Part shown: positions 1 through 64,000 of the stretch, one piece after another
Numbering within the stretch: the stretch's first letter is position 1
Layout of the letters: each line of letters starts with the position of its first letter
Assembly (NCBI GenBank): GCA_903895725.1
Contig: CAITUV010000048.1
Coordinates: 8,474 to 72,473 of the forward strand
DNA from: an uncultured Myxococcales bacterium
GTDB lineage: Bacteria; Myxococcota_A; UBA9042; CAIXZC01
Direction of reading: 5' to 3'
DNA length: 64,000 nt
Position numbers and translations under genes: made by a program
Notes under the pieces: model-generated
What the model saw: the letters and a program-made list of their open reading frames with translations, nothing else
Databases searched by the model: none
Told to the model about the DNA's origin: nothing

Positions 1-3000
1 AGCAACGACGCTGCCAGACACGATGCCTCCACTGACAGGGAGTGGGCCGATGCCGAACTCGGGGATTCAGGCGGGGGGGATTCTGGGCCCGAGGATGCGG
101 GCCTCGCAGATTCCGGAGCAGGGGATTTCGCCTCTGAGGATCTGGGAATCGCTGATTCTGGCGTCGGGGATTTCGCCGCTGCGGATCCTGGCGTCCAGGA
201 TGAGGGTGGTGAGGACGTTGGCGTTGAGGATGCCGGCGTTGAGGATGCAGGGGTTGGGGATGCAGGGGGTGAGGATGCAGGGGTGGAGGACAGTGCGGTT
301 GAGGATGCAGGGGTTGAGGATGTGGCTCCCCCCCCGCCCGACCCGAACGTGCACGCGGCCCCGACTGGAGCAGGACAGGAGTGCTCTCTGGGCAATCCCT
401 GTGCACTGCTGAACGCCCGGGATCGGGCCCGGATGCTTCGGCAGTCGGGCGTGTCCGGCATCGTGGTGTGGCTCCATGGGGGGCGGTATGTCCTGGCGGC
501 ACCGTTGGAGCTGGGCGAGGAGGATTCTGGGTCTGCCGGCGAGCCGGCCCGTTTCGAAGCGTGGCCTGGAGACCCGGCAGGCATCCCCATCCTGTCCGGC
601 GGAACAAAGATTTCGGGGTGGAAGCTGGACGATCCGGGCAAGGGGCTCTGGCGGGCCAGCGTGCCGGCAGGGCTGAACACTCGCCAGCTCTTCGTGAACG
701 GAGTCCGTGCCGTGAGGGCCAGGGGCATGGAAGGTGCCGGGTTCACCGAGACTCCGACCGGCTACACCGGGGCGGCCGGTATGGCCGGCTGGCACAATCT
801 TTCCGACATTGAGATGGTCCACCTTAATTACTGGAAGTCATTCCGCTGTCCCATTGCATCGATTCAGGGCAACGACATCACGATGGCGCAGCCGTGCTGG
901 AGTTGCGCCCAGTTCCACCAGGGCTTCGACATGGGAGTGCCCTCCTGGGTGGAGAACGCATTCGAGCTGCTGGATACCGCCGGGGAGTGGTACCTGGACC
1001 GGTCGGAATCGGCCCTCTACTACCTGCCGAGGCCGGGAGAGAACCTGTCCACGGCGGATGTCGTGGTCCCGTTGCTCGAGCGGCTCGTGCACATTTCGGG
1101 TGGAGGTGGGAAGGCGCACCACATCAGGCTGCGCGGCATCGGATTCGCGCACACGACGTGGTTGCGCCCCGGCACGCCGGACGGCTACGCTGCGCTCCAG
1201 GCCGGCTACTTCCTGACCGCTCCCTCGTGGGGGGCGCTCGACCGGATTCCGGGGGCCGTGGTCGTCGAGAACGCAGACGACGTGGAGATCCTCGACTCGA
1301 CTTTCACCCGCCTGGGCACCACGGGGATCGAGGCCCGCCAGGCGTGCCACCGCATGCGGGTCGAGGGAAACCGGTTCGAAGACCTTTCGGGCGGTGCAGT
1401 CTATGTGGGCACCGTAGACCTCTCAAAGCTGCCGGATGATGCCAGCGCCTGCGTGGACACGGTCGTGCGAAACAACCAGGTCGCTTACACCGGCGTCGAA
1501 TTCCACGACAACGTGGGGCTCTTTGCCGGGTACACCGTGCGAACCCTCTTCGAGCACAATCGGCTGCACCACCTGCCGTATTCCGCCATGTCCGTTGGAT
1601 GGGGCTGGAGCACGAACCCCACGCTGGCCCGGGAGAACAAGGTCCGAGCCAACCAGGTCTCCTTCCCCATGCGACGCCTGGCGGACGGCGGCTGCATCTA
1701 CACCCTGTCCCGCCAGCCGGACTCGAGGATCGAGGCCAACTGGTTCCACGGCCAGGTGCACGACTTCGGTGCCGTCTACCTGGACCAGGGCACCATGGGG
1801 TACACGGTCTTTGACAACGTGGTTGCCTCGGCTCCCTACTGGTACCTGCTTCAGCCCGTGGTCCCCCCGCAGGCCCAGGAGAACACGGTCCAGCACAACG
1901 TGGCCGACAACAGCTCCTCCTACTGCTGTGGCGGCCTCGGCTGCTGCACGCAATGGAACACCGTCAATGACAACGAAGTGGTTGCCCCCGGTGCCTGGCC
2001 GGGATGGGCACGGCTCGTGATGGGCGATGCAGGGCTCGAGCCGGCATTTCGCTCCCTCGCCGGGAAGTCCGTCCGCGTCGAGGCGGAAGACTACGATCAC
2101 GGCGGAGAGGGAGTGGGGTACCACGACCTGACGGCCGGAAACGCGGGCGGTGCGCAACGGTACGACGCTGTGGATGTGTACCCGTCGCCATTCCGGTCGG
2201 GCGGATTCGTGGTTGGCTACACGCAGACGGGGGAGTGGCTGGCCTACGAGGTCGACGTTCCGTTTGCCGGCTGGTACGACCTTGCCTTCGAGGTGGGCAC
2301 GCAGTCTGCGGACTGTGCGATCACGGTCACGGTGGACGGGGGAGTGGCCGGCTCAGTCGCCTTGCCGAACACGGGGAGCTGGAATTCCTTCCAGACCGCG
2401 GTGCTCCAGGATGTTCCGCTCAACGCTGGCCCGCACCGGGTCGTCCTCTCGTTCCAGGGGGCGTTCAACATCGACGTGTTCACGCTGGGGCAGGTCGACC
2501 AGGGATGTGCAGTGCCGGGAACGCCGCCGGCACAAAACGTCCAGGGCGATTTCGACGGCGACGGGGCCCAGGATCTGCTCGGCGTCCAGCCCGGCTCGCT
2601 GTGCTGGGAGGTGAGCCTGGCGGGCAAGACCCCGAGCCCGTGGCTGCTGGGATGGGGAACCGCCACCGTGCTGGTCCCTGGCGACTTCTCGGGTGACGGG
2701 CGATCCGACGTGGTCCTGATCCTCCAGCAGTCGTTGACCTGGCACCTTGCCGTGTCCCAGGGGGGAGGGTTCATTCCCTTCTCGGATGCGTTGAAAGGGT
2801 GGGGGGGCGGTGCGGTCCACCTGGCCGCGGACGTGGATGGAGACGGAGACGACGATCTCGTGCTCGTGTGGAAGGACGGAGCTACCTGGCGCTGGCACGT
2901 GGCGCGCTCCGAGCGCACGCTGTTCACGCCGTATGCCGACGTGCTGAAGGGGGTGGCACCGGGGGACGCCGTGAACATCTGCGACCGGGACGCCGACGGA

Positions 3001-3102
3001 GCCGAGGAGATCGAGATGAAGACCGGCGGACAGTGGACCTGTGTGTCCCTCGATGCCGGTGCCTGGAAGCTGATCACGGAGCCCTGCTCACCGGTCTGCT
3101 GA
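1..3102 (+). CDS. Secreted carbohydrate-active-like protein (5' partial). It has an acidic pentapeptide-repeat linker, a right-handed beta-helix (pectin-lyase-like), a CBM6-like carbohydrate-binding module, and three FG-GAP/VCBS-like (GDFDGDG) repeats.
   Basis: Frame 1 is open from nt 1 through the track ORF 283..3102. The (D-x-G-x-E) repeats continue across the ATG at 283, so the true start lies upstream of the window. Motifs seen: 'NNQVAYTGVEFHDN...NRLHHLPYSAMSVGWGW' (beta-helix); 'VRVEAEDYDHGGEGVGYHD...GEWLAYEVDV...GWYDLAFEV' (CBM6-like); 'GDFDGDGAQDLLGV', 'GDFSGDGRSDVV', 'ADVDGDGDDDLVLV' (FG-GAP). GC3-rich codon usage. Confidence 0.8.
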   Translation, partial: SNDAARHDASTDREWADAELGDSGGGDSGPEDAGLADSGAGDFASEDLGIADSGVGDFAAADPGVQDEGGEDVGVEDAGVEDAGVGDAGGEDAGVEDSAVEDAGVEDVAPPPPDPNVHAAPTGAGQECSLGNPCALLNARDRARMLRQSGVSGIVVWLHGGRYVLAAPLELGEEDSGSAGEPARFEAWPGDPAGIPILSGGTKISGWKLDDPGKGLWRASVPAGLNTRQLFVNGVRAVRARGMEGAGFTETPTGYTGAAGMAGWHNLSDIEMVHLNYWKSFRCPIASIQGNDITMAQPCWSCAQFHQGFDMGVPSWVENAFELLDTAGEWYLDRSESALYYLPRPGENLSTADVVVPLLERLVHISGGGGKAHHIRLRGIGFAHTTWLRPGTPDGYAALQAGYFLTAPSWGALDRIPGAVVVENADDVEILDSTFTRLGTTGIEARQACHRMRVEGNRFEDLSGGAVYVGTVDLSKLPDDASACVDTVVRNNQVAYTGVEFHDNVGLFAGYTVRTLFEHNRLHHLPYSAMSVGWGWSTNPTLARENKVRANQVSFPMRRLADGGCIYTLSRQPDSRIEANWFHGQVHDFGAVYLDQGTMGYTVFDNVVASAPYWYLLQPVVPPQAQENTVQHNVADNSSSYCCGGLGCCTQWNTVNDNEVVAPGAWPGWARLVMGDAGLEPAFRSLAGKSVRVEAEDYDHGGEGVGYHDLTAGNAGGAQRYDAVDVYPSPFRSGGFVVGYTQTGEWLAYEVDVPFAGWYDLAFEVGTQSADCAITVTVDGGVAGSVALPNTGSWNSFQTAVLQDVPLNAGPHRVVLSFQGAFNIDVFTLGQVDQGCAVPGTPPAQNVQGDFDGDGAQDLLGVQPGSLCWEVSLAGKTPSPWLLGWGTATVLVPGDFSGDGRSDVVLILQQSLTWHLAVSQGGGFIPFSDALKGWGGGAVHLAADVDGDGDDDLVLVWKDGATWRWHVARSERTLFTPYADVLKGVAPGDAVNICDRDADGAEEIEMKTGGQWTCVSLDAGAWKLITEPCSPVC
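52..330 (+). repeat. Imperfect 15-bp tandem repeat, about 18 units, encoding an X-D-x-G-x pentapeptide acidic linker (e.g. GEDAGV) inside CDS 1..3102.
   Basis: Read directly: gttgaggatgcaggg / gttggggatgcaggg / ggtgaggatgcaggg and similar units. All Asp codons are GAT, against the general GAC preference, which suggests recent unit expansion. Confidence 0.7.
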
Positions 3103-3121
3103 CGTCGCAACGTAGCGGCCG

Positions 3122-3193
3122 GGGCAGGTGCTCCCTGCCCTCGAGCCCGGGCCGGTCCCAATGCCTCTGCGGCGGGGCAGGTGCTCCCCGCCG
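3122..3193 (+). terminator. Two tandem GC-rich hairpins with the same loop motif (GGGCAGG-tgctc-CCTGCCC at 3122-3140; CGGCGGGG-caggtgct-CCCCGCCG at 3170-3193), downstream of the stop at 3102. Candidate terminators or a REP-like element.
   Basis: Perfect 7-bp and 8-bp stems read from the sequence. There is no U-tract, as is common in high-GC genomes. Confidence 0.3.
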
Positions 3194-3245
3194 GCGGAGC
3201 CGGGCGGACATCCAGCGGTCACGCACGCGGCCGCACACTGTGCCC

Positions 3246-3275
3246 TTGCGCGCGACTATGAAAAACGCGTAGACT
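3246..3275 (+). promoter_or_regulatory. Candidate sigma70-like promoter (TTGCGC - 18 nt - TAGACT) in a locally AT-rich island upstream of the giant lipoprotein gene at 3335.
   Basis: -35 is 3/6 and -10 is 4/6 to consensus. AT-rich 'ctatgaaaaacgcgtagactcat' in an otherwise >68% GC context, 60 nt upstream of the start codon. Confidence 0.2.
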
Positions 3276-3334
3276 CATCCACCAGGTGACTCCGGCCGGG
3301 AACGCTGAGAGCCGCCGGGAATGGAGAATCCGAC

Positions 3335-6300
3335 ATGAAGACGGTACGTGCAGCGCTTGCGCTCATCCTGCCTCTCGTGCTCGTGGCAGCCTGCTCGAGC
3401 AAAGGGGATCCCAAGGCCAAATTCAAGATCGTGTGTGAGCAGAACGGCCTGTGCGAGTGCGTTGAGAATGCCCAGTGTGCGGAGGGGGAGATCTGCTTCA
3501 ACGGGCACTGCGTGCCCTTGCCGGAGGTCACGCAGGACGTCGAGGGAACGGATCTGGGGCGCGTCGACGCAGAATCGGATGGCGGCCTGAAGCCGGGGGC
3601 GTTCAAGTCGCCGTGTGCCACGAACGAGGAATGCGATTCGGGCATCTGCATCGAGATCGCACCGGGGGTCCTCGTCTGCACGCAGCCGTGCGTGGACGAC
3701 TGCCCGGACGGCTGGGAATGCCGAGGGACGAGCCAGGACGACAACGTGGTCCAGTTCTACTGTCTGCCGAAGCAGGACCGGCTGTGTCAGCCGTGCAAGA
3801 CCGACGTGAGCTGCACGGGCACCAAGAACCTCTGCATCGAGATCGGTGGGCTGAACAACTGCGGTCGCGACTGCGCCGAAGTGGCGTGTCCCAACGGCTA
3901 TGTCTGCCAGGACGTGGTGAGCGTCGAGGGGGTCGAAGGCAAGCAGTGCGTGCCGGCAAACGGCCAGTGCCAGTGCACTCCGGAGACGGTGGGGAAGCAG
4001 TTCCAATGCGAGGTGGAGAACGAGCACGGAAGCTGCCCCGGGCTTCAGGTATGTCAGGAGGACGGGTCCCTGACCCCCTGCGATGGCGCCACGGCGGAAC
4101 CCGAGACATGTGATGGCGAGGACAACGACTGCGATGGGTTCGTGGACGAGGGGATCGAGCCCGTGGCGTGCTCCAAGGAGAACGAGAATGGTACGTGCAT
4201 GGGCTCGCAGGTCTGCCTTCCCGGACTGGGGGAAACATGCAAGGCGGCGGAGCCTTCCCCGGACATCTGCGACACGCTGGACAACGACTGTGACGGCAGC
4301 ACCGACGAGGATTTCCGAGACGAGCAGGGAAAGTACTTCCAGACGGAGAACTGCGGAAGCTGCGGCGTCAACTGCAACGGCATGTTCGCCCATGCCGTCG
4401 AGATCAAGTGCTCGATGGAATCGGAGCTGCCGGTCTGTGCAATCGCGAAGTGCGAACCGGGGTATCTCCTCGTGAGCGACACGCTCTGTCTGCCGGCAAT
4501 CCATCACCTCTGCGAGCCGTGCGTGGGCGACTCGGCCTGCGTCGGGCCGGCGGACAAGTGCATGGCCATGAGCCCCGTGGACACGCAGACGTTCTGCGGT
4601 CGGGATTGCTCTGCCGACAACCAGTACGGAGCCGGTTGTCCGGAAGGGTACTCGTGCAAGAAGGTCGAATCGGGCGGTGAGGAATTCGAGCAGTGCGTTC
4701 CGCTCAACGGAACGTGCGATTGCTCGGAGCTCAACGCCGGGCTGGCAAAGCCCTGCAACGTCGTGAACCAGAATGGAACCTGCTTCGGCGTGGCGGTCTG
4801 CGACGCGGCGCTGGGATGGACCGGCTGCACGGCACTGACGCCTCAGGCCGAGGAGTGTGATGGCAAGGACAACGACTGCGATGGCGTGATCGACGAGGAG
4901 CTCAGCGGGAACCCATGCGTGGTCACCAACGAGCTCGGCACGTGCAGTGGAACCGAGGTGTGCGGGGGAGCGCAGGGGCTGATGTGCTCGGCACCCTCTC
5001 CCCAGCTGGACGTATGCGACGGCAAGGACAACGACTGTGACGGAGCGATCGACGAGGATTTCGCCACCAACGTCGTGGACGATGCCGGCGATCTCGTGGC
5101 CCTGGTCTACGACCTGTCGAACGAGCATTGCGGCGCGTGCGGGATTCCGTGTCTGGCCGTGCCGCCGGCGGCCAAGGCCGAATGCTCGGCCGACGGTCTC
5201 GATGCACTCTGCATGGTGGTGGAGTGCCAGGAGGGCTACTATCCGTCGAGTGCCAACAGCTGCCTCCACATCCCGGCATCCAACCTCTGTCTTCCCTGCC
5301 AGCAGGACACGGACTGCCTTGGTCCGAACGACCATTGCCTCTCCTACCCGGAGGGTACGTTCTGCGGCAGGGACTGCTCGGTCGGCAGCATCTATGGCGA
5401 TGCGGACGGTCCCTGCTCCGGAGAGGAAGGGGTCCAGGGATGCTGCCCTGCGGGATACCTCTGCACGGCCGGTCAGTGCCTGCGCGAGTCGCTGTCGTGC
5501 GACTGTAGCGCGGACGGCAAGGTGAAGCTGTGCGACAATGCCAATGCGGAGGGCACGTGCATCGGCGTCAGGACCTGCGTGGTCTCGGGGCCCGATGCGG
5601 GATGGCAGCCGTGCAGCGCCGCCACGCCCCAGCCCGAGGTTTGCGACGGCAAGGACAACGACTGTGATGGGCTCTTCGACATGATCGACCCATCGATCGA
5701 CGTGGCCGGTCTTGCCGGCTACCCCGACTGCTTCAATGTGAGCGAGGCCTGTCCGGGCAAGTGGACCTGCCTCCAGGCGGGCGGGAAGTTCGAGTGGGTC
5801 TGCTCCGCCCCGGAGCCTTCCAATGAGCTCTGCAACGGGCTGGACGATGACTGCGACGGTGCGGTGGACGAAGATTTCAAGGACGAAGCCGGTGTGTTCT
5901 CCCTGCTCGGCCATTGCGGACAATGCGGCCTGGATTGCGCCTCGGCCGTCGCCCACCTGGCCAAGGGGCAGGACGGGAGCGTGCTGCCCGGAGCCGTGAC
6001 GTGCACCGCCATCGGCGGTCAACAGGGCTGCCGGCCCAAGGCCTGTGAGCCCGGGTATTACCTGTTCCCGACGCCGGAAGCGGCAACGGTCTGCTTCCAG
6101 TTGGAGGCGGCCAGCTGCCAGCCATGCGCCCAGGCGACCGATTGCCCGGGGGCCGGCCATGCCTGTGCTTCGGTCGGAGAGGATGCCGGGGCCTATTGCC
6201 TGCAGCGGTGCGATGCCGGATCCCCCTTCCCTGGGTGTACCGGCGAGGAGGGGAAGCAGGGCTGCTGCCCGGCCGGGTTCCTTTGCAGCGAGGTCGGCGG

Positions 6301-8614
6301 CATGCCTCAAGGCCAGGCCTACTGCCTGCCGGTGAGCGGTACCTGCCAGTGCAACGGGCCGAACGTGGGGTTGCAGCGTCCCTGCACGGTGAGCGCGGAT
6401 GGTGGCCTGACTACGTGCTTCGGTATTGCCGAGTGTGCGGACAAGGGAGGAGGCGACATCTCCTGGGGACCTTGTGACACGTCCGCCAACGTCGAGGTTT
6501 GCGACGGCAAGGACAACGACTGCGACGGCGTGGCTGATGACGGCTTCAAGGTCAACGGAAAGTATGCCGGCGACGGCAATTGCGGGCAGTGCGGCAAGAA
6601 CTGCGCTCTGAAATGGAGCGCGCAGAAGCAGCATGCCACTGGCAAGTGCGATGCGATGCTGCCCGGCGGACCGGACTGCGTCCTCGGCTCCTGCACCTTC
6701 GACCTGGTCGGCGGCGGGAAGCTCTGTCTCTCGGATGCCGACTGCGTGGGAGACACGGCGGGTCCGACCTGTCTACCCCAGCTTTTCCAGTGCGGCCGCA
6801 CGTGCACCGGCGATGCCGAATGTGCCGGAGGGGCCTGCATCGGGGGCTGGTGCAGCCCCGCATGCGTGAACACTGCCGCCTGCCAGGCGAAGTTCGGAGC
6901 GTGGTCCTTCTGCCAGCAGGGGCATTGCGTGACCAAGCACCAGTATTTCGACCTGGACGGCTGGACCGGGAACGGTTGCGAATGCCCCGCCATGGCCGGC
7001 CTGACTCTGGATGAGCCGGAGGTGATGCTTACCTATCCCCTCCCGGGTGACAGCTACGTGGACCGGAACTGCGATGGGGTGGACGGGGATGTGGCAACGG
7101 CCCTGTTCGTGGCCGAGGGGGGAGCCGGAGACGGAAGCCGATGGGCTCCGTTCGGCAGCATCCAGAAGGCCATCGACGCGTTCAAGGTCGGCGTTCACAG
7201 CCACATCCTGGTGGCTGCCGGGGCCTATGAAGAGCGGCTCGTTCTCAAGAACGGCGTGAAGATTTTCGGGGGGTACAGCGACGACTTCTCCACTCGGGAC
7301 ATCGTGCTCCTGCCCACCGTGGTTACCGGCCCTGCACCGGATTTCGGCCAGGGTGCGGTCAAGCCGGGGACGGTGTATGCGTCGGCAATCACTCAGGAGA
7401 CGGTGGTGGCCGGGTTGACCATCCTTGGCTACGACGTGCCGCCTGGCGGGACCTCGTCAGGAATGGCCTCCTACGCAGTCTTCATCGAAGGGTCCTCCTC
7501 CGCTCTCCGGCTCCAGAACAACTGGCTGGTCGGAGGTCAGGGCGGTGCGGGAAAGCCGGGAGGCAGCGGACATTCCGGGACCCCCGGCGGGAGCGGTGCG
7601 GTCGGAGCGGCCTCGGCCGAGTGCCTCCCCGGTCCGCTGTGCACGGGGGCGTGCAACAACCTGACGTGCACGGGGTACCTGAAGGCCGGCGGGGCCGGAG
7701 GAACCAACACCGAATGTGCCGCCTCGGTCGGATGTGCAGGCATGGAAGCGGAAGGTGGGGAGAACCCGCAGGTGAAGGATGCGCCGGCACCGGGCTGTAC
7801 GTATGCATCGGGCGGCCAGCAGGCAACCTACGGGGGGGGGCCGGCGAACCTGTGCAAGTATGACTGCACGGTGAGCACGACCATGGTCGGTCCCGGCGGA
7901 GGCGACGGGACGAGCGGCGCCGGGGGGACCGGGGGAAGCGGATGCTCCAGCCCGTTCGGAACGGCGGCCGTTGGCCAGTGGCAGGCCGGGAGCGGGGCCG
8001 TGGGCACGGCGGGAGGGGCCGGGACCGGGGGACAAGGCGGATCGGCCGGCTCGACGGTCGTGAACACCAAGGCCGGGACCTGCACCGTGGGGAACTATGC
8101 CGGCGACCTCGGGGGAAGCGGTGGCGGAGGCGGGGCGGGTGGGTGCGGTGGCTCTGGCGGCCTCAACGGCCAGTCAGGCGGTGCCAGCATGGTGGTCTTC
8201 CTCGCATCCGGAGCCGCAGGGAGCTTCGCCAAGGTGACGGGCAACCTGGTCACTCGGGGGCTCGGTGGGGCCGGCGGCAGCGGCGGTAACGGCGGCAGCG
8301 GCGGAAAGGGTGGAAGCGGCGGCATCGGCGGCACTTCGGGCTGGCCGGCCTGGTGCGCGGGCACGGGCGGTACCGGTGGTCGCGGAGGCGACGGCGCTCC
8401 GGGAGGAGGAGGCGGAGGAGGGTGTGGCGGCCCCTCCATCGGAATCGCCGTCGTCGGCGGCAGCACGGCAGCCTACCTCGCGGAGAACTCGTTCACCCTG
8501 AGCGATTCCACGGCGACCGGCGGTCCCGCAGGCAGCGGCGGAATGAGCGCTGCCGACAATGGAGCGGGCAAGGCGGGAAGCCAGGGCGGAAGCCAGAACG
8601 TGAGGGGGTACTAG
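3335..8614 (+). CDS. Giant cysteine-rich lipoprotein (1759 aa). It has a lipoprotein signal, then four or so Cys-rich super-modules each ending in a CDGxDNDCDG-x-DE (MopE-like, putative metal-binding) motif, then a C-terminal DUF1565-like beta-helix and a poly-Gly (GGxGG) tail.
   Basis: N-terminus 'MKTVRAALALILPLVLVAACSS' (lipobox LVAAC), with an RBS 'GGAGAA' upstream. Repeated motifs 'ETCDGEDNDCDGFVDEG', 'EECDGKDNDCDGVIDEE', 'EVCDGKDNDCDGVADDGF'. 'NCDGVDGDVATALFVAEGGAGDGSRWAPFGSIQKAIDA...ILVAAGAYEERLVL' (beta-helix). C-terminal 'GGAGGSGGNGGSGGKGGSGGIGG...GGGGGGGCGGPSIGIAVVGG'. Strongly GC3-biased sense strand; the antisense ORF is Arg/Ala ghost sequence. Confidence 0.9.
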   Translation: MKTVRAALALILPLVLVAACSSKGDPKAKFKIVCEQNGLCECVENAQCAEGEICFNGHCVPLPEVTQDVEGTDLGRVDAESDGGLKPGAFKSPCATNEECDSGICIEIAPGVLVCTQPCVDDCPDGWECRGTSQDDNVVQFYCLPKQDRLCQPCKTDVSCTGTKNLCIEIGGLNNCGRDCAEVACPNGYVCQDVVSVEGVEGKQCVPANGQCQCTPETVGKQFQCEVENEHGSCPGLQVCQEDGSLTPCDGATAEPETCDGEDNDCDGFVDEGIEPVACSKENENGTCMGSQVCLPGLGETCKAAEPSPDICDTLDNDCDGSTDEDFRDEQGKYFQTENCGSCGVNCNGMFAHAVEIKCSMESELPVCAIAKCEPGYLLVSDTLCLPAIHHLCEPCVGDSACVGPADKCMAMSPVDTQTFCGRDCSADNQYGAGCPEGYSCKKVESGGEEFEQCVPLNGTCDCSELNAGLAKPCNVVNQNGTCFGVAVCDAALGWTGCTALTPQAEECDGKDNDCDGVIDEELSGNPCVVTNELGTCSGTEVCGGAQGLMCSAPSPQLDVCDGKDNDCDGAIDEDFATNVVDDAGDLVALVYDLSNEHCGACGIPCLAVPPAAKAECSADGLDALCMVVECQEGYYPSSANSCLHIPASNLCLPCQQDTDCLGPNDHCLSYPEGTFCGRDCSVGSIYGDADGPCSGEEGVQGCCPAGYLCTAGQCLRESLSCDCSADGKVKLCDNANAEGTCIGVRTCVVSGPDAGWQPCSAATPQPEVCDGKDNDCDGLFDMIDPSIDVAGLAGYPDCFNVSEACPGKWTCLQAGGKFEWVCSAPEPSNELCNGLDDDCDGAVDEDFKDEAGVFSLLGHCGQCGLDCASAVAHLAKGQDGSVLPGAVTCTAIGGQQGCRPKACEPGYYLFPTPEAATVCFQLEAASCQPCAQATDCPGAGHACASVGEDAGAYCLQRCDAGSPFPGCTGEEGKQGCCPAGFLCSEVGGMPQGQAYCLPVSGTCQCNGPNVGLQRPCTVSADGGLTTCFGIAECADKGGGDISWGPCDTSANVEVCDGKDNDCDGVADDGFKVNGKYAGDGNCGQCGKNCALKWSAQKQHATGKCDAMLPGGPDCVLGSCTFDLVGGGKLCLSDADCVGDTAGPTCLPQLFQCGRTCTGDAECAGGACIGGWCSPACVNTAACQAKFGAWSFCQQGHCVTKHQYFDLDGWTGNGCECPAMAGLTLDEPEVMLTYPLPGDSYVDRNCDGVDGDVATALFVAEGGAGDGSRWAPFGSIQKAIDAFKVGVHSHILVAAGAYEERLVLKNGVKIFGGYSDDFSTRDIVLLPTVVTGPAPDFGQGAVKPGTVYASAITQETVVAGLTILGYDVPPGGTSSGMASYAVFIEGSSSALRLQNNWLVGGQGGAGKPGGSGHSGTPGGSGAVGAASAECLPGPLCTGACNNLTCTGYLKAGGAGGTNTECAASVGCAGMEAEGGENPQVKDAPAPGCTYASGGQQATYGGGPANLCKYDCTVSTTMVGPGGGDGTSGAGGTGGSGCSSPFGTAAVGQWQAGSGAVGTAGGAGTGGQGGSAGSTVVNTKAGTCTVGNYAGDLGGSGGGGGAGGCGGSGGLNGQSGGASMVVFLASGAAGSFAKVTGNLVTRGLGGAGGSGGNGGSGGKGGSGGIGGTSGWPAWCAGTGGTGGRGGDGAPGGGGGGGCGGPSIGIAVVGGSTAAYLAENSFTLSDSTATGGPAGSGGMSAADNGAGKAGSQGGSQNVRGY

Positions 8615-8615
8615 A

Positions 8616-11600
8616 ATGAAGACTCTCAACAGCCAGGTCGTTCTGCTCCTCGCCCTGCTCATCGCTTTCTCCTGTTCGTCGGGGACCAAGGTCGAGCAGC
8701 CCGACGTGCCGTGCATCGGGGAGGGGTGTCCCTGCATTTTTGGCGCGGACTGCCCCCAGGGCATGAACTGCATCAACGGGTACTGCAGCAGCGAGAATCC
8801 TTTCGGAGACCTGGGCTTCCCCGATTTCGGGCAGGGCGACGTGGCCGGTGAGGACGGCATCGATGCGAGTGGCAGCGAGGTCGACGCCGGACAGGCGGAG
8901 GTCTTCCAGCCTCTGCCCTTCGGCGACGGTTGCACGAGCAACCTGCAATGCGAGTCCGGCTGGTGCGTGGATTCCCCGGATGGCGGCTACTGCTCGAAGA
9001 CGTGCGACGACGGGTGTCCCGACGGCTGGCTGTGCAAGATCGTCGCCCAGACTTATCCCGACACGATCTCCATCTGCGTCCAGGACAAGACCCGACTCTG
9101 TCTGCCGTGTGAGATCGACTCCCATTGCGGAGATGCCGGCGATCTCTGCCTGGAGATCGGCGGGGGAAAGTTCTGTGGCCGCGACTGTGCGGTGGAGCCG
9201 TGCCCCGGCGGCTACGATTGCCTCGAAGTGCCGTCCACCGGAGGCCCGGTCAAACAATGCGTGCCGTCCACCGGAGCCTGCGACTGCAATGCGACTACGG
9301 TGGGACAGGTAAGGGGCTGCCTCGTCACCAATGAGCTGGGAACCTGCTTCGGCATGGAGCACTGCGACGCGCTGCTGGGCTGGGTCGAGTGCTCGGCCGC
9401 GGTGCCCGAGGCCGAGCTCTGCGACGGCCTCGACAACAACTGCAACGGGCAGCCGGACGAAGGATTCTCAGCGGAGCCCTGTTCTTCAGAGAACGAGCTC
9501 GGCACCTGCGTCGGAACCCGTACGTGCCAGGGGGGCGCCGGCTGGGTATGCTCCGCCCCGACTCCGGCGAAGGAAGCGTGCAACGGGCTTGACGACGACT
9601 GCGACGACCAGGTCGACGAGGGGTTCGTCGACGACCAGGGGGCCTACCTCGACGTCGAGAACTGCGGCATGTGCGGCAACTCCTGCCTCGCCAAGTTCGT
9701 GGGTGCTGCGGAGGTGGCTTGCGTGCTCGTAGAGGGGGAGGAGAAGTGCAAGCTGCTGAGCTGCCTGCCCGGCTACTTCATGTTTAACGAGAGCACCTGC
9801 CTGGACGAAGATTCCTTCCTTTGTCAGGTCTGCAACAGCGATGACGACTGCTATGGAGAGTTGTCCAAGTGCCTGCCGGCAAGTGCCACCGACCCCAGGA
9901 CCTTCTGCTTCCGGGACTGCAGCGGCAATGGGGAGTTCAGCCCCACCTGTCCGGGCGGATACACGTGCACCGAAGCGGCGGGGGGAACGCTGTGCCTGCC
10001 CGACAACGGGAGCTGTGACTGCTCCGAAGGGAACGCAGGGCAGACCAAGGGGTGCTCCGTGGAGAACGGGCTCGGCATCTGCTTTGGAACCGAGACGTGC
10101 GAGCCGGAACTGGGATGGACCGGGTGCTCCGCAATGACCCCGTCTCCCGAGGTGTGCGACGGCATCGACAATGACTGCGATGGCGTCATGGACGAGGATA
10201 CGACCCTGGGCGAGCCTTGCCAGACCGCCAACGAGAACGGAACCTGCACGGGAATCGAGCAGTGCGCCGGTCCGATGGGGCTCGTGTGCTCCGCCGCAGT
10301 GCCCGCATCCGAGGTGTGCGACGGCCAGGACAACAACTGCGATGGGAGCACCGACGAGGGATTTGCCGTTCTCGCAGGCGACCCCCCGGTGCTCAAGTAC
10401 GGGCTGAGCCCCAGCCACTGCGGAGCATGCAACTACGAATGCCCCGGGGTCGCCCATGGGACGGTGAAATGCGACCCGATTCCAGCGGTTCCCGCCTGCA
10501 CCGTGGACCAGTGCGATGCCGGCTACTTCGACTACCTCGGTGTGGCCTGTCTGCCTGTCCCGGTTGCAAACCTGTGCGCCCCTTGCCAGGGGGATTCCGA
10601 TTGCCAGGGCCCGGACGATTCCTGCATCGCCGAGCCGGACGGCGCTTCCTTCTGCGGCCGGGACTGCGGCCCGGACAGCATCTACGGAATCGACGGGGCC
10701 GTCTGCACTGGTGTTCCCGGCCAGCAGGGGTGCTGCCCGGACGAGTATCTCTGCCAGGCTGCGGGGACCGGCTTCCAGTGCCGCCCTGTGAGCGGAACCT
10801 GCACGTGCATCGAGGACGGAAAGACCAAGGCGTGCACGGTCGCCAATGCGAACGGCGAGTGCATGGGAATCACGACCTGCTCGGCCTCCGGTCCAAACCC
10901 GGGCTGGAGCGCGTGCAGCGCACAGACGCCTGCGCCGGAAGCGTGCGACGGGTTGGACAACGACTGTGACGGGGCCATCGATGGCCAGGACCCATCGCTC
11001 GGCTTCGCTGGCACGCCCAACGGGTCCCCCGACTGCGCAACGGGTCCCGCCTGCCTCGGCGCCTGGCTCTGCCTGGCCGGGGAGTGGCAATGCACCGCCC
11101 TGGCCGCCTTGCCCGAGAAGTGCGACGGCCTCGACAATGATTGCGACGGAGTGACGGACGAAGGCTTCCTGATCGACGGTCAGTACCAGACCGCCCAGCA
11201 CTGCGGTGCGTGCGGGTACGATTGCCTCCAGCTCATCCCGCACAGCATCGGTCCGCTATGCTCCGTGGCGTCGGGAAAGCCGCAGTGCGTGGCAAGCCAG
11301 TGCGAGCCCGGGTACTTCCCCTACGGCGGTGGAAAGGCCTGCATGAAGCTCCCTGACAATCTCTGCCAGCCGTGCGGCTCCGACGCCGATTGCCTTGTGC
11401 CGTCCAGCCGCTGCGTCGTGCTGGGGCAGGAGATGGTGTGCGGCCGGGACTGCTCGCCAACGAGCCCCTACGGCCAGGTCTGCCCTGCCGGGTACTCCTG
11501 CTTCGCCGCCGGAGCGGTTCAGCAGTGCGTCCCCGATTCCGGGACGTGCGTGTGCGGACCGGACACCGTCGGGTTGTCTCGCTCCTGCACCGATGGCTCG

Positions 11601-13661
11601 TGCATCGGTCAGCAGGTCTGCCAGCAGGTCGGCGGCTCCTACGAGTTCTCACCTTGCTCGGCCGAAGGGGTCGTCGCCGAAGTATGTGACGGCAAAGACA
11701 ACGACTGCGACTCTAAGGTCGACGAGGGGTTCGTCGACCCGCTCGGCAAGTACGTGTCGGACGAGAACTGCGGCGTATGTGGCAACAACTGTCTGGCTCA
11801 GCTCAATGTGCCGGTCCATCATGCCACCGGCGAATGCAACACGTCCATCGACCCGCCCGCCTGCCGCATCGAGCAATGCTCGACCGAGGTGGAGGCAGGC
11901 ACGCTCTACGAGTGGGTGGACGTGAACCAGGTCATGGACGACGGCTGCGAGTGCCGGCGCATCCAGGGGAACTTGACGCAGGACGACCCCGACACCGTGT
12001 TTATCCAGCCGGGCGACATCGCACCGAGCTTCCCTCCCCCGCTCGCCGAGTACGTGGATGCCAACTGCGACGGAGTGGACGGCGTGATGGCTCATGCGCT
12101 CTTCGTGAGCGCTGCGGGCACGGCTCAGGGTACCGGGACTATGGCCTCCCCCTACAAGACCATCGGCCAGGCGGTGAAGGCATTTGCCGCCAGCGGTGCG
12201 AAGTACATCCTCGTAGCGGGGGGCGTCTACCAGGAGAACGTGAAGCTGGAGCCCGGAATCCGGATGCACGGCGGGTATTCGCACGACTTCCAGGCCCGGG
12301 ACATCGTCCTGTTCCCGACCGAGATCCTGGGGTTGCCGCCGGCCCTTGCCGGGGGGGTGACCGGCTCACTGAATGCCGAGGGGATCACCGGCAAGGCGAC
12401 GTTGGTGAGCGGATTCGTGATTCACGGCTACGACGTACTGACGGTTCCCGGGACCGGACCGGGCGAAAGCTCATACGGGGTCTTCGTGAGCGACTCCGAT
12501 TCCAGCCTCGAGATCCGGAACTGCAACCTGGTGGGCGGCGGAGGCGGCCCGGGGGCCAACGGCTCCAACGGGGCCACCGGATTCGGCAGTCTCTCGCAGG
12601 GAGGCAGCCAGCTCAACGCCGCTGCCGGAGTCAATGCGGGGAGCTGCGTGGCCGGGACGTGCACCACCAGCAAGGCATCGGGAGGGGCCGGCGGGACCAA
12701 CCCGCAGTGCGCCGTGGCCAACGGACCGGCCGGTGGCGGCGTAATCTGTCCGGAGTACAACAAGCCGTCGTACACGCCCGTCAATCCAGGGCTCGACGGA
12801 GCCCCCGGGTATAGCTGGACGCTGGACAGCCTGTCTTCGGGCGGGTGCTACGGTCACGCGACCGAGGCCGGCTACCCGACTGCCATCAAGAAGATGGATG
12901 GGGGCGACGGCAGCGCTGGGGCCGACGGAGCTGGCGGGCTCCAGGGGTCAGGCTGTGCCGCGGTCGCCGGTGCCTTCGTCAATGGGCTGTGGAAGGGAGC
13001 TGCCGGAGCCGGGGGAGCCGGCGGTATCGAAGGCCAGGGGGGAGGTAGCGGCGGTTCCTCCGGAGGCGTCGACACGGCATCCGCTGCCGAGATGCCACCC
13101 GGAGTCGGGGCGTACGGTGGGGCCTCGTACAAGCTCGGTGCCACAGGCGGTGGCGGCGGTGCAGGCGGATGCGGAGGCAAGGGGGGGACCGGCGGAGAGA
13201 GCGGAGGGGCCAGCATTGCCCTTCTCGTCCGGTTCTCTTCGCCCCAGGCCGTGACCAGCGCCCCCGTCGTCGCTGCCAACCTCGTGGAGCGCGGGTACGG
13301 CGGAAGCGGCGGCAACGGCGGGTACGGAGGTCTCGGCGGCAAGGGCGGCAACGGCGGCAACGGCGGAACCGCACCGGGGTACTGGATCGACTTCAAGGCC
13401 GGCAAGGGAGGCCGAGGAGGCCAGGGAGGCGAGGGCGGTGGCGGAGGAGGAGGCTGCGGCGGCGCTTCGTTCGGGATTGCGGCAGCCAACTATCCCGCTG
13501 CGTGGAACATCCCCTATGCCACCGCCAACGAGTTCGCTCTGGCCGAGGCAACCAAGACCGGAGGCGTGGGCGGAAAGGCCGGAGCGTCTGGAACGGCCAA
13601 CCCGGCCGGTGACGGCCAGGATGGCGGCACCGTGAACGTCTCCTTCTCACCGGCCCCCTGA
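8616..13661 (+). CDS. Giant cysteine-rich lipoprotein paralog (1681 aa) with the same architecture as 3335..8614. It starts 1 nt after the upstream stop.
   Basis: RBS 'GAGGGGG' 7 nt before ATG 8616. 'MKTLNSQVVLLLALLIAFSCSSG' (lipobox). Repeated 'CDGLDNNCNGQPDEGF', 'ACNGLDDDCDDQVDEGF', 'EVCDGIDNDCDGVMDED', 'EVCDGKDNDCDSKVDEGF'. 'NCDGVDGVMAHALFVSAAGTAQGTGTMASPYKTIGQAVKA...ILVAGGVYQENVKL'. Gly-rich tail with 'GGGGGAGGCGGKGG' and 'GGGGGGGCGGASFGIAAANY'. Confidence 0.9.
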   Translation: MKTLNSQVVLLLALLIAFSCSSGTKVEQPDVPCIGEGCPCIFGADCPQGMNCINGYCSSENPFGDLGFPDFGQGDVAGEDGIDASGSEVDAGQAEVFQPLPFGDGCTSNLQCESGWCVDSPDGGYCSKTCDDGCPDGWLCKIVAQTYPDTISICVQDKTRLCLPCEIDSHCGDAGDLCLEIGGGKFCGRDCAVEPCPGGYDCLEVPSTGGPVKQCVPSTGACDCNATTVGQVRGCLVTNELGTCFGMEHCDALLGWVECSAAVPEAELCDGLDNNCNGQPDEGFSAEPCSSENELGTCVGTRTCQGGAGWVCSAPTPAKEACNGLDDDCDDQVDEGFVDDQGAYLDVENCGMCGNSCLAKFVGAAEVACVLVEGEEKCKLLSCLPGYFMFNESTCLDEDSFLCQVCNSDDDCYGELSKCLPASATDPRTFCFRDCSGNGEFSPTCPGGYTCTEAAGGTLCLPDNGSCDCSEGNAGQTKGCSVENGLGICFGTETCEPELGWTGCSAMTPSPEVCDGIDNDCDGVMDEDTTLGEPCQTANENGTCTGIEQCAGPMGLVCSAAVPASEVCDGQDNNCDGSTDEGFAVLAGDPPVLKYGLSPSHCGACNYECPGVAHGTVKCDPIPAVPACTVDQCDAGYFDYLGVACLPVPVANLCAPCQGDSDCQGPDDSCIAEPDGASFCGRDCGPDSIYGIDGAVCTGVPGQQGCCPDEYLCQAAGTGFQCRPVSGTCTCIEDGKTKACTVANANGECMGITTCSASGPNPGWSACSAQTPAPEACDGLDNDCDGAIDGQDPSLGFAGTPNGSPDCATGPACLGAWLCLAGEWQCTALAALPEKCDGLDNDCDGVTDEGFLIDGQYQTAQHCGACGYDCLQLIPHSIGPLCSVASGKPQCVASQCEPGYFPYGGGKACMKLPDNLCQPCGSDADCLVPSSRCVVLGQEMVCGRDCSPTSPYGQVCPAGYSCFAAGAVQQCVPDSGTCVCGPDTVGLSRSCTDGSCIGQQVCQQVGGSYEFSPCSAEGVVAEVCDGKDNDCDSKVDEGFVDPLGKYVSDENCGVCGNNCLAQLNVPVHHATGECNTSIDPPACRIEQCSTEVEAGTLYEWVDVNQVMDDGCECRRIQGNLTQDDPDTVFIQPGDIAPSFPPPLAEYVDANCDGVDGVMAHALFVSAAGTAQGTGTMASPYKTIGQAVKAFAASGAKYILVAGGVYQENVKLEPGIRMHGGYSHDFQARDIVLFPTEILGLPPALAGGVTGSLNAEGITGKATLVSGFVIHGYDVLTVPGTGPGESSYGVFVSDSDSSLEIRNCNLVGGGGGPGANGSNGATGFGSLSQGGSQLNAAAGVNAGSCVAGTCTTSKASGGAGGTNPQCAVANGPAGGGVICPEYNKPSYTPVNPGLDGAPGYSWTLDSLSSGGCYGHATEAGYPTAIKKMDGGDGSAGADGAGGLQGSGCAAVAGAFVNGLWKGAAGAGGAGGIEGQGGGSGGSSGGVDTASAAEMPPGVGAYGGASYKLGATGGGGGAGGCGGKGGTGGESGGASIALLVRFSSPQAVTSAPVVAANLVERGYGGSGGNGGYGGLGGKGGNGGNGGTAPGYWIDFKAGKGGRGGQGGEGGGGGGGCGGASFGIAAANYPAAWNIPYATANEFALAEATKTGGVGGKAGASGTANPAGDGQDGGTVNVSFSPAP

Positions 13662-13688
13662 CCCAACGGTCTCCACCGCCCTTCTTGA

Positions 13689-13968
13689 CGCACCGTACTC
13701 GACGCATCAAGCCGGTGCGAGCTGGTCCTCCGATTCTACGGTCTTGCCGGTCCGCAAATTGCGTTCGGTCCCGAGTTCACCGGGAAGATCACGGTGGAGG
13801 CCGGGACCGGAGGGAAGCAGGAGGCCTGCCTCGACCTGTCCGCAGCGCTCAAGGTCGATGCCGATTTCGTGGTGGACCTGTTCGGGCTGATCGAGCTGGC
13901 CGAGAAGAACTTCGGCTCGTGGAACATCAAGACCTGGGACATCCTCGACAAGTCCTGGTCGATGTAGG
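13689..13968 (+). pseudogene. Orphan coding-like segment (about 93 codons, GC3-rich) without a canonical start codon. Possibly a gene remnant or a small unannotated ORF with a non-canonical start.
   Basis: Frame-0 translation '...GKITVEAGTGGKQEACLDLSAALKVDADFVVDLFGLIELAEKNFGSWNIKTWDILDKSWSM*'. Third codon positions are almost all G/C, unlike the Arg-rich overlapping frames. No in-frame ATG/GTG/TTG after the upstream stop at 13686. Confidence 0.2.
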
Positions 13969-13972
13969 GCGA

Positions 13973-14947
13973 CTACATGCACTGACCGTCTGAGCAGCCC
14001 GAACCGGGTGGGCAGCAGATCGAGCCGCACTGGACTCCCGGACAGCTGCATTGTCCTTCCGAGCACACGTCACCGTTCACGCAGCTGCCGCAGTAGCCGC
14101 CGCAGCCGTCGCTGCCGCACTCCTTCCCCCAACAATCCGGGGTACACTGGCACTTGCCGCCTCCACACACGGACTTCGGATAGGGGCACTGCCCGCAGGT
14201 ACCGCCGCAGCCGTCGTCGCCACACTCCTTGCCCTGGCAGTTGGCTGCGTGGTCGCAGCATCCGCCGTTCCAGCAGACCTTGGCGGTACCACACGACGTC
14301 CCGTTGTCGACCGGCGACCACGCATACAGGGAATCGGCGGGCTTGCATTTCTGGCAGGAGTTGCCCTCCGCCTCAGCTCCAGAAGGGACACACTTCTGTT
14401 CGATGACGCAGAAGTACGCCTGCACCACGAATGTGCACAGGCCTGAGCCACAGGAATCCTCGGTGCAGAAAAGCCCGTCGTTGCACAGGCCGCATAATCC
14501 TGCGCAGCCGTCGCTCCCGCACTCCTTTCCGGCGCATTGGGGAGTGCAGCTCGTCTCTCCGTCTGCGACCTCGTCGGCATCCGAATCATCCGACGCCGCG
14601 TCTGCGGGACCATCGTCACCCGCTTCAAGGTCTGCCAAGGCATCCTCGGGGTTCGACCCGTCCGGGGCCGAGTCAGCCGTGATGTCTTTCGGACCGACGT
14701 CCAGGTCTCCCGGAGCGACTTCAGGCGGTCCGGGAGCATCGGCTCCGTCCGACCGGCCATCGGCATCGGCCACCTCGGAGCCAGCGTCGGTTGGCGGAGC
14801 CACACTATCGGCCATTCCGTCGCCAGCGCGTCCATCGCCAGCGCCGTCAACCGAGTCGAGCGGGGTCGACGTGATGGACACTCCCTTGTCCAGGCAGCCG
14901 GCTACGGTGCACGCAGATGCGAGGAGGATGAACAGGGGGAGCTTCAT
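13973..14947 (-). CDS. Cysteine-rich lipoprotein (324 aa). It has a lipoprotein signal, an acidic D/G/A/P-rich linker, and repeated 'C-x-GKECG-DDGCGG-xCG-C' modules.
   Basis: 'MKLPLFILLASACTVAGC' with RBS GGAGACGG upstream on the minus strand. Repeats 'CAGKECGSDGCAGLCGLC', 'CQGKECGDDGCGGTCGQC', 'CWGKECGSDGCGGYCGSC'. The same motif recurs in CDS 59697..63998. Confidence 0.8.
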   Translation of the reverse strand: MKLPLFILLASACTVAGCLDKGVSITSTPLDSVDGAGDGRAGDGMADSVAPPTDAGSEVADADGRSDGADAPGPPEVAPGDLDVGPKDITADSAPDGSNPEDALADLEAGDDGPADAASDDSDADEVADGETSCTPQCAGKECGSDGCAGLCGLCNDGLFCTEDSCGSGLCTFVVQAYFCVIEQKCVPSGAEAEGNSCQKCKPADSLYAWSPVDNGTSCGTAKVCWNGGCCDHAANCQGKECGDDGCGGTCGQCPYPKSVCGGGKCQCTPDCWGKECGSDGCGGYCGSCVNGDVCSEGQCSCPGVQCGSICCPPGSGCSDGQCM

Positions 14948-15345
14948 CGGTCAGCCGTCTCCAGGTTAGAGCCACAGGCCAGGGCCGCCTCGTCGGGACG
15001 GGAGGCCGAACCGAGACCCCGAGGATACTGCATCTCGAGCACGCTGTGAAGCGCTCTGACGTGGTGTGTCGTCCCGATGGAAATCCTGTCCTGCCGACCC
15101 ACGTGGCGCAACCCGGTCGGAGTTGCTGTGACAGAGACGCCGGGGGTCACCGCCGCAGAGGGCGGGGCCAGCGAGGGAGCCGTCCGCTGGGCACTCGGGG
15201 CACTGAGGGACTGCGCTCGGCACAGGGCAGGTCCCGCAAGCCCGACCGGTCGGTCGAAAAGCGCTTGAACCCCGGCAGTGGATGTGCTTTGATCAACAGG
15301 AGTTGGCGCCCGAGTTACTTTCCCCTTTGCAGCGGAGTGGAACCC

Positions 15346-18195
15346 ATGTGGAAGCCGGTTTGGGCGGGGTTGGCGGTGGTCCTGGCGATGGGGTGCGGCA
15401 ACGACCCGGCATCTCCGAAGGAGGACGTGGCGCTCGCTGAGGACCTCATGCAGGAGGACTCGCCCGTCAGCTGCCTGGGGGCGGTCTGCAAGACCGGCAT
15501 GGATTGCGAGAAGACCGGTCCGTGCGTGGCCGCAACGAACTGCGTGGATGGGTGTTGCAGCTACGTCCTCAAGGAGGCGGGCACCGCCTGCGAGCTGCCG
15601 TGCATGGCGGGCGGCGAGTGCAACGGAGCCGGCGAGTGCGTGGGGACGGAGACGCTGGTATGCGAAGAGAAGGACGGCAACCCGTGCACGGTCCCCTTCT
15701 GCGACCCCAAGACGGGAAAGTGCGGCGATGCGGAGGAACCGCTTCCGGACGGAGCGGCCCCCATGGAATCGAGCTGCTGGAGCGGGCTGTCGTGCAAGGA
15801 CGGGCAGGTCGACCAGGGGGCGGCGATGGCCACGGCGCTGAAGATCGAGTGCGACGAGAAGAACGCAGCGCTCGACCCGTTCGGATGCATCGAGCAGGTC
15901 GTCTGCGTGGACAGCATGGAGGAGTGCAAGCTCCTGCTCAAGCCCGAGGGAGCGCAATGCTGGAGTGAGGATGTCGGGGGGACTGGCCCGGTATGCAGCG
16001 GCAGAGCATGCGGCGCAGCGGGCGAGTGCGTGGAGAGCGAGACATTCACCGTCACGTGCGATGACGCCTCCTACCCGGAGGACTGCAATGAGCTGTGCAA
16101 GGCATGCACCCGGCTGACCTGCTTCTGGATCCCGGATCCGGCCGGCCAGGGAGCTGCGGGAAAGAAAATCAAGTACTGCCAGGTGGCGGCCAATGTGGGG
16201 GATGCGTGCGACGACGGCAGCGTCTGCACGGTGGGGGATGCCTGCGTGCTGGAGGGAACCGCCGAGGGACCCATGGGGAAGGAGACGCTCGCCATCTGCC
16301 AACCGGGACCGGCCAAGACCAAGTCGGACTGTCTGTCCGAGCTGGACCTGCCCGAGCTGCCCTGTCTCAAGTCAGGAACGGCCTGCGATCCGGTGTCAGG
16401 GTGCGGCATCGATCAGGCATCCGCGGACGCCTGGTGCCTTCCGCCCCAGGCGGCCTGCGTGGATGAAGCGCAGACCTGGTGCTCTCACATCGACATTGGG
16501 GACGGGCTGTGGAACGAGGCCACGGGGTGCCACGTGGCAACTTCGGCCGGAGAGTGCGATGACGGGAATTCGTGCACTCAGGACGGCTGCGACCTCGGTG
16601 GCGGATGCATTCATCAGCCGCTCAACGGCGGCCTGTGCGACGACGGAAATGTGACGACGACCGACGATGCGTGCCAGATGGGGATGTGCATCGGACTGCC
16701 GGACGCGGACATGGACTGGGTGGCGGATAGCGGTTACAACGGTCCGTGCATCTCCGGCAACACCGAGGCCTGCAACGACAACTGCCCCGGGAATCCGAAC
16801 CCCAAGCAGGAGGATGCGGATGGCAACGGGGTTGGAGACGGCTGCATCTGCAACGCCAACTGTACGGGCAAGGTATGCGGGAACGACGGCTGCGGGGGCT
16901 CGTGCGGTGTGTGCCAGGTCAACCAGACCTGCGTCAAGGGGCAGTGCGTGTTCACGTGCGACCCGGTGGACGGGGGGTGGAGCGACTGGACGTGCGGCGT
17001 CTGCTCCAAGTCGTGCGGCGGCGGAACTCAGAACTGCACACGGTACTGCAACAACCCGTCTCCGAGCTGCGGTGGTCTTGATTGCGTCGGTTCGGGTACG
17101 TCGACGACCCCCTGCAACTCCCAGCCCTGTGCCGCCTGTCCAAACGGCTCGTGCGAGGCCGGTGAAACATGCTGCACCTGTCCCGCTGACTGCGGCGGCT
17201 GCTGCGGTAACGGCCTGTGCGACTGCAACGAGACGAACCAGTCCTGTGCGGCGGACTGTGCGAACCCTGACGGCTGCTTCCCGGCCTGCAACGCGGCCAC
17301 CGAGACGTGTGCCAAGACTTCGTCCGGCTCCTGGGCCTGCGCACCCAAGCTCGTGACCATCCCGGCGGGAAGCTTCTGGATGGGCTGCAACAATTGTGAG
17401 GACTCACAGGTCCTCGACGGCGAATGCGACGCGGACGAGCACCCCTATCACGAGGTCTACCTCGATGCCTACGAGATCGAGCGGACCGAGGTCACCGTCG
17501 ACCAGTACGCTGCCTGCGTCACCATGGGGGCCTGCACCGATCCGGCGGGAACTGCCTACAACCCATCCTCCTGCACGTGGCAGAAGCCGGGCAAGGGGAA
17601 CGTGCCGATCAACTGCATCACGTGGACCCAGGCCAACGAGTATTGCGCCTGGACCGGAAGGAAGATGTGCACCGAGGCGCAGTGGGAGAAGGGCGCCCGC
17701 GGCGGGTGTGAGCTCAACGGAGGGCCGGCCAACTGCAAGGCGCAGAGCCGCAAATACCCGTGGGGAAACGCTCCGGTGACCTGCCAGAACGCCGTGACCT
17801 GGGAATGCTCGAAGGATCCTGTGGCCGTCTGCTCCGTCTCGCCCCAGGGCGACAGCCCTTACGGCCTGTGCGACATGGTCGGGAATATCTGGGAGTGGAC
17901 CGCTGACGTGTACAGCCCCGAGTACTACTGTGCGGGCCCGGATGCGGACATCGACTTCCCGTGGGACACGTGCCAGGTCTGCGGGGCCTGGTGGGGGGGG
18001 CCGGCCGCATGGAACAACCCGGTCGGGCCGCCCAAGAATCCCAATGACCCGCCGGGAGGAAGCTGGCCGACGTTCCGAAGCACGCGGGGGGGCGGGGTCT
18101 TCACCTTTGCCTCCAGTGCGCGGGTGTCGAGCCGCTACCCCCTCCCCGGTGCGTTCACGTCCGAAGACGCCAAGGGATTCCGCTGCTGCCGATAA
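15346..18195 (+). CDS. Cys-rich lipoprotein carrying a TSP3-like Ca-binding motif, a thrombospondin type-1 repeat, and a C-terminal FGE-sulfatase (formylglycine-generating enzyme/SUMF1-like) domain (about 950 aa).
   Basis: The track ORF begins at 15046, but the first in-frame ATG with an RBS (GGAGTGG) and a lipoprotein signal 'MWKPVWAGLAVVLAMGCGN' is at 15346. TSP1: 'GGWSDWTCGVCSKSCGGGTQNCTRYCNNPSPSCGGLDCVGSG...PCNSQPC'. TSP3-like: 'CNDNCPGNPNPKQEDADGNGVGDGC'. FGE: 'IPAGSFWMG...YPWGN...GNIWEWTADVY...RGGGVFTF...GFRCCR'. Confidence 0.85.
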   Translation: MWKPVWAGLAVVLAMGCGNDPASPKEDVALAEDLMQEDSPVSCLGAVCKTGMDCEKTGPCVAATNCVDGCCSYVLKEAGTACELPCMAGGECNGAGECVGTETLVCEEKDGNPCTVPFCDPKTGKCGDAEEPLPDGAAPMESSCWSGLSCKDGQVDQGAAMATALKIECDEKNAALDPFGCIEQVVCVDSMEECKLLLKPEGAQCWSEDVGGTGPVCSGRACGAAGECVESETFTVTCDDASYPEDCNELCKACTRLTCFWIPDPAGQGAAGKKIKYCQVAANVGDACDDGSVCTVGDACVLEGTAEGPMGKETLAICQPGPAKTKSDCLSELDLPELPCLKSGTACDPVSGCGIDQASADAWCLPPQAACVDEAQTWCSHIDIGDGLWNEATGCHVATSAGECDDGNSCTQDGCDLGGGCIHQPLNGGLCDDGNVTTTDDACQMGMCIGLPDADMDWVADSGYNGPCISGNTEACNDNCPGNPNPKQEDADGNGVGDGCICNANCTGKVCGNDGCGGSCGVCQVNQTCVKGQCVFTCDPVDGGWSDWTCGVCSKSCGGGTQNCTRYCNNPSPSCGGLDCVGSGTSTTPCNSQPCAACPNGSCEAGETCCTCPADCGGCCGNGLCDCNETNQSCAADCANPDGCFPACNAATETCAKTSSGSWACAPKLVTIPAGSFWMGCNNCEDSQVLDGECDADEHPYHEVYLDAYEIERTEVTVDQYAACVTMGACTDPAGTAYNPSSCTWQKPGKGNVPINCITWTQANEYCAWTGRKMCTEAQWEKGARGGCELNGGPANCKAQSRKYPWGNAPVTCQNAVTWECSKDPVAVCSVSPQGDSPYGLCDMVGNIWEWTADVYSPEYYCAGPDADIDFPWDTCQVCGAWWGGPAAWNNPVGPPKNPNDPPGGSWPTFRSTRGGGVFTFASSARVSSRYPLPGAFTSEDAKGFRCCR

Positions 18196-18200
18196 GGGGG

Positions 18201-19094
18201 ATGGTCATGCCTGGCCGCACTGCGCTTTTGGGATGGACGGTTCTGATGGTGACAGGGCTGGCCTCGTGCAGCAGCCAGTCCGAAGGCTCCGGAGGCCCTG
18301 AACACGAGGCTTCCTGCAAGTCCATCTGCCAGTTCCACGCCGAGTGCGAGAAGACCTGCTTCCTGGACGAGGAGCCCGACTGCGACGAGCAGAAGAACTA
18401 CGACTTCATCTTCGGCCAGTGCCAGCCGGCCTGCTCAGCGGGAGAGCCGCTGCTCGGCGGGGCCTGTGCGGGAGCCGCTGCAATGCTCGCCACATGCTTC
18501 GAGGGCAAGAGCTGCTCGGCTGGGCTCGGCGATGCCTGCCGCATCGATGACATGCGTTACCGGGAGCTGTGCCTCGAGAAACCCGGGGAGCATGTCTGCC
18601 GCAACTTCTCCGTCGAGCTCGAGATCGGCTGCCTTCCCTACGGGCTCTTCGGCTTTCGAGGCACCGGCTGCGAGGAGGCGTGTAAGGCCTCCGCAGCGGA
18701 CCTCGAGTGTCTCGAAGCGCACTATGCGCTGGACGAGTGCACCGAGGGGATGCTGTTCTCGTGCGGTGCCTGGAGCGGAGAGTGTGCTGACGAGGCAGGC
18801 GCCGTGGCCGAAGCATGCGAGGCCTGGCAGCCGGTCGAGCCGGAACCGGAGGAGCAGTCCTTCTGCGCCGGCATTGCTGAGCACCAGTGCGACTGCGGTC
18901 TGTTTTCCGGAGAAGAGTGCGTGACCCTGGCAGCGGGCCGATGTCTGTTTGCCCTCGGTCACGGGAGCGACTGCAGAAAGTCCATGGAGTCGTTCGACGC
19001 CTGCATGACAGGCATCGAGTCGTGCGACCGCGACAAGCTGCGGGACGAGTGTCTGCCCCAATGGGATGCCTGGAATGAGGCGTGCCACCAGTAG
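18201..19094 (+). CDS. Small cysteine-rich lipoprotein (297 aa, about 40 Cys) of unknown function.
   Basis: RBS 'AAGGGGGA' then ATG. 'MVMPGRTALLGWTVLMVTGLASCSS'. It starts 6 nt after the stop of the upstream gene. Confidence 0.75.
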   Translation: MVMPGRTALLGWTVLMVTGLASCSSQSEGSGGPEHEASCKSICQFHAECEKTCFLDEEPDCDEQKNYDFIFGQCQPACSAGEPLLGGACAGAAAMLATCFEGKSCSAGLGDACRIDDMRYRELCLEKPGEHVCRNFSVELEIGCLPYGLFGFRGTGCEEACKASAADLECLEAHYALDECTEGMLFSCGAWSGECADEAGAVAEACEAWQPVEPEPEEQSFCAGIAEHQCDCGLFSGEECVTLAAGRCLFALGHGSDCRKSMESFDACMTGIESCDRDKLRDECLPQWDAWNEACHQ

Positions 19095-19095
19095 C

Positions 19096-19117
19096 GGGGG
19101 CGGAGCGGGCGGCCCCC
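19096..19117 (+). terminator. Hairpin GGGGGC-(10 nt)-GCCCCC immediately after the stop at 19094.
   Basis: Perfect 6-bp GC stem read from the sequence. No U-tract. Confidence 0.25.
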
Positions 19118-19248
19118 TCGGCTGGCGGGAACGTCCGCACACCGGGCCCTCGGCACGCCGGGCTACACTTTGGAGCCCAGACCGACTAGAATCAATCAGG
19201 CGAGGAACCGGTCCCGGTCCTCGAGCTTCCCGGGGAGAGGAGGTCGGT

Positions 19249-22200
19249 ATGGAAAGACTCAGTCGACATCTCTGGCTTGTCTGCGGGATCGGCGGCGGCT
19301 TGCTGGCGTTCTCCTGCTCGTCGTCGAAGCCGGGGTCGAACCCGCATTTCGACATCGGACAACAAGACGTCCCGGGGGAAGACGGAAACGCTGACCGGGG
19401 CGGGCAGGACGAGCAGTTCGGCGACGGCACTCCACTACCCTATGACATCGGGGAGGCGGCGGCGTTGTGCATGCAGGAGCCGTTCGGGTTCGGCTGTCCA
19501 TGCGGAACCAATGCCCAGTGCGCCGGGGGGTTCTGCATGCAGAGTGAGTTCGGCTTCATCTGCACGCAGGAGTGCGTCGAGGAGTGCCCGGACCCGACCT
19601 ATGAATGCAAGGGCATCTCCGGCTTCGGCCCGGACGTGGTCTTCCTGTGCGTCCCCAAGGTCCAGCCCATGTGCCTGGAGTGTGAGCAGGACTACCAGTG
19701 CGGCGAGGGCGTCTGCGCCAAGATCGGGGACGGCAAGCATTGCACCGTGTCGTGCGGGCCGGACAAGCCCTGCCCGCTGGGCTACGTGTGCCCCGAGGGG
19801 ACCGTCGAGCCCACGTGCATGCCCGTCTCCGGGGATTGTGCGTGCATCCCCAAGACCGCTGGCGACCTGCGGACATGCGACGTGGTCAACGAGGACGGAG
19901 TCTGTGAAGGCGTCGAGGTGTGCGATGCCGAGCTGGGCTGGAGCGGGTGCACCGCAGGCGTTCCGGCTGCCGAGGTCTGTGACGGAGTCGACAACGACTG
20001 CAACGGAAAGGTGGACGACGCACTCGGAGCGCCTCCCGCCTGCAGTCAGGAGATTCCGGACGTGGGCAGCTGCCCGGGAGTGTCGATCTGCCTCGGTGCC
20101 GAGGGGTGGAAGTGCGATGCGCCCACGCCTTCGCCGGAAACCTGTGACTTCCAGGACAATGACTGCGACGGAGAGGTCGACGAGGACTTCAAGGCGGACG
20201 GGAAGTACGCGGCGCTGAACCACTGCGGAACGTGCAACCATGACTGTACCGGGACGCTGCCTCATGCCACGGCTTCCTGCGACGGGAGCAAGTCGATTCC
20301 GGTCTGCGTTGTGGAATCGTGCGACGAGGGTTACTTCCCGATCAACGAATTTCAGTGCCTCCCGCTGGGCCAGGTGCTGTGCAAGCCCTGCGCAGCCGAC
20401 ATCGAATGCCAGGGGGGAAGCTGCCTGGAGGTCTTTGGCGCGAGCTTCTGCTCGAAGAGCTGCGAAGCGGACCCCTGTCCCGAGACCTTTGAGTGCAAGG
20501 CGGTCGACGGTGCGGTGGGGCAGTGGTGTCTGCCCGTGACCGACACGTGCGACTGCTTCAGCGAGCTTGCGGGTACCGAGCGCCCCTGTCTCGCAACCGG
20601 CGATGAAGGGAGCTGTCCGGGCATGCAGACCTGCGACCCGCTGGTGGGATGGTCCGCATGCAGCGCCCAGCCACCGTCCGCCGAGGTTTGCGACGGGCTG
20701 GACAACGACTGCGACGGGGTCCCGGACGACGGCCTGGGAAACGCGGAGGCCTGCACCAAGTCCACTCCCGGCATCGGCACGTGCGACGGGGTGAAATACT
20801 GTGCGGGAGCGCCAGGGTGGGTGTGCGACGCACCGCAGCCCGCGCTCGAGACGTGCGACTACCTGGACAACGACTGTGACGGCGAGGTGGACGAGGGGTT
20901 CGTGATTGACGGCAAGTACACCACGGCGCAGCACTGCGGCGCCTGCAACAAGAGCTGCGACGGTGCGCTGCCCCACGCCACTGCCTACTGCGACACCTTT
21001 GCCCCCGTGCCCTCGTGCCGGGTGCTCGAGTGCGACCCGGGCTACTACAAGCTCAACGACCTGCAGTGCATCCTGCCCCAGGACACGGCCTGCAGTCAGT
21101 GCCTCGGGGACGATGAGTGCTTCTTCGCCAAGTGCGTGCCGCTGGCGGACGGCTCATTCTGCCTGAATCCGTGCGACGAGGGAGCCTGTGCCGAGGGATT
21201 CCAGTGCGAGGTCATCGAGGGCATCGGTGAAGCGTGCGTCCCGGACAGCGGAAGCTGCCTGTGCACCGAGGCGTCGAAGGGAACTCAGAAAGGATGCAGT
21301 CTCGGAAACGAGCACGGAGTGTGCTTCGGGTACGAGACGTGCGACCCGCCGCTTGGGTGGACAGGGTGCACCGCAGCGGTCCCTGCGGCAGAGGAGTGCG
21401 ACGGCGTGGACAGCGACTGTGATGGGCTCGTGGACGAGGGGCTTCCCGTCTCGCAGCCGTGCGACAACTCCAATGAGTTCGGAAGCTGTGCGGGGGAAGC
21501 CGTATGCTTTGGCCAGCAGGGGTGGCAGTGCCTGGCTGCCGTGCCGGTGGCGGAGCTCTGCAATTACAAGGACGATGACTGCGACGGGCTCGTGGACGAG
21601 GACTTCCGCGACGACGGGAAGTACACGAAGCTCGAGCACTGCGGGGTGTGCAACAACGACTGCACCGGCTCGATTCCGAACGCCACGGCCAAATGCGACA
21701 CGACGTATCTCCAGCCCAAGTGCGTCGTGGACCTTTGCGACGCAGGGTATGTCGCTGCCGGTCCATTCCAGTGCCTGAAGCCGCTCGACACCACGTGCCA
21801 GGCGTGCAAGAGCAATGCCGACTGCCTCGGGGGCGAGTGCGTGACCATCGACGGAGCCTTGCGGTGTGCGGCCGCGTGTGCGGACGATTCGGGCTGCGGA
21901 GGCGAGAACGCCTGCCTGCCTTACCCGGGCCTGGGCAAGCTCTGCCAGCCGATGTCGGGCAGCTGCGAATGCAACTCCGCATCCGCCGGAGGCAAGCAGT
22001 GGTGCTCCAGCTCCAATGAGTTCGGTACCTGCGTCGGCTTCAGGACGTGTGACCCAGCGAAGGGCTGGTCGGACTGCAACGCGGCCCTGGCCAAGCCCGA
22101 GGAGTGCAACGGCCTGGACGACAACTGCAACTCGCTGGTCGACGACGGGCTTCCCGAGAGCAAGGACTGCGAGAAGGGAAACCAATGGGGCTCCTGCAAG

Positions 22201-24651
22201 GGAATGGCCGTTTGCCTCGGGAATCTGGGGTGGGTCTGCCAGGCGCTTGAAGCTCAGCCGGAGATTTGTGATTTCAAGGACAATGACTGCGATACGCTGG
22301 TGGACGAGGACTTCAAGGATGCGATGGGCAAGTACTCCACCTTCGAGCATTGCGGTTCCTGCAACGTGTCGTGCAAGTTCGGATTCCCCAACGCAACGGC
22401 CGTGTGCGACGCAAAGCTCGACGCTCCGGAGTGCGTCGTCGAGTCCTGCAACCCCGGGTACTACAAGATTAACGCGTACCAGTGCGTGGCCAACACCTCC
22501 AAGCTCTGCGACTCGTGCGTGATCGACGACAACTGCGGCGGAGACGGTGCCCTCTGCATCCAGCTCCCAGAGGGCAAGTACTGCGGAAAGACCTGCAAGG
22601 GCAACGCCGACTGTCCGGCCGGGTACGGCTGCAAGCCGTTCGCAGGGAGCCTGCAATGCGTACCGCTCACCAACTCGTGCGAGTGCGACGGGAGCAACAC
22701 TCAGCTCTCGAAGAAGTGCTCTGCCACGTGGCCTCCCGAGCCTGCGGAGGGCGAGTCGTTTGTCGTATGTTACGGAACGCAGGCCTGCACGGCGCAGGGG
22801 TGGACCGAATGTCAGCTTCCCGACGACGTGTGCGATGCCCTGGACAACGACTGCAACGGGGCCATCGACGACGGCTTCCTGGTCGATGGAAAGTACGTGG
22901 ACGATACCAACTGCGGCCAGTGCGGCAACAACTGCACGTTCCTGCAGTTCCCGAATGCAATCGGCGTATGCGATGCCCAGAAGGCGGTACCGGACTGCGT
23001 GATGGATTGCCAGCCCGGCTGGCAGGACGTCAACGACAATCCGGCCGACGGGTGCGAGTGCTTCCCTCTCCCGGGTCCCGACGTCCCGGACGGTATCGAC
23101 CAGAACTGTGATGGCGTGGACGGCCAGATCGATGCAGCAATCTTCGTTGCCAAGAACGGGTCGGACCTGAGCCCCGGGACCATCGATGCCCCCATGCTGA
23201 CTCTGACCGCGGCAATCGCCAGATCCCTTCAGACTGGGAAGAGCGACGTCTACGTGGCCACGGGAGTCTACAGCGGTTCGATCCAGCTCAAACCCGGAGT
23301 GCGCCTCTACGGCGGATACACATCGGATTTCAAGAAGCACGACTCCATCCTGGCCGAGACGGTCATCATGGGCGGTGCGTATTCGGCCGAGTCCCCGGGG
23401 GCGGTGAATGCCATTGGCATCAGCGGCGGGCCGGGGACGACCGTGCTGGCCGGGTTCACCGTATTCGGAAAGAACAACAACACGCCCGGAGGAAGCAGCT
23501 ACGCTCTGTACGTCCGCAACTGCACCAATGCGCTCGTGGTGTCCGACAATCGAGTCGTGAGCGGGGCCGGCGGCAACGGCAGCGGCGGTCTGAGCGGTGC
23601 CAACGGGGTGAGCGGTCAGGCCGGCAGCAACGGGGGCAATGCGTACGGGGTGAACACCGGCAACTGCGGCTCGGTGCAGCCTCCGTTCCCGCGGCCGGGA
23701 GGAGGTGGCGGTGCCGGCACCTGCAATGCGGGGAGTGCCACGGCCGGCGGACAGGGTGGGGGGAACACCTGCCCAAGCACCTACAATGCGGCCCCGGTGG
23801 CCTACGAGAACGGCTCAGCCGGCTCGGGTACCGCACCGGGAGGAGGCGGTGCGGGCGGATACGACCGCGAGGTATGGTACTGCAGCAGCTTCCCAGGGGG
23901 CGAGTGCCACCAGGCGACCGGCGGAAACGAAGTCGGCAACGCGGGGGCAATGGGCGGAATCGGTTCGAACGGAAACACGGCAAGCGGGAACGGTTGCTCG
24001 GCGGCTGCGGCCCAGGGACAGCTGGTCGGCGGTCTATGGGGAGGCGGTGGCGGGCTCGCCGGAGGGAACGGCGCCAATGGCAGCGGTGGCGGTGGCGGCG
24101 GTGCGGGGGGCGGGGCGCAGGACGGCTCCGGATGCTCTGGAAGGACCCAGGTCGGCGGCACCGGAGGCGGCGGAGGGTCGGGTGGTTGCGGCGGAACGGG
24201 CGGTGCGGGCGGTGCCCCGGGCGGCGGCTCGTTCGGCCTGTTCATCGTATGGGATGCACCGCCCGCAACCATTCCCCAGGTGATGTACAACGGGTTTGAC
24301 GGCAGCGTGGGCGGCGCAGGCGGCTCCGGTGGCAACGGCGGCTCTGGCGGGCCGGGCGGTGCCGGCGGCTCCGGTGGTGCCGAGGACTATGCCAACGCCA
24401 AGTGCGCTGCACCCGGCGGCAACGGCGGCAATGGTGGCAACGGCGGACACGGCGAGGGCGGTGGGGGCGGCTGCGGCGGTGCCTCCTACTGCATCTTCGC
24501 ATCCGGCCAGGGGGGAGCCAGCCTCGCTGCCTACAAGGATTCCAACTCGTTCGTTGTCGGAGCCGGAGGCCCGGGAGGTGCCGGTGGTGCTTCGATCGGC
24601 AACCCGGGAGATCCGGGGCAGGCCGGAGCAGCAGCCAACGCCAACTACTGA
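19249..24651 (+). CDS. Third giant cysteine-rich lipoprotein paralog (about 1800 aa) with MopE-like CDGxDNDCDG modules, a beta-helix and a poly-Gly tail.
   Basis: The track ORF starts at 19066. An in-frame ATG at 19249 is preceded by 'GGGGAGAGGAGG' and followed by 'MERLSRHLWLVCGIGGGLLAFSCSSS' (lipobox). 'EVCDGVDNDCNGKVDD', 'ETCDFQDNDCDGEVDEDF', 'ETCDYLDNDCDGEVDEGF', 'EICDFKDNDCDTLVDEDF'. 'NCDGVDGQIDAAIFVAKNGSDLSPGTIDAPMLTLTAAIA...VYVATGVYSGSIQL'. Gly tail with 'GGGGGGAGGGAQDGSGC' and 'GGGGGCGGASYCIFASG'. Confidence 0.9.
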   Translation: MERLSRHLWLVCGIGGGLLAFSCSSSKPGSNPHFDIGQQDVPGEDGNADRGGQDEQFGDGTPLPYDIGEAAALCMQEPFGFGCPCGTNAQCAGGFCMQSEFGFICTQECVEECPDPTYECKGISGFGPDVVFLCVPKVQPMCLECEQDYQCGEGVCAKIGDGKHCTVSCGPDKPCPLGYVCPEGTVEPTCMPVSGDCACIPKTAGDLRTCDVVNEDGVCEGVEVCDAELGWSGCTAGVPAAEVCDGVDNDCNGKVDDALGAPPACSQEIPDVGSCPGVSICLGAEGWKCDAPTPSPETCDFQDNDCDGEVDEDFKADGKYAALNHCGTCNHDCTGTLPHATASCDGSKSIPVCVVESCDEGYFPINEFQCLPLGQVLCKPCAADIECQGGSCLEVFGASFCSKSCEADPCPETFECKAVDGAVGQWCLPVTDTCDCFSELAGTERPCLATGDEGSCPGMQTCDPLVGWSACSAQPPSAEVCDGLDNDCDGVPDDGLGNAEACTKSTPGIGTCDGVKYCAGAPGWVCDAPQPALETCDYLDNDCDGEVDEGFVIDGKYTTAQHCGACNKSCDGALPHATAYCDTFAPVPSCRVLECDPGYYKLNDLQCILPQDTACSQCLGDDECFFAKCVPLADGSFCLNPCDEGACAEGFQCEVIEGIGEACVPDSGSCLCTEASKGTQKGCSLGNEHGVCFGYETCDPPLGWTGCTAAVPAAEECDGVDSDCDGLVDEGLPVSQPCDNSNEFGSCAGEAVCFGQQGWQCLAAVPVAELCNYKDDDCDGLVDEDFRDDGKYTKLEHCGVCNNDCTGSIPNATAKCDTTYLQPKCVVDLCDAGYVAAGPFQCLKPLDTTCQACKSNADCLGGECVTIDGALRCAAACADDSGCGGENACLPYPGLGKLCQPMSGSCECNSASAGGKQWCSSSNEFGTCVGFRTCDPAKGWSDCNAALAKPEECNGLDDNCNSLVDDGLPESKDCEKGNQWGSCKGMAVCLGNLGWVCQALEAQPEICDFKDNDCDTLVDEDFKDAMGKYSTFEHCGSCNVSCKFGFPNATAVCDAKLDAPECVVESCNPGYYKINAYQCVANTSKLCDSCVIDDNCGGDGALCIQLPEGKYCGKTCKGNADCPAGYGCKPFAGSLQCVPLTNSCECDGSNTQLSKKCSATWPPEPAEGESFVVCYGTQACTAQGWTECQLPDDVCDALDNDCNGAIDDGFLVDGKYVDDTNCGQCGNNCTFLQFPNAIGVCDAQKAVPDCVMDCQPGWQDVNDNPADGCECFPLPGPDVPDGIDQNCDGVDGQIDAAIFVAKNGSDLSPGTIDAPMLTLTAAIARSLQTGKSDVYVATGVYSGSIQLKPGVRLYGGYTSDFKKHDSILAETVIMGGAYSAESPGAVNAIGISGGPGTTVLAGFTVFGKNNNTPGGSSYALYVRNCTNALVVSDNRVVSGAGGNGSGGLSGANGVSGQAGSNGGNAYGVNTGNCGSVQPPFPRPGGGGGAGTCNAGSATAGGQGGGNTCPSTYNAAPVAYENGSAGSGTAPGGGGAGGYDREVWYCSSFPGGECHQATGGNEVGNAGAMGGIGSNGNTASGNGCSAAAAQGQLVGGLWGGGGGLAGGNGANGSGGGGGGAGGGAQDGSGCSGRTQVGGTGGGGGSGGCGGTGGAGGAPGGGSFGLFIVWDAPPATIPQVMYNGFDGSVGGAGGSGGNGGSGGPGGAGGSGGAEDYANAKCAAPGGNGGNGGNGGHGEGGGGGCGGASYCIFASGQGGASLAAYKDSNSFVVGAGGPGGAGGASIGNPGDPGQAGAAANANY

Positions 24652-24797
24652 GAGCGTGGCCAACGCAGCCGACTGGAAAGCGTATCCCTCCGTCCGGGGC
24701 ACCCTGCGCTGCGCGACCCTGGCGCAGTGGGTAGCTCCCGCCGCCCCCGACTGGATCCGCTCACCCGCATGCAGACTGGCCCAAGTAACTCCATACA

Positions 24798-24826
24798 TTG
24801 ACTTGCGGACGAACAAGCGCTATTGG
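24798..24826 (+). promoter_or_regulatory. Candidate promoter for the nuo operon (TTGACT - 17 nt - TATTGG).
   Basis: -35 is 5/6 to consensus; -10 is weak. It lies 28 nt upstream of the nuoA ATG, with a GGAGG RBS in between. Confidence 0.2.
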
Positions 24827-24853
24827 TGCGCGCCGATTTGGTGCGGAGGTTCC

Positions 24854-25255
24854 ATGCTGTTCGACTTCGCCAATGTTCTCGTCTTTCTCCTGGTGTCGTG
24901 CGTCTTCGTCGGAGGCGCTCTGCTGGTTGGATCGCTCATCCGGCCCAAGGCGCCGAATCCGGACAAGGCCACCGTGTACGAATGCGGCGAGCGGCCCATC
25001 GGCAAGGCCTGGTTCAACTTCAATCCCCGCTTTTACCTGCTGGCCCTGGTGTTCATCCTCTTCGATGTCGAGATTGCCCTGACCTACCCGGTTGCGGCCG
25101 TGTTCCGAAGCTGGAACGAGGAGGGGAACGGAACGGTGGCACTCATCGAGCTCCTGCTCTTCCTGCTCATCCTGCTCGTCGGGTTGGCGTTCGTCTGGGG
25201 GAAGGGGAATCTGAGCTTCAACCGGAAGATCGACGAGCCGGAGGTGAAGGGATGA
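24854..25255 (+). CDS. nuoA: NADH-quinone oxidoreductase subunit A
   Basis: '[16 protein letters not shown]...[34 protein letters not shown]'. RBS GGAGG. The track ORF extends upstream without support. Confidence 0.9.
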
Positions 25256-25743
25256 ACGACGAGGCGAGAGTCCTCACGACCAAGGTGGACTGGCTCCTGA
25301 ACTGGGGGCGCTGGAACTCGCTCTGGTATCTGCTCTTCGGAACGGCCTGCTGCGGAATCGAGCTCATGCAGACCGGAGGTCCGAGGGCGGATGTGGACCG
25401 GTTCGGTGCCGTTCCACGGGCGGTTCCCCGACAGTCGGATCTCATGATCGTTGCCGGCGCCGTGACCTACAAGATGGCCGAGCGCGTCCGGCTGCTGTAC
25501 GACCAGATGCCCGAGCCCAAGTACGTCATCGCCATGGGCTCCTGCGCCAATTGCGGGGGGCTGTTCACCCGAAGCTACTCGGTCGTGAAGGGGGTGGACC
25601 TCGTCATCCCGGTGGACATCTACCTGCCAGGGTGCGCACCGAGGCCCGAGGCGTTGACCGACGCCATTCTCAAAATCCAGAAGAAGATCCAGTCCGAGCG
25701 CTGGGTCGACAAGAGGAGGCCGTTGGCCCATGGACGCACGTGA
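25252..25743 (+). CDS. nuoB: NADH-quinone oxidoreductase subunit B (20 kDa, Fe-S N2)
   Basis: '[12 protein letters not shown]...MGSCANCGG...LPGCAPRPE'. ATGA overlap with the nuoA stop. Confidence 0.9.
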
Positions 25744-26233
25744 AATTGCCGAACGGCTCCAGGCGAAGTTCGGGGGCGACAGCGTGACCGTGACCGCTCC
25801 CGCCGTGGGGGATGCCGCCGTCGTCGTGAAGACGGCCCTGCTCCTCGATGTCTGCCGTTTCCTCAAGTCGGAACCGGAGCTCGGCTTCGACTACCTGCGG
25901 TGCGTCAGCGGCGTGGATCTCAAGGACCGGATGGAATCGGTCTACCACCTCTACTCGATGAAGGTCGGGCACGGCCTGGTCGTGAAGGTGGTGCTGGACC
26001 GGGCAGCTCCCGAGGTCGCGTCGGTCGAGTCGGTGTGGAAGAGCGCCAACTGGTTCGAGCGGGAGTCCTATGACCTGCTCGGAATCCGGTACACGGGGCA
26101 TCCGAACCTGGAGCGCGTGATGATGCCCAGGGACTGGGTGGGGCATCCGCTCCGAAAGGACTATGTGGAAGCGGAGTCATACCACGGCATTCCGACGTCC
26201 CGGCCCGACCCGGTTGGAGGAAAGGATGCTTGA
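25730..26233 (+). CDS. nuoC: NADH-quinone oxidoreductase subunit C (30 kDa)
   Basis: '[24 protein letters not shown]'. RBS GAGGAGG. Confidence 0.9.
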
Positions 26234-27356
26234 GCCCAAGGCAGTACCCATCGATGGAATGTTGCGGATCAACATGGGGCCGCAGCATCCGGCCACTCAC
26301 GGCGTGATCAGCTTCATCGTCGAGACCGACGGTGAGGTCATGCGCAAGGCCACAGCGGACGTCGGCTTCCTCCATCGGGGAGTCGAGAAGATGGCCGAGA
26401 TCACGTCTTATCCCGGCTTCATGCCCTACACCGACCGTGTCGACTATCTGGCTTCCATGTTCGCCAATCACGGGTATGCGATGGCCGTGGAGAAGCTCCT
26501 CGGCGTGGAAGTGCCGAAGAAGGCCGAGTGGCTTCGCGTGATTGCCGATGAGCTCAATCGAATCGCCAGCCACCTCGTGGCAACGGGGACCATGGCCATG
26601 GACCTCGGCGCCTTCACCCCATTCACGCATTGGATTCGGGAGCGGGAGTCGATCAACGACTTCATGGAGCACATCTGCGGTGCCCGCCTCACCTACAATT
26701 ACATGCGCGTCGGGGGCGTGTGCGCGGATTGGCCCGTGGGGCTGTCCGAGAAGATTCTGGTGTGGCTGGACCACTTCGAGCCGATCATCGAGGAGTTCAA
26801 CCGGCTCATCACGGGCAACGAGATTTTCATCCGCCGCCTGGCCAATGTGGCCGTGATTCCGGCCGAGCTGGCCATTGATTGGGCACTGTCCGGTCCGAAC
26901 CTGCGGGCCTCGGGAGTCCCGTTCGACCTGCGCCGGAGCGAACCGTACTCGATCTACCCGGAGCTCCAGTTCGACGTGCCCGTCGGGCAGGGAACCCAGG
27001 GCACGGTCGGCGACAGCTACGACCGGTTCTGGGTGCGCATCCTGGAGATGCGCGAGTCGTGCCGCATCCTGCGGCAGCTGCTGGCCGGGATCCCCGAAGG
27101 GGACTTCAAGGCCAAGGTGGCCCGGACGCTCAAGGTTCCTGCGGGAGAGGTGTACTCCAAGGTCGAGAGCGCCCGCGGCGAGATCGGGTATTTCCTGGTG
27201 GCCGACGGAAGTGACCGCCCTGTTCGGGTGAAGATCCGGACGGGCTCGTTCACGGCCGTCGCGCTCATCGAGCCCATCAGCCCCGGGCTGATGCTGGCGG
27301 ACCTGGTAGCGGTCATCGGATCGCTGGACATCGTGGCACCGGAGATCGACCGATGA
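26226..27356 (+). CDS. nuoD: NADH-quinone oxidoreductase subunit D (49 kDa)
   Basis: '[16 protein letters not shown]...HRGVEKMAE'. RBS GGAGGAAAGG before ATG 26226. The track start at 26163 lies inside nuoC. Confidence 0.9.
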
Positions 27357-28615
27357 GACAACTGGCGGATGCTTTGCTCGTCACCCTGCTGGGCGTGGAC
27401 CCGGCGACCTGGCCGTATGCGTGGGTCGTCTACGGCGCCGTGATGCTGGCTTCGGCTGCCCTGGCCATGACGTTCGTTGCCCTGTTTGCCGGGCCGGTGA
27501 CCGTGGTCGAGCGCCGGGTGGCGGGCCGGATGATGAGCCGCATCGGCCCCAACCGGGTCGGCCCTCAGGGGGTGATCCAGTGGCTGGCCGACGGGCTCAA
27601 GTGCTTCCTGAAGGAGGACCTCATTCCGGATGCTGCGGACCGGCCGCTCTTCCGGCTGGCTCCCTACCTCGTGTTTGGCGGCATGTTCGGGACCTTCGTG
27701 GTGCTCCCGTTCGGTGCCCACCTGGTGGCAGCGGATCTCAACGTGGGGGTGCTGTACCTCTTCGCCATCTCCTCCATCGTGGTCGTGGGGATCCTGGCCG
27801 CAGGCTGGTCGTCGAATTCCAAGTGGGGTCTGTTCGGCGCCTTCCGGTCGGCCGCGCAGATCATCTCGTACGAGGTACCCAGTGCCCTGTCGGCGCTGAC
27901 GGTCGTGCTGTTCGCCGGGACACTGTCGCTGCAGGGGATCATCCGGGAGCAGGGGGGAATGCCGTGGGACTGGTTCGTGGTCCGGACCCCCTTCACCTTT
28001 GCTGCGTTCTTCCTGTTCTTCACCTCTGCCCTTGCCGAGGGGAACCGGACTCCATTCGATCTGCCCGAGGCGGAATCGGAGCTCGTGGCCGGCTATCACA
28101 CCGAGTACTCGGGGATGCGGTTCCTCTTCTTCCTGTTTGCCGAGTGGGCCAACCTGTGGATCATGTCCGCCGTGGCGACGGCCTGCTTCCTGGGAGGATG
28201 GAACATTCCCGGAGTGAGCCCGGCGACCATCGATTCGGCAACCGGCCTGTCGTTCTGGGGATTGCAGCTCCTGTCGTTCATCGTGTTTGCGGCCAAGACA
28301 TCGGCACTGGTCTTCATCGTGATCCAGCTTCGGTGGACGCTGCCCCGGCTACGAATCGACCAGCTTCTTGAGATGTGCTGGAAGTACCTGGTCCCCCTCT
28401 CCTTCGCCTGCCTGCTGGGCGTGATGATCTGGGCCTGGGGCGTGACCGTCGGGTCCCTCGTGGACCTGGGAATGCGGCTGGTGATGACCTGCGTTGGAGC
28501 CGGCATCGCATTCCACTACGCAAGGCGCGTGCGGTTCAACTACATGGCGGACCGGGACAACTACCTGAAGATGACGGGGAAGGAGCTATGGTATCCACCG
28601 TACAGACTGCCGTAG
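27353..28615 (+). CDS. nuoH: NADH-quinone oxidoreductase subunit H (membrane arm). Unusually long at 420 aa.
   Basis: '[25 protein letters not shown]...[29 protein letters not shown]'. ATGA overlap with the nuoD stop. Follows nuoD directly, with no nuoEFG. Confidence 0.9.
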
Positions 28616-29187
28616 GGCAATACCTCCGCAACATCTCGAACGCGGTCTTCTCGACGTTCGAAGGGATGGCGGTGACCATGAGCTGGATGTTCCGGCGGCC
28701 CATGACAATCCAGTACCCGGACAAGATCGAGAAGCCCATCGAGGAGACCTTGCCGGACTGCTACCGGGGAATCCTCGAGGTGGACACGGGGGTCTGCACC
28801 GGCTGCACGGCGTGCATGAAGGCCTGCCCGATCCAGTGCATCCGCATCGAGGTGGGCAAGAACGCGGAAACTGCGGAGCGCTTCCTCCAGCGCTTCGACA
28901 TCTACGTCGCCCGCTGCATGTTCTGCGGCCTCTGCTCCGAAGCGTGCCCGACCGGAGCCATCCACCACACGTCCCACTTTGAGATTGCCAACGACAAGCT
29001 GGACAACCTGTTGCTCCACTACGTGCCGGGCGAGCCGATTCCCGTCTACAAGCCGAAAAAGGACGTGGAGCCGGTGCGGCAGCCCAAGGGGCAGCCCTAC
29101 CTGGCCGTCCGGGCCCTCTGCGCCCACGCGTGGCGCAAGGAAGACCACCCGGATGGCAGCGCTCCGGCCGGGGGAGGGCCCAAATGA
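28588..29187 (+). CDS. nuoI: NADH-quinone oxidoreductase subunit I (2x[4Fe-4S])
   Basis: 'CTGCTACMKACP' and 'CMFCGLCSEACP' ferredoxin motifs. RBS GGGGAAGGAG. Confidence 0.9.
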   Translation: MVSTVQTAVGQYLRNISNAVFSTFEGMAVTMSWMFRRPMTIQYPDKIEKPIEETLPDCYRGILEVDTGVCTGCTACMKACPIQCIRIEVGKNAETAERFLQRFDIYVARCMFCGLCSEACPTGAIHHTSHFEIANDKLDNLLLHYVPGEPIPVYKPKKDVEPVRQPKGQPYLAVRALCAHAWRKEDHPDGSAPAGGGPK

Positions 29188-29684
29188 GCATCGCCGACAT
29201 CCTCTTCTACTGTCTCGCTCTGCTGACCGTGGGAAGCGCTGCCTGGGTCGCATTCTCCCGCAACATCGTGCATTCGGCGTTTGCCCTGCTCGGGACGTTC
29301 TTCGGGGTGGCCGGCCTGTACGTGTTCCTCAGCGCAGACTTCCTGGCGGTGGTCCAGGCGCTCGTGTATGTGGGCGGTATCCTCGTGCTGATCCTGTTTG
29401 CGGTGATGCTGACCGGACGGATCGGCGACGTGCAGGTGACGAACCGTTCCGCCGGCCTGGTCCCGGGGCTCCTCCTGCTCGTGATGATGGTGGCGCTGCT
29501 GGCCGGGCTTGCCGTCAACACCCCCTGGCCGGTGTCGGTACCCGGACCGGCCTCGCCCACGACCGCTGCCATGGGGGATGCACTGCTGTCCGAGTATGTC
29601 CTCCCGTTCGAGGTGATCTCGGTCCTGCTCATCGCCGCGCTCATCGGGGCGGTGACGCTCGTGCGCAAGGAGGAGGACAGATGA
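29184..29684 (+). CDS. nuoJ: NADH-quinone oxidoreductase subunit J
   Basis: 'MSIADILFYCLALLTVGSAAWVAFSRNIVHSAFALLGTFFGVAGLYVFL'. ATGA overlap with nuoI. Confidence 0.85.
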   Translation: MSIADILFYCLALLTVGSAAWVAFSRNIVHSAFALLGTFFGVAGLYVFLSADFLAVVQALVYVGGILVLILFAVMLTGRIGDVQVTNRSAGLVPGLLLLVMMVALLAGLAVNTPWPVSVPGPASPTTAAMGDALLSEYVLPFEVISVLLIAALIGAVTLVRKEEDR

Positions 29685-29989
29685 CCGTAGGACTCGTGCA
29701 CTACCTGGTGGTGGCCGCTGCGCTCTTCTCGCTGGGCCTGTTCACCGTGCTGACCCGGCGGAATGCCGTGGCGATTCTCATGGGCGTCGAGCTGATCCTG
29801 AATGCCGCCAACGTCAACTTCGCTGCGTTTTCCAGGTTTACGGCCCAGAACGTGGGCGGCCAGGTGATGGCCCTGTTCGGGATCGTGCTGGCCGCTGCCG
29901 AAGCATGCGTGGCGCTGGCAATCGTGCTGGCCGTGTTCCGGACGTTCCGGAGCGTGGACGTCAACGACACCGACAAGCTGAGAGGGTAG
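29681..29989 (+). CDS. nuoK: NADH-quinone oxidoreductase subunit K
   Basis: 'MTVGLVHYLVVAAALFSLGLFTVLTRRNAVAILMGVELILNAANVNF'. ATGA overlap with nuoJ. Confidence 0.9.
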   Translation: MTVGLVHYLVVAAALFSLGLFTVLTRRNAVAILMGVELILNAANVNFAAFSRFTAQNVGGQVMALFGIVLAAAEACVALAIVLAVFRTFRSVDVNDTDKLRG

Positions 29990-29991
29990 GC

Positions 29992-32073
29992 GTGGAACTG
30001 CATCCCTTCCCCTACTTGTTTCTGATTCCGCTTTTCCCGCTTCTGGGGGCGGTGGTCAATGGTCTCTTCGGAGCGCGGCTCCAGCGGCGCATGGGAAAGA
30101 ATGCCGTCCATGCCCTGGCCATCGCGATGCCGTGGGCCTCGTTCGCCGTGGCCGCAACCGCCTTTGCCACACTGGCGGGGCTGAGCGGCGAAAGTGCGGT
30201 GCACCAGTCCCTCTGGCCCTGGTTCTCCATCGGGCAGTTCAATGCGGACATGGCGTTCTCCATGGACCGGCTCAGCGGAGTCATGACGCTCATCGTCACG
30301 TTCGTCGGCAGCCTCATCCATGTTTACTCCACCGGCTACATGCATGACGAGCAGTCCTATTGGCGGTTTTTCGCGTACCTCAACCTGTTCATGTTCGCCA
30401 TGCTCGTCCTGGTGCTCGGGGACAGCTTCCTGACCATGTTCGTCGGATGGGAAGGGGTCGGCCTGTGCTCGTATCTCCTCATCTCGTTCTGGTACAAGGA
30501 CTCGAAGAACGCGGCTGCCGGCATGAAGGCCTTCGTGGTGAACCGGGTCGGAGATGCCGGCTTCCTCATCGGTCTGGCATTGCTCATCTGGGCCCTGTTT
30601 CCTGAGAACCTCACCGGCTTGTCCTTTCGTGAAGTGCAGGAGGTCGTGACGAACCCGGCGGTTCGAGATCGCCTCCTGTCCTCCGAGGTATTCGGCGTGG
30701 GCCTCGTGAGCCTGATCTGCGTCCTGTTCTTCGTCGGTGCCACCGGCAAGAGCGCTCAGATCCCGCTCTATGTCTGGCTTCCCGATGCCATGGCCGGTCC
30801 GACGCCCGTGTCCGCCCTGATCCACGCGGCCACCATGGTGACCGCAGGCGTGTACATGGTGGCCCGGTTGAACTTCCTGTTTGCGCTGAGCCCCGCGGCC
30901 ATGACCGTGGTGGCAACGGTCGGCGCGCTCACCGCCATCTTTGCCGCGACCATCGGCCTGTTCCAGTACGACATCAAGAAGGTGCTTGCGTACTCGACTG
31001 TCAGCCAGCTCGGCTTCATGTTCATGGCGGTGGGGGTAGGGGCCTACTGGGTCGGCATTTTCCATCTCATGACCCATGCATTCTTCAAGGCGTGCCTCTT
31101 CCTCGGGGCCGGCAGCGTGATCATGGGCTGTCACCACGAGCAGGACATGCGGCACATGGGCGGTCTCTCGAAGCTGATGCCGGTGACCGCCATCACGTAC
31201 CTGCTGGCGTGCTTTGCCATTGCAGGATTCCCGTTCTTCTCCGGCTTCTTCTCGAAGGACGAGATTCTGTGGAAGGTGTTCGACACCGGCAACCTGCTCC
31301 TTCCGGGCGGCGGCAAGCTGCTCTGGCTGCTGGGGGCCCTGGCCGCTGTATGCACGTCGTTCTACATGTTCCGGTCCTACTACCTGACGTTCTCTGGAGC
31401 TTACCGTGGGCACGGTTACCCCCACGAATCTCCCCGGAGTGTCACATTCGTGCTGTCGATCCTGGGCATCCTGTCCGTGGTCGGCGGTTACGTCGGCCTC
31501 CCGATCCTGTGGGGCCTTCCCAACTGGTTCGAGCATTGGCTGGAGCCGGTGTTCGAGCCGTCGGCCCCGTTCATCCTGTCCGCGGGGGGCACGCACGCGA
31601 CAGAGTGGACCCTGATGCTGGCGTCGGTGGGCATCGCACTGGCCGGATTCCTGGCGGCACGCTGGCTTTACAAGGGTGCGGCAAATCCGGTGCCTGCGCG
31701 GCTGCTGAGCAGCCCCAACCCGGCGCTTCGCTTCGTTCATCGCCTGGTCTTCAACAAGTACTATGTCGACGAGGCCTACCAGGCCGCGTTCGTTCGCAAA
31801 AGCCTCGATTTGAGCCGGGTGCTGTACCGGTTCGACCAGGGGGTCATCGACTTCATCGTGAACGCGTGCGGAACCGTGTCCCGGTTCTTCTCCGCCATCC
31901 AAGGGTGGATCGACTACCGCCTGGTGGACGGCATGGTCAACGGCGTTGCCACGCTGATGGTCACCGGAGGGCGTGTCCTCAAGGTGACCCAGACGGGGCG
32001 CATTCAGTCGTACGTCTACGGCATCATGGGCGGGGCCATTGCCCTGGTCGTGGCTGCCTGGTGGCTGTACTAG
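29992..32073 (+). CDS. nuoL: NADH-quinone oxidoreductase subunit L (antiporter-like)
   Basis: A GTG at 29992 (RBS GAGGG) gives 'VELHPFPYLFLIPLFPLLGAVVNG...'. Typical NuoL/Mrp antiporter sequence throughout. Confidence 0.85.
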   Translation: MELHPFPYLFLIPLFPLLGAVVNGLFGARLQRRMGKNAVHALAIAMPWASFAVAATAFATLAGLSGESAVHQSLWPWFSIGQFNADMAFSMDRLSGVMTLIVTFVGSLIHVYSTGYMHDEQSYWRFFAYLNLFMFAMLVLVLGDSFLTMFVGWEGVGLCSYLLISFWYKDSKNAAAGMKAFVVNRVGDAGFLIGLALLIWALFPENLTGLSFREVQEVVTNPAVRDRLLSSEVFGVGLVSLICVLFFVGATGKSAQIPLYVWLPDAMAGPTPVSALIHAATMVTAGVYMVARLNFLFALSPAAMTVVATVGALTAIFAATIGLFQYDIKKVLAYSTVSQLGFMFMAVGVGAYWVGIFHLMTHAFFKACLFLGAGSVIMGCHHEQDMRHMGGLSKLMPVTAITYLLACFAIAGFPFFSGFFSKDEILWKVFDTGNLLLPGGGKLLWLLGALAAVCTSFYMFRSYYLTFSGAYRGHGYPHESPRSVTFVLSILGILSVVGGYVGLPILWGLPNWFEHWLEPVFEPSAPFILSAGGTHATEWTLMLASVGIALAGFLAARWLYKGAANPVPARLLSSPNPALRFVHRLVFNKYYVDEAYQAAFVRKSLDLSRVLYRFDQGVIDFIVNACGTVSRFFSAIQGWIDYRLVDGMVNGVATLMVTGGRVLKVTQTGRIQSYVYGIMGGAIALVVAAWWLY

Positions 32074-32086
32074 GGGGGAGCTCGAG

Positions 32087-33751
32087 ATGGAATACCAGAG
32101 CACGAGCACACTGTTGAGTTGGATGGTCTTCACGCCCCTTCTCGGGGCCGTGGCGATTCTCCTGGCCATGGCATTCCGGGGCACGCTGCGCCTGGAAGGG
32201 AAGTGGATGGACGATTTCGCCCGCGTCGTGGGCGTCGCCAGCATGACTGCGGTCGTCCTCATGGGCATTGCTCTCTACCTGGGCTTTGACGGGAAGAGCA
32301 CGGCCGTGCAGTTCATCCACCACTTCGTCTGGATCCGGGAGTACAACATCGAGTACTTCCTCGGCGTCGACGGCGTGAGCATCACCATGGTCCTGCTGAC
32401 CGCTGCCGTGGGATTCGTGGGCATGCTGGCCTCGGTCCCCTGGTGGGGGAAGCTGGACGATCATCATCACCCCCACTTCTCGAAGCGTCGGGTCCCGGGC
32501 TACATGGTCCTTTTCCTCCTGCTCCAGACCGGAATCATGGGGACCTTCTGCGCACTCGACTTCTTCATGTTCTACATGTTCTGGGAGCTGATGCTCCTGC
32601 CCATGTATTTCCTCATCGGCATCTGGGGAGCCCCCACGCGGACCGAGGCTGACGGTCGCGTCCGGGGCGGGCCGTATGCGGCCATCAAGTTCTTCCTGTA
32701 CACCCTGGCCGGGAGCGTCCTCATGCTGCTGGCCATGATTGCGCTGTACTACACGTCCGGCCCGGCCACGCTGGTCGACGGAACCCCCACGCAGCATACG
32801 TTCAACCTGCTCTACCTGGCCCGCATGGGGCAGCAGGGGCTGTTCGCAGGTGCGGCACCGATCCTGGGAATGGCCTTCTCCAAGGTGGTGTTCGTCGGCC
32901 TCTTCATTGCGTTCTCCATCAAGGTTCCGATGTTCCCCTTCCACACGTGGCTTCCCGATGCTCATGTCGATGCTCCCACCCCGATCTCCGTGATCCTGGC
33001 GGGCATCCTCCTCAAGACGGGAGCCTACGGAATCCTGCGGTTCAACTTCTCGATCCTGCCCGAGGCGGCGAACTGGGCCGCGTATGGGATTGCCGTGTTC
33101 GGGGCGATCAACATCGTGTATGCGGCCTTCGTCTGCATGGCACAGAAGGACCTCAAGAAGCTGATTGCTTACTCGTCGGTCAGTCACATGGGCTTCTGCC
33201 TGCTGGGCTTTGCAGCCATGACGCCCCAGGCCATGAGCGGAGCGGTGTTCGTCATGGTGGCGCACGGGATCATCTCTCCCATGCTCTTCCTCATCGCCGG
33301 GGTCGTGTACGACCGGGCGCACACCCGTGACATCAACGGGTTTGGCGGACTGGCGTCCAAGTTGCCCGAATACGCGGGCATCACCGGGCTGGCGTTCATG
33401 GCATCGCTCGGCCTGCCGGGCCTTGCCGGCTTCGTCGGCGAGGTGCTGGTGTTTCTCGGTGCGTTCGGCTCGGCCATCGCCGGCTTCAAGGTGCTGGTCA
33501 TGGTGAGCGTGGTTGCCGTCATCATCACCGCGGCGTACTACCTCTGGACCATCCACCGGATGTTCCTCGGGCCGCTCAACGAGAAGTGGGCCGGGCTGTG
33601 GGATATGAACTGGCGTGAGCGCTTCACCCTTTACCCGCTGGCTGTGCTCACCGTCCTGTTCGGCTTCTACCCGATGCCCCTGTTCGACTTGATGAACCCG
33701 ACACTCGGCTGGCTGGTGGAAACGGTTTCGAGAGTCGGCAACATCCTCTAG
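32087..33751 (+). CDS. nuoM: NADH-quinone oxidoreductase subunit M
   Basis: RBS GGGGGGAG then ATG. 'MEYQSTSTLLSWMVFTPLLGAV...'. NuoM-type antiporter-like membrane protein. Confidence 0.9.
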   Translation: MEYQSTSTLLSWMVFTPLLGAVAILLAMAFRGTLRLEGKWMDDFARVVGVASMTAVVLMGIALYLGFDGKSTAVQFIHHFVWIREYNIEYFLGVDGVSITMVLLTAAVGFVGMLASVPWWGKLDDHHHPHFSKRRVPGYMVLFLLLQTGIMGTFCALDFFMFYMFWELMLLPMYFLIGIWGAPTRTEADGRVRGGPYAAIKFFLYTLAGSVLMLLAMIALYYTSGPATLVDGTPTQHTFNLLYLARMGQQGLFAGAAPILGMAFSKVVFVGLFIAFSIKVPMFPFHTWLPDAHVDAPTPISVILAGILLKTGAYGILRFNFSILPEAANWAAYGIAVFGAINIVYAAFVCMAQKDLKKLIAYSSVSHMGFCLLGFAAMTPQAMSGAVFVMVAHGIISPMLFLIAGVVYDRAHTRDINGFGGLASKLPEYAGITGLAFMASLGLPGLAGFVGEVLVFLGAFGSAIAGFKVLVMVSVVAVIITAAYYLWTIHRMFLGPLNEKWAGLWDMNWRERFTLYPLAVLTVLFGFYPMPLFDLMNPTLGWLVETVSRVGNIL

Positions 33752-33762
33752 GAGGGAAGGCC

Positions 33763-35268
33763 GTGCCCGCACAGCTTACATCGATGTCGAGCCTGTCCCT
33801 CTTCGCACCGGAGCTTGTCCTGTCCGGCGCGATGGCCGTGCTCCTGGTCGTGGACCTGCTCCTCCGGGAATCGCCCTCGAAGCGGCGGGTTCTCGGAGTT
33901 CTGGCCATCGGCGGTCTCCTGCTTGCCGGACTCGCCCTGCGTCCGGTCGCGTGCGAGGCCCCCACGACCTTCTTCTCGGGGATGATCGCGCTCGATCCCA
34001 TGGCGGTCTTCTTCAAGGGCTTCTTCGTTCTCGTGGGGATCTTGGGAGTGCTGCTCGCCCTGATCTCCGCCGAGCTGGAAACCGTCCGAATCGGGGAGTA
34101 CCTGGCGCTGATTCTCAGCCTCGTACTCGGAATGTCCCTGCTGGCCAGCGCCTCGAATCTGCTGATGATCTACCTGTCGCTGGAGCTCGTGTCGATTCCG
34201 TCGTACGTGCTCGCCGGTTTCCGCAAGGGGGACCGCCAGGGGAGCGAAGGTGCGCTGAAGTACGTCATCTACGGGGCCGTGGCATCGGGAATCATGCTCT
34301 TCGGGATGTCGCTGATCTACGGGTTGTCCGGTACCCTGGACGTGCAGGATCTGCGCCGCGTGGTGTTTGCGGCGGCCTCAAATCCGGCCATCTCGGCGGC
34401 GCTCCTGGTCGGCCTGATGCTGACGCTGGCCGGGTTCCTCTACAAGATTGCGGCGGTCCCGTTCCACATGTGGTGCCCCGATGTCTACCAGGGGGCCCCC
34501 ACGCCGTTCACCGCGTTCCTCTCGGTGGGACCCAAGGCTGCCGGCTTTGCCATCCTCGTCCGCTTCTTCCACGTGGCGTTCGTGGACCGGAGCGGTGCCG
34601 GTGCCGCCGCTGGGCTCCCCTGGCCGGTCATCTTCGGAATCATCTCCATGTCCACCATGACGCTGGCCAACCTGGTGGCCCTGACGCAGACCAACGTCAA
34701 GCGGCTGCTGGCCTGGTCTTCGGTGGCCCATGCCGGGTACATCCTCATGGGCTTCTCCCTGGCAAATTCCCAGGGGGTGCACGCAATCCTGCTCTACCTG
34801 ATCCTCTACCTCGTGATGAACCTGGGGGCATTCCTCGCCGTGATGGCCGTCCGCGATGCCACCGGGTCGGAGGACCTCTCGGCCTACCGCGGCCTGTCCT
34901 CCCGCTCCCCGGCTGTGGCAATCTCGATGGCGGTGTTCCTTTTCTCCCTCACCGGCCTCCCGCCGCTGGCCGGATTCATCGGCAAGTTTTACATCTTCGC
35001 CGCGGTGCTCAACGAGGGGGGCCTCTTCTACTACGCACTGGCGCTCGTCGGCGTGGTCAATTCCGTGGTAAGCCTCTACTACTATGCGCTCGTCGTGAGA
35101 GCGATGTTCCTTGAATCCGCTCCGGCTCAGAGCCCTCGCCTGGCCGTGAGCCCTGCCTACGTCGCTCTGCTGTTCACGCTCGTGATTCCGACCGTGGTGC
35201 TGGGGATCTACTGGCAGCCGCTGTCGGAGCTCGCCTCGGCTTCGCTGGGGTTGTACATCGGACGCTAG
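33763..35268 (+). CDS. nuoN: NADH-quinone oxidoreductase subunit N
   Basis: GTG start after RBS GGAGGGAAGG. 'LSLFAPELVLSGAMAVLLVVDLL...'. Confidence 0.9.
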   Translation: MPAQLTSMSSLSLFAPELVLSGAMAVLLVVDLLLRESPSKRRVLGVLAIGGLLLAGLALRPVACEAPTTFFSGMIALDPMAVFFKGFFVLVGILGVLLALISAELETVRIGEYLALILSLVLGMSLLASASNLLMIYLSLELVSIPSYVLAGFRKGDRQGSEGALKYVIYGAVASGIMLFGMSLIYGLSGTLDVQDLRRVVFAAASNPAISAALLVGLMLTLAGFLYKIAAVPFHMWCPDVYQGAPTPFTAFLSVGPKAAGFAILVRFFHVAFVDRSGAGAAAGLPWPVIFGIISMSTMTLANLVALTQTNVKRLLAWSSVAHAGYILMGFSLANSQGVHAILLYLILYLVMNLGAFLAVMAVRDATGSEDLSAYRGLSSRSPAVAISMAVFLFSLTGLPPLAGFIGKFYIFAAVLNEGGLFYYALALVGVVNSVVSLYYYALVVRAMFLESAPAQSPRLAVSPAYVALLFTLVIPTVVLGIYWQPLSELASASLGLYIGR

Positions 35269-35279
35269 CGGGGCCGCCT

Positions 35280-35304
35280 CATCGATTGCGCCCCATCGAT
35301 TGCG
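35280..35304 (+). promoter_or_regulatory. Direct repeat CATCGATTGCG x2 (14-bp periodicity, each containing a palindromic ATCGAT core) between nuoN and the zinc-ribbon gene. Possible regulator binding site.
   Basis: Read directly from the sequence. Confidence 0.15.
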
Positions 35305-35367
35305 ATTCCCTCCGCCTTCACGATGCGCTACACTACGAGACGGGACGCCAGCCGGGGGGAGGTGAGG

Positions 35368-35745
35368 ATGATCGTTCTGACCGTGCGATGCCCTCATTGC
35401 GGAGCCGACCTGATGGACAACGACAACCGGATGGACGGGGTTCCGTCGATTCGCCTGGCAACCTCCAGCTCGCTGGGGAACCGTGACATCGGACTGTCCG
35501 CCGTGTACGGCAGCTTCCAGGTTCGCTCCCAGCGTCAGATGACATCCGGGGAGACGGTGTTGTTCGCTTGTCCGACGTGCAGGAGGCAGTTGCTGTTTCC
35601 GGAGGGCTGTCCCCAATGCGAGGCGACGCTCGTTCGTCTCGAGCTCATCATAGGAGGCCATGTCGTGTTCTGCTCGCGCCGTGGGTGCAAGTTCCACCGC
35701 CTGGACGTGTCCGACCGGTCACGTCTCGCCGAGCTGATGCGCTAG
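35368..35745 (+). CDS. Small zinc-ribbon protein (four CxxC-type pairs). Unknown function.
   Basis: 'MIVLTVRCPHCGADL...FACPTCRRQLLFPEGCPQCEATL...FCSRRGCKF'. Strong RBS GGGGGGAGGTGAGG before ATG 35368. An alternative in-frame ATG exists at 35323. Confidence 0.6.
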   Translation: MIVLTVRCPHCGADLMDNDNRMDGVPSIRLATSSSLGNRDIGLSAVYGSFQVRSQRQMTSGETVLFACPTCRRQLLFPEGCPQCEATLVRLELIIGGHVVFCSRRGCKFHRLDVSDRSRLAELMR

Positions 35746-35770
35746 ACTTCACATTGACCGGGAGGAGAAG

Positions 35771-37348
35771 TTGAGCTTCAAGGATGACGATGGAGTAGGA
35801 CCGCAGAGCAGCGGGGGTGAATCAGCGGCCTCGTCGGCCGACGAGGGATCGGCAACAGGAAGGCGCAGGCGGCGCCGCCGGAAGGGGAGGGGGCGCACTG
35901 CGGAAGGGGAGGCCGGTTCCGTGCAGGCAACCGATCCCCCTGCCGGCAACGCCCCGGCCGCAGCCGACGAGTTGGCGCAGGACAGTTGGGACATCGACGA
36001 ATTTCGCGTGCCGCCCGCCCCGGGCAAGATGCGCTTCCACGACCTCGAGCTTCCCTTGGAAATGATGCACGCCATAGCGGACCTCGGATTCGAGTACTGC
36101 ACTCCCATCCAGGCTGCGGCGCTCCCCGTGGCGCTCGCAGGACGGGACGTCTTCGGCCGGGCTCAGACCGGTACCGGAAAGACCGCAGCGTTCCTGATCT
36201 CGCTGCTCGTCCGGCTGCTGCAGCATCCCCCCGAGGGACGCCGGCGCAAGGGGACGCCCAGGGCTCTGATCCTGGCCCCCACCCGGGAGCTCGTGATGCA
36301 GATCCATGCCGATGCCCTGGCACTCGGCTCCTACCTTCCCCAGCACGTCCTGGCCGTGTTCGGAGGCATGGACTACAACCGCCAGGAGCAGGCGCTCAAG
36401 GCGCTCCCGGTCGACATCCTCGTGGCCACGCCCGGCCGACTCCTCGACTTCAAGCGACGGCACATCATCGAGCTCTCCGAGGTGGATTCCCTCGTCATCG
36501 ACGAGGCCGACCGGATGCTCGACATGGGGTTCCTTCCCGACGTGTCCAACATCATCCGGAGCACGGCCCCCAGGGAGCAGCGCCATACCATGCTGTTCAG
36601 CGCCACGCTGACACCGGAAGTGCGTCGCCTGGCGTCGCAGTGGACTCGAGACCCCATCCAGATCGACATCGAGCCGACCCAGGTCGCAGTGGATACCGTC
36701 GAGCCGGTGACCTACATCGTGACCGATGCCGAGAAGCTTACCGTGCTGGTCAACCTCGTGAAGAAGCGGGAGCTGACCCGAGTGCTCGTCTTCTGCAATC
36801 GACGCGATCAGACGGCCCGCATCTGCGATCATCTGCAGGCCTACGGAATCGAGGCCGAGCAGATTTCCGGCGACGTGCCGCAGAAGACCCGAGTCACGAC
36901 TCTGGGCCGCTTCCGGCAAGGGGACGTGCGGGTGCTCGTCGCAACCGACGTGGCTGCCAGGGGGATTCACGTCGACGGCATCAGCCACGTGGTGAACTAC
37001 GACCTGCCGGAGAATCCGGAGGACTACGTCCATCGGATCGGCCGGACCGGGAGAGCCGGGGAGCATGGCACGTCCATCAGCTTCGCGTCGGAGACGGACG
37101 CGTTCTACGTGGAGCCCATCGAGGCCTTCATCGGCCGTCCGCTGCCACGCACGTTCCCGGATGAGGCCGAGCTGCTCGAGCCGTTGCCCCCGCCGCTGCG
37201 ACCGCTGAAGGAGCGGGAGCGACGCCGAGGCCGGGATGATGGACGTCCGGGAGGGCGGAGCGGAAGACCGGGCGGGAGCCGCATGGGCGGGCGCGATGGC
37301 AGCCGCAGCAGCGGGCGCACCGGGAGCTTCAGGAAGCGGGGGCGTTAG
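35771..37348 (+). CDS. DEAD-box ATP-dependent RNA helicase (RhlE/RhlB-like) with Arg/Gly-rich N- and C-terminal tails.
   Basis: 'AQTGTGKT' (motif I), 'PTREL', 'VIDEADRMLDMGF' (DEAD), 'SAT', 'HRIGRTGRAG'. TTG start after GGGAGGAG. Confidence 0.9.
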   Translation: MSFKDDDGVGPQSSGGESAASSADEGSATGRRRRRRRKGRGRTAEGEAGSVQATDPPAGNAPAAADELAQDSWDIDEFRVPPAPGKMRFHDLELPLEMMHAIADLGFEYCTPIQAAALPVALAGRDVFGRAQTGTGKTAAFLISLLVRLLQHPPEGRRRKGTPRALILAPTRELVMQIHADALALGSYLPQHVLAVFGGMDYNRQEQALKALPVDILVATPGRLLDFKRRHIIELSEVDSLVIDEADRMLDMGFLPDVSNIIRSTAPREQRHTMLFSATLTPEVRRLASQWTRDPIQIDIEPTQVAVDTVEPVTYIVTDAEKLTVLVNLVKKRELTRVLVFCNRRDQTARICDHLQAYGIEAEQISGDVPQKTRVTTLGRFRQGDVRVLVATDVAARGIHVDGISHVVNYDLPENPEDYVHRIGRTGRAGEHGTSISFASETDAFYVEPIEAFIGRPLPRTFPDEAELLEPLPPPLRPLKERERRRGRDDGRPGGRSGRPGGSRMGGRDGSRSSGRTGSFRKRGR

Positions 37349-37417
37349 GGGGCCCGGAGGGTAGCATCACAGGCAGGCTATCGTTCTGGATTCCACCGGC
37401 GGGACCGCACCAGCCGA

Positions 37418-38392
37418 TCAGGACTCAGCGGACTTTCTCGACGACAGCCTCAGCGCGTCCATCACCCTCAAGTTTGCCACCGCGTCCTGAACAGGCCAGC
37501 GAGGGCTCGAACGTCCGGTGCAGGCATCGACGAAATCCGCAACCTGGAGGCTGTAAGAGTTGCTGCCGGCAACCCGGATCAACCGGTCCTCCTGGCCATG
37601 GCGCTGCAGCCGGATGGAAGCCTCATCGTCCCCCGGGTGCCAGGGGCTGTCGAGCACGAAAGAGCCGGTGGTTCCCTGAATCACGGCCTGGTGCCGCTCC
37701 GCGCTCCGGATGCTCGTGAAGAAGCGTGCCAGGACTCCGTTGGGGAATTGGAGGATGCCGGTCATCGAATCATCCACCTGGGCTCCGACCGACGCCGCCT
37801 CCACGCGACTTGGCTCACAACCGGCAACTCGTCGCGAGAGGTTGATGCAGTAGCAGCCCACGTCGGCAAGAGCACCTCCTCCGAGCTCCGCCGAATCCAC
37901 GATGGAGCCCGGCTCGTCCAGCAGGAAGGAGAACACGCTGTCCATGGCGACGACCGAACCGATGAGCCCCGAATCGAGCAGCTCGAACAGGCGGGTGTAG
38001 ACCGGATGGTGTCGGTACATGAAGGCCTCGACGACCACACGACCCGACCGGCGTGCGGCGGCTTCGATTTCCTCGGCCTCCCGAACATCGAGGGCAAGCG
38101 GCTTCTCGCACAGAACATGCAGTCCCGCCTCGAGGGAGCGAACGGCCCACTCCCGGTGCAATGAGTTCGGAAGGGGGATGTACACCGCGTCCACGTCACC
38201 GCTCGAGATCAGGGCGTCGTAGGAGGCAAACGCAGCCGGAATTCCGTATCGGGCGGCAAATGTCCGGGCTCGATCGCCAGTCCGGCTCGCCACCGCAGTC
38301 AGACAGGAGCCCGAGTGTCCCACGATGGCGGGAATCATTCGTTCACAGATGGATGCGGTGCCCAGAATCCCCCAGCGCAGTTGTCGGCTCAC
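37418..38392 (-). CDS. Gfo/Idh/MocA-family NAD(P)-dependent oxidoreductase
   Basis: 'LRWGILGTASICERMIPAI...EKPLALDVREAEEI'. A GTG at 38392 (minus strand) is preceded by GGAGGAGG. The track ORF to 38467 lacks an RBS. Confidence 0.8.
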   Translation of the reverse strand: MSRQLRWGILGTASICERMIPAIVGHSGSCLTAVASRTGDRARTFAARYGIPAAFASYDALISSGDVDAVYIPLPNSLHREWAVRSLEAGLHVLCEKPLALDVREAEEIEAAARRSGRVVVEAFMYRHHPVYTRLFELLDSGLIGSVVAMDSVFSFLLDEPGSIVDSAELGGGALADVGCYCINLSRRVAGCEPSRVEAASVGAQVDDSMTGILQFPNGVLARFFTSIRSAERHQAVIQGTTGSFVLDSPWHPGDDEASIRLQRHGQEDRLIRVAGSNSYSLQVADFVDACTGRSSPRWPVQDAVANLRVMDALRLSSRKSAES

Positions 38393-38530
38393 GGCGGCCT
38401 CCTCCGGTGCACGTCGATGGACGGAGGACGGGATGGCAAAGGCTTGCCCGTTCTCCGTGCGGTGCATCTCGTCAGCGGCAATCTACTTCCCGGCCGCTCC
38501 GGGCGCAAGCGGGAACGCTGCCGTGGACAG

Positions 38531-38554
38531 CCGTTTCCGCTTGACACGAAACGG
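38531..38554 (+). promoter_or_regulatory. Inverted repeat CCGTTTC-(10)-GAAACGG with a perfect TTGACA hexamer in its loop, in the divergent intergenic region between the oxidoreductase and hisG.
   Basis: Perfect 7-bp stem. The TTGACA has no good -10 partner. Confidence 0.2.
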
Positions 38555-38610
38555 GCCGAATGCACACACTTGGCTCCTGGAAGGCGGCTCTAGACCGTGA
38601 AGGAGGCCCC

Positions 38611-39486
38611 ATGGGACCGACCGCGCAATCTGATACCATTCACCTTGCCATCCCGAAGGGGCGCATGCAGGCGGGGGTTGTGAAACTGCTGGAGGATGCC
38701 GGAATCGAGGTTCGGGGAATCTCCAGCCGAGGGTACCGGCCCAGCATCTCGCTGCCCGGGTTCTCGGTGAAGCTCCTCAAGCCCCAGAATATCGTGGAGA
38801 TGCTGCACATGGGGACCCGCGACGTGGGGTTTGCCGCTGCCGACTGGGTCGCGGAGCTCGAGGCCGACGTGGTTGAGCTCCTGGATACCGGGCTCGATCC
38901 GGTCCGCATCGTGGCAGCGGCGCCTCCGGACCTCGTGAACCAGGGGGTGGAGAAGGGCATTCGCGTGATTGCGTCGGAATACGAGCAGCTCACGCGTACG
39001 TGGATGGCGGGGCGCGGACTGAGTGCCACGCTCGTCCGCTCTTACGGAGCTACCGAGGTCTTTCCGCCCGAGGATGCCGATGCCATCGTCGACAACACCG
39101 CAAGCGGTGATACGCTGCGGGCCAACAACCTGGTGATCTTCGACGAGCTGATGAAGTCGAGCACCCGGCTGTATGCGAGCCGCAAGGCGACGTTGAATCC
39201 CACCAAGAAAGAGGCCCTCGACCGACTGGTCCTGCTGCTCCGGTCCGTGCTCGAGGCCCGTCGGCGGGTCATGGTGGAAGTCAACGTGAGCGAGGAGTGC
39301 CTCGAAGCCGTGATTGCGGTGCTGCCGTGCATGCGGGAGCCGACCATCTCGACCCTTCGGGGGGAGGGCGGATACGCGGTGAAGGCGGCCGTGCCCAGGG
39401 AGTTGCTGGCCACCGTGATTCCGGAGATCCGAGCTCGGGGCGGGACGGATATCGTGGTCAGCACGCTGGCTCAGCTCGTGGCCTGA
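38611..39486 (+). CDS. hisG: ATP phosphoribosyltransferase (long form)
   Basis: RBS GAAGGAGG before ATG 38611. 'IHLAIPKGRMQAGVVKLLEDAGIEV'. C-terminal regulatory domain present. Confidence 0.9.
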   Translation: MGPTAQSDTIHLAIPKGRMQAGVVKLLEDAGIEVRGISSRGYRPSISLPGFSVKLLKPQNIVEMLHMGTRDVGFAAADWVAELEADVVELLDTGLDPVRIVAAAPPDLVNQGVEKGIRVIASEYEQLTRTWMAGRGLSATLVRSYGATEVFPPEDADAIVDNTASGDTLRANNLVIFDELMKSSTRLYASRKATLNPTKKEALDRLVLLLRSVLEARRRVMVEVNVSEECLEAVIAVLPCMREPTISTLRGEGGYAVKAAVPRELLATVIPEIRARGGTDIVVSTLAQLVA

Positions 39487-39495
39487 GGTGGGGGA

Positions 39496-41220
39496 ATGGT
39501 CGAGCGCTCCAAAGGGTTGAGGCCACGGCTTCCGGGACTGGCCGCCGGTTCGTATCGCCCGCCGTTTCGGGCACCGCACGTGAGCCTCGTGCTGGACGGT
39601 AACGAGGGGCAGGCACCGCCGATCGACCTGGGGCAACTCCTGGCCGGGGCCGGACCCGAGGCCGTGCGACGGTACCCCAACGCTCGGAGGCTCGAGGAGC
39701 TGCTGGCTTTGCGTCACGGGCTTCGCCCCGAGAACGTGCTGGCCACCGCAGGGGCGGACGATGCTCTGGACCGTTGCCTCCGGGCCTACGCCGGTCCGGG
39801 AAACCCCGTGGTTGCCGCCCGGCCGACCTTCGAAATGGTGGTGCGCTACGCCCGGCTTGCTCGTGCCGAGGTACGCGAGGTGCCCTGGACCGATGGCCCG
39901 TTCCCCCGGGAGGGGTTCATCCGGGCGGCCGGCCGCGATGCGGGCGTGCTTGCCGTCGTGACGCCGAACAACCCGACCGGGCTGGTAGCCTCGGCATCGG
40001 ACCTGAGCGCACTGTCGGCGGCGGTTCCTGAGGCCCTGCTTCTCGTGGACCTCGCGTACGGTGATTTTGCGGACGAGGACCTGACGGCTGCGGCATTGGC
40101 CCTACCCAATGCCGTGGTGTTGCGCTCGTTCTCCAAGGCTGGTGGGCTGGCTGGGCTCAGGAGCGGCTATGCTCTTGGCCCGGAGGAGGTCATCGGGGTG
40201 CTGCGGGCAGCGGGCCAGCCCTACGCATTGTCCATGCCGGCCATCCGGGTGACCGAGGCCCTGCTTGGCCTCGGGAATTCGGATCCCACGGGGTACGTTT
40301 CCGCCGCCCGGGCCGAGCGGGTCAGACTGAACGAGGTGACCGCCGAGCTGGGGTTGAGTCCGCTCCCATCCCAGGCCAACTTCGTCTGCTGCATCACGCC
40401 CCGTGCCCGCAGGATACACGCCGGCCTGATGTCTCTGGGGATCTCGGTTCGTCACTTTGCCGGCCGGGAAGGCATGGAGAGCTACCTGCGCATCACCTGT
40501 CCCGGACGTGAGCAGGATATGGATAGACTGGAGGCCGCCCTCCGGACCGTCGTCACTCCGGAGGCTCTGCTGTTCGACATGGACGGCGTGCTGGCCGACG
40601 TATCCGGCAGCTACCACGAGGCGATTGTGGCTGCCGCCGCATCGTTCGGAATCACGGTGGATTCCGCCATGATTCGCGAGGCAAAGCAGCAGCCCGGAGC
40701 GAACAATGATTGGGTCGTGACGCAGCGCCTGCTCGCTGCCCAGGGATGCCAGGTCACTCTCGACGAGGCCAAGGACCGTTTCGAGGCCGCGTACCAGGGG
40801 ACTTTCGATGCCCCGGGGCTGTGGACGCGTGAGACCTTGCTGCCCCGCATGGAACTGCTCGTCGAGCTGTCGAAGCGGATGCCACTGGGAATCGTCACGG
40901 GTCGGCCGCGTTACGACGCAGAACGGTTCCTCGAGCGAACGGGAATCGGGTCGCTCTTTGCGACCGTTGTGTGCATGGAGGATGCTCCGCTGAAGCCAGA
41001 TCCGGCCCCCGTTCGACTGGCCTTGAGCCGGCTGGGAGTGAGTCGGGCCTGGCTCGTCGGGGACACACCGGACGACCTCGTCGCCGCCCGAGGCGCGGGG
41101 GTGCTGCCTCTTGCCGTGCTGCCTCCGGCTGCAAAACCCGGAATCCGGGAGCGACTGGCTGCAGCCGGGGCTGCCGAGGTGATGGAATCGCTTGAACCCT
41201 TGATGGAGATGATCGCATGA
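39496..41220 (+). CDS. hisC: Histidinol-phosphate aminotransferase fused to a C-terminal HAD-superfamily phosphatase (putative histidinol-phosphatase)
   Basis: N-terminal half is a class I/II aminotransferase ('VTPNNPTG', PLP-Lys 'SFSKAGGLAGLRSGY'). C-terminal approximately 210 aa is a HAD domain ('LLFDMDGVLAD', 'GDTPDD'). One uninterrupted 574-codon ORF. Confidence 0.85.
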   Translation: MVERSKGLRPRLPGLAAGSYRPPFRAPHVSLVLDGNEGQAPPIDLGQLLAGAGPEAVRRYPNARRLEELLALRHGLRPENVLATAGADDALDRCLRAYAGPGNPVVAARPTFEMVVRYARLARAEVREVPWTDGPFPREGFIRAAGRDAGVLAVVTPNNPTGLVASASDLSALSAAVPEALLLVDLAYGDFADEDLTAAALALPNAVVLRSFSKAGGLAGLRSGYALGPEEVIGVLRAAGQPYALSMPAIRVTEALLGLGNSDPTGYVSAARAERVRLNEVTAELGLSPLPSQANFVCCITPRARRIHAGLMSLGISVRHFAGREGMESYLRITCPGREQDMDRLEAALRTVVTPEALLFDMDGVLADVSGSYHEAIVAAAASFGITVDSAMIREAKQQPGANNDWVVTQRLLAAQGCQVTLDEAKDRFEAAYQGTFDAPGLWTRETLLPRMELLVELSKRMPLGIVTGRPRYDAERFLERTGIGSLFATVVCMEDAPLKPDPAPVRLALSRLGVSRAWLVGDTPDDLVAARGAGVLPLAVLPPAAKPGIRERLAAAGAAEVMESLEPLMEMIA

Positions 41221-41804
41221 GCCGACCGCCTGTCACGCTGCGACGAAGGACACTGGAGACGGATGTGCAGGTCACCCTGGGCCTGGACGGAACGGGCCGG
41301 GCCGAAGTTTCGAGCGGCCTGGGTTTCCTGGATCACCTGCTCACGTCTCTGGCACGCCACGCACATTTCGACCTGTCGCTGACCTGCGCCGGGGATTTGA
41401 AGGTGGATGATCACCACTCGGTGGAGGATTGCGGCCTGGCATTGGGGCAGGCTCTGGACCAGGCGCTCGGCGAGCGGAAGGGAATTGTGCGCTTCGGACA
41501 CGCCTACGCCCCCCTGGACGAGGCCTTGTGCCGGGCCGTCGTGGACCTTTCGGGGCGATCGTACGCTGCCATTGACCTGAGCCTGCAACGCCCGAGCATC
41601 GGGGATGTGGCCGCCGAGAACGTGGGGCATTTCTTCCACTCCCTGGCCATGGCATCCCGAAGCTGCTTCCACCTGTCCGTGATTGCCGGGACGAACGACC
41701 ACCACCGCGCCGAGGCAGCCGCCAAGGCGCTTGCTCTGGCCCTTCGGCAGGCCGTCGGACTGGACGGGGGTACTGAGACACCGAGCACCAAGGGAGTGCT
41801 CTGA
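41217..41804 (+). CDS. hisB: Imidazoleglycerol-phosphate dehydratase (monofunctional)
   Basis: 'LDHLLTSLARHAHFDL...HHSVEDCGLALGQAL'. 195 aa, no phosphatase domain. ATGA overlap with hisC. Confidence 0.9.
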   Translation: MSRPPVTLRRRTLETDVQVTLGLDGTGRAEVSSGLGFLDHLLTSLARHAHFDLSLTCAGDLKVDDHHSVEDCGLALGQALDQALGERKGIVRFGHAYAPLDEALCRAVVDLSGRSYAAIDLSLQRPSIGDVAAENVGHFFHSLAMASRSCFHLSVIAGTNDHHRAEAAAKALALALRQAVGLDGGTETPSTKGVL

Positions 41805-42418
41805 TGGGGCTCAGGACCGTGGTGGTCGCGACGGGGACGGCCAACCTTGCGTCGGTGTTGGCCGGATTGCGGCGTGCGGGGGCAGACCCGGTGCTGGCCT
41901 CCGCTCCCTCCGAGGTCAGGGACGCTGCCGCCGTCGTGCTTCCTGGAGTAGGGGCATTGGCCGCCGCCATGCGGACGCTCGAAGCCGACGGGATGGTCGA
42001 GCCTCTACGCGAAAGGCTGCGAGCCGGGGGGCCCACGTTGTGCGTCTGTCTGGGGCTGCAGCTTCTCGCTGACGGATCCGAGGAGAGTCCCGGCGTTGCT
42101 GCACTGCGTGTCGTACGAGGGATGGCCCTGCGGTATCCCGAAACAGTTCGGGTCCCCCAGATGGGGTGGAACCGCGTCGAGCCGGATGGCGGTTGCAGCC
42201 TGCTCGCACCGGGGTGGGCATACTTTGCCAATTCCTTTCGGCTGGTCGAGGCCCCGGACGGCTGGTCCGTGGCCTGGAGCGATCACGCAGGCCCGTTCGT
42301 GGCGGCCATGGAGCGAGGTCCGGTGCTTGCCTGCCAGTTCCACCCGGAGCTTTCTGGCGAGCTGGGCAAGGCCTTGCTGAGCAGGTGGGTCGACAGGGCG
42401 GCCCGGGGAGGTGCATGA
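41804..42418 (+). CDS. hisH: Imidazole glycerol phosphate synthase, glutaminase subunit
   Basis: '[10 protein letters not shown]' catalytic Cys. 'FHPE' motif. Confidence 0.9.
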
Positions 42419-43176
42419 TGCTTGCCGCTCGAATCATCCCGTGCCTGGACGTACGTGATGGACGGGTGGTCAAAGGGATCCGGTTCCAGGGTCTGCGGGA
42501 TGCCGGCGATCCGGTCGCCCTGGCTGCCGAGTACGAAGCGCAGGGAGCCGACGAGCTCATCCTGCTGGATGTCTCGGCGACACCCGAAGGCCGGGGGGCC
42601 GCTCTGGACACCGTGGCTCGCGTCCGGAGCCAGCTTTCCATCCCCCTTTGCGTGGGAGGCGGAGTCCGGCAGGTCAGCGATGCCAGAGACCTGCTGTCGG
42701 CCGGTGCGGACAAGGTCGGTACGAACACAGCGGCCGTCGAGCGGCCGGAGCTCCTTTCCGAGCTGGCGGAGCGGTTTGGGCGTCAATGCACGATCCTCGC
42801 CATCGATGCTGCAAGGCGTGCGGAAGGGGACGGCTGGGAGATCGTCGTGCTGTCGGGGCGGCGGCGCACCGGGATCGACGCTGTCGAGTGGGCCCGCAAG
42901 GCGGTGTCCCTCGGGGCCGGCGAGATTCTGCTGACGGGGTGGGACAGGGACGGAACGAGGCTCGGCTACGACCTGGAGCTCGTGCGCGCAGTGAGCCAGG
43001 CCGTGCCGGTCCCCGTCATTGCGTCGGGGGGGGCAAGCACTCCCGAGCACCTGCTCGAAGGGCTGAGGGCGGGAGCCTCCGCCGTCCTGGCCGCTTCCAT
43101 CTTCCACTACGGGGAAACGACGGTGGCCTCGCTCAAGGATTTCCTGGCTGCCCGAAACATCGAGGTTCGGCGATGA
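42415..43176 (+). CDS. hisF: Imidazole glycerol phosphate synthase, cyclase subunit
   Basis: '[17 protein letters not shown]...'. (beta/alpha)8 HisF signature. ATGA overlap with hisH. Confidence 0.9.
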
Positions 43177-44447
43177 TCGTTCCATCCATCGACCTGGCCG
43201 GCGGAAGGACCGTGCAGCTCGTCGGCGGTCGTGATTTTGCACTCGAGGCCGGGGACCCTCGCCCCATTGCCGAACGGTTTGGCGTGGTGGGGGAAGTTGC
43301 AGTCATCGATCTCGATGCGGCCCTGGGGAAGGGAAGCAACGCCGGGCTCATCGAGGACGTGTGTCGCATCGCACGATGCCGCGTCGGAGGGGGAATCCGG
43401 AGCTTGGAGGTCGCCCGCAAATGGCTGGACAGCGGGGCCGAGAAGATCATCCTCGGCACGGCCGCAACTCCCGAGCTGCTGCGGGAGCTGCCACGGGAGC
43501 GCCTGATTGCGGCCCTCGATGCCCGAGACGGAGAGGTCGTGGTCGAGGGCTGGACCCGGGGAACCGGGGCCCGCATCCTGGAACGGATCGAAGCGCTGGC
43601 TCCCTATGTGAGCGGCTTCCTGGTCACGTTCGTCGAGCTGGAGGGGCGGCTGGGCGGGACGGCCATGGACCGGGTGCAGGCCATCGTGCGGGCCGCCGGG
43701 AAGGCCCGTGTCACGATCGCCGGAGGAATCACGACGGCCGAGGAAGTTGCCGAGCTCGACCGACTCGGTGCGGATGCCCAGGTCGGAATGGCCCTGTACA
43801 CCGGTCGCCTGACATTGGCCGACGCGTTCATGGCACCACTGACTTCGGACAGGCCCGACGGGCTCTTTGCTACGGTCGTGTGCGATCCGCGGGGCGGGGC
43901 TCTGGGGCTAGCATGGTCGAGTCGGGAGAGCCTGGCCAACGCGATCGAGACCCGCCGGGGAGTGTACCATTCCCGGCGGCGGGGGGTGTGGGTGAAAGGG
44001 GAGTCCTCGGGGGCCGTGCAGCGTCTGTTGGAAATCGCCCCCGACTGCGACCGGGATGCCTTGCGGTTCACGGTGGTCCAGGCACCTCCAGGCTTCTGCC
44101 ACGAGGAGCGGTGGTCCTGCTTCGGGCCCGAACGGGGCCTCGACCGGCTCGCGGCCACGCTGCGTGAGCGCCTGTCGTCGGCTCCGGCCGGGTCCTATTC
44201 GGCTCGGTTGTTCTCGGACCCGCAGCTCCTCAAGGCGAAGCTGATCGAGGAAGCGGGGGAGCTTGCCGAAGCCTCCGACCCGGCCCACGTCGGGGAAGAG
44301 GCGGCCGACCTCCTGTTCTTCGCTCTGGCAGCCATGTCGCGGGCAGGGATTGGGGTTGCAGACGTGGAGAAGATCCTCGATCGCCGGGCCCTGAAGGTCA
44401 GCCGACGGCGAGGGGATGCCAAGCCTCGGCCTGACGACGCTGGCTGA
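43173..44447 (+). CDS. hisA: Trifunctional HisA-HisI-HisE fusion (ProFAR isomerase + PR-AMP cyclohydrolase + PR-ATP pyrophosphatase)
   Basis: N-terminal '[19 protein letters not shown]' (HisA). Middle '[17 protein letters not shown]...[12 protein letters not shown]' (HisI). C-terminal '[11 protein letters not shown]...[14 protein letters not shown]' (HisE). A single 424-codon ORF. ATGA overlap with the hisF stop. Confidence 0.85.
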
Positions 44448-44466
44448 GCTCAGGGACGCGTGATGG

Positions 44467-44496
44467 GGGCCGGACGAGAGCGTTCCGGTCCGGCCC
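44467..44496 (+). terminator. Strong intra-operon hairpin GGGCCGGAC-(12)-GTCCGGCCC followed by 'GCTTTG', between hisAIE and hisD.
   Basis: Perfect 9-bp GC-rich stem. It may be a partial terminator, an attenuator or an mRNA-stability element. Confidence 0.3.
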
Positions 44497-44527
44497 GGCT
44501 TTGAAGTAGTCATCGGGAGGCAGGTAC

Positions 44528-45799
44528 ATGAGCGGCTCGGTGCTGCGCAGGGTAGGGGCTGGCGAGGTCGAAGCGCTTCGAAGAAATGCCGTGGATCCGC
44601 GGGCGCTTGCCATTGCCTCCGAGATCGTGTTGAGGGTGGAGCGTGGTGGGTTCGAAGCCGCCGTTCTCGAGGCTCGCCGCCTTGGGGACCTCCCGGACGG
44701 TGCTCCGCCGATCCTCGATGCCGCCGCCTGCAGGGCCGCACTGCTGGCGCTGCCAGGGGAGCAGCGCTCTCTCCTGGAACGAACCGCCTCTAGGATCCGG
44801 GAGTTTGCGTCAGCGCAGCGCAGAGCGTTGATTTCCATGTCCGTGAGCGTGCCGGGCGGTACCGCCGGACACGAGGCCGTTCCGGTCGAGACCGCAGGCT
44901 GCTACGCACCGGGGGGGCGGTTTCCGCTGCCTTCGTCGGTGCTGATGACCGCAGTGACCGCACGGGTCGCCGGGGTGGAGAAGGTGTGGGTGGCTTCCCC
45001 GAAGCCGACTGCCGTCACGATGGCCGCGTGCGCCGTGGCGCAGGCCGACGGGCTCGTGACGTTCGGAGGGGCTCAGGCCGTCGCCCTGCTGGCTCTCGGC
45101 GGCGGCCCCGTGCCCCGCTGCGACGTGATCGTGGGTCCGGGAAACGCGTACGTGACCGCCGCCAAGTACCTGGTTTCCGCCTATGCGGGAATCGACATGC
45201 TGGCAGGACCTTCGGAGCTGGTCGTGGTGGCCGACGGGAGTGCCCGGCCTGACGTGATCGCGATGGATCTGTTGGCCCAGGCCGAGCACGATCCGGATGC
45301 CCTGCCGGTGCTGGTTGTGTTCGATGAGCGGGTTGCCATGGAAGTCGAGCGGGCATTGGCCGAGGCCCTTGCGGAGCTCGACACTCGGGAGACTGCATCG
45401 GCCTCCATCGCCAGGGGGTTCTGGGTGCTGGCCGACTCGATGGAGCAGGCTGCCTCCGTCTGCAATGCTCTGGCACCGGAGCATCTGCAGCTCTCCATGG
45501 CGGATCCGGCGGGCCTCCGATCCCTGTTGCGTCACTACGGGGCGCTCTTCCTGGGGGACGGTGCCTGCGAAGTCCTGGGGGACTACGGCATCGGGCCCAA
45601 TCATGTGCTGCCGACAGGCGGCGCCGCCCGACGCTCCGGAGGGCTGTCGGTGTTCAGCTTTCTGAGGCTGCGAACCTGGTTGCGGGTGGAAGATTCTCTT
45701 GCCGCGGACCCGGTGCTGGCGGACGCAGAGGCATTGGCGAAGCTGGAGGGGCTGTCGGCGCACTCGTTGGCGGCTTGGCTCAGGCGGCTCCCGAGCTGA
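44528..45799 (+). CDS. hisD: Histidinol dehydrogenase
   Basis: RBS GGGAGG. 'DMLAGPSELVVVAD...QAEHDP...GPNHVLPT'. Confidence 0.9.
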   Translation: MSGSVLRRVGAGEVEALRRNAVDPRALAIASEIVLRVERGGFEAAVLEARRLGDLPDGAPPILDAAACRAALLALPGEQRSLLERTASRIREFASAQRRALISMSVSVPGGTAGHEAVPVETAGCYAPGGRFPLPSSVLMTAVTARVAGVEKVWVASPKPTAVTMAACAVAQADGLVTFGGAQAVALLALGGGPVPRCDVIVGPGNAYVTAAKYLVSAYAGIDMLAGPSELVVVADGSARPDVIAMDLLAQAEHDPDALPVLVVFDERVAMEVERALAEALAELDTRETASASIARGFWVLADSMEQAASVCNALAPEHLQLSMADPAGLRSLLRHYGALFLGDGACEVLGDYGIGPNHVLPTGGAARRSGGLSVFSFLRLRTWLRVEDSLAADPVLADAEALAKLEGLSAHSLAAWLRRLPS

Positions 45800-45816
45800 A
45801 GGTGCGCAAGCCGACC

Positions 45817-45834
45817 GCCGGAAGGGGCCCCGGC
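45817..45834. terminator. Short GC hairpin (GCCGG-aaggggcc-CCGGC, containing a GGGGCCCC palindrome) between the convergent hisD and purH stops. Candidate bidirectional terminator.
   Basis: Read from the sequence. Only a 5-bp stem. Confidence 0.2.
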
Positions 45835-45835
45835 C

Positions 45836-47428
45836 TCAGTGACTGAAGTGCCTGGTGCCAATGAAGACCATGCGAATGTCCAGCTCGTCACAGCGGCGGA
45901 TCACTGCCTTGTCCCGGATGGACCCCCCGGGCTGGAACACGTTGCGAACCCCGGCCATGGCACATTGCTCGATGCTGTCCGCGAACGGGAAGAACCCGTC
46001 GGATACGAGGTAGGATTCCGAGAGTCGGGCAGACACGTAGGCCTCATCCCCTTCTCGTCGGAGGTTTTCGGCGGCCTTGCCCAGCGCCAGCTTCGTGGAA
46101 TCCACCCGGTTGGGCTGACCGCACCCCATTCCCAGGAGCTGGCACACTCCGTCAGGTCGTCGGCGGACCAGGGCGATGGCGTTGGAGCGGAGCTGACGGG
46201 CCGCGATGACGCCGAAGGCCAGCAGCTCCTCGTCCAGGGAATCGAGCCGGGCTCGAGTCACCAGCTCCAAGCGTTCCCAGAGCACCGAGTCCGTCTGCTG
46301 GGCGAGCAGCGCTCCATGGAGATGCCTTCGCACGGTGGGCGCCCGCAGGGAGGCACAGTCGAACCGCACGATCCTCAAGGATTCGAGCCCTCTGAGCCAG
46401 GCAGCGGCATCCGGAGTGAAATCGGGTGCGCAGACCACTTCGACGAGCCGCCGCTGCGACTTGTCCGGCGAGTCGAGACGGAAAGCCGCAACGCACTCCC
46501 GGTCCACCGGACGGTTCCATGCCACGATTCCCCCGAACGCCGAGAGCGGGTCACCGTCCCAGGCAGCGGCGAGAAGAGACGAGGCGCTTCGTCCCATGGC
46601 CAGGCCGCACGGGTTCTGGTGCTTGACCACGGCACATCCGGGGGCCGGAAGATCCTTGACCGCGTCAAGCGCTGCCTGGAGATCGGTCATGTTGTTGTAG
46701 GACAGAGGTTTGCCTCCGAGAAGCTCGATGTCGGCCACCGAGGTGGCCGCGTTCCGCTCCCGGAAGAGCCATGCCTCCTGGTGCGCATTCTCGCCGTACC
46801 GAAGCGTGCTCCCCCGCTCGAAGGACAGACGGAGGGAACGCACGCCATGACGCGCGTCAAATGCTGAGGCAATGCTCGCGTCATAGTCGGCTACTCGGTG
46901 GAAGGCTTCGAGCATGAGCCGGTCCCGCGTGCGGCGAGACAGGGCACCTCCGGACGAGTCCAGCTCCGAGGCCAACGGCGCATACTGGGCGGGGGACGTG
47001 GCAACCGCAACGAACTCGTGGTTCTTGGCCGCGGCCCGCACCATCATCGGGCCCCCGATGTCGACCTGCTCGACCAGCGCAGCCAGATCGTCTCCCCGTG
47101 CCGCCGCCGCCTCGAACGGGTAGAAGTTGCAGACCACGAGGTCGATGGGCAGAACGCCGAGCGCCGTTGCCTCCTCCGCGTCCCGCTCCCGGTGGAAGAG
47201 GAGGGATGCGGCCAGGGCAAATGAGAGGCTCTTCATTCGGCCCCCGAAGGCCTCTGAGTGGCCCGTGAGCGCACCGATGTCCGCCACCGGGTACCCGGCA
47301 CTGCGTAGATGGCGGGCCGTCCCTCCGGTCGAGAAGAGCTCGCACCCATGGCGCACCAGCACCTCCGCCAGCTCGAGGAGGCCCGACTTGTCCCAGACAC
47401 TGATCAAGGCTCGACGGATCTTCATCAT
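45836..47428 (-). CDS. purH: Bifunctional AICAR transformylase / IMP cyclohydrolase
   Basis: 'MMKIRRALISVWDKSGLLELAEVL...' MGS-like N-terminus. 'GGIVAWNRPVD', 'SDGFFPFADSIE' AICARFT motifs. Confidence 0.9.
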   Translation of the reverse strand: MMKIRRALISVWDKSGLLELAEVLVRHGCELFSTGGTARHLRSAGYPVADIGALTGHSEAFGGRMKSLSFALAASLLFHRERDAEEATALGVLPIDLVVCNFYPFEAAAARGDDLAALVEQVDIGGPMMVRAAAKNHEFVAVATSPAQYAPLASELDSSGGALSRRTRDRLMLEAFHRVADYDASIASAFDARHGVRSLRLSFERGSTLRYGENAHQEAWLFRERNAATSVADIELLGGKPLSYNNMTDLQAALDAVKDLPAPGCAVVKHQNPCGLAMGRSASSLLAAAWDGDPLSAFGGIVAWNRPVDRECVAAFRLDSPDKSQRRLVEVVCAPDFTPDAAAWLRGLESLRIVRFDCASLRAPTVRRHLHGALLAQQTDSVLWERLELVTRARLDSLDEELLAFGVIAARQLRSNAIALVRRRPDGVCQLLGMGCGQPNRVDSTKLALGKAAENLRREGDEAYVSARLSESYLVSDGFFPFADSIEQCAMAGVRNVFQPGGSIRDKAVIRRCDELDIRMVFIGTRHFSH

Positions 47429-47489
47429 GGTCGCAGATTAACTCCAGGAGCAGGAAACTTCAAGGTCACACGGGGGCGAGACGTGGTCC

Positions 47490-47508
47490 GCCACGGGGAG
47501 GCCGTGGC
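47490..47508 (-). terminator. Hairpin GCCACGG-ggagg-CCGTGGC between the lipoprotein gene and purH (minus strand).
   Basis: Perfect 7-bp stem. Confidence 0.2.
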
Positions 47509-47528
47509 CCGAAACGAGCAGCAGGCGA

Positions 47529-48890
47529 TTAGAACGTGTAGACCACGGTGGTCGTGTGCGAGCCGACGGAGATGGTCACGTTGTCCACGACCCCTTCGGC
47601 ACCGCCCGGAATGTAGAAGCTTGCTGTGCCCGTGGCATCGGACAGCGGAGACTCGCTCTTGGTGTAGCCGTCGGTCCCGACGATGCTGAAATTGATGGTG
47701 CAGCCCGGGATCGGGGGAATCGTTGAGGCCGTGACCGTGACTCCTTCGCCCGGGCCCGGGTCGACCGGGTTGGGGGTCGCACTGACGCCGGAAACCTGCT
47801 CGCACGTGCCGAACTGGGAGGGATCGGCCGGAGTGACCGTCGGCGGTCCAGGGGGAGTTCCGGTGTTCGGATCACCCGGCTCGAAGTCGACCACGACGAC
47901 CTGGCCGCCATCCACGCCGAAGTCCTCGATCACGATGGGCTCCTTCCCCTCGACCTGGATGATCAGCGTCCCCTTTCCCGGGAACTGGAGAGGCACGACC
48001 TCACCGACCTTCCCTTCGTGGGTCTGCATCGTGCAGTAGCCGCCGTCGACGCTGTCGCTCTTGCCACCGCTGCAGTAGCTCCACAGGAATTTCACGCCCA
48101 GGCCGATCGCCGCAGCGCCCAGGATGGTACCTCCGACCAGCACGCCTCCGGATGCACCGGCAAGCACGAGGCCGGCCTTGACCACGAATCCGCCCGCCAC
48201 CGTAGAGCCGGCAGCCAGACCGGTCCCGACTGCGTCGAGCGTCTGCGTCTTCTTCAGCTCGTTGACCGCCTGGTAGTACTGATCGTCGTCGATCCGCCCT
48301 TCGTCATGCGCCTTTTCGAGCTTGGCAATCTTCTCCTTGGTCGTTCCGATGAGCTGGCCGACGTTGAAGGGAAGGGTCACTGGCACGCCCGGCACGGTCA
48401 GGATGGGGCCGTCCGCCTTGCCCATGGAGTCGCCCTTGTACCCGGCAAACTGCTTGGCATAGCCGTTGAGGGTCAGGACCGAAACCAGCCACTGGTCGCC
48501 GGCGGCGTTGACCGCCTTGGTCTTCTCGATGAACGTGGCGACGTCGGACGTGTCGGCCATGGCAAACACCTGGTACGCCTCGATGAAGTCCTTGTTGGAG
48601 GACAGGACCTGTCCGGCAGCAGTCTGGTAGGCGGTCACGAGCTCGGGCAGGGAGCCGGTCTGCGGCACCTGGACCTCGGGCAGCGTCACCCCCTCGGGAG
48701 GAGTGAACGAAGTGTCCGCGGTTCCCACTACGTCGACCCCGGGCGGAACGACCAGGGAATCGGGCTCTCCGACCACGTCGTACGTGTTCTCGAAGACGTC
48801 GGAGCCTTCGAAGAGCCAGTCGCAGCCGGTGCCGGAAATGGCGAGGAGAGCACTCACGCTCAACAGGAGAACGGTCTTGGCAATGTTCAT
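47529..48890 (-). CDS. Lipoprotein with a central glycine-zipper hydrophobic segment and a C-terminal Ig-like (Big-type) domain
   Basis: Strong RBS GAAGGAGGTGA before 'MNIAKTVLLLSVSALLAISGTGC'. 'GLAAGSTVAGGFVVKAGLVLAGASGGVLVGGTILGAAAIGLGV' (GxxxG-rich). The track ORF to 49001 overextends. Confidence 0.75.
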   Translation of the reverse strand: MNIAKTVLLLSVSALLAISGTGCDWLFEGSDVFENTYDVVGEPDSLVVPPGVDVVGTADTSFTPPEGVTLPEVQVPQTGSLPELVTAYQTAAGQVLSSNKDFIEAYQVFAMADTSDVATFIEKTKAVNAAGDQWLVSVLTLNGYAKQFAGYKGDSMGKADGPILTVPGVPVTLPFNVGQLIGTTKEKIAKLEKAHDEGRIDDDQYYQAVNELKKTQTLDAVGTGLAAGSTVAGGFVVKAGLVLAGASGGVLVGGTILGAAAIGLGVKFLWSYCSGGKSDSVDGGYCTMQTHEGKVGEVVPLQFPGKGTLIIQVEGKEPIVIEDFGVDGGQVVVVDFEPGDPNTGTPPGPPTVTPADPSQFGTCEQVSGVSATPNPVDPGPGEGVTVTASTIPPIPGCTINFSIVGTDGYTKSESPLSDATGTASFYIPGGAEGVVDNVTISVGSHTTTVVYTF

Positions 48891-49119
48891 GGAAGTCACC
48901 TCCTTCAATCCGGCAGATGGTACTGTTCCGGGCCGAGCTGTCAATTCCGAGGGAGCGTCTCCCGTGCGGCAGGCCGTGCGGGACGCCGCAGGCGGGCGCA
49001 ACCGCTATCGAGCTGCCCGAAACTGCAGTCGGCTTGACGTGTGCGTGCGCCTGGGGGACGATACGGCCGACCTGGCGGGAGGGAGGCAGGTGGCGATCGA
49101 AGGGCGGACTGGCACACCG

Positions 49120-49923
49120 ATGTTTCAGCGAAGCGAGCTGCTGCTCGGTCCGACGACCGTGAAGGCACTCTGGGGCACCCGGGTGATTCTGTTCGGCGTC
49201 GGCGGGGTCGGGAGCTGGTGCGCTGAGGCGCTGGTAAGGAGCGGTGTTGGTCACCTGGCGATCGTGGACTCGGACAGCGTCTGTATCACAAACGTGAACC
49301 GGCAGCTCCAGGCGACGCCGGCGACGGTAGGCCGCATCAAGGTGGAGGTGCTGGCCCGACGACTGAGGGAGATAAGCCCCGACGCGGAGATCGTGGTCTT
49401 CCCGATTGCCTATGACGAGAGCACTTCGGACTCGTTCGGACTCGAGCGCTACGACTATGTGCTCGATGCCATCGATTCCCTGAGTCACAAGCTGGGGCTC
49501 ATCCGGAAGGCATTGTCGCTCGGGTGTCGGCTGTACTCGTCCATGGGCGCTTCGGCACGGCTCGACCCGACGAAGGTGAGGGTCGGGTCCCTCTGGAAGA
49601 CCCGAGATTGCCCGCTCGCCATGCGGGTTCGCAAGCGGCTCAGGAAGCACGGAATCACGACTGCTCTCACGGTGGTATACAGCGAAGAGCTGCCGATGGA
49701 GAGCCTGGAAACCTCGGATTGCGGGACTCCTGCCTGCCACTGTCCACGGCGGGCCATCGCTGAATCGGGCGAAGAGGTGGAGGGGCACGAATGGTGCAGC
49801 TCCAAAGCGTACATCAACGGTTCAATCATGCCGGTCGTGGCGACGTTCGGGATGTCCCTGGCGAGTCTCGTGATACGGGATGTGCTGGAGCGCAGCGGCG
49901 GCAGAGAGGGGAAGGGCCCATGA
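49120..49923 (+). CDS. tcdA: tRNA threonylcarbamoyladenosine dehydratase (ThiF/MoeB-family E1-like, TcdA/CsdL)
   Basis: 'ILFGVGGVGSWCAEALVRSGVGHLAIVDSDSVCITNVNRQ'. An alternative GTG start lies at 49090. The track start at 48703 overlaps the minus-strand gene. Confidence 0.8.
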   Translation: MFQRSELLLGPTTVKALWGTRVILFGVGGVGSWCAEALVRSGVGHLAIVDSDSVCITNVNRQLQATPATVGRIKVEVLARRLREISPDAEIVVFPIAYDESTSDSFGLERYDYVLDAIDSLSHKLGLIRKALSLGCRLYSSMGASARLDPTKVRVGSLWKTRDCPLAMRVRKRLRKHGITTALTVVYSEELPMESLETSDCGTPACHCPRRAIAESGEEVEGHEWCSSKAYINGSIMPVVATFGMSLASLVIRDVLERSGGREGKGP

Positions 49924-52088
49924 GTCGGCTTGCTGCGGTTTTGTGCATCGTGGCGGCTCTCGCGATTCCGGCAACGGCGGAGGCTGTGACGATGAGCCTC
50001 GTCAGTGAGAGCCAGCCGTTCCCCGGAATCACGCTGAAGCAGTACAAGACGACCTCGCCCAAGACCAACTGTTGGGCGGTGCTCGTCGACCTGTGCGCCG
50101 ACTACGTCCACGTGGATGCGACGCCGGATCCTTCCGGACCCAAGACCGTGGCGCAGTTCGGACAGGACTCGGGCGTCCAGGTGGCGGTCAACGGGGACTT
50201 CTACAAGTCGCCACCGGCCCACGTATACGGCGCCGCTGTCGGGGGAGGGATTCAGTGGCCGTCGGTCAAGCAGGGCTTTGACCCGAGCTACTCCGGCGAG
50301 TGGTTTTTCATGAAGTACGGCTGGCTCGCATTCGGACACGACCTGGTCGAGCACAACCACACGAAATGGGTCAAGCAGAACGTCGCCGGGCTGACCTCTG
50401 GCTGGGAGCCGACCGACGTGGTGACGTCGATTCCGGCTGGAACGCTGGCGCTGGTCAGCGGGTTCTCCCAGCTTGTGATTGATGGGGAGCCGGTGACCTG
50501 CCCGGACCCGACGGCCAGCAGCTGTTTCCCGGACCGCTCCGACATGCGGGATCGTCACCCTCGCACCGCCATGGGAATCACGGAAGATCGAAAGACCTTC
50601 ATCCTGTTCGTGGTCGACGGTCGGACCGATGTTTCCATCGGCATGTACGGGACCGAGCTGGCCGACGTGATGCACAAGCTGGGGGCGCACCAGGCCTTCA
50701 ACCTGGACGGTGGCGGGTCGAGCCAGCTCTGGGTGAAGGGCAAGGGGACGGTCAACGATGCCAACGGCAACAACAACGGCGGAGGCCTTCGCCCCGTGCT
50801 CAATCATTGGGGCGTTTTTGCAGGGCCCGCGAGCGGGAAGGCCAAGCGACCTGGCCATTGCGTGTCGAGCCCGGCATGCGCCGTGCTGCCTCCGGAAGGC
50901 GGTACGCTGGACGACTCCGGACCGTGTTTTGCTGCGTTTGGGACGCCGGAGTACTGGCGAACCGAGGCTGCTGGCTTCGAGGGGGGCCTGCACTGGACCA
51001 ATGCCTGGAAGACGACGGTCCCCGACAACTGGGCCTGGTGGCAGGTCCACCTGGCCGAGGGGGGTAAGTATCGGGTCGACTACTATGCGGTCCCTGAGTT
51101 CGCCGTGTTCAAGAAGACCCACTACGAGGTAAGGGCGTCGGGAACCTTGACGAAGCTCTCCGTGGATCAGTCGATTGCCGACGGTTGGACCGAGCTGGGG
51201 GAGTTCGACTTCTCGGCAGGCGGGGGGCAATGGGTGTCCGTCTTCGATGACACGCCGGCAACCGTTGCGGATGACCAGCACATCGTGGCGGATGCCATCC
51301 GACTGGTCCGCCTGGATCCGTGGTGTGGGAACGGGCAGTGCGACGGGACCGAGGAGTGCGGCTCGTGCGTCGAGGACTGCGGGGAGTGCCCCGAGCCTTG
51401 CGGCAACAGCGAATGCAAGGAGGGCGAGAGCTGCGAAACGTGCCCCGCCGACTGCGGAGACTGCCCCGAGAGCTGCGGCGACGGGTCGTGTGGGGCGGAG
51501 GAGAGCTGCAGCAGCTGCCCGGCTGATTGCGGGGAGTGCCCGGAAACATGCGGCAACGGGAGCTGCGCCTCGGGGGAGAGCTGCGAGAGCTGCCCCGAGG
51601 ACTGCGGGGAGTGCTCCGGCTCGTGCGGGAACGGTCTGTGCGACGCGTGGGAGAGCTGCGCCACCTGTCCGGCCGAGTGCGGCAACTGTCCCGATACCTG
51701 CGGCGACGGCCTGTGCGACGAGTGGGAGAACTGCGGAACCTGTCCGAAGGATTGCGGCTCCTGCGTTCCGGACGTTCAGGAAGCACGGCCCGAGAGCGAC
51801 ATTCAAAGCGAGCCCGAGCTGGTGCCGGAGACCCTCCCGGAAGCCGAGGTCCTTTGCGCCGGCGATGCCTGCCCCGTGCATGGTGACAGCGCGTCCTTTG
51901 AGGAGCCGTGGGAAGTGGCCCCGTCGGTCGAGCCGGCTCCGGAATCGAATGGCGATTCGGCGGGCAGCTGCAGTGCTGCGGTCCATCGACGCCCAGACAG
52001 CGGACCGGTCGCGCTCCTTGCTCTGGCCATGCTGCTCATCGCGATCATCCTGAGACGAAGGCCTTGCGGCGCTGGTGGAGCGGATTGA
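49920..52088 (+). CDS. Secreted protein with a phosphodiester-glycosidase (NAGPA 'uncovering-enzyme'-like) domain, a 6x25-aa CGxGxC-x-CPxDCGxC repeat array, a Pro/Glu linker, and a MYXO-CTERM-like C-terminal sorting signal
   Basis: ATGA overlap with tcdA. Signal peptide 'MSRLAAVLCIVAALAIPATAEA'. NAGPA-like 'GVQVAVNGDFY...RTAMGITEDRKTFILFVVDGR...AFNLDGGGSSQLWV'. Repeats 'CGNSECKEGESCETCPADCGDCPES'. C-terminal 'GSCSAAVHRRPDSGPVALLALAMLLIAIILRRRP'. Confidence 0.85.
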   Translation: MSRLAAVLCIVAALAIPATAEAVTMSLVSESQPFPGITLKQYKTTSPKTNCWAVLVDLCADYVHVDATPDPSGPKTVAQFGQDSGVQVAVNGDFYKSPPAHVYGAAVGGGIQWPSVKQGFDPSYSGEWFFMKYGWLAFGHDLVEHNHTKWVKQNVAGLTSGWEPTDVVTSIPAGTLALVSGFSQLVIDGEPVTCPDPTASSCFPDRSDMRDRHPRTAMGITEDRKTFILFVVDGRTDVSIGMYGTELADVMHKLGAHQAFNLDGGGSSQLWVKGKGTVNDANGNNNGGGLRPVLNHWGVFAGPASGKAKRPGHCVSSPACAVLPPEGGTLDDSGPCFAAFGTPEYWRTEAAGFEGGLHWTNAWKTTVPDNWAWWQVHLAEGGKYRVDYYAVPEFAVFKKTHYEVRASGTLTKLSVDQSIADGWTELGEFDFSAGGGQWVSVFDDTPATVADDQHIVADAIRLVRLDPWCGNGQCDGTEECGSCVEDCGECPEPCGNSECKEGESCETCPADCGDCPESCGDGSCGAEESCSSCPADCGECPETCGNGSCASGESCESCPEDCGECSGSCGNGLCDAWESCATCPAECGNCPDTCGDGLCDEWENCGTCPKDCGSCVPDVQEARPESDIQSEPELVPETLPEAEVLCAGDACPVHGDSASFEEPWEVAPSVEPAPESNGDSAGSCSAAVHRRPDSGPVALLALAMLLIAIILRRRPCGAGGAD
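51324..51764 (+). repeat. Six tandem 75-bp (25-aa) coding repeats, CG(N/D)GxCxxxExCxxCPxDCGxCPxx
   Basis: Periodicity visible at both DNA and protein level. Confidence 0.7.
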
Positions 52089-52142
52089 CAACGGGCTTGC
52101 GCGTGTGGTTTGCTGGCAGGAAGGTTGACGGTGGAGGTCGGC

Positions 52143-55100
52143 ATGATCGCACGGAAGCACTTCTGGCTCGTTGCTTCGCTCCTGTTTTCTGCCGGATGCG
52201 GCGGCGGGGGAGAGATCATCTCGATCGAGGATGTTGCGCTGGACCAGGCGGGAGAGACTGCGGACGCGGTCATGGCTCCCGAGGTCTCCGAGGCCGCGGC
52301 GGACCTCGTCCCCATCCCGGATGCGACACCCGAAGCAGCAGTCGATGCCACGCTGCCGGACGGCTGGGTCGAGCCCGGCGCGTTTGGAGCCCCGTGCTTT
52401 GGCGGGACCGATTGTGCCTCAGGGCTCTGCATCCGGACGACGGCCGGCATGCAGTGCACGGGGCCGTGCGTCGACGAGTGCCCGCAGGGGTTCAAGTGCG
52501 TTTCGTACGAGGGAGGCGGGCCGGACATCATGTTCGTGTGCGTCGATCCGTTCCTGACCCTGTGCCGTCCCTGCTCGACCAATGCGGACTGCCAGGGCAA
52601 CGAGGATGCGTGGGCGGGGGAGCGGTGTGCGTCCTACGGTGCTGCCGGCAGCTTCTGCTCCATGCCGTGTGCGCAGGTGGACGACTGTCCGGCAGGCTAC
52701 CTCTGCGAGGAGACCGTGGATTCAAGCGGGGCATCGTCGCTCCAGTGCGTGCTGGCCGAGGGCGAGTGCGAATGCCCGCAGTGGTTTGCGGACGAGGGGG
52801 CTTCGACCTCGTGCTTCGTGGAGAACGAGTGGGGAACGTGCTCCGGTACGCGGGCCTGCACGGCAGCGGGGCTGGCGGCGTGCACGGCAGCGGTCCCGGC
52901 CAAGGAGAGCTGCAACGGGCTCGACGATGACTGCGACGGCCAGGACGACGAGGAGACTGCAGGCGGAACCTGCCCCGTCGTCAACGAGCTCGGCACCTGC
53001 CCGGGCACCACGCTCTGCCTGGACGGAACCGAGACCTGCCAGGGCGCTGCCGCGGCCCCGGAGCAGTGCGACGGGTTGGACAACAACTGTAACGGTACCA
53101 AGGACGAGGGGTTCCCCGATGCAGACGGGGACGGGACCGCAGATTGCCTGGAGAACGACAAGGACAACGACCTGGTGCCGGACTACCTCGACAACTGCCC
53201 GTCGGTGGCCAACTCGGAGCAGAAAGACTTCGACCTGGATACCCTGGGCGATGCGTGCGATCCCGACGACGACGGCGACAAGACCGGGGATGCAACGGAT
53301 TGTGCCCCGCTCGACGACAAGGTGTACCCCGGTGCGACCGAGACCTGCGACGGCAAGGACAACGACTGCAACTACGTTGTGGACGAAGGGTTCCCGGATG
53401 CCGACGTCGACGGCTGGAAGGACTGCACCGACCCGGACGACGACAACGACGGCAGCGCGGATGCTGCAGACTGTATGCCGCTTGACGCGGAGGCTCACCC
53501 CGGTGCAGTCGAGACCTGCAATGGCAAGGACGACGACTGCGACTTTGCCATCGACGAGACCTTTCCCGATCTGGATGGCGACGGACAGGCGGACTGCGTG
53601 GACAGCGACGTCGACGGCGACGGTCTCGGCAACGGCGACGACAACTGCCCCCAGGTCGCCAACGCGGATCAGACCGACCTCGACGGCGACCAGGTAGGCG
53701 ATGCCTGCGACCCGGACAAGGACGGCGACGCCATCCCCGAGCTTGCGGACAACTGCCCGCTTACCAAGAACCCGGCCCAGGCCGATACCGACCAGGATGG
53801 ACAGGGCGATGCCTGCGACGATGACGACGACGGCGACGGCTACGGCGACGGCGCCGACAACTGCCCGCTTGCCAAGAACCCGTCCCAGGCCGACCTCGAC
53901 CAGGATGGCGTCGGAGACGCGTGCGAGGGGGATCTGGACGGTGACGGTACTCCGGATTCCCTCGACTGTGCGCCGCTGAACGCCACCGTGCACCCCGGGG
54001 CATTCGAGGCCTGTAACGGCGCGGACGACAACTGCAATGGAACCGTGGACGAGGGGGCACCGGACACGGACTTCGACGGTTTCAAGAACTGTGTCGACCC
54101 GGACGATGATGGGGACGGCGACCCGGATGACGCGGACTGTGCGCCGCTCAACCTTGCGGTGCACCACGCTGCGGTCGAGAGCTGCAACGCCATCGACGAT
54201 GATTGCGACGGCCAGATCGACGAGGGGCTCGGGGCACTTTCGTGCGGGAAGGGCGTGTGCGCTCACAAGATTCCCGCCTGTCTCGACGGCAAGCAGCAGA
54301 CTTGCGATCCATTCCAGGGAATCCAGGAAGAAGTGTGCGACGGCAAGGACAACGATTGCGATGGGTTGACGGACGAGGACCAGGGCAAGCTGACGTGCGG
54401 CCTCGGGACGTGCGTGCACACCGTACCCGCCTGCCAGGAGGGGAAGGACAACGTGTGCGACCCCGCAGCCGGTGCCGTCCAGGAAGTGTGTGACGGCAAG
54501 GACAACGACTGCGATGGGGCGGTGGACGAGGAGCTGGGACAGCTCGCCTGCGGCAAGGGCGTCTGCTTCCATACGGTCAAAGCCTGCATCGGCGGAGAGC
54601 CTCAGCCATGCGAACCGTTCCAGGGAGCTTTGCCCGAAGCCTGTGACGGGCTGGACAACGACTGCGACGGAAGCGTCGACGAGAATCTGGGGGAGACATC
54701 CTGCGGCCTGGGTCCCTGCGAGCACACGGTCCCCTACTGTGCCGGGGGCAAGGTGCAGCAGTGCAACGCGTTCGAGGGCGCTGCCGTCGAGGCCTGCGAC
54801 AGCGTGGACAACGACTGCGACGGGCTGGTCGACGAGGACATGGGGTTTGCGAGCTGCGGTCTGGGCGTCTGCTTCCACATCGTCAAGCTCTGCTCCGGCG
54901 GGGTGCTCCAGGTGTGCGATCCGCTGGAGGGCGCTGCCGGGGAGGCGTGCGACGGCGTGGACAACGACTGCGATGGCATCGCCGATGACGGGTTGGGCGA
55001 CATCACCTGCGGCCTGGGGGAGTGCGTCCACACGGTTCCCGTCTGCAAGGAGGGCAAGCAGAACAGCTGTGATCCGCTCGAGGGGGAATCCCCCGAGGCG

Positions 55101-55955
55101 TGCGACGGCAAGGACAACGATTGCGACGGTCAGACGGACGAGTCCTTCGCCGACCAGGACGGCGACGGCCAGGCAGACTGCGTCGATCTCGACGACGATG
55201 GCGACGCGGATCCGGATGGGACGGACTGTGCACCGCTCGATCCGACCATCGGCTCCAACCAGAAGGAGAAGTGCTTCGACGGCAAGGACAACGACTGCGA
55301 CGGAAGCACCGACGACGATCCGGAGTGCATTCTCAAGAGCTGCGCCGAGCTCCTGGCCTCGAACCCCGCACTGCCGTCGGGGACCTACACGATTGACCCG
55401 GACGGCGGGGGCGGGAAGCCCTCGTTCGCCGCGTGGTGCGAGATGGCGCTGGACGGAGGGGGCTGGACCCTGGTCTGGAAGCACTCCTACTACGAAGTGG
55501 GGGCACCGACGGACACCATGCGCTTCTACAGCACCAGCGCAAAGGAGTGCAAGGACACGACGGCCGGATGGTGCAATGTGCCGGGCAAGCTGTCCGTTGG
55601 CAAGACGCAGCAGCTCGTCATCGCCACCTACCAGGGGACGACCGTTTACGCTTACAAGGGGGACTTGAATCCCAAGATCGACTCGAGCTGGGAAGGCGCC
55701 ATACTCAAGAACGCAACCAGCCTGGTCGACAAGTGCGTCAACAACGTGGGAGTGGCCCCGGAGCCCGAGGTGGGAGGGCATGCGATGCCCGGCATCACGT
55801 TCGACAAGGCGACCCCCAACGACTATGTGTCCAATTGCGATACGGATCGGTACGGAGGGGGCTCGGATTGCCGCTGGGAGAACTGCGGTCTGCCGGGAAA
55901 CATCGCCCCCTCGAGCACTCACGTGCAGATGACCGTGATGATCTACGTGCGCTGA
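52143..55955 (+). CDS. Cys-rich lipoprotein with a thrombospondin type-3 repeat array, seven or so MopE-like CDGKDNDCDG modules, and a C-terminal fibrinogen-related domain (FReD)
   Basis: RBS GGTGGAGG. 'MIARKHFWLVASLLFSAGCGGGG'. TSP3: 'DNCPSVANSEQKDFDLDTLGDACDPDDDGD', 'DNCPQVANADQTDLDGDQVGDACDPDKDGD', 'DNCPLAKNPSQADLDQDGVGDACEGDLDGDG'. FReD: 'CAELLASNPALPSGTYTIDPDGGGGKPSFAAWCEMALDGGGWTLVWKHSY...'. Confidence 0.85.
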   Translation: MIARKHFWLVASLLFSAGCGGGGEIISIEDVALDQAGETADAVMAPEVSEAAADLVPIPDATPEAAVDATLPDGWVEPGAFGAPCFGGTDCASGLCIRTTAGMQCTGPCVDECPQGFKCVSYEGGGPDIMFVCVDPFLTLCRPCSTNADCQGNEDAWAGERCASYGAAGSFCSMPCAQVDDCPAGYLCEETVDSSGASSLQCVLAEGECECPQWFADEGASTSCFVENEWGTCSGTRACTAAGLAACTAAVPAKESCNGLDDDCDGQDDEETAGGTCPVVNELGTCPGTTLCLDGTETCQGAAAAPEQCDGLDNNCNGTKDEGFPDADGDGTADCLENDKDNDLVPDYLDNCPSVANSEQKDFDLDTLGDACDPDDDGDKTGDATDCAPLDDKVYPGATETCDGKDNDCNYVVDEGFPDADVDGWKDCTDPDDDNDGSADAADCMPLDAEAHPGAVETCNGKDDDCDFAIDETFPDLDGDGQADCVDSDVDGDGLGNGDDNCPQVANADQTDLDGDQVGDACDPDKDGDAIPELADNCPLTKNPAQADTDQDGQGDACDDDDDGDGYGDGADNCPLAKNPSQADLDQDGVGDACEGDLDGDGTPDSLDCAPLNATVHPGAFEACNGADDNCNGTVDEGAPDTDFDGFKNCVDPDDDGDGDPDDADCAPLNLAVHHAAVESCNAIDDDCDGQIDEGLGALSCGKGVCAHKIPACLDGKQQTCDPFQGIQEEVCDGKDNDCDGLTDEDQGKLTCGLGTCVHTVPACQEGKDNVCDPAAGAVQEVCDGKDNDCDGAVDEELGQLACGKGVCFHTVKACIGGEPQPCEPFQGALPEACDGLDNDCDGSVDENLGETSCGLGPCEHTVPYCAGGKVQQCNAFEGAAVEACDSVDNDCDGLVDEDMGFASCGLGVCFHIVKLCSGGVLQVCDPLEGAAGEACDGVDNDCDGIADDGLGDITCGLGECVHTVPVCKEGKQNSCDPLEGESPEACDGKDNDCDGQTDESFADQDGDGQADCVDLDDDGDADPDGTDCAPLDPTIGSNQKEKCFDGKDNDCDGSTDDDPECILKSCAELLASNPALPSGTYTIDPDGGGGKPSFAAWCEMALDGGGWTLVWKHSYYEVGAPTDTMRFYSTSAKECKDTTAGWCNVPGKLSVGKTQQLVIATYQGTTVYAYKGDLNPKIDSSWEGAILKNATSLVDKCVNNVGVAPEPEVGGHAMPGITFDKATPNDYVSNCDTDRYGGGSDCRWENCGLPGNIAPSSTHVQMTVMIYVR
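53157..53950 (+). repeat. Thrombospondin type-3-like Ca-binding repeat array (D-x-D-x-D-G-x-x-D-x-C / DNCP-x-x-x-N-x-x-Q-x-D)
   Basis: Motif recognition; see the parent CDS. Confidence 0.7.
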
Positions 55956-55992
55956 GCAGAAGGTGACAGTCTTTCAACCGGGAGATGCCGTC

Positions 55993-58900
55993 ATGACCAC
56001 TCGCAAGCTGTTTCGGATTACGCTCCTGAGCGTTCTCGTTCCGGCCGTCGGATGCAGCACTTCAGGCAACACGGTGGAGAAACCGGAGCCGGATCTCGGC
56101 ATCGAGGTCGTCGACTCCAGCGTCGCTCCGGAAGTCGTACCCCCGGATGCCATGGAAGTCGAGCCCGAGGTGCCTCAGGTCGAGTTGCTCGTTGAGGCCG
56201 TGGAGGAATCGGGTGGCCCGAAGTGCGCACCGGGCGAAGGGTGCTTCCTGGACCCATGCCAGGAGAACGATTCCTGCCAATCGGGCTGGTGCGTGGACCA
56301 CATGGGGGCCGGAGTCTGCACCATTGCCTGCGAGGAGGAGTGCCCTCCCGGCTGGTCGTGCCAGCAGATCGGCTCGGGTCCCGACGTGAACTACGTCTGC
56401 ATCTCGAACCACGCAAACCTTTGCCGGCCTTGCGGCAGCGGGGACAACTGCAAGAGCCCGGGGGGTGCGGAGGACGTGTGCGTGGACTACGGTGCGGAGG
56501 GCAGCTTCTGCGGGGGAACCTGCAACAGCGACGAGGATTGCCCCTGGGGTTTCTCGTGCATCGAAGCCTCCACGGTGGATGGAATCGAAGTGAAGCAATG
56601 CGTGGCCGATGCGGGAGTCTGCCCGTGTACCGAAAAGTCCGTGAGCCTGGCATTGTGGACCCCTTGCCAGAGCAGCAACGAGCACGGCGTGTGCCAGGGG
56701 CAGAGGGTGTGTACCGAGGCCGGGCTGTCCGCGTGTGACGCGGCTGTGCCCGCACAGGAATCGTGCAACGGCATCGACGATGATTGCGACGGGGAGGTCG
56801 ACGAGCCGCAGCAGGTGGGCGGAGAGTATATTTCGCTCTGCTCGGACGGGAATTCGTGCACGAAGGATCAGTGCGCGGGCGTTGACGGCTGCACTAACAC
56901 GGCGCTCAACGAGGGCGAGTGCATGGACGGAGATGCGTGCACCGTGGGGGACCATTGCCAGGAAGGGACGTGCGTGGGGCTCCCTGTCGCCTGCGATGAC
57001 GGTGACCCCTGCACCGACGACCTGTGCGACGGACTGGGAGGCTGCAAGACCGAGTTCAACACCGCTGCGTGCGACGACGGAGATGCGTGCACGGTCGCGG
57101 ATGGCTGCGTCGAGGGGGTGTGCGGCGGCGTTGCCGTCCCTTGTGAGTGCCAGGCGGATTCCGATTGCCTGTCACTCGAGGATGGCGATGTCTGCAACGG
57201 GACACTGTTCTGCGACAAGGGGAAGTGGCCGTATCTTTGTGCGGTCGAGCCGGGAACCGAAATCACGTGCCCGCTGCCGCCGGCCGGGAAGGATGCGTTC
57301 TGCCAGGCCACTGCGTGCGACAGCGGGACCGGGAAGTGCTCAATCGTCCCGGCTCACGAGGGTTTCGCCTGTGATGACGGGGATGCCTGCACCATCGGTG
57401 AGCACTGCGCCTCCGGAACCTGCGGCCAGGGGGCCGGGCTCGGATGCCAGGACGACAATCCCTGCACGGACGACTCGTGCGAGCCTGGCGTCGGGTGCAT
57501 CCACAAGGCGAACGCTGCACCGTGCAGCGACGGGAACGTGTGCACGACGGACGACATGTGCTCGGCCACTGTATGCGTCGGCGGAGCGCTTCTGGCCTGC
57601 GACGACGGCTCGGTGTGCACCGGCACGGAGACCTGCGATCCTTCCGTCGGCTGCAAAGCGGGCCTCTCCCTCGTGTGCGATGATCAGGACGCCTGCAACG
57701 GAAAGGAGAGCTGCCACCCGGCCAAGGGGTGCCTGGCCGGAATCCCTCCGGTTTGTGACGACTTGAACCCATGTACCGACGACTCGTGCGACCCTCTGTC
57801 GGGGTGCGTTCACAAGGGGAATACCGCCGCCTGTGACGACGGCAACGCCTGCACCACGGGGGACAAGTGCTCGGCAGGAAGCTGCCTCGCCGGTGAGGCG
57901 ACAAGCTGCAACGACGGCAATCTCTGCACGACCGACACCTGCGTGCCGGCCAAGGGATGCATGTTCCTGCTCAACACGGTCCCGTGCGACGACGGCGACT
58001 TGTGCACGACCGGGGACCATTGCTCCCTGGGGGCCTGCATCTCGTCGGGGAAGCTGACCTGCAACGACGGGAATCCGTGCACGGCCGACTCGTGCACCCC
58101 CGGAGCCGGCTGCCAGTTCGTGCCCACCTCGGCCGCGTGCGACGACGGCAATGCGTGCACCTCGGGCGATGCCTGCACCAAGGGCCAGTGCCTCGGGCCG
58201 GACGTGGTGAGCTGCGACGACGACAATGTCTGCACGAAGGACTTCTGCTCCCCGTTGACCGGCTGCGGGCACAGCCCTCTGGCCGGGCCGTGTGAGGACG
58301 GGACCGAGTGCAGCGTCGGGGATACCTGCCAGAACGGAGTGTGCGTGGCCGGGCCACCGCTCGCCTGCGACGATGGGAACCAGTGCACCGTCGACGTCTG
58401 CGACCCCAAGCTGGGGTGCGTGTACAAGGCATTCGTGGGAGGCTGCGACGACGGAAACCCGTGCACCCTGGTGGATGTGTGTCAGGGCACGGTCTGCGCA
58501 CCCGGGTTGCCCAAGGACTGCAACGACGACAACCAGTGCACTACGGACACCTGCGACCCGGCCAAGCTGTGCGTGAACAGCCCGAAGGCCGGCAACTGCG
58601 ACGACAGCAACGCGTGTACGACGGGAGAGGCCTGCCAGGCGGGCGTCTGCAAGGGGGGCACCCCCCTGGACTGCAACGATGGGAAGCCGTGCACGACCGA
58701 CTCGTGCGACCCCCTCCTGGGGTGCGGACACATCGACACTGTCCCGTGCTGCGGGAATGCCAAGCTCGAGGCGGGCGAGGAGTGCGACGACGGAAACATC
58801 GTGGGCGGGGACGGATGCGAGCCTGACTGCAAGCAGTTCACCCCGGTCAGCGTGACGTTCAACAACTGTGGGCAGACGGGCCCGTCGGGGCCAAACCAGA

Positions 58901-59682
58901 GCCAGTGCAACAGCGCCTACTCGGGCAACCCGCTCCTCAACGGCAAGGTGACCGTCACTGCCGGCATCCAGTTCTGGACCGTGCCGTACACCGGGACCTA
59001 CCGGATCGAGGCTTTCGGAGCCAGGGGCGGCTGCAACGGCGGCAACGGTGCGCGGATGCGGGGCGATTTCGCCCTGACTCAGGGCACCCAGCTCAAGATT
59101 CTGGTCGGACAGCAGGGATCGGCTGCCCCCGCAAGCGTGGGCAACGGAGGTGGCGGTGGGACGTACGTGGCGAAGGCCGACAATGCCCCCATCATCGTTG
59201 CGGGCGGCGGTGGAGGAACGGGGCACGATTGCTACGCGGACTACGACATGAGCGGAGTCACCGGCATCGATGGAATCAAGGGCAAGTACGAGACCGCCGG
59301 GCTGGGCGGAGTGAACGGACAGGGCGGCGGATACGGGCTGACCACCCAGGGCGTTCCCAACGCCGGCGGTGGCGGCGGCTTCTACGGGGACGGCGGGAGC
59401 ATCGGACATGCCAATGGCGGGAAGGCCTTCGTGAACGGAGGCGTGGGCGGCTCCACGACCGGAGGATTCGGCGGCGGCGGCGGCTCGGACCAGTTCATCT
59501 ACGGCTGCGGCGCATCGCCACACGGCGGCAGCGGCGGCGGAGGCTACTCGGGCGGCGGCGGCGGCGCAACGAACTGCAACGGCCCGGGCGGTGGCGGCGG
59601 CTCCTACAACAACGGTGCCAACCCGTCCAACTCAGCTGGCGCCAATTCGGGGCACGGCAGCGTGACCATCAATCGCATCTGA
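55993..59682 (+). CDS. Cys-rich lipoprotein with about 13 Dictyostelium-type (CTDC) repeats, one Myxococcus cysteine-rich repeat, and a C-terminal ALK/LTK-like glycine-rich (GlyR/TNF-like) domain
   Basis: 'MTTRKLFRITLLSVLVPAVGCSTSG'. CTDC: 'CDDGNPCTDDSC', 'CSDGNVCTTDDMC', 'CNDGNLCTTDTC', 'CDDGNQCTVDVC'. Myxococcus cysteine-rich repeat: 'CCGNAKLEAGEECDDGNIVGGDGCEPDC'. GlyR: 'FNNCGQTGPSGPNQSQCNSAYSGN...GIQFWTVPYTGTYRIEAFGARGG...LKILVGQQG...GGGGGTYVAK...IIVAGGGGG...GGFGGGGGS...GGGGYSGGGGG'. Confidence 0.85.
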   Translation: MTTRKLFRITLLSVLVPAVGCSTSGNTVEKPEPDLGIEVVDSSVAPEVVPPDAMEVEPEVPQVELLVEAVEESGGPKCAPGEGCFLDPCQENDSCQSGWCVDHMGAGVCTIACEEECPPGWSCQQIGSGPDVNYVCISNHANLCRPCGSGDNCKSPGGAEDVCVDYGAEGSFCGGTCNSDEDCPWGFSCIEASTVDGIEVKQCVADAGVCPCTEKSVSLALWTPCQSSNEHGVCQGQRVCTEAGLSACDAAVPAQESCNGIDDDCDGEVDEPQQVGGEYISLCSDGNSCTKDQCAGVDGCTNTALNEGECMDGDACTVGDHCQEGTCVGLPVACDDGDPCTDDLCDGLGGCKTEFNTAACDDGDACTVADGCVEGVCGGVAVPCECQADSDCLSLEDGDVCNGTLFCDKGKWPYLCAVEPGTEITCPLPPAGKDAFCQATACDSGTGKCSIVPAHEGFACDDGDACTIGEHCASGTCGQGAGLGCQDDNPCTDDSCEPGVGCIHKANAAPCSDGNVCTTDDMCSATVCVGGALLACDDGSVCTGTETCDPSVGCKAGLSLVCDDQDACNGKESCHPAKGCLAGIPPVCDDLNPCTDDSCDPLSGCVHKGNTAACDDGNACTTGDKCSAGSCLAGEATSCNDGNLCTTDTCVPAKGCMFLLNTVPCDDGDLCTTGDHCSLGACISSGKLTCNDGNPCTADSCTPGAGCQFVPTSAACDDGNACTSGDACTKGQCLGPDVVSCDDDNVCTKDFCSPLTGCGHSPLAGPCEDGTECSVGDTCQNGVCVAGPPLACDDGNQCTVDVCDPKLGCVYKAFVGGCDDGNPCTLVDVCQGTVCAPGLPKDCNDDNQCTTDTCDPAKLCVNSPKAGNCDDSNACTTGEACQAGVCKGGTPLDCNDGKPCTTDSCDPLLGCGHIDTVPCCGNAKLEAGEECDDGNIVGGDGCEPDCKQFTPVSVTFNNCGQTGPSGPNQSQCNSAYSGNPLLNGKVTVTAGIQFWTVPYTGTYRIEAFGARGGCNGGNGARMRGDFALTQGTQLKILVGQQGSAAPASVGNGGGGGTYVAKADNAPIIVAGGGGGTGHDCYADYDMSGVTGIDGIKGKYETAGLGGVNGQGGGYGLTTQGVPNAGGGGGFYGDGGSIGHANGGKAFVNGGVGGSTTGGFGGGGGSDQFIYGCGASPHGGSGGGGYSGGGGGATNCNGPGGGGGSYNNGANPSNSAGANSGHGSVTINRI
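56839..58735 (+). repeat. Array of about 13 Dicty_CTDC-like repeats (C-x-D-x-N-x-C-T-x-D-x-C, about 48 aa period)
   Basis: See the parent CDS. Confidence 0.7.
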
Positions 59683-59687
59683 GAAGA

Positions 59688-59705
59688 GTCCCGCGATCAC
59701 GGGAC
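59688..59705. terminator. Hairpin GTCCCG-cgatca-CGGGAC between convergent gene ends. It overlaps the stop codon of the minus-strand gene.
   Basis: Perfect 6-bp stem. Confidence 0.2.
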
Positions 59706-62700
59706 GTAGCAGAGGGTTCCTTCGGGCACGTATCCAAGCGCCTGCGCTTCGCTCCACTCCTGCTGGCTGGTGGACACGAAGTGGTCGGAGGCTGCAACAC
59801 TGTATAGGCGGCGCAGCTCCTTGGATGCCTCGGGAATCGGGTTGGCCGCGCAATAGCCCAGCACCCCCTCGTCCTGGTAGGCGGGAGCGCCTTCGTTGCC
59901 GTCCAGGCTCTGGAGGTGATCGAAGCAGCCGCTGCAGTAGAGCTGATGCAGCGCCACGAGCCCCGGGGCCGGTCCGTCGAACAGTGTGAAGTGCTGTCCC
60001 TCGAAGGCGTACCCGGCAGGCGCAGTCGTGTCGGACTTGAACATGTGGTCCGAGTCGCCGCCCTTGTTGCCGTAGAAGCGATAGATGGGGTGCGTCCCGG
60101 GCAGACATGGCAGCTTCTCGTGCTGGCACCCGGCTGCACCGGCGCAGGTATCCATGGTGCACGGATCGCCGTCGTCGCAGTCAGCGTCCTTTCCACATCC
60201 TGGCGCCCCGTTGGCGAACACGCGCACGCGGGCAACCACGCGCACGTTCCCATCGGTATCGGAGGCGGCAATTTCCAGCAGGTGAGGGCAGGGGGACCAG
60301 TCTCCGAGCGGCACGTCCGCCTCGAACCCCACCTGGTTGCACATCGTGTACCCGGGGTAGACCTGGCAGACATCGGGCCGCTGGGTATTGAGCGGAAGCG
60401 AGGCGACCTGCACACCGTCCCTGCGCAGTGCCAGCGAAGCGATTCCCTTGTTGTCCAACGCCCAGCCGGTCACGTGCAGCGTCCCGGAGACGGCCGCATC
60501 CATCTTGGGCGCGTCCAGGGCACCGAACGGGGGCAGCTTGGCATCAAGTGCAGCGGCCTCGGACGCAATCGTTCCGAACGCACCCAGGATCAGGTAGGCC
60601 CTGGCCTTGACCTTGCCGAACGCAGGCAGAGCGAACGAGAACTGCGAGCGAACGTTGTTGAACACCCCGAGCTTCTGCCAGCCCTGGAAGCCGGTCAGCC
60701 GGTTCTCATAGTAGATGCCTACGCCGTAGTCCTTGGACGCGTTCTGCAGCGCAACCCAGCCGCCGGGGCTGGTGAAGTTCTTGAAGTAGAAGCCATCGTT
60801 GCCCGGCCCGTCGACGATGATCTGCTGGCCGTTGGAATCGAGCAGCACCTTGAGGTCCGCCGTTCCACCGGCTCCGTAGACGGCATAGAGCGTTGGGAAC
60901 TCCTGTCCCGTGGCCGGGTGGTCCAGGTCGGACAGGTTTTCCACCGTCATCTTCATCTCGACCACGTGGGTGGCCACGAATCGGAGCCGCTGGGTGTAGG
61001 AGACGTCGCTCTTCATCGCCTTCTTGCCCGGGTCCGAGCAGCCGCCATTCGCACAGGTCGGCTCTTTCCAGTCGGGGTTCCAGAAGAGCGGGCGTACGCC
61101 GGCTTCCAGGATGCCGGGGGCGACGTTGATCCACTCGGTGCCGGAGCCGATGTTGCACTCGTTGCCCCCCTGGACGGGATCCCACCCGAGGTAGGTGATG
61201 CTGGACGGGCACGCCGCCCCCGGATTCGATTGGCAAGTGGCATTCCAGGCGCACCCCTGCATCGCACGAAGCGGATCATAAAGGGCGATCTGGACTTCGC
61301 GGCCGGTATCGTTGGCGTCGATGGTGTTGGTCGTGTTCATTCCCGGCTTCCCCTTGGCCAGGCCGAAGAAGACGATCGTGGAACCCCATTCCCGCCGCGT
61401 GCCCACCTTGATGTAGGAAGTCGGGTCGTGGACATAGTCATCGGTGAAGCCGCCCTCCTTGACCGTTTCGGCAGGGCCCGCTGGCGACAGTGCCCCAAGG
61501 GGATCTTCGGACACGGGCTCGGGCTTGGGAACGTCGATGCAGCCTGCCGCAAAGATGCAGGCTCCTTCCTGGCACACGTAGTCGGGAGGGCAGGCGCCGC
61601 ACGAGCCTGCGCACCCGTCATCTCCGCACTGCTTGCCTCCGCACTGGGGAACGCAGGGGGCCTGCTTGCACGTGCCGCCCTCGCAATCCAGGCCCGGTGG
61701 ACATGCGCCGCAGAAGCCTCCGCAGCCGTCGTCACCGCACTGCTTCCCCTCACACAGCGGTGTGCAGGTGTCCGCAGCCAGGTCGGCCGCCGCATCGGGT
61801 GACTGGCTGTCCTCAACGTCCGCTGGCAGTGTATCCGTGATGAGGGTGTCGGTCGGTCCTGGCGTTTCATCCTTGGGGCTGCCGTCCGGCCCGGCGTCGG
61901 GCTCGGGGGCGTCAAGCAGCTTGATATCGCCAGGGGCGTCCGCAGCCGCAGAGTCGAACGACGTGTTGACCTGATCCTTCGGTTCGTATGAATCATCCGG
62001 AACCATGGCCTCGGGCTCTGGCTGCCGGTCTCCGCTCCCATCCGGGACGTGGGAGGGCACGTCGGCGCCGGGGAAGAGCAGGACATCGGCATCCGCCGAG
62101 CTGCCCCCGGACACGCTTCCGCAGGCCGCAAGGAACAGGGCCGCGAGGAGAAGGCCAAATCCCCCTCTCCAGTGACCGCAGCCTGTCCCGGCTTGTGCCC
62201 CCCGACCACAGCGGGCCCGACTTCCCGAGCCTGGACCACCAATGCCCGAACCTCCTGCCACAGGAGCACGAAAGCGACGAATCACGCCGAGCATTGCCCC
62301 CCCGAGGAGGAGCAGGATCCAAACCGACGCGCCCTCGGAGGGCCCAGGTGCCGCCGAGCAGCCGCCGCTCTTCTTGCCAGAGCCGCCGTCGCCGCTGTGC
62401 CCATCGGCTGGAACCGTGAACCATCCGTCGCCTGCGCCCCCGATTTCCGCGGTGCCATCCTGATTCTCGAGTTCCGACTTGCCGGCCATGCCATCTGCCG
62501 GGAGCACCTCCCCCGCGGCGGAATCCAGCGCCGGGATTTCCGGACCCGGTCCGGAATCCGGGGCCGGCCCCGGCAGGTCGGCGACAAGGTCGGGCTGGCC
62601 CGCACCATCCGGGGCCTCGACGTCCTGCGGCATCCAGTCCTCCTCCTCTACGACATCCGGCGGAGGGCAGGTCGAGACGCACTCTCCCCAGCTCCCGTCG

Positions 62701-63998
62701 GTGCAGAGCTGCAGGCCGTTGGCGCAATCACCTCCTGGTGGAATGCAGGCCTGAATCTGACCGTTGGGGCAAGCGGGGCACCCCTCGTCGACCTGCCCGT
62801 CACAGTCGTTATCCTGCCCGTCGCAGACCTCGTCCGGTGCGGGACCGCACGTGCCGCAGGCGTTGAGCAGCCCCTCGTCGACCTTTCCGTCGCAGTCGTT
62901 GTCCTGTCCGTCGCAGACCTCGTCCGGTGGAGGACCGCACTTGCCGCAGGCGTTGAGCAGCCCCTCGTCGACCTGCCCGTCACAGTCGTTGTCTTTTCCG
63001 TCGCAGACCTCGTCCGGTGGAGGACCGCACTTACCGCAGGCGTTGACCAATCCCTCGTCGACCTGCCCGTCGCAGTCGTTGTCCTGTCCGTCGCAGACCT
63101 CGTCCGGCGCCGGACCGCACGTGCCGCAGGCGTTGAACAATCCCTCGTCGGCCTGCCCGTTGCAGTTGTCGTCCGCTGCGTTGCATACCTCCTGCGCGCC
63201 GGGCTTCACCTGCGGGTTGGCATCGTTGCAGTCACCGCCCGTGGTCTTGGTGAACGGAGCGAGCGGCTCGTAGAGGCACTTGCCCGTGTCGCTGCCTCCG
63301 GCACCGTCGCCGTCTGCATCCTTGTAGTAGGGCGTGCACCAGGTCCCCTGCTTGGGCCATCCGGCGAAGTCGAACACCCCGGCCAGGTCAGCCAGTCCCT
63401 TCTGGCCGACCTGCTTCTCGGTGAATTCCCCGGAGTTCAGGAAGTTGTCGCGCACCGTGCTGCGCAACGTACCCTGGGCCAGCATTCCCATGTACGTTGC
63501 AAATCCTTCGTCGTCCGGCTTTCGAAACAGGATCTGCCAGTAGAGCTCGGTCACGAACTGATTGTCGGAGACCTTGGACATGGCTTCCGGTGAGTTGATG
63601 AATTCGTCGCGGGCCTGCGCCCTGGTGCCGCCTCCGTTCAGGAAGTCCTGGTAGTTCTTCACACCACCGGCATCCGGGTCCCGATGGAGGTAGTGCTTGT
63701 AGAGGAAGGCAATGTACCCGTCGTTGGAAAGGACGTCCTTGGCCTCGGGACTCTCCAGGATGTCATCTCTCACCGCGGAGGGCGGATTGCCGGCAAGCAT
63801 GTCTCCGTAGCTCTGCTTTCCGCTCTTGTCGGGAAGCCTCCCCATGACGTAGCGGTACGCCGCATTGAGGTACGAACCCTTGAACCGGAACTTGATGGCC
63901 CAGGAGGCGGTGAGCTGGATGTACTGCGTCCCGTACTCGAAGCTGTGTGCGATGTCGGTGCTCTCGTGCCACTCGTTCCAGGTTTCGACCGCGGTCAC
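59697..63998 (-). CDS. Very large multidomain secreted protein (5' partial; N-terminus lies beyond the window end). It contains DUF4214-like repeats, four near-identical MopE-like CDGQDNDCDG modules, an internal MYXO-CTERM-like segment followed by a lipoprotein-signal-like segment, CxGKQCGDDGCGG repeats, a large unassigned domain, one CTDC repeat, and two C-terminal DUF5648-like (YRFY..GDH.F) repeats.
   Basis: A single open frame of 1433+ codons on the minus strand. 'FLYKHYLHRDPDAGGVKNYQDFL', 'ELYWQILFRKPDDEGFATYMGML' (DUF4214-like). 'EVCDGQDNDCDGQVDEGL' x4. 'GGCSAAPGPSEGASVWILLLLGGAMLGVIRRFR' then 'GFGLLLAALFLAACGS'. 'PIYRFYGNKGGDSDHMFKS', 'LRRLYSVAASDHFVST'. It may actually be two genes; see findings. 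Confidence 0.75.
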   Translation of the reverse strand: MTAVETWNEWHESTDIAHSFEYGTQYIQLTASWAIKFRFKGSYLNAAYRYVMGRLPDKSGKQSYGDMLAGNPPSAVRDDILESPEAKDVLSNDGYIAFLYKHYLHRDPDAGGVKNYQDFLNGGGTRAQARDEFINSPEAMSKVSDNQFVTELYWQILFRKPDDEGFATYMGMLAQGTLRSTVRDNFLNSGEFTEKQVGQKGLADLAGVFDFAGWPKQGTWCTPYYKDADGDGAGGSDTGKCLYEPLAPFTKTTGGDCNDANPQVKPGAQEVCNAADDNCNGQADEGLFNACGTCGPAPDEVCDGQDNDCDGQVDEGLVNACGKCGPPPDEVCDGKDNDCDGQVDEGLLNACGKCGPPPDEVCDGQDNDCDGKVDEGLLNACGTCGPAPDEVCDGQDNDCDGQVDEGCPACPNGQIQACIPPGGDCANGLQLCTDGSWGECVSTCPPPDVVEEEDWMPQDVEAPDGAGQPDLVADLPGPAPDSGPGPEIPALDSAAGEVLPADGMAGKSELENQDGTAEIGGAGDGWFTVPADGHSGDGGSGKKSGGCSAAPGPSEGASVWILLLLGGAMLGVIRRFRAPVAGGSGIGGPGSGSRARCGRGAQAGTGCGHWRGGFGLLLAALFLAACGSVSGGSSADADVLLFPGADVPSHVPDGSGDRQPEPEAMVPDDSYEPKDQVNTSFDSAAADAPGDIKLLDAPEPDAGPDGSPKDETPGPTDTLITDTLPADVEDSQSPDAAADLAADTCTPLCEGKQCGDDGCGGFCGACPPGLDCEGGTCKQAPCVPQCGGKQCGDDGCAGSCGACPPDYVCQEGACIFAAGCIDVPKPEPVSEDPLGALSPAGPAETVKEGGFTDDYVHDPTSYIKVGTRREWGSTIVFFGLAKGKPGMNTTNTIDANDTGREVQIALYDPLRAMQGCAWNATCQSNPGAACPSSITYLGWDPVQGGNECNIGSGTEWINVAPGILEAGVRPLFWNPDWKEPTCANGGCSDPGKKAMKSDVSYTQRLRFVATHVVEMKMTVENLSDLDHPATGQEFPTLYAVYGAGGTADLKVLLDSNGQQIIVDGPGNDGFYFKNFTSPGGWVALQNASKDYGVGIYYENRLTGFQGWQKLGVFNNVRSQFSFALPAFGKVKARAYLILGAFGTIASEAAALDAKLPPFGALDAPKMDAAVSGTLHVTGWALDNKGIASLALRRDGVQVASLPLNTQRPDVCQVYPGYTMCNQVGFEADVPLGDWSPCPHLLEIAASDTDGNVRVVARVRVFANGAPGCGKDADCDDGDPCTMDTCAGAAGCQHEKLPCLPGTHPIYRFYGNKGGDSDHMFKSDTTAPAGYAFEGQHFTLFDGPAPGLVALHQLYCSGCFDHLQSLDGNEGAPAYQDEGVLGYCAANPIPEASKELRRLYSVAASDHFVSTSQQEWSEAQALGYVPEGTLCYVP
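62781..63150 (-). repeat. Near-perfect 90-bp tandem repeat x4.1 encoding the 30-aa unit 'LNACG(T/K)CGP(A/P)PDEVCDG(Q/K)DNDCDG(Q/K)VDEG'
   Basis: Units begin at 62781, 62871, 62961 and 63051 (plus strand) with >90% identity. Read directly from the sequence. Confidence 0.85.
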
Positions 63999-64000
63999 GC

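What the first reader, a model, noticed from the sequence alone, without database searches (positions are those of the whole stretch)
3335..59682. Family of five modular lipoproteins sharing one N-terminal Cys-rich stalk but carrying different tip domains
CDS 3335, 8616, 19249, 52143 and 55993 all begin with a lipobox signal. Each then has the same super-module of about 200-330 aa: 'C-x-SG-x-C ... C-x-DGW-x-C ... LC-x-PC ... FCGRDC ... CP-GY-C ... C-x-C ... NE-G-C-G ... (E/D)-x-C(D/N)G-x-D(N/D)(D/N)C(D/N)G-x-x-DE'. After that they diverge into three tip types: beta-helix plus poly-Gly (three genes), TSP3 plus fibrinogen-like (one gene), and CTDC repeats plus ALK-GlyR-like (one gene). A conserved stalk with swappable distal domains is the logic of polymorphic adhesins or ECM proteins. 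To my knowledge this family has not been described as a system. Clustering with other eukaryote-like ECM domains (TSP1, FGE, NAGPA) suggests a dedicated cell-surface or matrix locus.
Basis: partly seen in the sequence, partly recalled or inferred. Interest (0 to 1): 0.85.

Follow-up and report, generated by a model that had tools for sequence, protein, structure and literature searches.

The report
Modular lipoproteins with swappable binding heads
Five large genes in this window from an uncultured myxobacterium-like genome encode lipid-anchored, cysteine-rich proteins that share one unnamed N-terminal domain but end in different sugar-binding-type heads. They belong to a family of thousands of unnamed proteins in which the same base carries dozens of different heads.

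Summary
All five CDS start with a lipobox signal. After an acidic linker (median 61 aa in the wider family) they share a homologous Cys-rich module (pairwise BLASTP 1e-22 to 2e-57; 24 invariant Cys). Other Cys-rich proteins in the window do not match it.

The module has two homologous 8-Cys mini-domains followed by two hairpin-plus-MopE-motif units. It is repeated 4-5 times in A, B and C and occurs once in D and E. The pre-MopE core has no Pfam, NCBIfam or PDB match. AlphaFold models it confidently (pLDDT 91.5), with no solved structural analogue.

An exhaustive search finds 3,710 protein clusters with this core, almost always starting at about residue 80. All named genome hits are uncultured Myxococcota or Bradymonadia MAGs, with many paralogs per genome.

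Tip swapping is real. Proteins 66% identical over their first 700 residues end in unrelated domains. The window's tips are a pectin-lyase-fold beta-helix plus a conserved Gly-rich domain (A, B, C), a GGGWT/intelectin-like lectin (D), and an ALK/LTK-like glycine-rich domain (E).

The "dedicated matrix locus" idea fails. The nuo, his and purH genes split the genes into two groups, and related loci share no conserved neighbours.

Best reading: a lineage-specific surface-display lipoprotein family for glycan or prey binding. Function is inferred, not shown.

The parts
3335..8614 (+). CDS A, 1759 aa: lipoprotein with 4 super-modules and a beta-helix/Gly-rich tip
3335..3394 (+). A signal peptide with lipobox LVAAC (Cys20)
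   Evidence: read directly from the translation
3596..4102 (+). A N-terminal core: twin 8-Cys mini-domains a+b plus hairpin c; no Pfam model
3515..4345 (+). A super-module 1, including two MopE motifs
   Evidence: hmmsearch (i-E 1.4e-117)
4475..6595 (+). A super-modules 2-4 (4475-5071, 5141-5899, 6041-6595)
   Evidence: i-E 8e-53, 8e-30, 2e-14
6932..8611 (+). A tip: NCDGVDG junction, pectin-lyase-fold beta-helix, conserved Gly-rich domain
8616..13661 (+). CDS B, 1681 aa; starts 1 nt after the A stop; lipobox IAFSC (Cys20)
8913..9413 (+). B N-terminal core
8847..11798 (+). B super-modules 1-4 (8847-9662, 9792-10379, 10539-11192, 11337-11798)
11928..13658 (+). B tip: beta-helix plus Gly-rich domain
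19249..24651 (+). CDS C, 1800 aa (identical to database protein P0033); lipobox LAFSC (Cys23)
19483..19971 (+). C N-terminal core
19447..23001 (+). C super-modules 1-5 (19447-20223, 20326-20925, 20938-21636, 21760-22344, 22444-23001)
22969..24648 (+). C tip: beta-helix plus Gly-rich domain; the commonest tip type in the family
52143..55955 (+). CDS D, 1270 aa; lipobox FSAGC (Cys19)
52377..52904 (+). D N-terminal core
52311..53141 (+). D single super-module
   Evidence: i-E 3e-109
53142..55259 (+). D middle region: TSP type-3 repeats interleaved with MopE-motif units
55260..55952 (+). D tip: GGGWT / fibrinogen-related, intelectin-like lectin domain
55993..59682 (+). CDS E, 1229 aa; starts 37 nt after the D stop; lipobox PAVGC (Cys21)
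56239..56757 (+). E N-terminal core
56173..56895 (+). E single module, with one MopE motif
   Evidence: i-E 2.3e-79
56845..58737 (+). E stalk of Dicty_CTDC repeats; boundaries approximate (residues about 285-915)
58783..59679 (+). E tip: homolog of the ALK/LTK TNF-like plus glycine-rich ligand-binding domain

Best explanation
The five genes are anciently diverged paralogs of one large, unnamed family of lipoproteins from uncultured Myxococcota-type bacteria. Each protein is built the same way.

1. A type-II signal peptide whose lipobox Cys becomes the lipid anchor. Residue +2 is Ser or Gly.
2. A disordered tether rich in Asp, Gly, Pro and Ala, of nearly fixed length (median 61 aa in the wider family).
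3. A conserved base module. It has two homologous 8-Cys beta-hairpin mini-domains, then two hairpin units that each end in a C-DG-x-DNDC-DG-x-x-DE (MopE) acidic loop.
4. A rigid disulfide-rich stalk of variable length. It is either more copies of the super-module (1 to 16) or Dicty_CTDC repeats.
5. A distal head drawn from a large pool of beta-rich binding or glycan-processing folds. These include pectin-lyase-fold beta-helix with a Gly-rich domain, GGGWT/intelectin-like lectin, ALK-like glycine-rich domain, ConA-like LamG, beta-propellers and TIG.

Inferred mechanism: the lipid anchors the protein in the outer membrane. The tether and the probably Ca2+-stiffened stalk hold the head tens of nanometres from the cell. 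The head binds, and in the beta-helix class perhaps cleaves, glycans on prey cells, particles or neighbouring cells. Recombination downstream of the base and stalk diversifies specificity, and tandem duplication builds repertoires.

Shown here: the architecture, the homology, the family size, the N-terminal position of the module, tip swapping, and the fold classes.

Inferred only: outer-membrane and surface location, Ca2+ binding, ligand class and biological role.
For: - Lipobox in all five and in 121 of 144 complete-looking family proteins. Residue +2 is S or G in 93 of 121.
- Linker length has median 61 and IQR 56-66, with D+G+A+P about 49% of residues.
- Core homology.
- Mini-domains a and b are homologous (hhalign probability 98.4%, E 4.7e-15).
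- The AF2 model of the 250-aa module has pLDDT 91.5, is all beta-hairpins, and has pTM 0.59. I read the lower pTM as a beads-on-a-string arrangement.
- Exhaustive HMM search: 3,710 clusters at E<=1e-3 and 827 at E<=1e-30. In nearly all of the top 150 the module starts near residue 70-130. Protein lengths run from 262 to 4,398 aa.
- 1-16 module copies per protein.
- Genome hits lie in 31 MAG assemblies, almost all labelled Myxococcales, Myxococcota, Deltaproteobacteria or Bradymonadia. One MAG has at least 11 loci.
- Tip diversity and swapping.
- Tip folds.
- The Gly-rich tip is as conserved between orthologs (56-57%) as the rest of the protein.
- A MYXO-CTERM hit in a neighbouring ORF and HisD best named hits fit a Myxococcota host.
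Against: - There is no experimental or expression evidence of any kind. Every member comes from an uncultured organism.
- Surface exposure of a lipoprotein cannot be read from sequence. A periplasm-facing location is not excluded.
- Ca2+ binding by the MopE motif rests on resemblance to acidic Cys-loop motifs and on my memory of teneurin C-rich domains. No solved structure matched the motif region by sequence.
- The taxonomic range rests on MAG labels. Two MAGs are labelled Enterobacterales, probably mislabelled.
- The sample used to test whether tips occur without the module is biased toward module-bearing loci.
Confidence: 0.55

Rival explanations
1. These are cell-surface-tethered polysaccharide depolymerases or esterases rather than adhesins. 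The beta-helix heads of A, B and C would cut prey capsule, EPS or algal polysaccharide, as phage tailspikes do. The stalk would simply present the enzyme.
For: - The neighbouring gene 283-3102 is a beta-helix/GH141-like protein with CBM6/35.
- Other family tips include NosD/Beta_helix and a Vgb_lyase-like propeller.
Against: - Identity to the enzymes is 12-18%, and no catalytic residues were checked.
- D, E and many other tips are lectin or receptor-type domains with no enzyme relatives.
- This rival can hold for only part of the family.
Confidence: 0.2
2. These are structural components of an extracellular matrix or surface coat. The proteins would cross-link with each other and with polysaccharide to build a matrix encoded by a dedicated locus.
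For: - Eukaryote-like ECM domains are present: TSP3, fibrinogen-like and MopE/teneurin-like motifs.
- Other Cys-rich secreted proteins lie nearby.
- D has a partial, far-below-cutoff match (155 vs 350 bits) to the M. xanthus cell-cohesion protein MtsC, through its TSP3 repeats.
Against: - The genes do not form one locus. The nuo, his and purH genes intervene.
- Related loci share no conserved partner genes.
- The extreme diversity of heads on a constant base fits a recognition repertoire better than a structural polymer.
- A lipid anchor argues for cell attachment rather than a shed matrix.
Confidence: 0.12
3. These are SitA-like polymorphic lipoprotein effectors. The conserved N-terminal part would act as an 'escort' domain, and the variable C-terminus would be a cargo delivered to other cells.
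For: The layout parallels SitA as described in PMC8546572: a lipobox, a disordered region directly after it, a conserved N-terminal domain that defines the family, and polymorphic modular C-termini.
Against: - None of the five proteins or of 27 sampled family representatives has a nuclease or other toxin domain in Pfam.
- No small immunity-like gene follows A, B, C, D or E.
- The proteins are 3-10 times longer than the roughly 375-aa escort domain plus a toxin.
- PADLOC and toxin-specific libraries were not searched.
Confidence: 0.03
4. These are periplasm-facing outer- or inner-membrane lipoproteins. The Cys-rich modules would be periplasmic scaffolds and the heads would act on the cell's own envelope polysaccharides.
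For: - Lipoproteins of diderm bacteria face the periplasm by default.
- Disulfide-rich domains fold in the periplasm.
- No surface-export signal is known for this lineage.
Against: - Proteins of 1,200-4,400 aa with rod-like stalks of up to 16 modules would exceed periplasmic dimensions.
- The heads belong to classes typical of extracellular recognition.
- Myxococcota are known to display lipoprotein adhesins on the surface (CglB; from my own knowledge).
Confidence: 0.08
5. The N-terminal resemblance is only generic cysteine richness, so there is no true family.
For: None found.
Against: - Composition-adjusted BLASTP gives 1e-22 to 2e-57.
- Other Cys-rich ORFs in the window do not match the HMM.
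- 827 database clusters match at E<=1e-30 with full-length coverage.
Confidence: 0.01

Closest known systems
Myxococcus xanthus TraA (polymorphic kin-recognition receptor)
   Same: A Myxococcota cell-surface protein in which a conserved Cys-rich repeat stalk carries a variable recognition domain. Variation in that domain sets specificity (PMC6372800).
   Different: - TraA has a type I signal, an N-terminal PA14-like variable head and a C-terminal MYXO-CTERM anchor. It works with TraB.
- Here the polarity is reversed: an N-terminal lipid anchor and a C-terminal head.
- No MYXO-CTERM, PA14 or traB-like partner was found.
- The heads here differ in fold, not just in allele.
SitA lipoprotein toxins of myxobacteria
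   Same: A lipobox, a disordered segment after it, a family-defining conserved N-terminal domain and modular polymorphic C-termini (PMC8546572).
   Different: - SitA C-termini are nucleases with cognate immunity genes.
- Here the tips are lectin, beta-helix, propeller or ALK-like domains, with no immunity-like genes.
- Homology of the N-terminal domains to SitA escort domains was not tested.
MopE-related proteins (Pfam PF11617 Cu-binding_MopE motif) and the teneurin C-rich domain
   Same: A, B, C and D score far above the PF11617 cut-off (77-179 bits against 27). The same C-x-DG-x-DND-x-DG motif is noted in teneurins and algal proteins (PMC3278476).
   Different: - PF11617 describes only a 30-aa motif.
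- The family-defining a+b+c core lies outside it and has no model.
- Low-GC viral contigs carry MopE units but not the core.
- Copper binding as in MopE was not tested and is not implied.
ALK/LTK receptor extracellular TNF-like plus glycine-rich domain
   Same: The E tip matches human ALK and LTK ectodomain structures (E 2.6e-17 to 3.5e-14). It has the same WxVPxTGxYxIxxxGAxGG ... ILVGQQG ... GGGGG pattern.
   Different: - It sits on a bacterial lipoprotein stalk, with no kinase and no known cytokine ligand.
- Only the first 95 or so residues align significantly. The Gly-rich part is weak (i-E 2.7).
Fibrinogen-related / X-type (intelectin) lectins; NCBIfam GGGWT_bact
   Same: The D tip passes NF040941 (61 bits against a cut-off of 30). 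Its best PDB match is the intelectin XEEL (1.9e-5), followed by tachylectin-5A, angiopoietin and tenascin FReDs.
   Different: - Only the first 55-60 residues (the YCD...GGGWT subdomain) are recognisably conserved, even among family members.
- Pfam Fibrinogen_C is below its cut-off (16.7 against 22).
Pectin-lyase-fold beta-helix proteins (CE8, PL and GH enzymes, phage tailspikes, the PfbA adhesin)
   Different: - No sequence-level match to PDB or Pfam.
- The helix is followed by a roughly 320-aa conserved domain of about 30% Gly. That domain has no structural match and is partly low-confidence in the model.

Membership tests
Bacterial lipoproteins (Lgt/Lsp substrates) | N-terminal signal peptide ending in a lipobox [LVI][ASTVI][GAS]C | tested here: met
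   VAAC, AFSC, AFSC, SAGC and AVGC at Cys19-23. 121 of 144 family proteins pass a rule-based test.
Bacterial lipoproteins (Lgt/Lsp substrates) | Actual lipidation and outer-membrane or surface location | not testable with these tools
   Residue +2 being Ser or Gly only suggests that the proteins are not retained in the inner membrane.
PF11617 Cu-binding_MopE motif proteins | Score above the Pfam gathering cut-off (27 bits) | tested here: met
   A 77, B 95, C 97 and D 179 bits. E is not reported by Pfam but has one motif by pattern.
PF11617 Cu-binding_MopE motif proteins | Copper site as in MopE | not tested
   No solved structure matched the motif region by sequence.
SitA polymorphic lipoprotein toxins | Lipobox followed by a disordered region | tested here: met
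SitA polymorphic lipoprotein toxins | C-terminal nuclease or other toxin domain | tested here: not met
   No toxin domain in the five proteins or in 27 representatives.
SitA polymorphic lipoprotein toxins | Adjacent immunity gene | tested here: not met
   B starts 1 nt after A, and E starts 37 nt after D. C is followed by nuoA. The genes after B and E are on the opposite strand.
SitA polymorphic lipoprotein toxins | N-terminal domain homologous to one of the six escort-domain families | not tested
   No SitA sequences or models were available. NCBIfam gave no hit on the N-terminal region.
TraA-type receptors | PA14-like variable domain | tested here: not met
   No PA14 hit.
TraA-type receptors | C-terminal MYXO-CTERM sorting tag | tested here: not met
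   No TIGR03901 hit in the five proteins. Their C-termini lack a hydrophobic, basic tail.
Pectin-lyase-fold beta-helix (tips of A, B, C) | Right-handed parallel beta-helix fold | tested here: met
Pectin-lyase-fold beta-helix (tips of A, B, C) | Catalytic residues of a CE8, PL or GH family | not tested
   Model coordinates could not be inspected.
ALK/LTK glycine-rich domain (tip of E) | Sequence homology to the TNF-like/GlyR ectodomain | tested here: met
   phmmer E 2.6e-17 to 7mzy, with nine ALK, LTK or SCD-2 chains hit.
ALK/LTK glycine-rich domain (tip of E) | Polyglycine-II helix lattice | tested here: inconclusive
   The Gly-rich part aligns only weakly (i-E 2.7). No structure model was made for E.
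Fibrinogen-related / GGGWT lectins (tip of D) | NF040941 GGGWT_bact above its cut-off | tested here: met
   61 bits against 30.
Fibrinogen-related / GGGWT lectins (tip of D) | Full Fibrinogen_C domain (PF00147) | tested here: not met
   16.7 bits against a cut-off of 22, covering only profile positions 3-48. PDB matches cover only the first 60 or so residues.
Dicty_CTDC repeat and TSP type-3 repeat proteins | Pfam score above the cut-off | tested here: met
   E: Dicty_CTDC 153.5 bits in 10 stretches. D: TSP_3 94.3 bits.

The most novel reading that the evidence does not exclude
The twin 8-Cys mini-domain base, held at a nearly fixed distance (about 61 aa) from the lipid anchor, is more than the first bead of a stalk. 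It would be a lineage-specific sorting or docking platform that licenses lipoproteins for surface display in a clade of uncultured Myxococcota. The hundreds of head types recombined onto it would form a diversifying prey- or glycan-recognition repertoire. That would be a cellular counterpart of phage receptor-binding-protein cassettes, and it would include the bacterial relatives of the ALK/LTK ligand-binding domain.
Probability: 0.2. Interest if true: 0.75.

Novelty: new variant of a known kind. Interest (0 to 1): 0.55.

Why it matters
- It defines a domain that no database covers. The core is about 170 aa and has at least 3,700 clusters at 50% identity. It marks a very large family of giant surface proteins in uncultured Myxococcota and Bradymonadia, a group known as predators and polymer degraders.
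- The family shows clear domain-cassette evolution, with one base and dozens of heads. It could explain how these bacteria recognise prey or particles.
- It places bacterial relatives of the ALK/LTK glycine-rich domain, intelectin-like lectins, TSP3 and teneurin-like Cys motifs in a single protein family. That bears on the debate about bacterial origins of metazoan ECM and receptor modules.
- Practically, a Pfam or NCBIfam model for the core would rename thousands of 'hypothetical proteins'.

Tried and rejected
- The word-indexed protein search with the A module returned only 25 short proteins. With a 33-sequence core alignment it returned only 2. It seems to miss long proteins, so it gave no names or taxonomy. 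The exhaustive HMM search replaced it.
A single-protein query worked.
I rebuilt the alignment from window and database proteins.
- The afdb50 fold library was unavailable.
- PDB sequence searches with the core, the A tip and the MopE/TSP3 region found nothing.
- Local full-length BLASTP of A against B returned no HSP. This is a technical artefact, because the N-termini alone give 2e-57.
- I looked for conserved neighbour genes such as a transporter, partner or immunity gene in about 50 related loci. I found none.
- I looked for recent gene conversion among the five genes. DNA identity is at most about 75% over short stretches.
- Phage origin is rejected. Viral contigs carry only MopE units and not the core.
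- The tRNA and Rfam scans of the window were empty.
- HisD placement was only coarse, about 60% identity to named Myxococcota or Deltaproteobacteria MAGs.
- My first count of '19 D-type tips' was inflated by shared MopE repeats. Only 8 loci ORFs share the GGGWT start.
- Literature searches found no description of this family.

Full report
**1. What is in the window**

The window is 65-67% GC with strong GC3 coding bias.
- A 3335-8614 (1759 aa)
- B 8616-13661 (1681 aa)
- C 19249-24651 (1800 aa)
- D 52143-55955 (1270 aa)
- E 55993-59682 (1229 aa)

. Identical proteins exist in public metagenome assemblies, including a 174-kb scaffold from ENA ERZ18644181. The gene calls there have the same lengths, and none carries a name.

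Each protein begins with a short basic, hydrophobic signal ending in a lipobox (VAAC, AFSC, AFSC, SAGC, AVGC) with the Cys at residue 19-23.

**2. Is the shared N-terminal module real?**

Yes.
- Composition-adjusted BLASTP between the N-terminal regions gives 3e-22 to 6e-41, and 2e-57 for A against B.
- A five-way alignment of the roughly 170 residues before the first MopE motif has 35 invariant columns, 24 of them Cys.
- As a control, an HMM of the module hit only these five of 431 six-frame ORFs at E<=1e-3. It missed four other Cys-rich ORFs in the window, with 40 to 114 Cys each.

So the similarity is homology, not composition.

**3. Anatomy of the module**

The module has four units.
- Residues 5-58 and 62-120 of the A module are two copies of one 8-Cys mini-domain. 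hhalign between family-wide alignments of the two halves gives 98.4% probability, E 4.7e-15.
- Two further units follow. Each is a beta-hairpin plus a C-x-DG-x-DNDC-DG-x-x-DE loop, which is the Pfam PF11617 'Cu-binding_MopE' motif.

AlphaFold2 on a 30-sequence alignment gives a confident model (pLDDT 91.5). It is made only of beta-hairpins, with the same secondary-structure pattern in both mini-domains. The pTM is lower (0.59), which I read as the pattern expected for beads on a string.

Nothing known covers the pre-MopE core:
- Foldseek finds no PDB analogue; the best E is 0.8.
- Pfam at E<=5, NCBIfam and PDB sequences find nothing.

In A, B and C the super-module is repeated 4, 4 and 5 times. 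Most internal copies lack most of the first mini-domain. D and E have one copy. So the 'stalk' is a conserved base plus a variable number of further modules.

**4. The tips**

A, B and C:
- After an NCDGVDG junction comes a domain of constant length, 503-540 aa, with 26-32% Gly. It is found in at least 28 further family proteins.
- Its AF2 model has pLDDT 76, with the beta-helix part mostly 75-95.
- The Gly-rich half has no structural match. It is nonetheless as conserved between orthologs (56-57%) as the rest of the protein, so it is a real domain and not low-complexity filler.

D:
- It has TSP type-3 repeats interleaved with MopE units.
- It ends in a GGGWT/fibrinogen-related domain (NF040941, 61 bits against a cut-off of 30).
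- The best solved relative is the intelectin XEEL (E 1.9e-5), followed by tachylectin-5A and angiopoietin or tenascin FReDs.
- Only the first 55-60 residues are recognisably conserved.

E:
- It has a Dicty_CTDC repeat stalk (153 bits).
- It ends in a clear homolog of the ALK/LTK TNF-like plus glycine-rich ectodomain (E 2.6e-17 to 7mzy).

**5. The family outside the window**

An exhaustive HMM search with the 169-column core covered 1.84 billion representative proteins. It found 3,710 at E<=1e-3, 2,466 at E<=1e-10 and 827 at E<=1e-30.
- In almost all of the best 150, the full core starts at residue 70-130.
- Protein lengths range from 262 to 4,398 aa, with up to 31 matched stretches.
- Among these, 121 of 144 Met-start proteins have a lipobox by a simple rule. 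By eye, about ten of the other 23 look N-terminally truncated and most of the remainder do have a lipobox that the rule missed. Residue +2 is Ser or Gly in 93 of 121.
- The linker between the lipid Cys and the core has a narrow length distribution (median 61, IQR 56-66) and is rich in Asp, Gly, Ala and Pro.

A scan of GTDB species representatives found full-length matches in 31 assemblies. All are MAGs, nearly all labelled Myxococcales, Myxococcota, Deltaproteobacteria or Bradymonadia. One MAG has at least 11 loci, and tandem pairs are frequent.

Other points:
- Members that carry any name are 'hypothetical protein'.
- The host of the window is consistent with Myxococcota. HisD is about 60% identical to named Myxococcota or Deltaproteobacteria MAG proteins. 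A neighbouring ORF contains a MYXO-CTERM motif, a tag reported as universal in that phylum (PMC11980579 abstract).
- Viral contigs contain MopE units only, never the core.

**6. Are the tips really swappable?**

Yes.
- The last 400 residues of 134 family proteins form 45 unrelated BLAST clusters. The largest (51) is the beta-helix/Gly-rich type.
- Pfam on 27 representatives shows Laminin_G_3, TIG, LTD, Beta_helix/NosD, DUF5122 and Vgb_lyase-like propellers, Gly_rich_2, and many tips without any model. No toxin domain appears.
- Of the 58 pairs whose N-terminal modules are 70-89% identical, 51 have unrelated tips.
- P0112 and P0126 are 66% identical over their first 700 or so residues and then diverge completely, into propeller-like repeats and a beta-helix. 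P0115/P0121 and P0139/P0147 behave similarly.

Two sub-architectures exist:
- A/B/C-like bases with MopE super-module stalks, mostly carrying beta-helix/Gly-rich tips but at least 15 other types.
- E-like bases with CTDC stalks, carrying 26 tip clusters among 45 proteins.

The five window genes are old paralogs. Their cores are 37-43% identical, DNA identity is at most about 75%, and there is no sign of gene conversion. Orthologs exist for at least A, B and E in other metagenomes, and conservation along their length is fairly even: 45-63% for A and B outside the signal and linker, and 40-64% for E.

**7. Genomic context**

The genes are not one dedicated locus.
- A and B are separated by 1 nt, and D and E by 37 nt.
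- Between C (ends 24651) and D (starts 52143) lie the following genes:
  - a nuo operon (about 24.3-35.3 kb)
  - a DEAD-box helicase
  - an oxidoreductase
  - the his operon (38.5-45.8 kb)
  - purH
  - a ThiF-family gene
- Neighbours of the five genes are other Cys-rich secreted proteins:
  - CBM6/beta-helix/FG-GAP at 283-3102
  - a 40-Cys lipoprotein at 13973-14947(-)
  - an FGE-sulfatase/CTDC protein at 15046-18195
  - a 32-Cys lipoprotein at 18201-19094
  - NAGPA/Golvesin_C at 49791-52088
  - DUF4214/MopE/DUF5648 at 59697-63998(-)
- None of these neighbours is conserved next to family members in about 50 related loci.

**8. How it most likely works**

Shown here: a lipobox, a fixed-length disordered tether, a conserved base, a variable-length disulfide-rich stalk, and a variable head of binding or glycan-processing fold.

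Inferred:
- The proteins are outer-membrane-anchored and surface-exposed.
- The acidic MopE loops bind Ca2+ and stiffen the stalk. This rests on analogy with LDL-A, cbEGF, TSP3 and teneurin C-rich motifs. The teneurin resemblance is noted in PMC3278476. The Ca2+ point is from my own knowledge and is untested.
- The heads recognise glycans on prey, particles or neighbouring cells. The beta-helix class may also cut polysaccharide, as tailspikes do.

Rivals are listed with their evidence in the rival explanations section:
- tethered depolymerases
- structural matrix
- SitA-like effectors
- periplasmic scaffolds

**9. Comparison with known systems**

- In logic the family resembles TraA (conserved Cys-rich stalk, variable head; PMC6372800). 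It also resembles SitA lipoproteins (lipobox, disordered segment, family-defining N-terminal domain, modular C-termini; PMC8546572).
- It is a member of neither. There is no PA14, MYXO-CTERM or TraB, and no toxin or immunity gene.
- It is a member of the loose 'MopE-related' class by PF11617 score. That motif does not describe the defining core.

**10. Verdict**

It is wrong about a dedicated locus.
- The finding is a new variant of a known kind, the modular Cys-rich bacterial surface protein. It is defined by an unmodelled N-terminal domain and has unusually clear head swapping.
- Function is inferred only, and all carriers are uncultured.
- Interest 0.55.

Noticed in passing
window 59697-63998 (-): One uninterrupted reading frame (cut by the window end; public call 1745 aa) has a MYXO-CTERM hit (TIGR03901, 20.4 bits against a cut-off of 20) in its middle, at residues 545-575. 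About 45 aa later comes a lipobox-like 'LLLAALFLAAC'. It could be two genes fused in frame, or a real two-part protein. It also has five near-identical 'NACGxCGPxPDEVCDGxDNDCDGQVDEGL' repeats.
   Followed up: partly
window 26163-28615: nuoD (26163-27356) is followed directly by nuoH (27353-28615). This nuo cluster therefore lacks nuoE, nuoF and nuoG, the NADH-oxidising module.
   Followed up: no
window 3395-3520 and 8676-8800: A and B have an extra motif of about 30 aa with 6-7 Cys right after the lipobox, for example 'CEQNGLCECVENAQCAEGEICFNGHC'. Database proteins P0056 and P0103 have it too. C, D and E lack it.
   Followed up: no
window 49791-52088 (+): This NAGPA plus Golvesin_C protein has about six tandem 'CGNGxCxxxESCxxCPxDCGxCP' repeats. 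It also has a MYXO-CTERM-like hydrophobic, basic C-terminal tail that NCBIfam did not recognise.
   Followed up: partly
window 15046-18195 (+): This 114-Cys protein combines a Dicty_CTDC repeat, a TSP1-like 'WSDWTCGVCSKSCGGG' motif seen by eye (not reported by Pfam), and a C-terminal FGE-sulfatase domain. The FGE domain has weak similarity to GldK/GldJ-type lipoproteins.
   Followed up: partly
window 13973-14947 (-) and 18201-19094 (+): Two small lipoproteins with 40 and 32 Cys and no Pfam or NCBIfam hit. The first has 'CGSDGCGGxCGxC' repeats.
   Followed up: no
L083-L119 (IMG/VR contigs): 37 low-GC (38-48%) viral-labelled contigs, some larger than 150 kb, encode hairpin-plus-MopE-motif units but not the a+b core.
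   Followed up: partly
L003, L041, L051 (related MAG loci): Tip-bearing ORFs lie immediately downstream of, or overlap, module-bearing ORFs in another frame. This suggests frameshifts or assembly errors in these long repetitive genes.
   Followed up: no
window 3335-13661 (proteins A and B): Local full-length BLASTP of A against B returned no alignment at all, although their N-termini align at E 2e-57. The cause is unknown, possibly composition adjustment on Gly-rich sequences.
   Followed up: partly

What the first reader, a model, noticed from the sequence alone, without database searches (positions are those of the whole stretch)
43173..44447. Trifunctional HisA-HisI-HisE fusion and non-canonical his gene order
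ProFAR isomerase, PR-AMP cyclohydrolase and PR-ATP pyrophosphatase are encoded as one 424-codon ORF. The gene order is hisG, hisC-HAD, hisB, hisH, hisF, hisAIE, hisD. That is, hisF precedes hisA and hisD comes last. HisIE fusions are common, but adding HisA is not. The fusion joins the steps immediately before (HisE, HisI) and after (HisA) the ring-opening in one polypeptide.
Basis: seen in the sequence. Interest (0 to 1): 0.55.

Follow-up and report, generated by a model that had tools for sequence, protein, structure and literature searches.

The report
HisA-HisI-HisE fused histidine enzyme
A real, conserved bacterial gene fuses three consecutive histidine-synthesis enzymes; it is common and already noted in print, but its operon lines up with the giant histidine proteins of amoebae and suggests that the unexplained front end of fungal HIS4 is a decayed HisA domain.

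Summary
Window 43173-44447 (+) is one uninterrupted 424-codon ORF. It carries a HisA barrel (aa 1-220), HisI (about 224-320) and HisE (about 321-410). It sits in the gene order hisG, hisC-HAD, hisB, hisH, hisF, hisAIE, hisD.

It is not an artefact. The identical protein occurs on at least 10 independent contigs. All 80 loci kept from species-representative genomes encode it, and 80 of the 82 loci examined carry a single ORF. Nearly all have the same gene order.

The claim of rarity fails. Tool searches found the fusion in Myxococcota, Phycisphaerae, Gemmatimonadota, Acidobacteriota and Geminicoccaceae. Papers report it in silico in some Gammaproteobacteria and Spirochaetia, in a few archaeal assemblies, and inside the Acanthamoeba heptafunctional His protein.

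Catalytic motifs of all three domains are invariant. One family-specific change stands out: TFVExEGR, where Glu157 replaces the beta6 Asp of canonical HisA.

The best reading is an active trifunctional enzyme for pathway steps 2-4, rigidly joined without a linker.

A new lead emerged. The gene order H-F-AIE-D is collinear with amoebozoan and apusomonad H-F-A-I-E-D-G proteins. Bacterial A-I-E-D fusions exist. The "unknown" N-terminal domain of fungal HIS4 is homologous to this HisA domain.

The parts
38560..39486 (+). hisG, long-form ATP phosphoribosyltransferase with the C-terminal regulatory domain. The true start may be the ATG at 38611.
   Evidence: Pfam HisG 7.1e-32 plus HisG_C 8.1e-19. 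TIGR00070 and TIGR03455 score above their cutoffs.
39496..41220 (+). hisC fused to a HAD-IA hydrolase (TIGR01548-like), the probable histidinol-phosphate phosphatase
   Evidence: Pfam Aminotran_1_2 at aa 59-345 and HAD_2/Hydrolase at aa 356-537. TIGR01548 scores 130 bits, just under its cutoff of 140. The phosphatase role is inferred.
41217..41804 (+). hisB (IGP dehydratase only, no HisN domain)
   Evidence: Pfam IGPD 5.2e-57
41804..42418 (+). hisH (glutaminase subunit of IGP synthase)
   Evidence: Pfam GATase 4.7e-12. Gene call in L001.
42418..43176 (+). hisF (cyclase subunit of IGP synthase); its stop codon overlaps the hisAIE start
   Evidence: TIGR00735 scores 329 bits against a cutoff of 294.6. 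Gene call of 252 aa. ATGA overlap.
43173..43832 (+). HisA (ProFAR isomerase) domain, aa 1-220, a complete (beta/alpha)8 barrel
   Evidence: Pfam His_biosynth 1.4e-36. The best NCBIfam hits are HisA equivalogs. The best PDB sequence hit is HisA 4wd0, E 1e-18. The AlphaFold model has 8 strand/helix units and pLDDT of about 90. D7, GGGIR 72-76, D116, GW 126-127, TFVExEGR 152-159 and AGG 183-185 are invariant in the family.
43815..43877 (+). HisA/HisI junction (aa 215-235, [21 protein letters not shown]): no flexible linker
   Evidence: This is the most conserved segment of the protein (0.74 pairwise identity). Its length is invariant at 36-37 aa for the stretch aligned to aa 205-240 in 79 homologs. 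pLDDT is 93-96.
43842..44132 (+). HisI (PR-AMP cyclohydrolase) domain, aa 224-320
   Evidence: Pfam PRA-CH 8e-23. It aligns with the HisIE structure 6j22 from its residue 10. D291, C292, D293, D295, C309, H310 and C316 are invariant.
44133..44447 (+). HisE (PR-ATP pyrophosphohydrolase) domain, aa 321-424, plus the stop codon
   Evidence: Pfam PRA-PH 3.8e-15. TIGR03188 scores 56 bits against a cutoff of 42.7. E359, E360, E363, E376 and D379 are invariant.
44448..44527 (+). 80-nt spacer between hisAIE and hisD, with a 9-bp GC hairpin (44467-44496) and a GGGAGG ribosome-binding site for hisD
   Evidence: Sequence. The fold is -28.7 kcal/mol but no better than shuffles, z 0.07. It is probably not a specific element.
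44528..45799 (+). hisD (histidinol dehydrogenase), the last gene. In some relatives it is fused in frame to hisAIE.
   Evidence: Pfam Histidinol_dh 3e-113. Fused A-I-E-D proteins in bacteria.

Best explanation
The ORF encodes an active trifunctional enzyme that carries out three consecutive steps of histidine biosynthesis. HisE converts PR-ATP to PR-AMP. HisI opens the ring to give ProFAR. HisA converts ProFAR to PRFAR by an Amadori rearrangement. PRFAR then goes to HisH/HisF, encoded just upstream. The domains are joined head to tail through a short, rigid, highly conserved junction, so the protein is built as one unit rather than as beads on a string. By analogy with solved HisI, HisE and HISN2 dimers, it probably dimerises through the HisI/HisE part, with a HisA barrel on each side. 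The gene is translationally coupled to hisF inside a conserved operon type, G-C(-HAD)-B-H-F-AIE-D. Shown here: the domain content, the conservation of catalytic motifs, the conservation of the fusion and of the operon, and a confident compact model. Inferred: the enzyme activities, the oligomeric state, and any benefit from fixed 1:1:1 stoichiometry or passing of intermediates between active sites.
For: - All three domains pass the Pfam gathering scores.
- The best NCBIfam and PDB sequence matches for aa 1-220 are HisA rather than HisF. A separate, canonical hisF lies upstream (329 bits against a cutoff of 294.6).
- No other HisA/HisF paralog exists in the 64-kb window, so this domain is the operon's only candidate for step 4.
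- Catalytic and ligand-binding residues are invariant across 52-79 homologs of 59-83% identity. In HisA: D7, D116, E157, GGGIR, AGG. In HisI: DCDxD, CH and C. In HisE: EE..E and E..D.
- The HisA domain is as conserved as HisI (0.66 each) and more conserved than HisE (0.56). The junction is the most conserved part (0.74) and has a fixed length.
- The AlphaFold model has pLDDT 90.2 and pTM 0.86. Its only weak loop, 156-161, is the beta6 active-site loop.
- 80 of 82 related loci have a single uninterrupted ORF; the other two run off their contigs.
- The same gene order recurs in nearly all loci.
- The identical protein occurs on at least 10 independent contigs.
Against: - No enzymology exists for any stand-alone bacterial member.
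- HisA and HisIE score below the NCBIfam equivalog cutoffs: 151 against 243, and 106 against 187. The domains are therefore divergent.
- The beta6 acid of canonical HisA, the Asp in TDxxxDG, is Glu157 here, and the preceding Asp is Phe153. I recall that yeast His6 has a DVEG at this place, which would be a precedent for Glu, but I did not verify that here.
- Substrate channelling is pure inference. The model tool gives no coordinates, so I could not measure the distance between active sites.
- The rest of the genome was not available, so a second hisA elsewhere cannot be excluded.
Confidence: 0.85

Rival explanations
1. The HisA-like domain is a catalytically dead scaffold, as appears to be the case in fungal HIS4. 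The real ProFAR isomerase would then be encoded elsewhere in the genome.
For: Decayed HisA-derived domains in front of HisIE do exist in fungal HIS4. The HisA domain scores below the NCBIfam equivalog cutoffs, and Glu replaces the beta6 Asp.
Against: In the fungal relics GGGIR, TFVExEGR and AGG are lost and identity is about 30%. Here these motifs are invariant and the domain is as conserved as HisI. The operon has every other step but no other hisA.
Confidence: 0.06
2. The single ORF is an assembly or sequencing artefact (a lost stop codon or a frameshift) that joins separate hisA and hisIE genes.
For: None found.
Against: The identical protein is on at least 10 contigs from independent assemblies. 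80 of 82 loci from other species have the same uninterrupted ORF. The junction is the best conserved segment and has a fixed length.
Confidence: 0.01
3. The HisA domain is a dual-substrate PriA-like isomerase (HisA plus TrpF activity), so the fusion also serves tryptophan synthesis.
For: PriA structures (1vzw, 2x30, 5dn1) are among the better PDB sequence hits, E about 3e-14. TIGR01919 hisA-trpF gives a weak hit, 61 bits.
Against: The TIGR01919 score is far below its cutoff of 306 and below the plain HisA models. The tight embedding in a his operon and the fusion to HisIE argue for a dedicated role. Presence or absence of trpF in the genome could not be checked.
Confidence: 0.05

Closest known systems
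Acanthamoeba castellanii heptafunctional His protein (1682 aa; Rice et al. 2018, PMC6029752) and the Thecamonas trahens homolog
   Same: It contains HisA-HisI-HisE in the same order, with the same family motif TFVEREG. Its domain order H-F-A-I-E-D matches the window's gene order hisH-hisF-hisAIE-hisD.
   Different: It is a eukaryotic single polypeptide that also contains HisH, HisF, HisD and HisG. In the window these are separate genes in an operon.
Bacterial HisA-HisI-HisE-HisD fusions, e.g. Candidatus Palauibacter polyketidifaciens 864 aa, annotated 'histidinol dehydrogenase'
   Same: Same A-I-E module, same upstream operon G-C-B-H-F, 49-55% identity to the protist query P0149.
   Different: There hisD is fused in frame. 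In the window it is a separate gene 80 nt downstream with its own ribosome-binding site.
Fungal HIS4 (PRA-CH / PRA-PH / histidinol dehydrogenase with an N-terminal region of unknown function; Fani et al. 2007, PMC1963479)
   Same: The order is [N-terminal domain]-HisI-HisE-HisD. The HisIE part is about 50% identical to the window protein, and the junction motif DRPDGL is shared. The N-terminal domain is homologous to the window's HisA domain: hhalign 98.3-99.2%, E 1e-14 to 1e-19. Its predicted barrel has HisA as top PDB match.
   Different: The fungal N-terminal domain has lost GGGIR, TFVExEGR and AGG and is only about 30% conserved, so it is presumably inactive. Fungi use a separate HIS6. HisD is fused.
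Bifunctional HisIE (E. coli/Shigella HisIE, PDB 6j22; plant HISN2, PDB 7bgm)
   Same: HisI then HisE in one chain, with the same metal-binding motifs.
   Different: There is no HisA domain. The window protein replaces the first ~9 residues of HisIE with a whole barrel. Its score is below the PRK02759 cutoff.
Stand-alone HisA (TIGR00007 / PRK13585; PDB 4wd0, 5a5w, 1qo2)
   Same: (beta/alpha)8 barrel, beta1 Asp, beta5 Asp, and two phosphate-binding glycine motifs.
   Different: It is about 20 residues shorter. The beta6 motif is TFVExEGR with Glu in place of Asp. It is covalently attached to HisIE and scores below the equivalog cutoffs.

Membership tests
HisA, ProFAR isomerase (Pfam PF00977; NCBIfam TIGR00007/PRK13585) | (beta/alpha)8 barrel fold | tested here: met
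   The AlphaFold model shows eight strand-helix units in aa 1-220 with pLDDT about 90. Pfam His_biosynth covers profile positions 1-227 of 228.
HisA, ProFAR isomerase (Pfam PF00977; NCBIfam TIGR00007/PRK13585) | Catalytic Asp on beta1 and conserved Asp on beta5 | tested here: met
   D7 (PSID) and D116 (ALDAR) align with the corresponding Asp of HisA 4wd0/4x2r. Both are invariant or nearly so in the family.
HisA, ProFAR isomerase (Pfam PF00977; NCBIfam TIGR00007/PRK13585) | Catalytic Asp on beta6 (TDxxxDG motif) | tested here: not met
   The aligned residue is Glu157, in the invariant motif TFVExEGR. The first Asp of the motif is Phe153. This is a conservative acid-for-acid change that is fixed in the family.
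HisA, ProFAR isomerase (Pfam PF00977; NCBIfam TIGR00007/PRK13585) | Two phosphate-binding glycine-rich sites | tested here: met
   GGGIR 72-76 and AGG 183-185 are invariant.
HisA, ProFAR isomerase (Pfam PF00977; NCBIfam TIGR00007/PRK13585) | Score above the curated family cutoff | tested here: inconclusive
   Pfam scores 126.6 against 23.6, so it is met. The NCBIfam equivalogs score 151 against 243 and 136 against 229, so they are not met.
HisA, ProFAR isomerase (Pfam PF00977; NCBIfam TIGR00007/PRK13585) | ProFAR to PRFAR isomerase activity | not testable with these tools
   Needs an enzyme assay or complementation.
HisI, PR-AMP cyclohydrolase (PF01502) | Mg-binding DxDxD and Zn-binding Cys/His/Cys residues; score above cutoff | tested here: met
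   D291, D293, D295, C292, C309, H310 and C316 are invariant. Pfam scores 80.5 against 27. The assignment of these residues to metal sites rests on my knowledge of HisI structures.
HisE, PR-ATP pyrophosphohydrolase (PF01503; TIGR03188) | MazG-like helical domain with EExxE and ExxD acidic motifs; score above cutoff | tested here: met
   E359, E360, E363, E376 and D379 are invariant. TIGR03188 scores 56 against 42.7 and Pfam 56.5 against 21.3. The model is helical over 322-406.
Trifunctional HisA-HisI-HisE fusion (as noted in PMC8102479 and within the Acanthamoeba protein, PMC6029752) | Domain order A-I-E in one uninterrupted chain, conserved across relatives | tested here: met
   all 120 best database hits, at least 62 clusters at 50% identity, and 80 of 82 loci.
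Fungal-type HIS4 | HisD fused C-terminally to HisIE; N-terminal domain without catalytic motifs | tested here: not met
   hisD is a separate gene (44528-45799) after a stop codon and an 80-nt spacer. The N-terminal HisA domain keeps its motifs. The protein is homologous to HIS4 but not a member.

The most novel reading that the evidence does not exclude
This bacterial operon type (H-F-AIE-D, with HisC-HAD) would be the prokaryotic counterpart, and probably the source, of the multi-enzyme histidine proteins of amorphean eukaryotes. These are H-F-A-I-E-D-G in Acanthamoeba and Thecamonas, and A-I-E-D-C-HAD in other Amoebozoa. On this reading fungal HIS7 (H-F) and HIS4 ([decayed A]-I-E-D) are fission products of such a collinear ancestor. 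The 160-220-residue N-terminal region of HIS4, reported in 2007 as having no detectable homolog or function, would be a decayed HisA barrel inherited from a HisA-HisIE fusion like the one in this window. I rate the homology itself at about 0.9. The direction (bacterium to eukaryote), the fission scenario, and the absence of a prior report are less certain. I found no paper stating this in the held library.
Probability: 0.55. Interest if true: 0.65.

Novelty: new member of a known kind. Interest (0 to 1): 0.45.

Why it matters
Three things follow.

1. Annotation. NCBI and JGI name these proteins only 'phosphoribosyl-ATP diphosphatase' or HisIE. The cause is that only the HisE domain model passes its cutoff. 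Hundreds of genomes from Myxococcota, Phycisphaerae, Gemmatimonadota and others will therefore appear to lack hisA in pathway reconstructions.

2. Enzymology. The protein is a compact, rigidly joined enzyme for three consecutive steps. It has a fixed Glu where HisA normally has the beta6 Asp. It occurs in at least one cultured species (Marinimicrococcus flavescens); a MAG assigned to Lujinxingia vulgaris also carries it. It is a convenient system for testing whether fusion brings channelling of the intermediates.

3. Evolution. The operon is collinear with eukaryotic His mega-proteins whose origin was left open in 2018. It also offers a concrete answer to what the orphan N-terminal domain of fungal HIS4 is. 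Bacterial A-I-E-D fusions contradict the 2007 statement that prokaryotes have no HIS4-like protein.

Tried and rejected
- Frameshift or assembly artefact: rejected.
- A regulatory RNA (his leader, T-box) in or around the operon: Rfam at E up to 0.1 found nothing in 35000-48000.
- Promoter and terminator scans: only weak consensus matches inside genes.
- The GC hairpin in the hisAIE-hisD spacer: it folds no better than shuffled sequence, z 0.07, so I do not propose a function.
- The long upstream extension of the ORF to TTG 42648 (599 aa): it lies in another frame of hisF and is not supported by any homolog, so the start is ATG 43173.
- Fungal HIS4 N-terminus derived from HisF rather than HisA: less likely, since hhalign gives 94.6% and E 6.5e-8 for HisF against 98.3% and E 1.2e-14 for HisA. 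Unrelated His proteins and shuffled or reversed alignments gave 4% or less.
- Long multi-His proteins (P0148, P0149, P0152) as read-through gene-call artefacts: P0149 comes from a eukaryote transcriptome collection (EukProt) and P0152's close relative P0424 (1595 aa, same domains) is named from Sexangularia; Acanthamoeba's megaprotein is cDNA-verified in PMC6029752.
- I did not verify from a database my recollection that yeast His6 has DVEG at beta6.
- The NJ tree has no support values and only midpoint rooting. I use it only as a hint.
Full report
**1. Observation**

Window 43173-44447 (+) is a single ORF of 424 codons plus a TGA stop, with no internal stop. Pfam places three domains in it:
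- His_biosynth at aa 1-213 (E 1.4e-36)
- PRA-CH at aa 246-317 (E 8e-23)
- PRA-PH at aa 324-405 (E 3.8e-15)

For aa 1-220 the best NCBIfam models are HisA equivalogs, not HisF. HisIE and HisE models cover the rest.

The surrounding genes are all on the + strand: hisG (long form), hisC fused to a HAD hydrolase, hisB, hisH, hisF, this gene, and hisD. The independent gene calls on an identical contig agree. hisF ends and hisAIE begins in an ATGA overlap, with GAGG 8 nt upstream. hisD follows after 80 nt with its own GGGAGG.

**2. It is not an artefact**

- The identical protein is recorded on at least 10 contigs from separate assemblies, with the same neighbours.
- All 120 best hits in the 5.8-billion-protein collection carry the same three Pfam domains and are 417-449 aa long.
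The best 80 all match query residues 1 to about 418 at 59-71% identity.
- I extracted the reading frames. 80 of 82 loci hold one uninterrupted ORF, and the two exceptions run off their contigs.

**3. It is not rare**

The record titles name several groups:
- Myxococcota, including Polyangia and Bradymonadales
- Planctomycetota (Phycisphaerae)
- Acidobacteriota
- Gemmatimonadales
- Geminicoccaceae, including the cultured Marinimicrococcus flavescens
- Bdellovibrionales

A full HMMER pass over 1.84 billion 50%-identity representatives gave 465 hits at E up to 1e-30. Among the best 150, my domain parsing found 62 complete A-I-E proteins, down to 34% identity, plus fragments.

The gene order G-C(-HAD)-B-H-F-AIE-D recurs in nearly all loci. 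Geminicoccaceae show a shorter G-B-H-F-AIE form. The 'non-canonical order' is therefore a conserved operon type.

**4. What is already in print**

- The reviews on his-gene fusions list hisD, N, B, H, F, I and E as fusion partners, but not hisA (PMC1963479; PMC10138114).
- A similarity network of HisI/HisE sequences noted trifunctional PRA-PH/PRA-CH/ProFAR-isomerase sequences in some Gammaproteobacteria and Spirochaetia. It placed them, plant HISN2 and fungal HIS4 near Myxococcales sequences (PMC8102479).
- A survey of archaeal fusions found HisA/F-HisIE in four assemblies (PMC11237513).
- Acanthamoeba has a cDNA-verified heptafunctional His protein that contains the isomerase next to HisIE (PMC6029752).

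The architecture is therefore known in silico. No stand-alone bacterial member has been characterised.

**5. Anatomy and likely mechanism**

Residue conservation was read from two alignments, one of 52 and one of 79 fused proteins. The following are invariant or nearly so:

| Domain | Conserved residues |
|---|---|
| HisA | D7; GGGIR 72-76; D116; G126-W127; T152-F153-V154-E155, E157-G158-R159; A183-G184-G185 |
| HisI | D291, C292, D293, D295; C309-H310; C316 |
| HisE | E359, E360, E363, E376, D379 |

Against solved HisA structures, D7 and D116 align with the beta1 and beta5 aspartates. Glu157 aligns with the beta6 Asp of the TDxxxDG motif, and the first Asp of that motif is Phe153. So the family has a fixed, conservative Asp-to-Glu change at the position that my knowledge of the S. 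enterica and M. tuberculosis enzymes identifies as the general acid.

The HisA domain is as conserved as HisI (0.66 mean pairwise identity each) and more conserved than HisE (0.56). The junction (aa 215-235) is the most conserved part (0.74) and does not vary in length. HisIE of Shigella aligns from its residue 10, so the barrel is attached almost directly to the first strand of HisI.

The AlphaFold model is confident, with pLDDT 90.2 and pTM 0.86. It shows eight strand-helix units and pLDDT of 93-96 across the junction. Its only disordered stretch is loop 156-161, the beta6 active-site loop.

The window holds no other HisA/HisF paralog, and the operon otherwise covers every step. I therefore read the protein as an active enzyme for steps 2, 3 and 4. 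It is made in fixed proportion and translationally coupled to HisF, which with HisH uses its product. The activities, the dimerisation through HisI/HisE and any channelling are inferred, not shown.

**6. Why annotation misses it**

HisA and HisIE models score below their NCBIfam cutoffs: 151 against 243, and 106 against 187. Only the HisE domain model passes, at 56 against 42.7. This matches the names given by NCBI and JGI: 'phosphoribosyl-ATP diphosphatase', or HisE/HisI only.

**7. Where the evidence led beyond the finding**

The representative search also returned longer proteins. Identified by name and by domain parsing, they are:

- (a) Bacterial A-I-E-D fusions of about 840-920 aa from Myxococcota, Phycisphaerales and Gemmatimonadota. 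In Candidatus Palauibacter the operon is G-C-B-H-F-[AIED], and the fusion translates as such in two assemblies.
- (b) A-I-E-D-C-HAD proteins of about 1500 aa from Amoebozoa (Sexangularia; Arcella's P0276, 1242 aa, parses as I-E-D-C only) and protist transcriptomes.
- (c) H-F-A-I-E-D-G proteins of about 1700 aa from Acanthamoeba castellanii and Thecamonas trahens.
- (d) Fungal HIS4.

Those of (a)-(c) that I parsed and that retain a HisA domain keep the TFVExEG motif, except the Sexangularia-type P0152/P0424, which read TAVHKEG. The domain order H-F-A-I-E-D is exactly the 'non-canonical' gene order of the window, and the HisC-HAD fusion is shared as well.

Fani et al. 2007 stated two things. First, no HIS4-like protein was found in prokaryotes. 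Second, the 160-220-residue N-terminal region of fungal HIS4 has no detectable homolog or known function.

I took the N-terminal regions of 55 named fungal HIS4 proteins and compared their profile with the HisA domain of 79 bacterial fusions:

| Comparison | hhalign probability | E-value |
|---|---|---|
| Fungal N-termini vs HisA domain (128 columns) | 98.3% | 1.2e-14 |
| vs HisF | 94.6% | 6.5e-8 |
| vs HisB, HisH, HisD, HisG | 4% or less | - |
| Column-shuffled or reversed alignments | 0.4% or less | - |

The tool's own profile comparison, which includes the shared DRPDGL junction, gave 99.2% and E 1.1e-19.

Many fungal sequences still begin M-[LFI]-[IV]-P-x-[LI]-[DN]-L, like the window's MIVPSIDL. 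An AlphaFold model of one such region (Actinomortierella wolfii) is confident, with pLDDT 91.4 and pTM 0.89. Its top PDB match is S. enterica HisA (E 2.5e-5, TM 0.61). Other ribulose-phosphate-binding barrels follow, including yeast His6 and HisF.

The phosphate-binding and catalytic motifs are gone, and conservation is only about 30%. The domain looks like a relic.

A rough neighbour-joining tree of the I-E region puts the eukaryotic sequences in one cluster among bacterial A-I-E(-D) proteins, next to the Myxococcota group that contains the window. The tree has no support values and is midpoint-rooted, so it is only a hint.

**8. Verdict**

The finding is real and its anatomy is as described. 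The gene belongs to a widespread bacterial family that has already been noticed but is under-annotated, so I class it as a new member of a known kind.

Its wider interest is evolutionary. It is the bacterial, operon-embedded form of a module that reappears inside eukaryotic His mega-enzymes. It also gives a specific, testable identity to the orphan N-terminal domain of fungal HIS4. I found no paper stating this in the held library, but I cannot exclude one elsewhere.

Noticed in passing
window 39496-41220 (+): hisC is fused to a HAD-IA hydrolase of the TIGR01548 type (130 bits, cutoff 140). This is probably the operon's missing histidinol-phosphate phosphatase, since hisB here has no HisN domain. 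The HAD part is present in about half of the related loci and is also fused to HisC in amoebozoan A-I-E-D-C-HAD proteins.
   Followed up: partly
window 43173-44447; proteins P0012, P0015, P0020, P0083, P0121: Public annotation names this family only 'phosphoribosyl-ATP diphosphatase' or HisE/HisI. The HisA and HisIE NCBIfam models fall below their cutoffs, so carriers will look as if they lack hisA.
   Followed up: yes
window aa 152-159 of the ORF (nt 43626-43649): The family-invariant beta6 motif is TFVExEGR where canonical HisA has TDxxxDGT. Glu157 replaces the catalytic Asp and Phe153 replaces the first Asp. Most eukaryotic mega-proteins I parsed keep the same motif; the Sexangularia-type proteins P0152/P0424 read TAVHKEG.
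   Followed up: partly
L083 and L084, 8001-10595: Candidatus Palauibacter polyketidifaciens (Gemmatimonadota) encodes a HisA-HisI-HisE-HisD protein of 864 aa at the end of a G-C-B-H-F operon. Many similar proteins exist in Myxococcota and Phycisphaerales. This contradicts the 2007 statement that prokaryotes have no HIS4-like protein.
   Followed up: yes
proteins P0420 (Acanthamoeba castellanii), P0463 (Thecamonas trahens), P0424 (Sexangularia), P0149: Eukaryotic His mega-proteins have domain orders H-F-A-I-E-D-G and A-I-E-D-C-HAD. The first is collinear with the window's gene order hisH-hisF-hisAIE-hisD.
   Followed up: partly
proteins P0260, P0266, P0298-P0415 (fungal HIS4), residues 1 to about 200: The N-terminal region of fungal HIS4, described as of unknown function, is homologous to the HisA domain of this fusion family. 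It is predicted to be a barrel with HisA as the top PDB match, but it has lost the catalytic and phosphate-binding motifs.
   Followed up: yes
proteins P0241, P0242, P0248, P0250, P0261, P0283 (about 420-480 aa): These proteins have a ~200-250-aa N-terminal region with no Pfam hit, followed by HisI-HisE and no HisD. The N-terminus is again HisA-like (hhalign 99.25% for the mixed set) but degenerate. Their organisms were not identified; they may be eukaryotic HIS4 fission products like S. pombe His7.
   Followed up: partly
window 44467-44496 (+): A 9-bp GC-rich hairpin lies in the 80-nt spacer between hisAIE and hisD. Its stability is no better than that of shuffled sequence (z 0.07), so it is probably not a specific element.
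   Followed up: yes
window 45836-47428 (-): purH (AICAR transformylase/IMP cyclohydrolase; Pfam MGS and AICARFT_IMPCHas in the gene call of the identical contig) converges on the end of the his operon. AICAR is the by-product of the HisH/HisF step, so the adjacency may be functional. It is conserved in the three contigs that carry the identical protein.
   Followed up: no
L036, L041, L043, L046, L047, L053, L056, L069, L079 (Geminicoccaceae and related): A shorter operon variant, hisG-hisB-hisH-hisF-hisAIE, has no hisC or hisD next to it. It is found in Alphaproteobacteria at 61-68% identity to the window protein, which suggests horizontal spread of the module between phyla.
   Followed up: no

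What the first reader, a model, noticed from the sequence alone, without database searches (positions are those of the whole stretch)
49920..52088. NAGPA-like phosphodiester glycosidase with CPxDCG repeat array and MYXO-CTERM
The N-terminal domain resembles the lysosomal 'uncovering enzyme' fold (GlcNAc-1-phosphodiester alpha-GlcNAcase; DUF2233). It is joined to six 25-aa CGxGxCxxGExCxxCPxDCGxCP repeats. The protein ends with a Cys + hydrophobic + RRR tail typical of the myxobacterial MYXO-CTERM sorting signal. It is translationally coupled to tcdA through an ATGA overlap. It could be a sugar-phosphodiester processing enzyme for the exopolysaccharide matrix.
Basis: partly seen in the sequence, partly recalled or inferred. 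Interest (0 to 1): 0.55.

Follow-up and report, generated by a model that had tools for sequence, protein, structure and literature searches.

The report
Surface-anchored myxobacterial sugar-phosphodiester glycosidase
This gene encodes a secreted enzyme of the same fold as the human lysosomal "uncovering enzyme", joined to a sugar-binding module, a cysteine-rich stalk and a myxobacterial-type membrane-anchor tail. It belongs to a large, already annotated but biochemically untested family, so it is a well-built but fairly ordinary find.

Summary
Window 49920-52088 (+) encodes a 722-aa protein with these parts:
- a signal peptide;
- a NAGPA/DUF2233 phosphodiester-glycosidase domain (Pfam E=1.6e-27; fold match to 3OHG and vertebrate NAGPA; DGGGS motif invariant);
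- six exact 25-aa repeats with six Cys each (aa 469-618);
- an acidic linker;
- a Cys + hydrophobic helix + RRR tail.

Its ATG overlaps the stop codon of an upstream TcdA-like gene (ATGA).

The tail fails the MYXO-CTERM HMM (7-11 bits against a cutoff of 20). However, its Cys aligns with an invariant Cys in 64 of 64 homologs, and 19 of those match the HMM at E<=0.1. I read it as a divergent MYXO-CTERM.

The tcdA overlap is kept only in the closest relative (1 of the 84 other loci fetched). No neighbourhood is conserved, and no EPS genes are linked. Some orthologs carry a VanY peptidoglycan peptidase domain instead of the repeats.

The repeat is a widespread module with no curated model (3083 clusters), fused to many different exo-enzymes.

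Best reading: a lipid-anchored cell-surface enzyme that cleaves sugar-1-phosphodiester links in extracellular glycans. The substrate is unknown. It is a new member of a known kind.

The parts
49120..49923 (+). Upstream ThiF-family, TcdA-like gene (267 aa from MFQRSELL...). Its stop codon overlaps the target's start codon.
   Evidence: Pfam ThiF E=7e-31. The best NCBIfam match is the TcdA equivalog at 132 bits, below its cutoff of 304. The start codon was chosen by inspection.
49920..49923 (+). ATGA start/stop overlap.
   Evidence: Read directly from the sequence. The same 4-nt overlap occurs in L001.
49920..52088 (+). Whole gene: 722-aa phosphodiester glycosidase family protein, including the stop codon.
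49920..49985 (+). Sec-type signal peptide, aa 1-22 (MSRLAAVLCIVAALAIPATAEA).
   Evidence: By inspection: a basic n-region, a hydrophobic core and AEA just before V23. The AF2 model shows a helix at aa 2-14. The homolog consensus starts at the same place. No signal-peptide predictor was available.
49986..50834 (+). NAGPA/DUF2233 phosphodiester glycosidase catalytic domain, aa ~23-305.
   Evidence: Pfam PF09992 E=1.6e-27. PDB sequence hits to 3OHG, 6OZD and 6PKY. Foldseek gives 3OHG at TM 0.69 and 6PKU at TM 0.66. pLDDT is mostly above 90.
50706..50720 (+). DGGGS active-site loop, D263-S267.
   Evidence: Invariant in 64 of 64 homologs. It aligns to the DGGGS motif of vertebrate NAGPA and of 3OHG. 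In human NAGPA the motif holds the catalytic D286 (PMC13474241).
50847..51317 (+). Golvesin_C / CBM35-like carbohydrate-binding beta-sandwich, aa ~310-466.
   Evidence: Pfam PF25275 E=3.9e-13, 50 bits against a cutoff of 31.6. Foldseek matches: 7EHG MiXBM at TM 0.64, CBM35 2WZ8 at TM 0.62, and xanthan lyase 6F2P. Invariant residues are W346, W359, W374, W423, D443 and D458.
51324..51773 (+). Six tandem 25-aa repeats with six Cys each (CGxGxC-x3-E-x-C-x2-C-P-x-D-C-G-x-C), aa 469-618. Presumed disulfide-rich stalk.
   Evidence: pLDDT is 64-89, with one short helix per unit. No Pfam or NCBIfam model matches.
51774..51968 (+). Acidic, Pro-rich, low-confidence (likely disordered) linker, aa 619-683.
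   Evidence: 16 Asp/Glu, 9 Pro and 1 Lys/Arg in 65 aa. pLDDT is below 50.
51969..52085 (+). C-terminal sorting/anchor tail, aa 684-722. It consists of signature Cys C684, a 12-aa spacer, a hydrophobic helix V697-L711, R712-R714, and an 8-aa extension.
   Evidence: C684 lies in a column that is Cys in 64 of 64 homologs, and R714 is at least 90% conserved. The AF2 model shows a helix at aa 695-712. TIGR03901 scores only 6.9-11 bits against a cutoff of 20.

Best explanation
The gene encodes a cell-surface glycan-processing enzyme.

Steps shown by sequence or model:
- an N-terminal signal peptide;
- a catalytic domain of the NAGPA/DUF2233 fold with the active-site DGGGS loop intact;
- a CBM35-like carbohydrate-binding module;
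- a stalk of six disulfide-rich 25-aa units followed by a flexible acidic linker;
- a C-terminal tail of Cys signature, transmembrane helix and Arg cluster.

Steps inferred:
- After Sec export the tail holds the protein in the inner membrane.
- The invariant Cys (C684) is lipidated and a myxosortase (a CPBP-family intramembrane protease encoded elsewhere in the genome) removes the helix.
- The type II secretion system then places the lipid-anchored protein on the outer surface, as shown for Myxococcus xanthus TraA.
- There the CBM docks on a polysaccharide.
- The NAGPA domain cleaves the glycosidic C1-O bond of a sugar that is joined through its anomeric carbon to a phosphate. This releases the sugar and leaves a phosphomonoester, as the human uncovering enzyme does with GlcNAc-1-P-6-Man.

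The sugar need not be GlcNAc. The two residues that read the N-acetyl group in human NAGPA are replaced here by a family-specific, probably disulfide-closed loop.

My preferred target is a foreign (prey or competitor) cell-envelope glycopolymer carrying anomeric phosphodiester links, such as teichoic-acid or secondary-polymer linkage units (GlcNAc-1-P-6-MurNAc), phosphoglycan capsules or phosphomannan, rather than the cell's own matrix. That last step is the weakest.
For: Catalytic domain:
- Pfam NAGPA 97 bits.
- PDB sequence hits: 3OHG at E=3.5e-22 and NAGPA chains at E~1e-9 with the family profile.
- Foldseek TM 0.55-0.69 to 3OHG and NAGPA, using a model with mean pLDDT 83.

Active site:
- D263-G-G-G-S267, T236 (aligned to the vertebrate DGQT Thr), R291, and N91/D93/F94 are invariant or nearly so in 64 homologs.
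- In human NAGPA the DGGGS motif, D286, T260 and R316 bind the sugar and the phosphate. Mutations at D286 and R316 abolish activity (PMC13474241).

Carbohydrate-binding module:
- Pfam Golvesin_C.
- Fold matches to the xanthan-binding module, CBM35s and a xanthan lyase.
- The domain class is described as carbohydrate-binding and occurs in lectins (PMC9166713).

Anchor:
- The tripartite tail with its invariant Cys column is present in 64 of 64 homologs.
- 19 of 64 homologs match TIGR03901 at E<=0.1.
- The homologs come from Myxococcota, Polyangia and Bradymonadia MAGs (metagenome-assembled genomes).
- The MrtX/T2SS pathway is shown experimentally for TraA (PMC11980579).

Foreign cell-wall target:
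- Orthologs P0030 and P0031 carry a VanY (M15B) D-Ala-D-Ala carboxypeptidase domain between the CBM and the anchor.
- No polysaccharide-biosynthesis genes recur next to the gene in the 84 other loci.
- M. xanthus MYXO-CTERM proteins are mostly adhesins or hydrolases.
- NAGPA domains are fused to peptidoglycan-targeting conflict proteins in Bacillota (10.1101/2025.01.14.632903).
Against: - No member of this bacterial subfamily has been assayed. From my own knowledge of Das et al. 2013 (paper not held), the only tested bacterial DUF2233 protein, BACOVA_00430, had about 1% of the human enzyme's activity on GlcNAc-P-Man.
- The tail fails the curated MYXO-CTERM cutoff. It has a charged spacer (HRRPD) and 8 residues after the Arg cluster.
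- No CPBP/myxosortase gene lies in the 64-kb window. The rest of the genome is unseen.
- The equivalence of R291 with human R316 rests on spacing and invariance, not on a superposition.
- The equivalents of E226/T227 are absent, so the substrate cannot be read off.
- The VanY fusion occurs in only 2 of the 120 listed homologs.
- The CBM resembles modules that bind acidic exopolysaccharides, which would fit a self-matrix role equally well.
Confidence: 0.6

Rival explanations
1. The enzyme trims or remodels the producer's own exopolysaccharide or matrix, for example by removing phosphodiester-linked sugar caps from EPS while tethered to the cell surface.
For: The CBM35-like domain's nearest structural neighbours bind xanthan and uronic-acid polymers. 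The protein is surface-tethered, so it sits within the cell's own matrix. The window is rich in large secreted Cys-rich matrix-like proteins.
Against: No glycosyltransferase, Wzx/Wzy or other EPS genes are linked in the window or in any of the 84 homolog loci. Several MAGs carry two paralogs (L016 and L017; L032 and L035), which fits a hydrolase arsenal better than a dedicated maturation step. Some orthologs carry VanY fusions.
Confidence: 0.2
2. The tail is only a C-terminal membrane anchor and is not a processed sorting signal. The protein stays in the inner membrane facing the periplasm and acts on the cell's own envelope precursors or on peptidoglycan-linked polymers.
For: The tail scores below the TIGR03901 cutoff. 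It has a charged spacer and an 8-aa extension after RRR. No sorting protease lies in the window.
Against: The Cys upstream of the helix is invariant in 64 of 64 homologs, which a plain anchor would not require. Many orthologs pass or approach the MYXO-CTERM model. A long stalk, a linker and a CBM are typical of surface display.
Confidence: 0.12
3. The NAGPA-like domain is not catalytic here, and the protein is a lectin or adhesin that binds phosphoglycans.
For: Activity is untested. The only assayed bacterial homolog was a very poor enzyme (my own knowledge of Das et al. 2013). A CBM and a stalk are also typical of adhesins.
Against: The DGGGS loop, T236, R291 and about 25 further pocket-region residues are invariant across homologs that are only 45-67% identical overall. 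This is the pattern expected of an active enzyme.
Confidence: 0.08

Closest known systems
Vertebrate NAGPA (mannose-6-phosphate uncovering enzyme; PDB 6PKU, 6PKY, 6U11)
   Same: The catalytic fold is the same (Foldseek TM 0.55-0.67). The DGGGS loop and the DG(Q/R)T Thr align. The overall layout is also alike: signal peptide, catalytic core, Cys-rich stalk, C-terminal transmembrane helix. In the human enzyme the stalk holds the core about 5 nm above the membrane (PMC13474241).
   Different: Sequence similarity is weak (phmmer E~1e-3). There is no furin-cleaved inhibitory propeptide. A CBM35-like domain is inserted between the core and the stalk. The stalk is not EGF-like and is unrelated in sequence. 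The tail is a bacterial sorting signal. The N-acetyl-reading E226/T227 are not conserved, so GlcNAc specificity is not implied.
BACOVA_00430, the DUF2233 protein of Bacteroides ovatus (PDB 3OHG)
   Same: It is the best structural and sequence match for the catalytic domain (E=3.5e-22 with the family profile; TM 0.69). It shares the HPRT...VVDGR...NLDGGGS motifs.
   Different: It is a single-domain 285-aa chain with no CBM, stalk or anchor, and it comes from Bacteroidota.
MYXO-CTERM surface proteins of Myxococcus xanthus (TraA and about 34 others), processed by the myxosortase MrtX
   Same: The tail has the same tripartite form (Cys signature, hydrophobic helix, Arg cluster), and the protein has an N-terminal signal peptide. 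The spacer between Cys and helix (12 aa) is similar to the ~13 aa I count in the TraA tail peptide quoted in the Fig. 1F legend.
   Different: The cargo is a different domain. The tail is below the TIGR03901 cutoff, has a single Cys (SCS, not GCGC), and has a charged spacer. I found no phosphodiester glycosidase in the supplementary file held for the M. xanthus paper.
Public homologs annotated 'phosphodiester glycosidase family protein' or 'MYXO-CTERM domain-containing protein' (for example P0001, P0044, P0050)
   Same: They share the NAGPA + Golvesin_C + Cys/TM/RRR tail architecture. There are 863 or more hits, 44-69% identical over the aligned part for the 120 listed, and 305 loci among species-representative genomes.
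   Different: The region between the CBM and the anchor is hypervariable. It holds 0-10 Cys repeats, MopE motifs, or a VanY domain. The window protein has six repeats and its nearest relative P0001 has five.

Membership tests
Phosphodiester glycosidase (Pfam PF09992 NAGPA / DUF2233) | Profile match above the curated gathering score | tested here: met
   97.3 bits against a cutoff of 25, E=1.6e-27, aa 145-300.
Phosphodiester glycosidase (Pfam PF09992 NAGPA / DUF2233) | Fold of the solved family members | tested here: met
   The AF2 model has pLDDT above 90 over the domain. Foldseek gives 3OHG at E=4.8e-15 and TM 0.69, and 6PKU/6PKY at TM 0.62-0.67.
Phosphodiester glycosidase (Pfam PF09992 NAGPA / DUF2233) | Invariant DGGGS loop with the catalytic Asp (human D286) | tested here: met
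   D263-S267 is invariant in 64 homologs and aligns to the DGGGS of NAGPA and 3OHG. Its role is taken from PMC13474241.
Phosphodiester glycosidase (Pfam PF09992 NAGPA / DUF2233) | Phosphate-binding Thr and Arg (human T260, R316) | tested here: inconclusive
   T236 aligns with the DGQT Thr. R291 is invariant and lies 28 residues after the Asp, against 30 in the human enzyme. No alignment or superposition reached it.
Phosphodiester glycosidase (Pfam PF09992 NAGPA / DUF2233) | GlcNAc N-acetyl recognition (human E226/T227), which defines the uncovering-enzyme specificity | tested here: not met
   In the profile alignment these positions fall on A/S within a family-specific C194...C202 loop, followed by the invariant D205, R206 and D208. 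The protein is a family member but not an ortholog of the uncovering enzyme.
Phosphodiester glycosidase (Pfam PF09992 NAGPA / DUF2233) | Hydrolysis of a sugar-1-phosphodiester | not testable with these tools
   This needs an enzyme assay.
MYXO-CTERM sorting signal (NCBIfam TIGR03901) | HMM score at or above the curated cutoff (20 bits) | tested here: not met
   There is no hit on the whole protein. The excised tail scores 6.9 and 11.0 bits.
MYXO-CTERM sorting signal (NCBIfam TIGR03901) | Tripartite C-terminus: a signature with an invariant Cys, a hydrophobic helix free of charge and Pro, and an Arg cluster | tested here: met
   C684; V697-L711 with no charged residue or Pro; R712-R714. The Cys column is invariant in 64 of 64 homologs. 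Caveats: a charged 12-aa spacer and 8 residues after RRR. Both features also occur in homologs (for example P0025, P0039, P0042).
MYXO-CTERM sorting signal (NCBIfam TIGR03901) | Orthologs carry a recognised MYXO-CTERM at the same position | tested here: met
   19 of 64 homologs match TIGR03901 at E<=0.1. A further 13 and 6 match the MYXO-CTERM-bearing models Mrt_dep_phytase and MXAN_5453_fam. JGI names several of them 'MYXO-CTERM domain-containing protein'.
MYXO-CTERM sorting signal (NCBIfam TIGR03901) | N-terminal signal peptide | tested here: met
   By inspection only (aa 1-22). No predictor was available. The homolog consensus agrees.
MYXO-CTERM sorting signal (NCBIfam TIGR03901) | The genome is from Myxococcota and encodes a myxosortase (MrtX/MrtC/MrtP) | not testable with these tools
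   Only 64 kb is available. No CPBP-family protein was found among the window ORFs scanned. The homologs are in Myxococcota, Polyangia and Bradymonadia MAGs.
GlyGly-CTERM / rhombosortase signal (TIGR03501) | HMM above cutoff, with a Gly-Gly signature before the helix | tested here: not met
   The excised 50-aa tail scores 15.6 bits against a cutoff of 15.5, the 56-aa version scores 14.9, and the whole protein gives no hit. The match covers the helix and Arg cluster only, and there is no GG motif (the sequence is DSGP).
Golvesin_C (Pfam PF25275) / CBM35-like carbohydrate-binding module | Profile match above the gathering score, and a beta-sandwich fold | tested here: met
   50 bits against a cutoff of 31.6. 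Foldseek gives 7EHG at TM 0.64, 2WZ8 at 0.62 and 2W47 at 0.63. Ligand binding was not tested.
Known Cys-rich repeats (TIGR02232 myxo_disulf_rpt/DUF4215, MopE motif PF11617, EGF, NF033662 acid_disulf_rpt) | Profile match of the repeat region | tested here: not met
   The 150-aa repeat region gave no NCBIfam hit at E<=10. In Pfam it gave only a 13.6-bit TSP3_bac hit. For 40 other repeat-rich proteins, no Pfam or NCBIfam family explains the repeat.

The most novel reading that the evidence does not exclude
This Myxococcota family may be a surface-displayed 'uncapping' or de-tethering enzyme used against other microbes. It would cut the anomeric sugar-phosphate link that ties teichoic acids, other secondary wall polymers or phosphoglycan capsules to their cell wall (GlcNAc-1-P-6-MurNAc is chemically the same kind of bond as the GlcNAc-1-P-6-Man cleaved by the human enzyme). 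As far as I know, that activity has not been described for any bacterial enzyme. A second, smaller point: the 25-aa six-Cys unit is a widespread extracellular stalk module with no curated model. The layout of NAGPA core, Cys-rich stalk and C-terminal anchor has arisen independently in bacteria and animals.
Probability: 0.15. Interest if true: 0.65.

Novelty: new member of a known kind. Interest (0 to 1): 0.3.

Why it matters
If the inferred activity is real, hundreds of uncultured freshwater and soil Myxococcota display on their surface an enzyme that cuts sugar-phosphodiester bonds. That chemistry is otherwise known mainly from lysosomal enzyme targeting in animals, and no natural substrate is known for any bacterial member. 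Finding the substrate would assign a function to the bacterial DUF2233/NAGPA family. It could also reveal a tool for stripping phosphodiester-linked wall polymers from prey.

The repeat is worth a curated family model. It occurs in more than 3000 protein clusters, attached to proteases, phosphoesterases, PLD and adhesin domains.

For this particular gene, though, the architecture is already present and sensibly annotated in public databases. Nothing about it contradicts current knowledge.

Tried and rejected
- NCBIfam on the whole protein gave no hit. The MYXO-CTERM model fails on the excised tail. I kept the assignment only on family-level evidence.
- GlyGly-CTERM was borderline on the excised tail. 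I rejected it because there is no GG signature, no hit in the whole protein, and the lineage is wrong.
- Functional coupling with tcdA is rejected. A tblastn of the window's TcdA-like protein against 83 of the other loci hit only L001, and L084 shows no ThiF neighbour.
- A search for a conserved neighbourhood (ORF clustering over 83 other loci plus the window region) found only compositionally Cys-rich proteins recurring, in 12 loci. There were no EPS, sortase or transport genes.
- A regex scan for other proteins with the same kind of tail in the window found none.
- A scan for a myxosortase/CPBP protein in the window found none among the ORFs scanned.
- Das et al. 2013 (DUF2233 structure and function) could not be read. 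What I say about it is from memory.
- A literature search for the repeat motif (CGDGxC / CPxDCG) returned only unrelated cpxDC gene papers. No phosphodiester glycosidase appears in the held supplement of the M. xanthus MYXO-CTERM paper.
- The word-indexed protein search with the repeat found only 32 hits. The exhaustive search was needed to see its true spread.
- A first attempt to align 80 repeat-bearing proteins failed with a tool error. I repeated it with 40.

Full report
**Observation**

The ORF at 49920-52088 (+) encodes 722 aa. Its ATG overlaps the TGA of the upstream ORF (cccATGAgt). The closest relative, L001, has the same 4-nt overlap. This start gives a typical signal peptide and matches the homolog N-termini.

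- a NAGPA-like N-terminal domain;
- six 25-aa Cys repeats;
- a Cys + hydrophobic + RRR C-terminus.

The repeats lie at aa 469-618 (nt 51324-51773). All six share the spacing C-x4-C-x5-C-x2-C-x3-C-x2-C, so 36 of the 150 residues are Cys. The copies are 48-64% identical in protein and 57-71% identical in DNA. TRF reports a 75-nt period.

**Anatomy**

Pfam finds two domains, not one:
- NAGPA (PF09992): 97 bits, E=1.6e-27, aa 145-300.
- Golvesin_C (PF25275): 50 bits against a cutoff of 31.6, aa 361-464.

An AlphaFold2 model built on 64 homologs has mean pLDDT 83:
- pLDDT is mostly above 90 over aa 25-470.
- It is 64-89 over the repeats, each of which has one short helix.
- It is below 50 over aa 618-694, an acidic Pro-rich linker with 16 Asp/Glu and 9 Pro in 65 aa.
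- A helix spans aa 695-712.

Foldseek against the PDB separates the two folded domains cleanly:
- The first domain matches the DUF2233 protein 3OHG (E=4.8e-15, TM 0.69) and vertebrate NAGPA catalytic domains (TM 0.55-0.67).
- The second matches a xanthan-binding module (7EHG, TM 0.64), CBM35 modules (2WZ8, 2W47) and the Paenibacillus xanthan lyase (6F2P).

The Golvesin/xanthan-lyase domain class is described as a CBM6/35/36-like carbohydrate-binding domain and occurs in Bacteroides lectins (PMC9166713).

**Active site**

The 2026 structure paper on human NAGPA identifies these elements (PMC13474241):
- an invariant DGGGS loop;
- D286 and R316, both essential for activity;
- T260 and the backbone of the loop, which bind phosphate;
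- E226 and T227, which read the N-acetyl group.

In the window protein, D263-G-G-G-S267 is invariant in 64 homologs and aligns to that loop. T236 aligns to the DGQT Thr. R291 is invariant and lies 28 residues after the Asp, against 30 in the human enzyme. I infer that R291 is equivalent to R316 but could not show it.

The E226/T227 positions are not conserved. They fall in a family-specific stretch with two invariant Cys (C194, C202) and invariant D205, R206 and D208. So the catalytic machinery looks intact but the sugar specificity cannot be assumed to be GlcNAc.

From my own knowledge of Das et al. 2013, which I could not retrieve, 3OHG had about 1% of the human enzyme's activity on GlcNAc-P-Man. 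As far as I could find, no other bacterial member has been assayed.

**The tail**

NCBIfam gives no hit on the whole protein. On the excised tail, TIGR03901 MYXO-CTERM scores 6.9-11 bits against a cutoff of 20. GlyGly-CTERM is borderline (15.6 against 15.5) but matches only the helix and the Arg cluster.

Three findings argue the other way:
- The author of the model writes that the 34-aa HMM is hard to make sensitive across lineages and that membership needs curatorial review.
- In the alignment of 64 homologs, C684 sits in a column that is Cys in all 64. It is followed by a short spacer of mostly small residues, a helix and an Arg cluster.
- 19 of those homologs match TIGR03901 at E<=0.1. More match models of other MYXO-CTERM proteins. 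JGI names several of them MYXO-CTERM proteins.

Charged spacers and extensions after the Arg cluster, the two oddities of the window's tail, also occur in homologs. I therefore treat the tail as a divergent MYXO-CTERM-type signal.

[quoted passage not shown] No CPBP protease is encoded in the window, and the rest of the genome is not available.

**Family and context**

The NAGPA + Golvesin_C + Cys/TM/RRR architecture is common:
- 863 or more proteins with E<=1e-5 were found among the 8000 candidates scored.
- 305 loci were found among species-representative genomes.
- All of the best loci come from uncultured Myxococcota, Polyangia, Bradymonadia or 'Deltaproteobacteria' MAGs, apart from clearly mislabelled bins. 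Many are from lakes and rivers.
- Public names already include 'phosphodiester glycosidase family protein'.

The segment between the CBM and the anchor is hypervariable:
- Among the 120 best homologs, most of the top 34, plus P0043 and P0060, carry 1-10 CPxDCG units. Nearly all of the more distant ones carry none.
- Some homologs have MopE motifs there.
- P0030 and P0031 have a VanY (M15B) peptidoglycan peptidase domain there.

Gene neighbourhood is not conserved. The tcdA-like gene, the upstream 490-aa protein and the downstream Dicty_CTDC protein are shared only with L001. Other loci show unrelated neighbours. Clustering all flanking ORFs from 83 other loci and the window region found no recurring family apart from compositionally Cys-rich proteins.

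The upstream gene itself is only TcdA-like: 132 bits against the equivalog cutoff of 304. The ATGA overlap is therefore a local packing feature of one lineage, not a functional link.

**The repeat**

The 150-aa array gave no NCBIfam hit at E<=10, and in Pfam only a 13.6-bit TSP3_bac hit.

An exhaustive HMMER search of 1.84 billion representatives found 3083 proteins at E<=1e-3, 1151 at E<=1e-10 and 171 at E<=1e-30. The 150 best are 203-5949 aa long, usually with many units (median 7, maximum 22).

Named hits from the word-indexed search include Polyangia, Altiarchaeota and Binatia.

In 40 such proteins the partner domains include trypsin-like proteases, SdrD_B, PLD, calcineurin-like phosphoesterase, CBM96, peptidase M64 and PKD. 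No Pfam or NCBIfam family accounts for the repeat itself.

It is therefore a promiscuous extracellular spacer module without a curated model. One further copy sits in the FGE-sulfatase protein of this window.

Human NAGPA also carries its catalytic core on a Cys-rich (EGF-like) stalk above a C-terminal membrane helix. The bacterial layout is analogous but not homologous.

**Mechanism and rivals**

- **Best supported (0.6).** A cell-surface, lipid-anchored enzyme held away from the membrane by a disulfide-rich stalk and a flexible linker. Its CBM docks on a polysaccharide and its NAGPA domain cleaves an anomeric sugar-phosphate bond. I lean towards foreign cell-envelope polymers as the target. 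The reasons are the VanY fusions, the lack of EPS linkage, the presence of paralogs in single MAGs (L016 and L017; L032 and L035), the general role of MYXO-CTERM cargo as hydrolases or adhesins, and the use of NAGPA domains in Bacillota conflict proteins. This last step is weak.
- **A plain inner-membrane anchor with a periplasmic role (0.12).**
- **A non-catalytic lectin (0.08).**

**Verdict**

The gene is a new member of an already annotated but uncharacterised family. Interest is modest (0.3). It rests on the unknown natural substrate of bacterial NAGPA enzymes and on the repeat that has no curated model.

Noticed in passing
window 52110-55955 (+): The gene immediately downstream encodes a 1281-aa protein with 13 MopE 'metal-binding' Cys motifs, thrombospondin type-3 repeats and a C-terminal fibrinogen-like GGGWT domain. 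It is absent at the same position in the closest relative L001, where the NAGPA gene is followed directly by the Dicty_CTDC protein. It is therefore a lineage-specific insertion or loss.
   Followed up: partly
window 3335-8614, 8616-13661, 19066-24651, 55963-59682, 59697-63998: The window is unusually rich in giant (1200-1900 aa) Cys-rich secreted proteins carrying MopE motifs, Dicty_CTDC repeats, and DUF4214 and DUF5648 domains. There is also a GH141-like beta-helix/CBM6 protein at 283-3102. Their functions are unknown.
   Followed up: no
window ~17137, inside ORF 15046-18195 (+): A single copy of the same Cys module (CPNGSCEAGETCCTCPADC...) lies upstream of the FGE-sulfatase domain in the FGE-sulfatase/Dicty_CTDC protein. 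This shows that the module is reused within this genome.
   Followed up: partly
homologs P0030 and P0031 (not in the window): These orthologs, 54-55% identical over the aligned core (64% of the query), carry two Golvesin_C stretches and a VanY (M15B) D-Ala-D-Ala carboxypeptidase domain between the CBM and the MYXO-CTERM tail. This hints that the family acts at cell walls.
   Followed up: partly
repeat region, window 51324-51773, and proteins P0153-P0302: The 25-aa six-Cys repeat occurs in 3083 representative protein clusters (171 at E<=1e-30). The named hits span bacteria and archaea. Arrays reach 22 units, and no Pfam-A or NCBIfam model covers the repeat.
   Followed up: yes
protein P0161 (284 aa): A metagenomic fragment is 93% identical over the repeat region and has an identical C-terminal tail. 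The same or a sister organism has therefore been sampled elsewhere.
   Followed up: no
window 47529-49001 (-): A 490-aa predicted secreted protein with a weak Big_1 Ig-like C-terminus and no other family match. It is conserved (83% identical) next to the tcdA-like gene in L001.
   Followed up: no
window 24823-35268, 38560-45799 and 45836-47428: Housekeeping blocks (the nuo operon, the his operon and purH) sit between the clusters of secreted-protein genes. The region is therefore chromosomal core, not an obvious mobile island.
   Followed up: no
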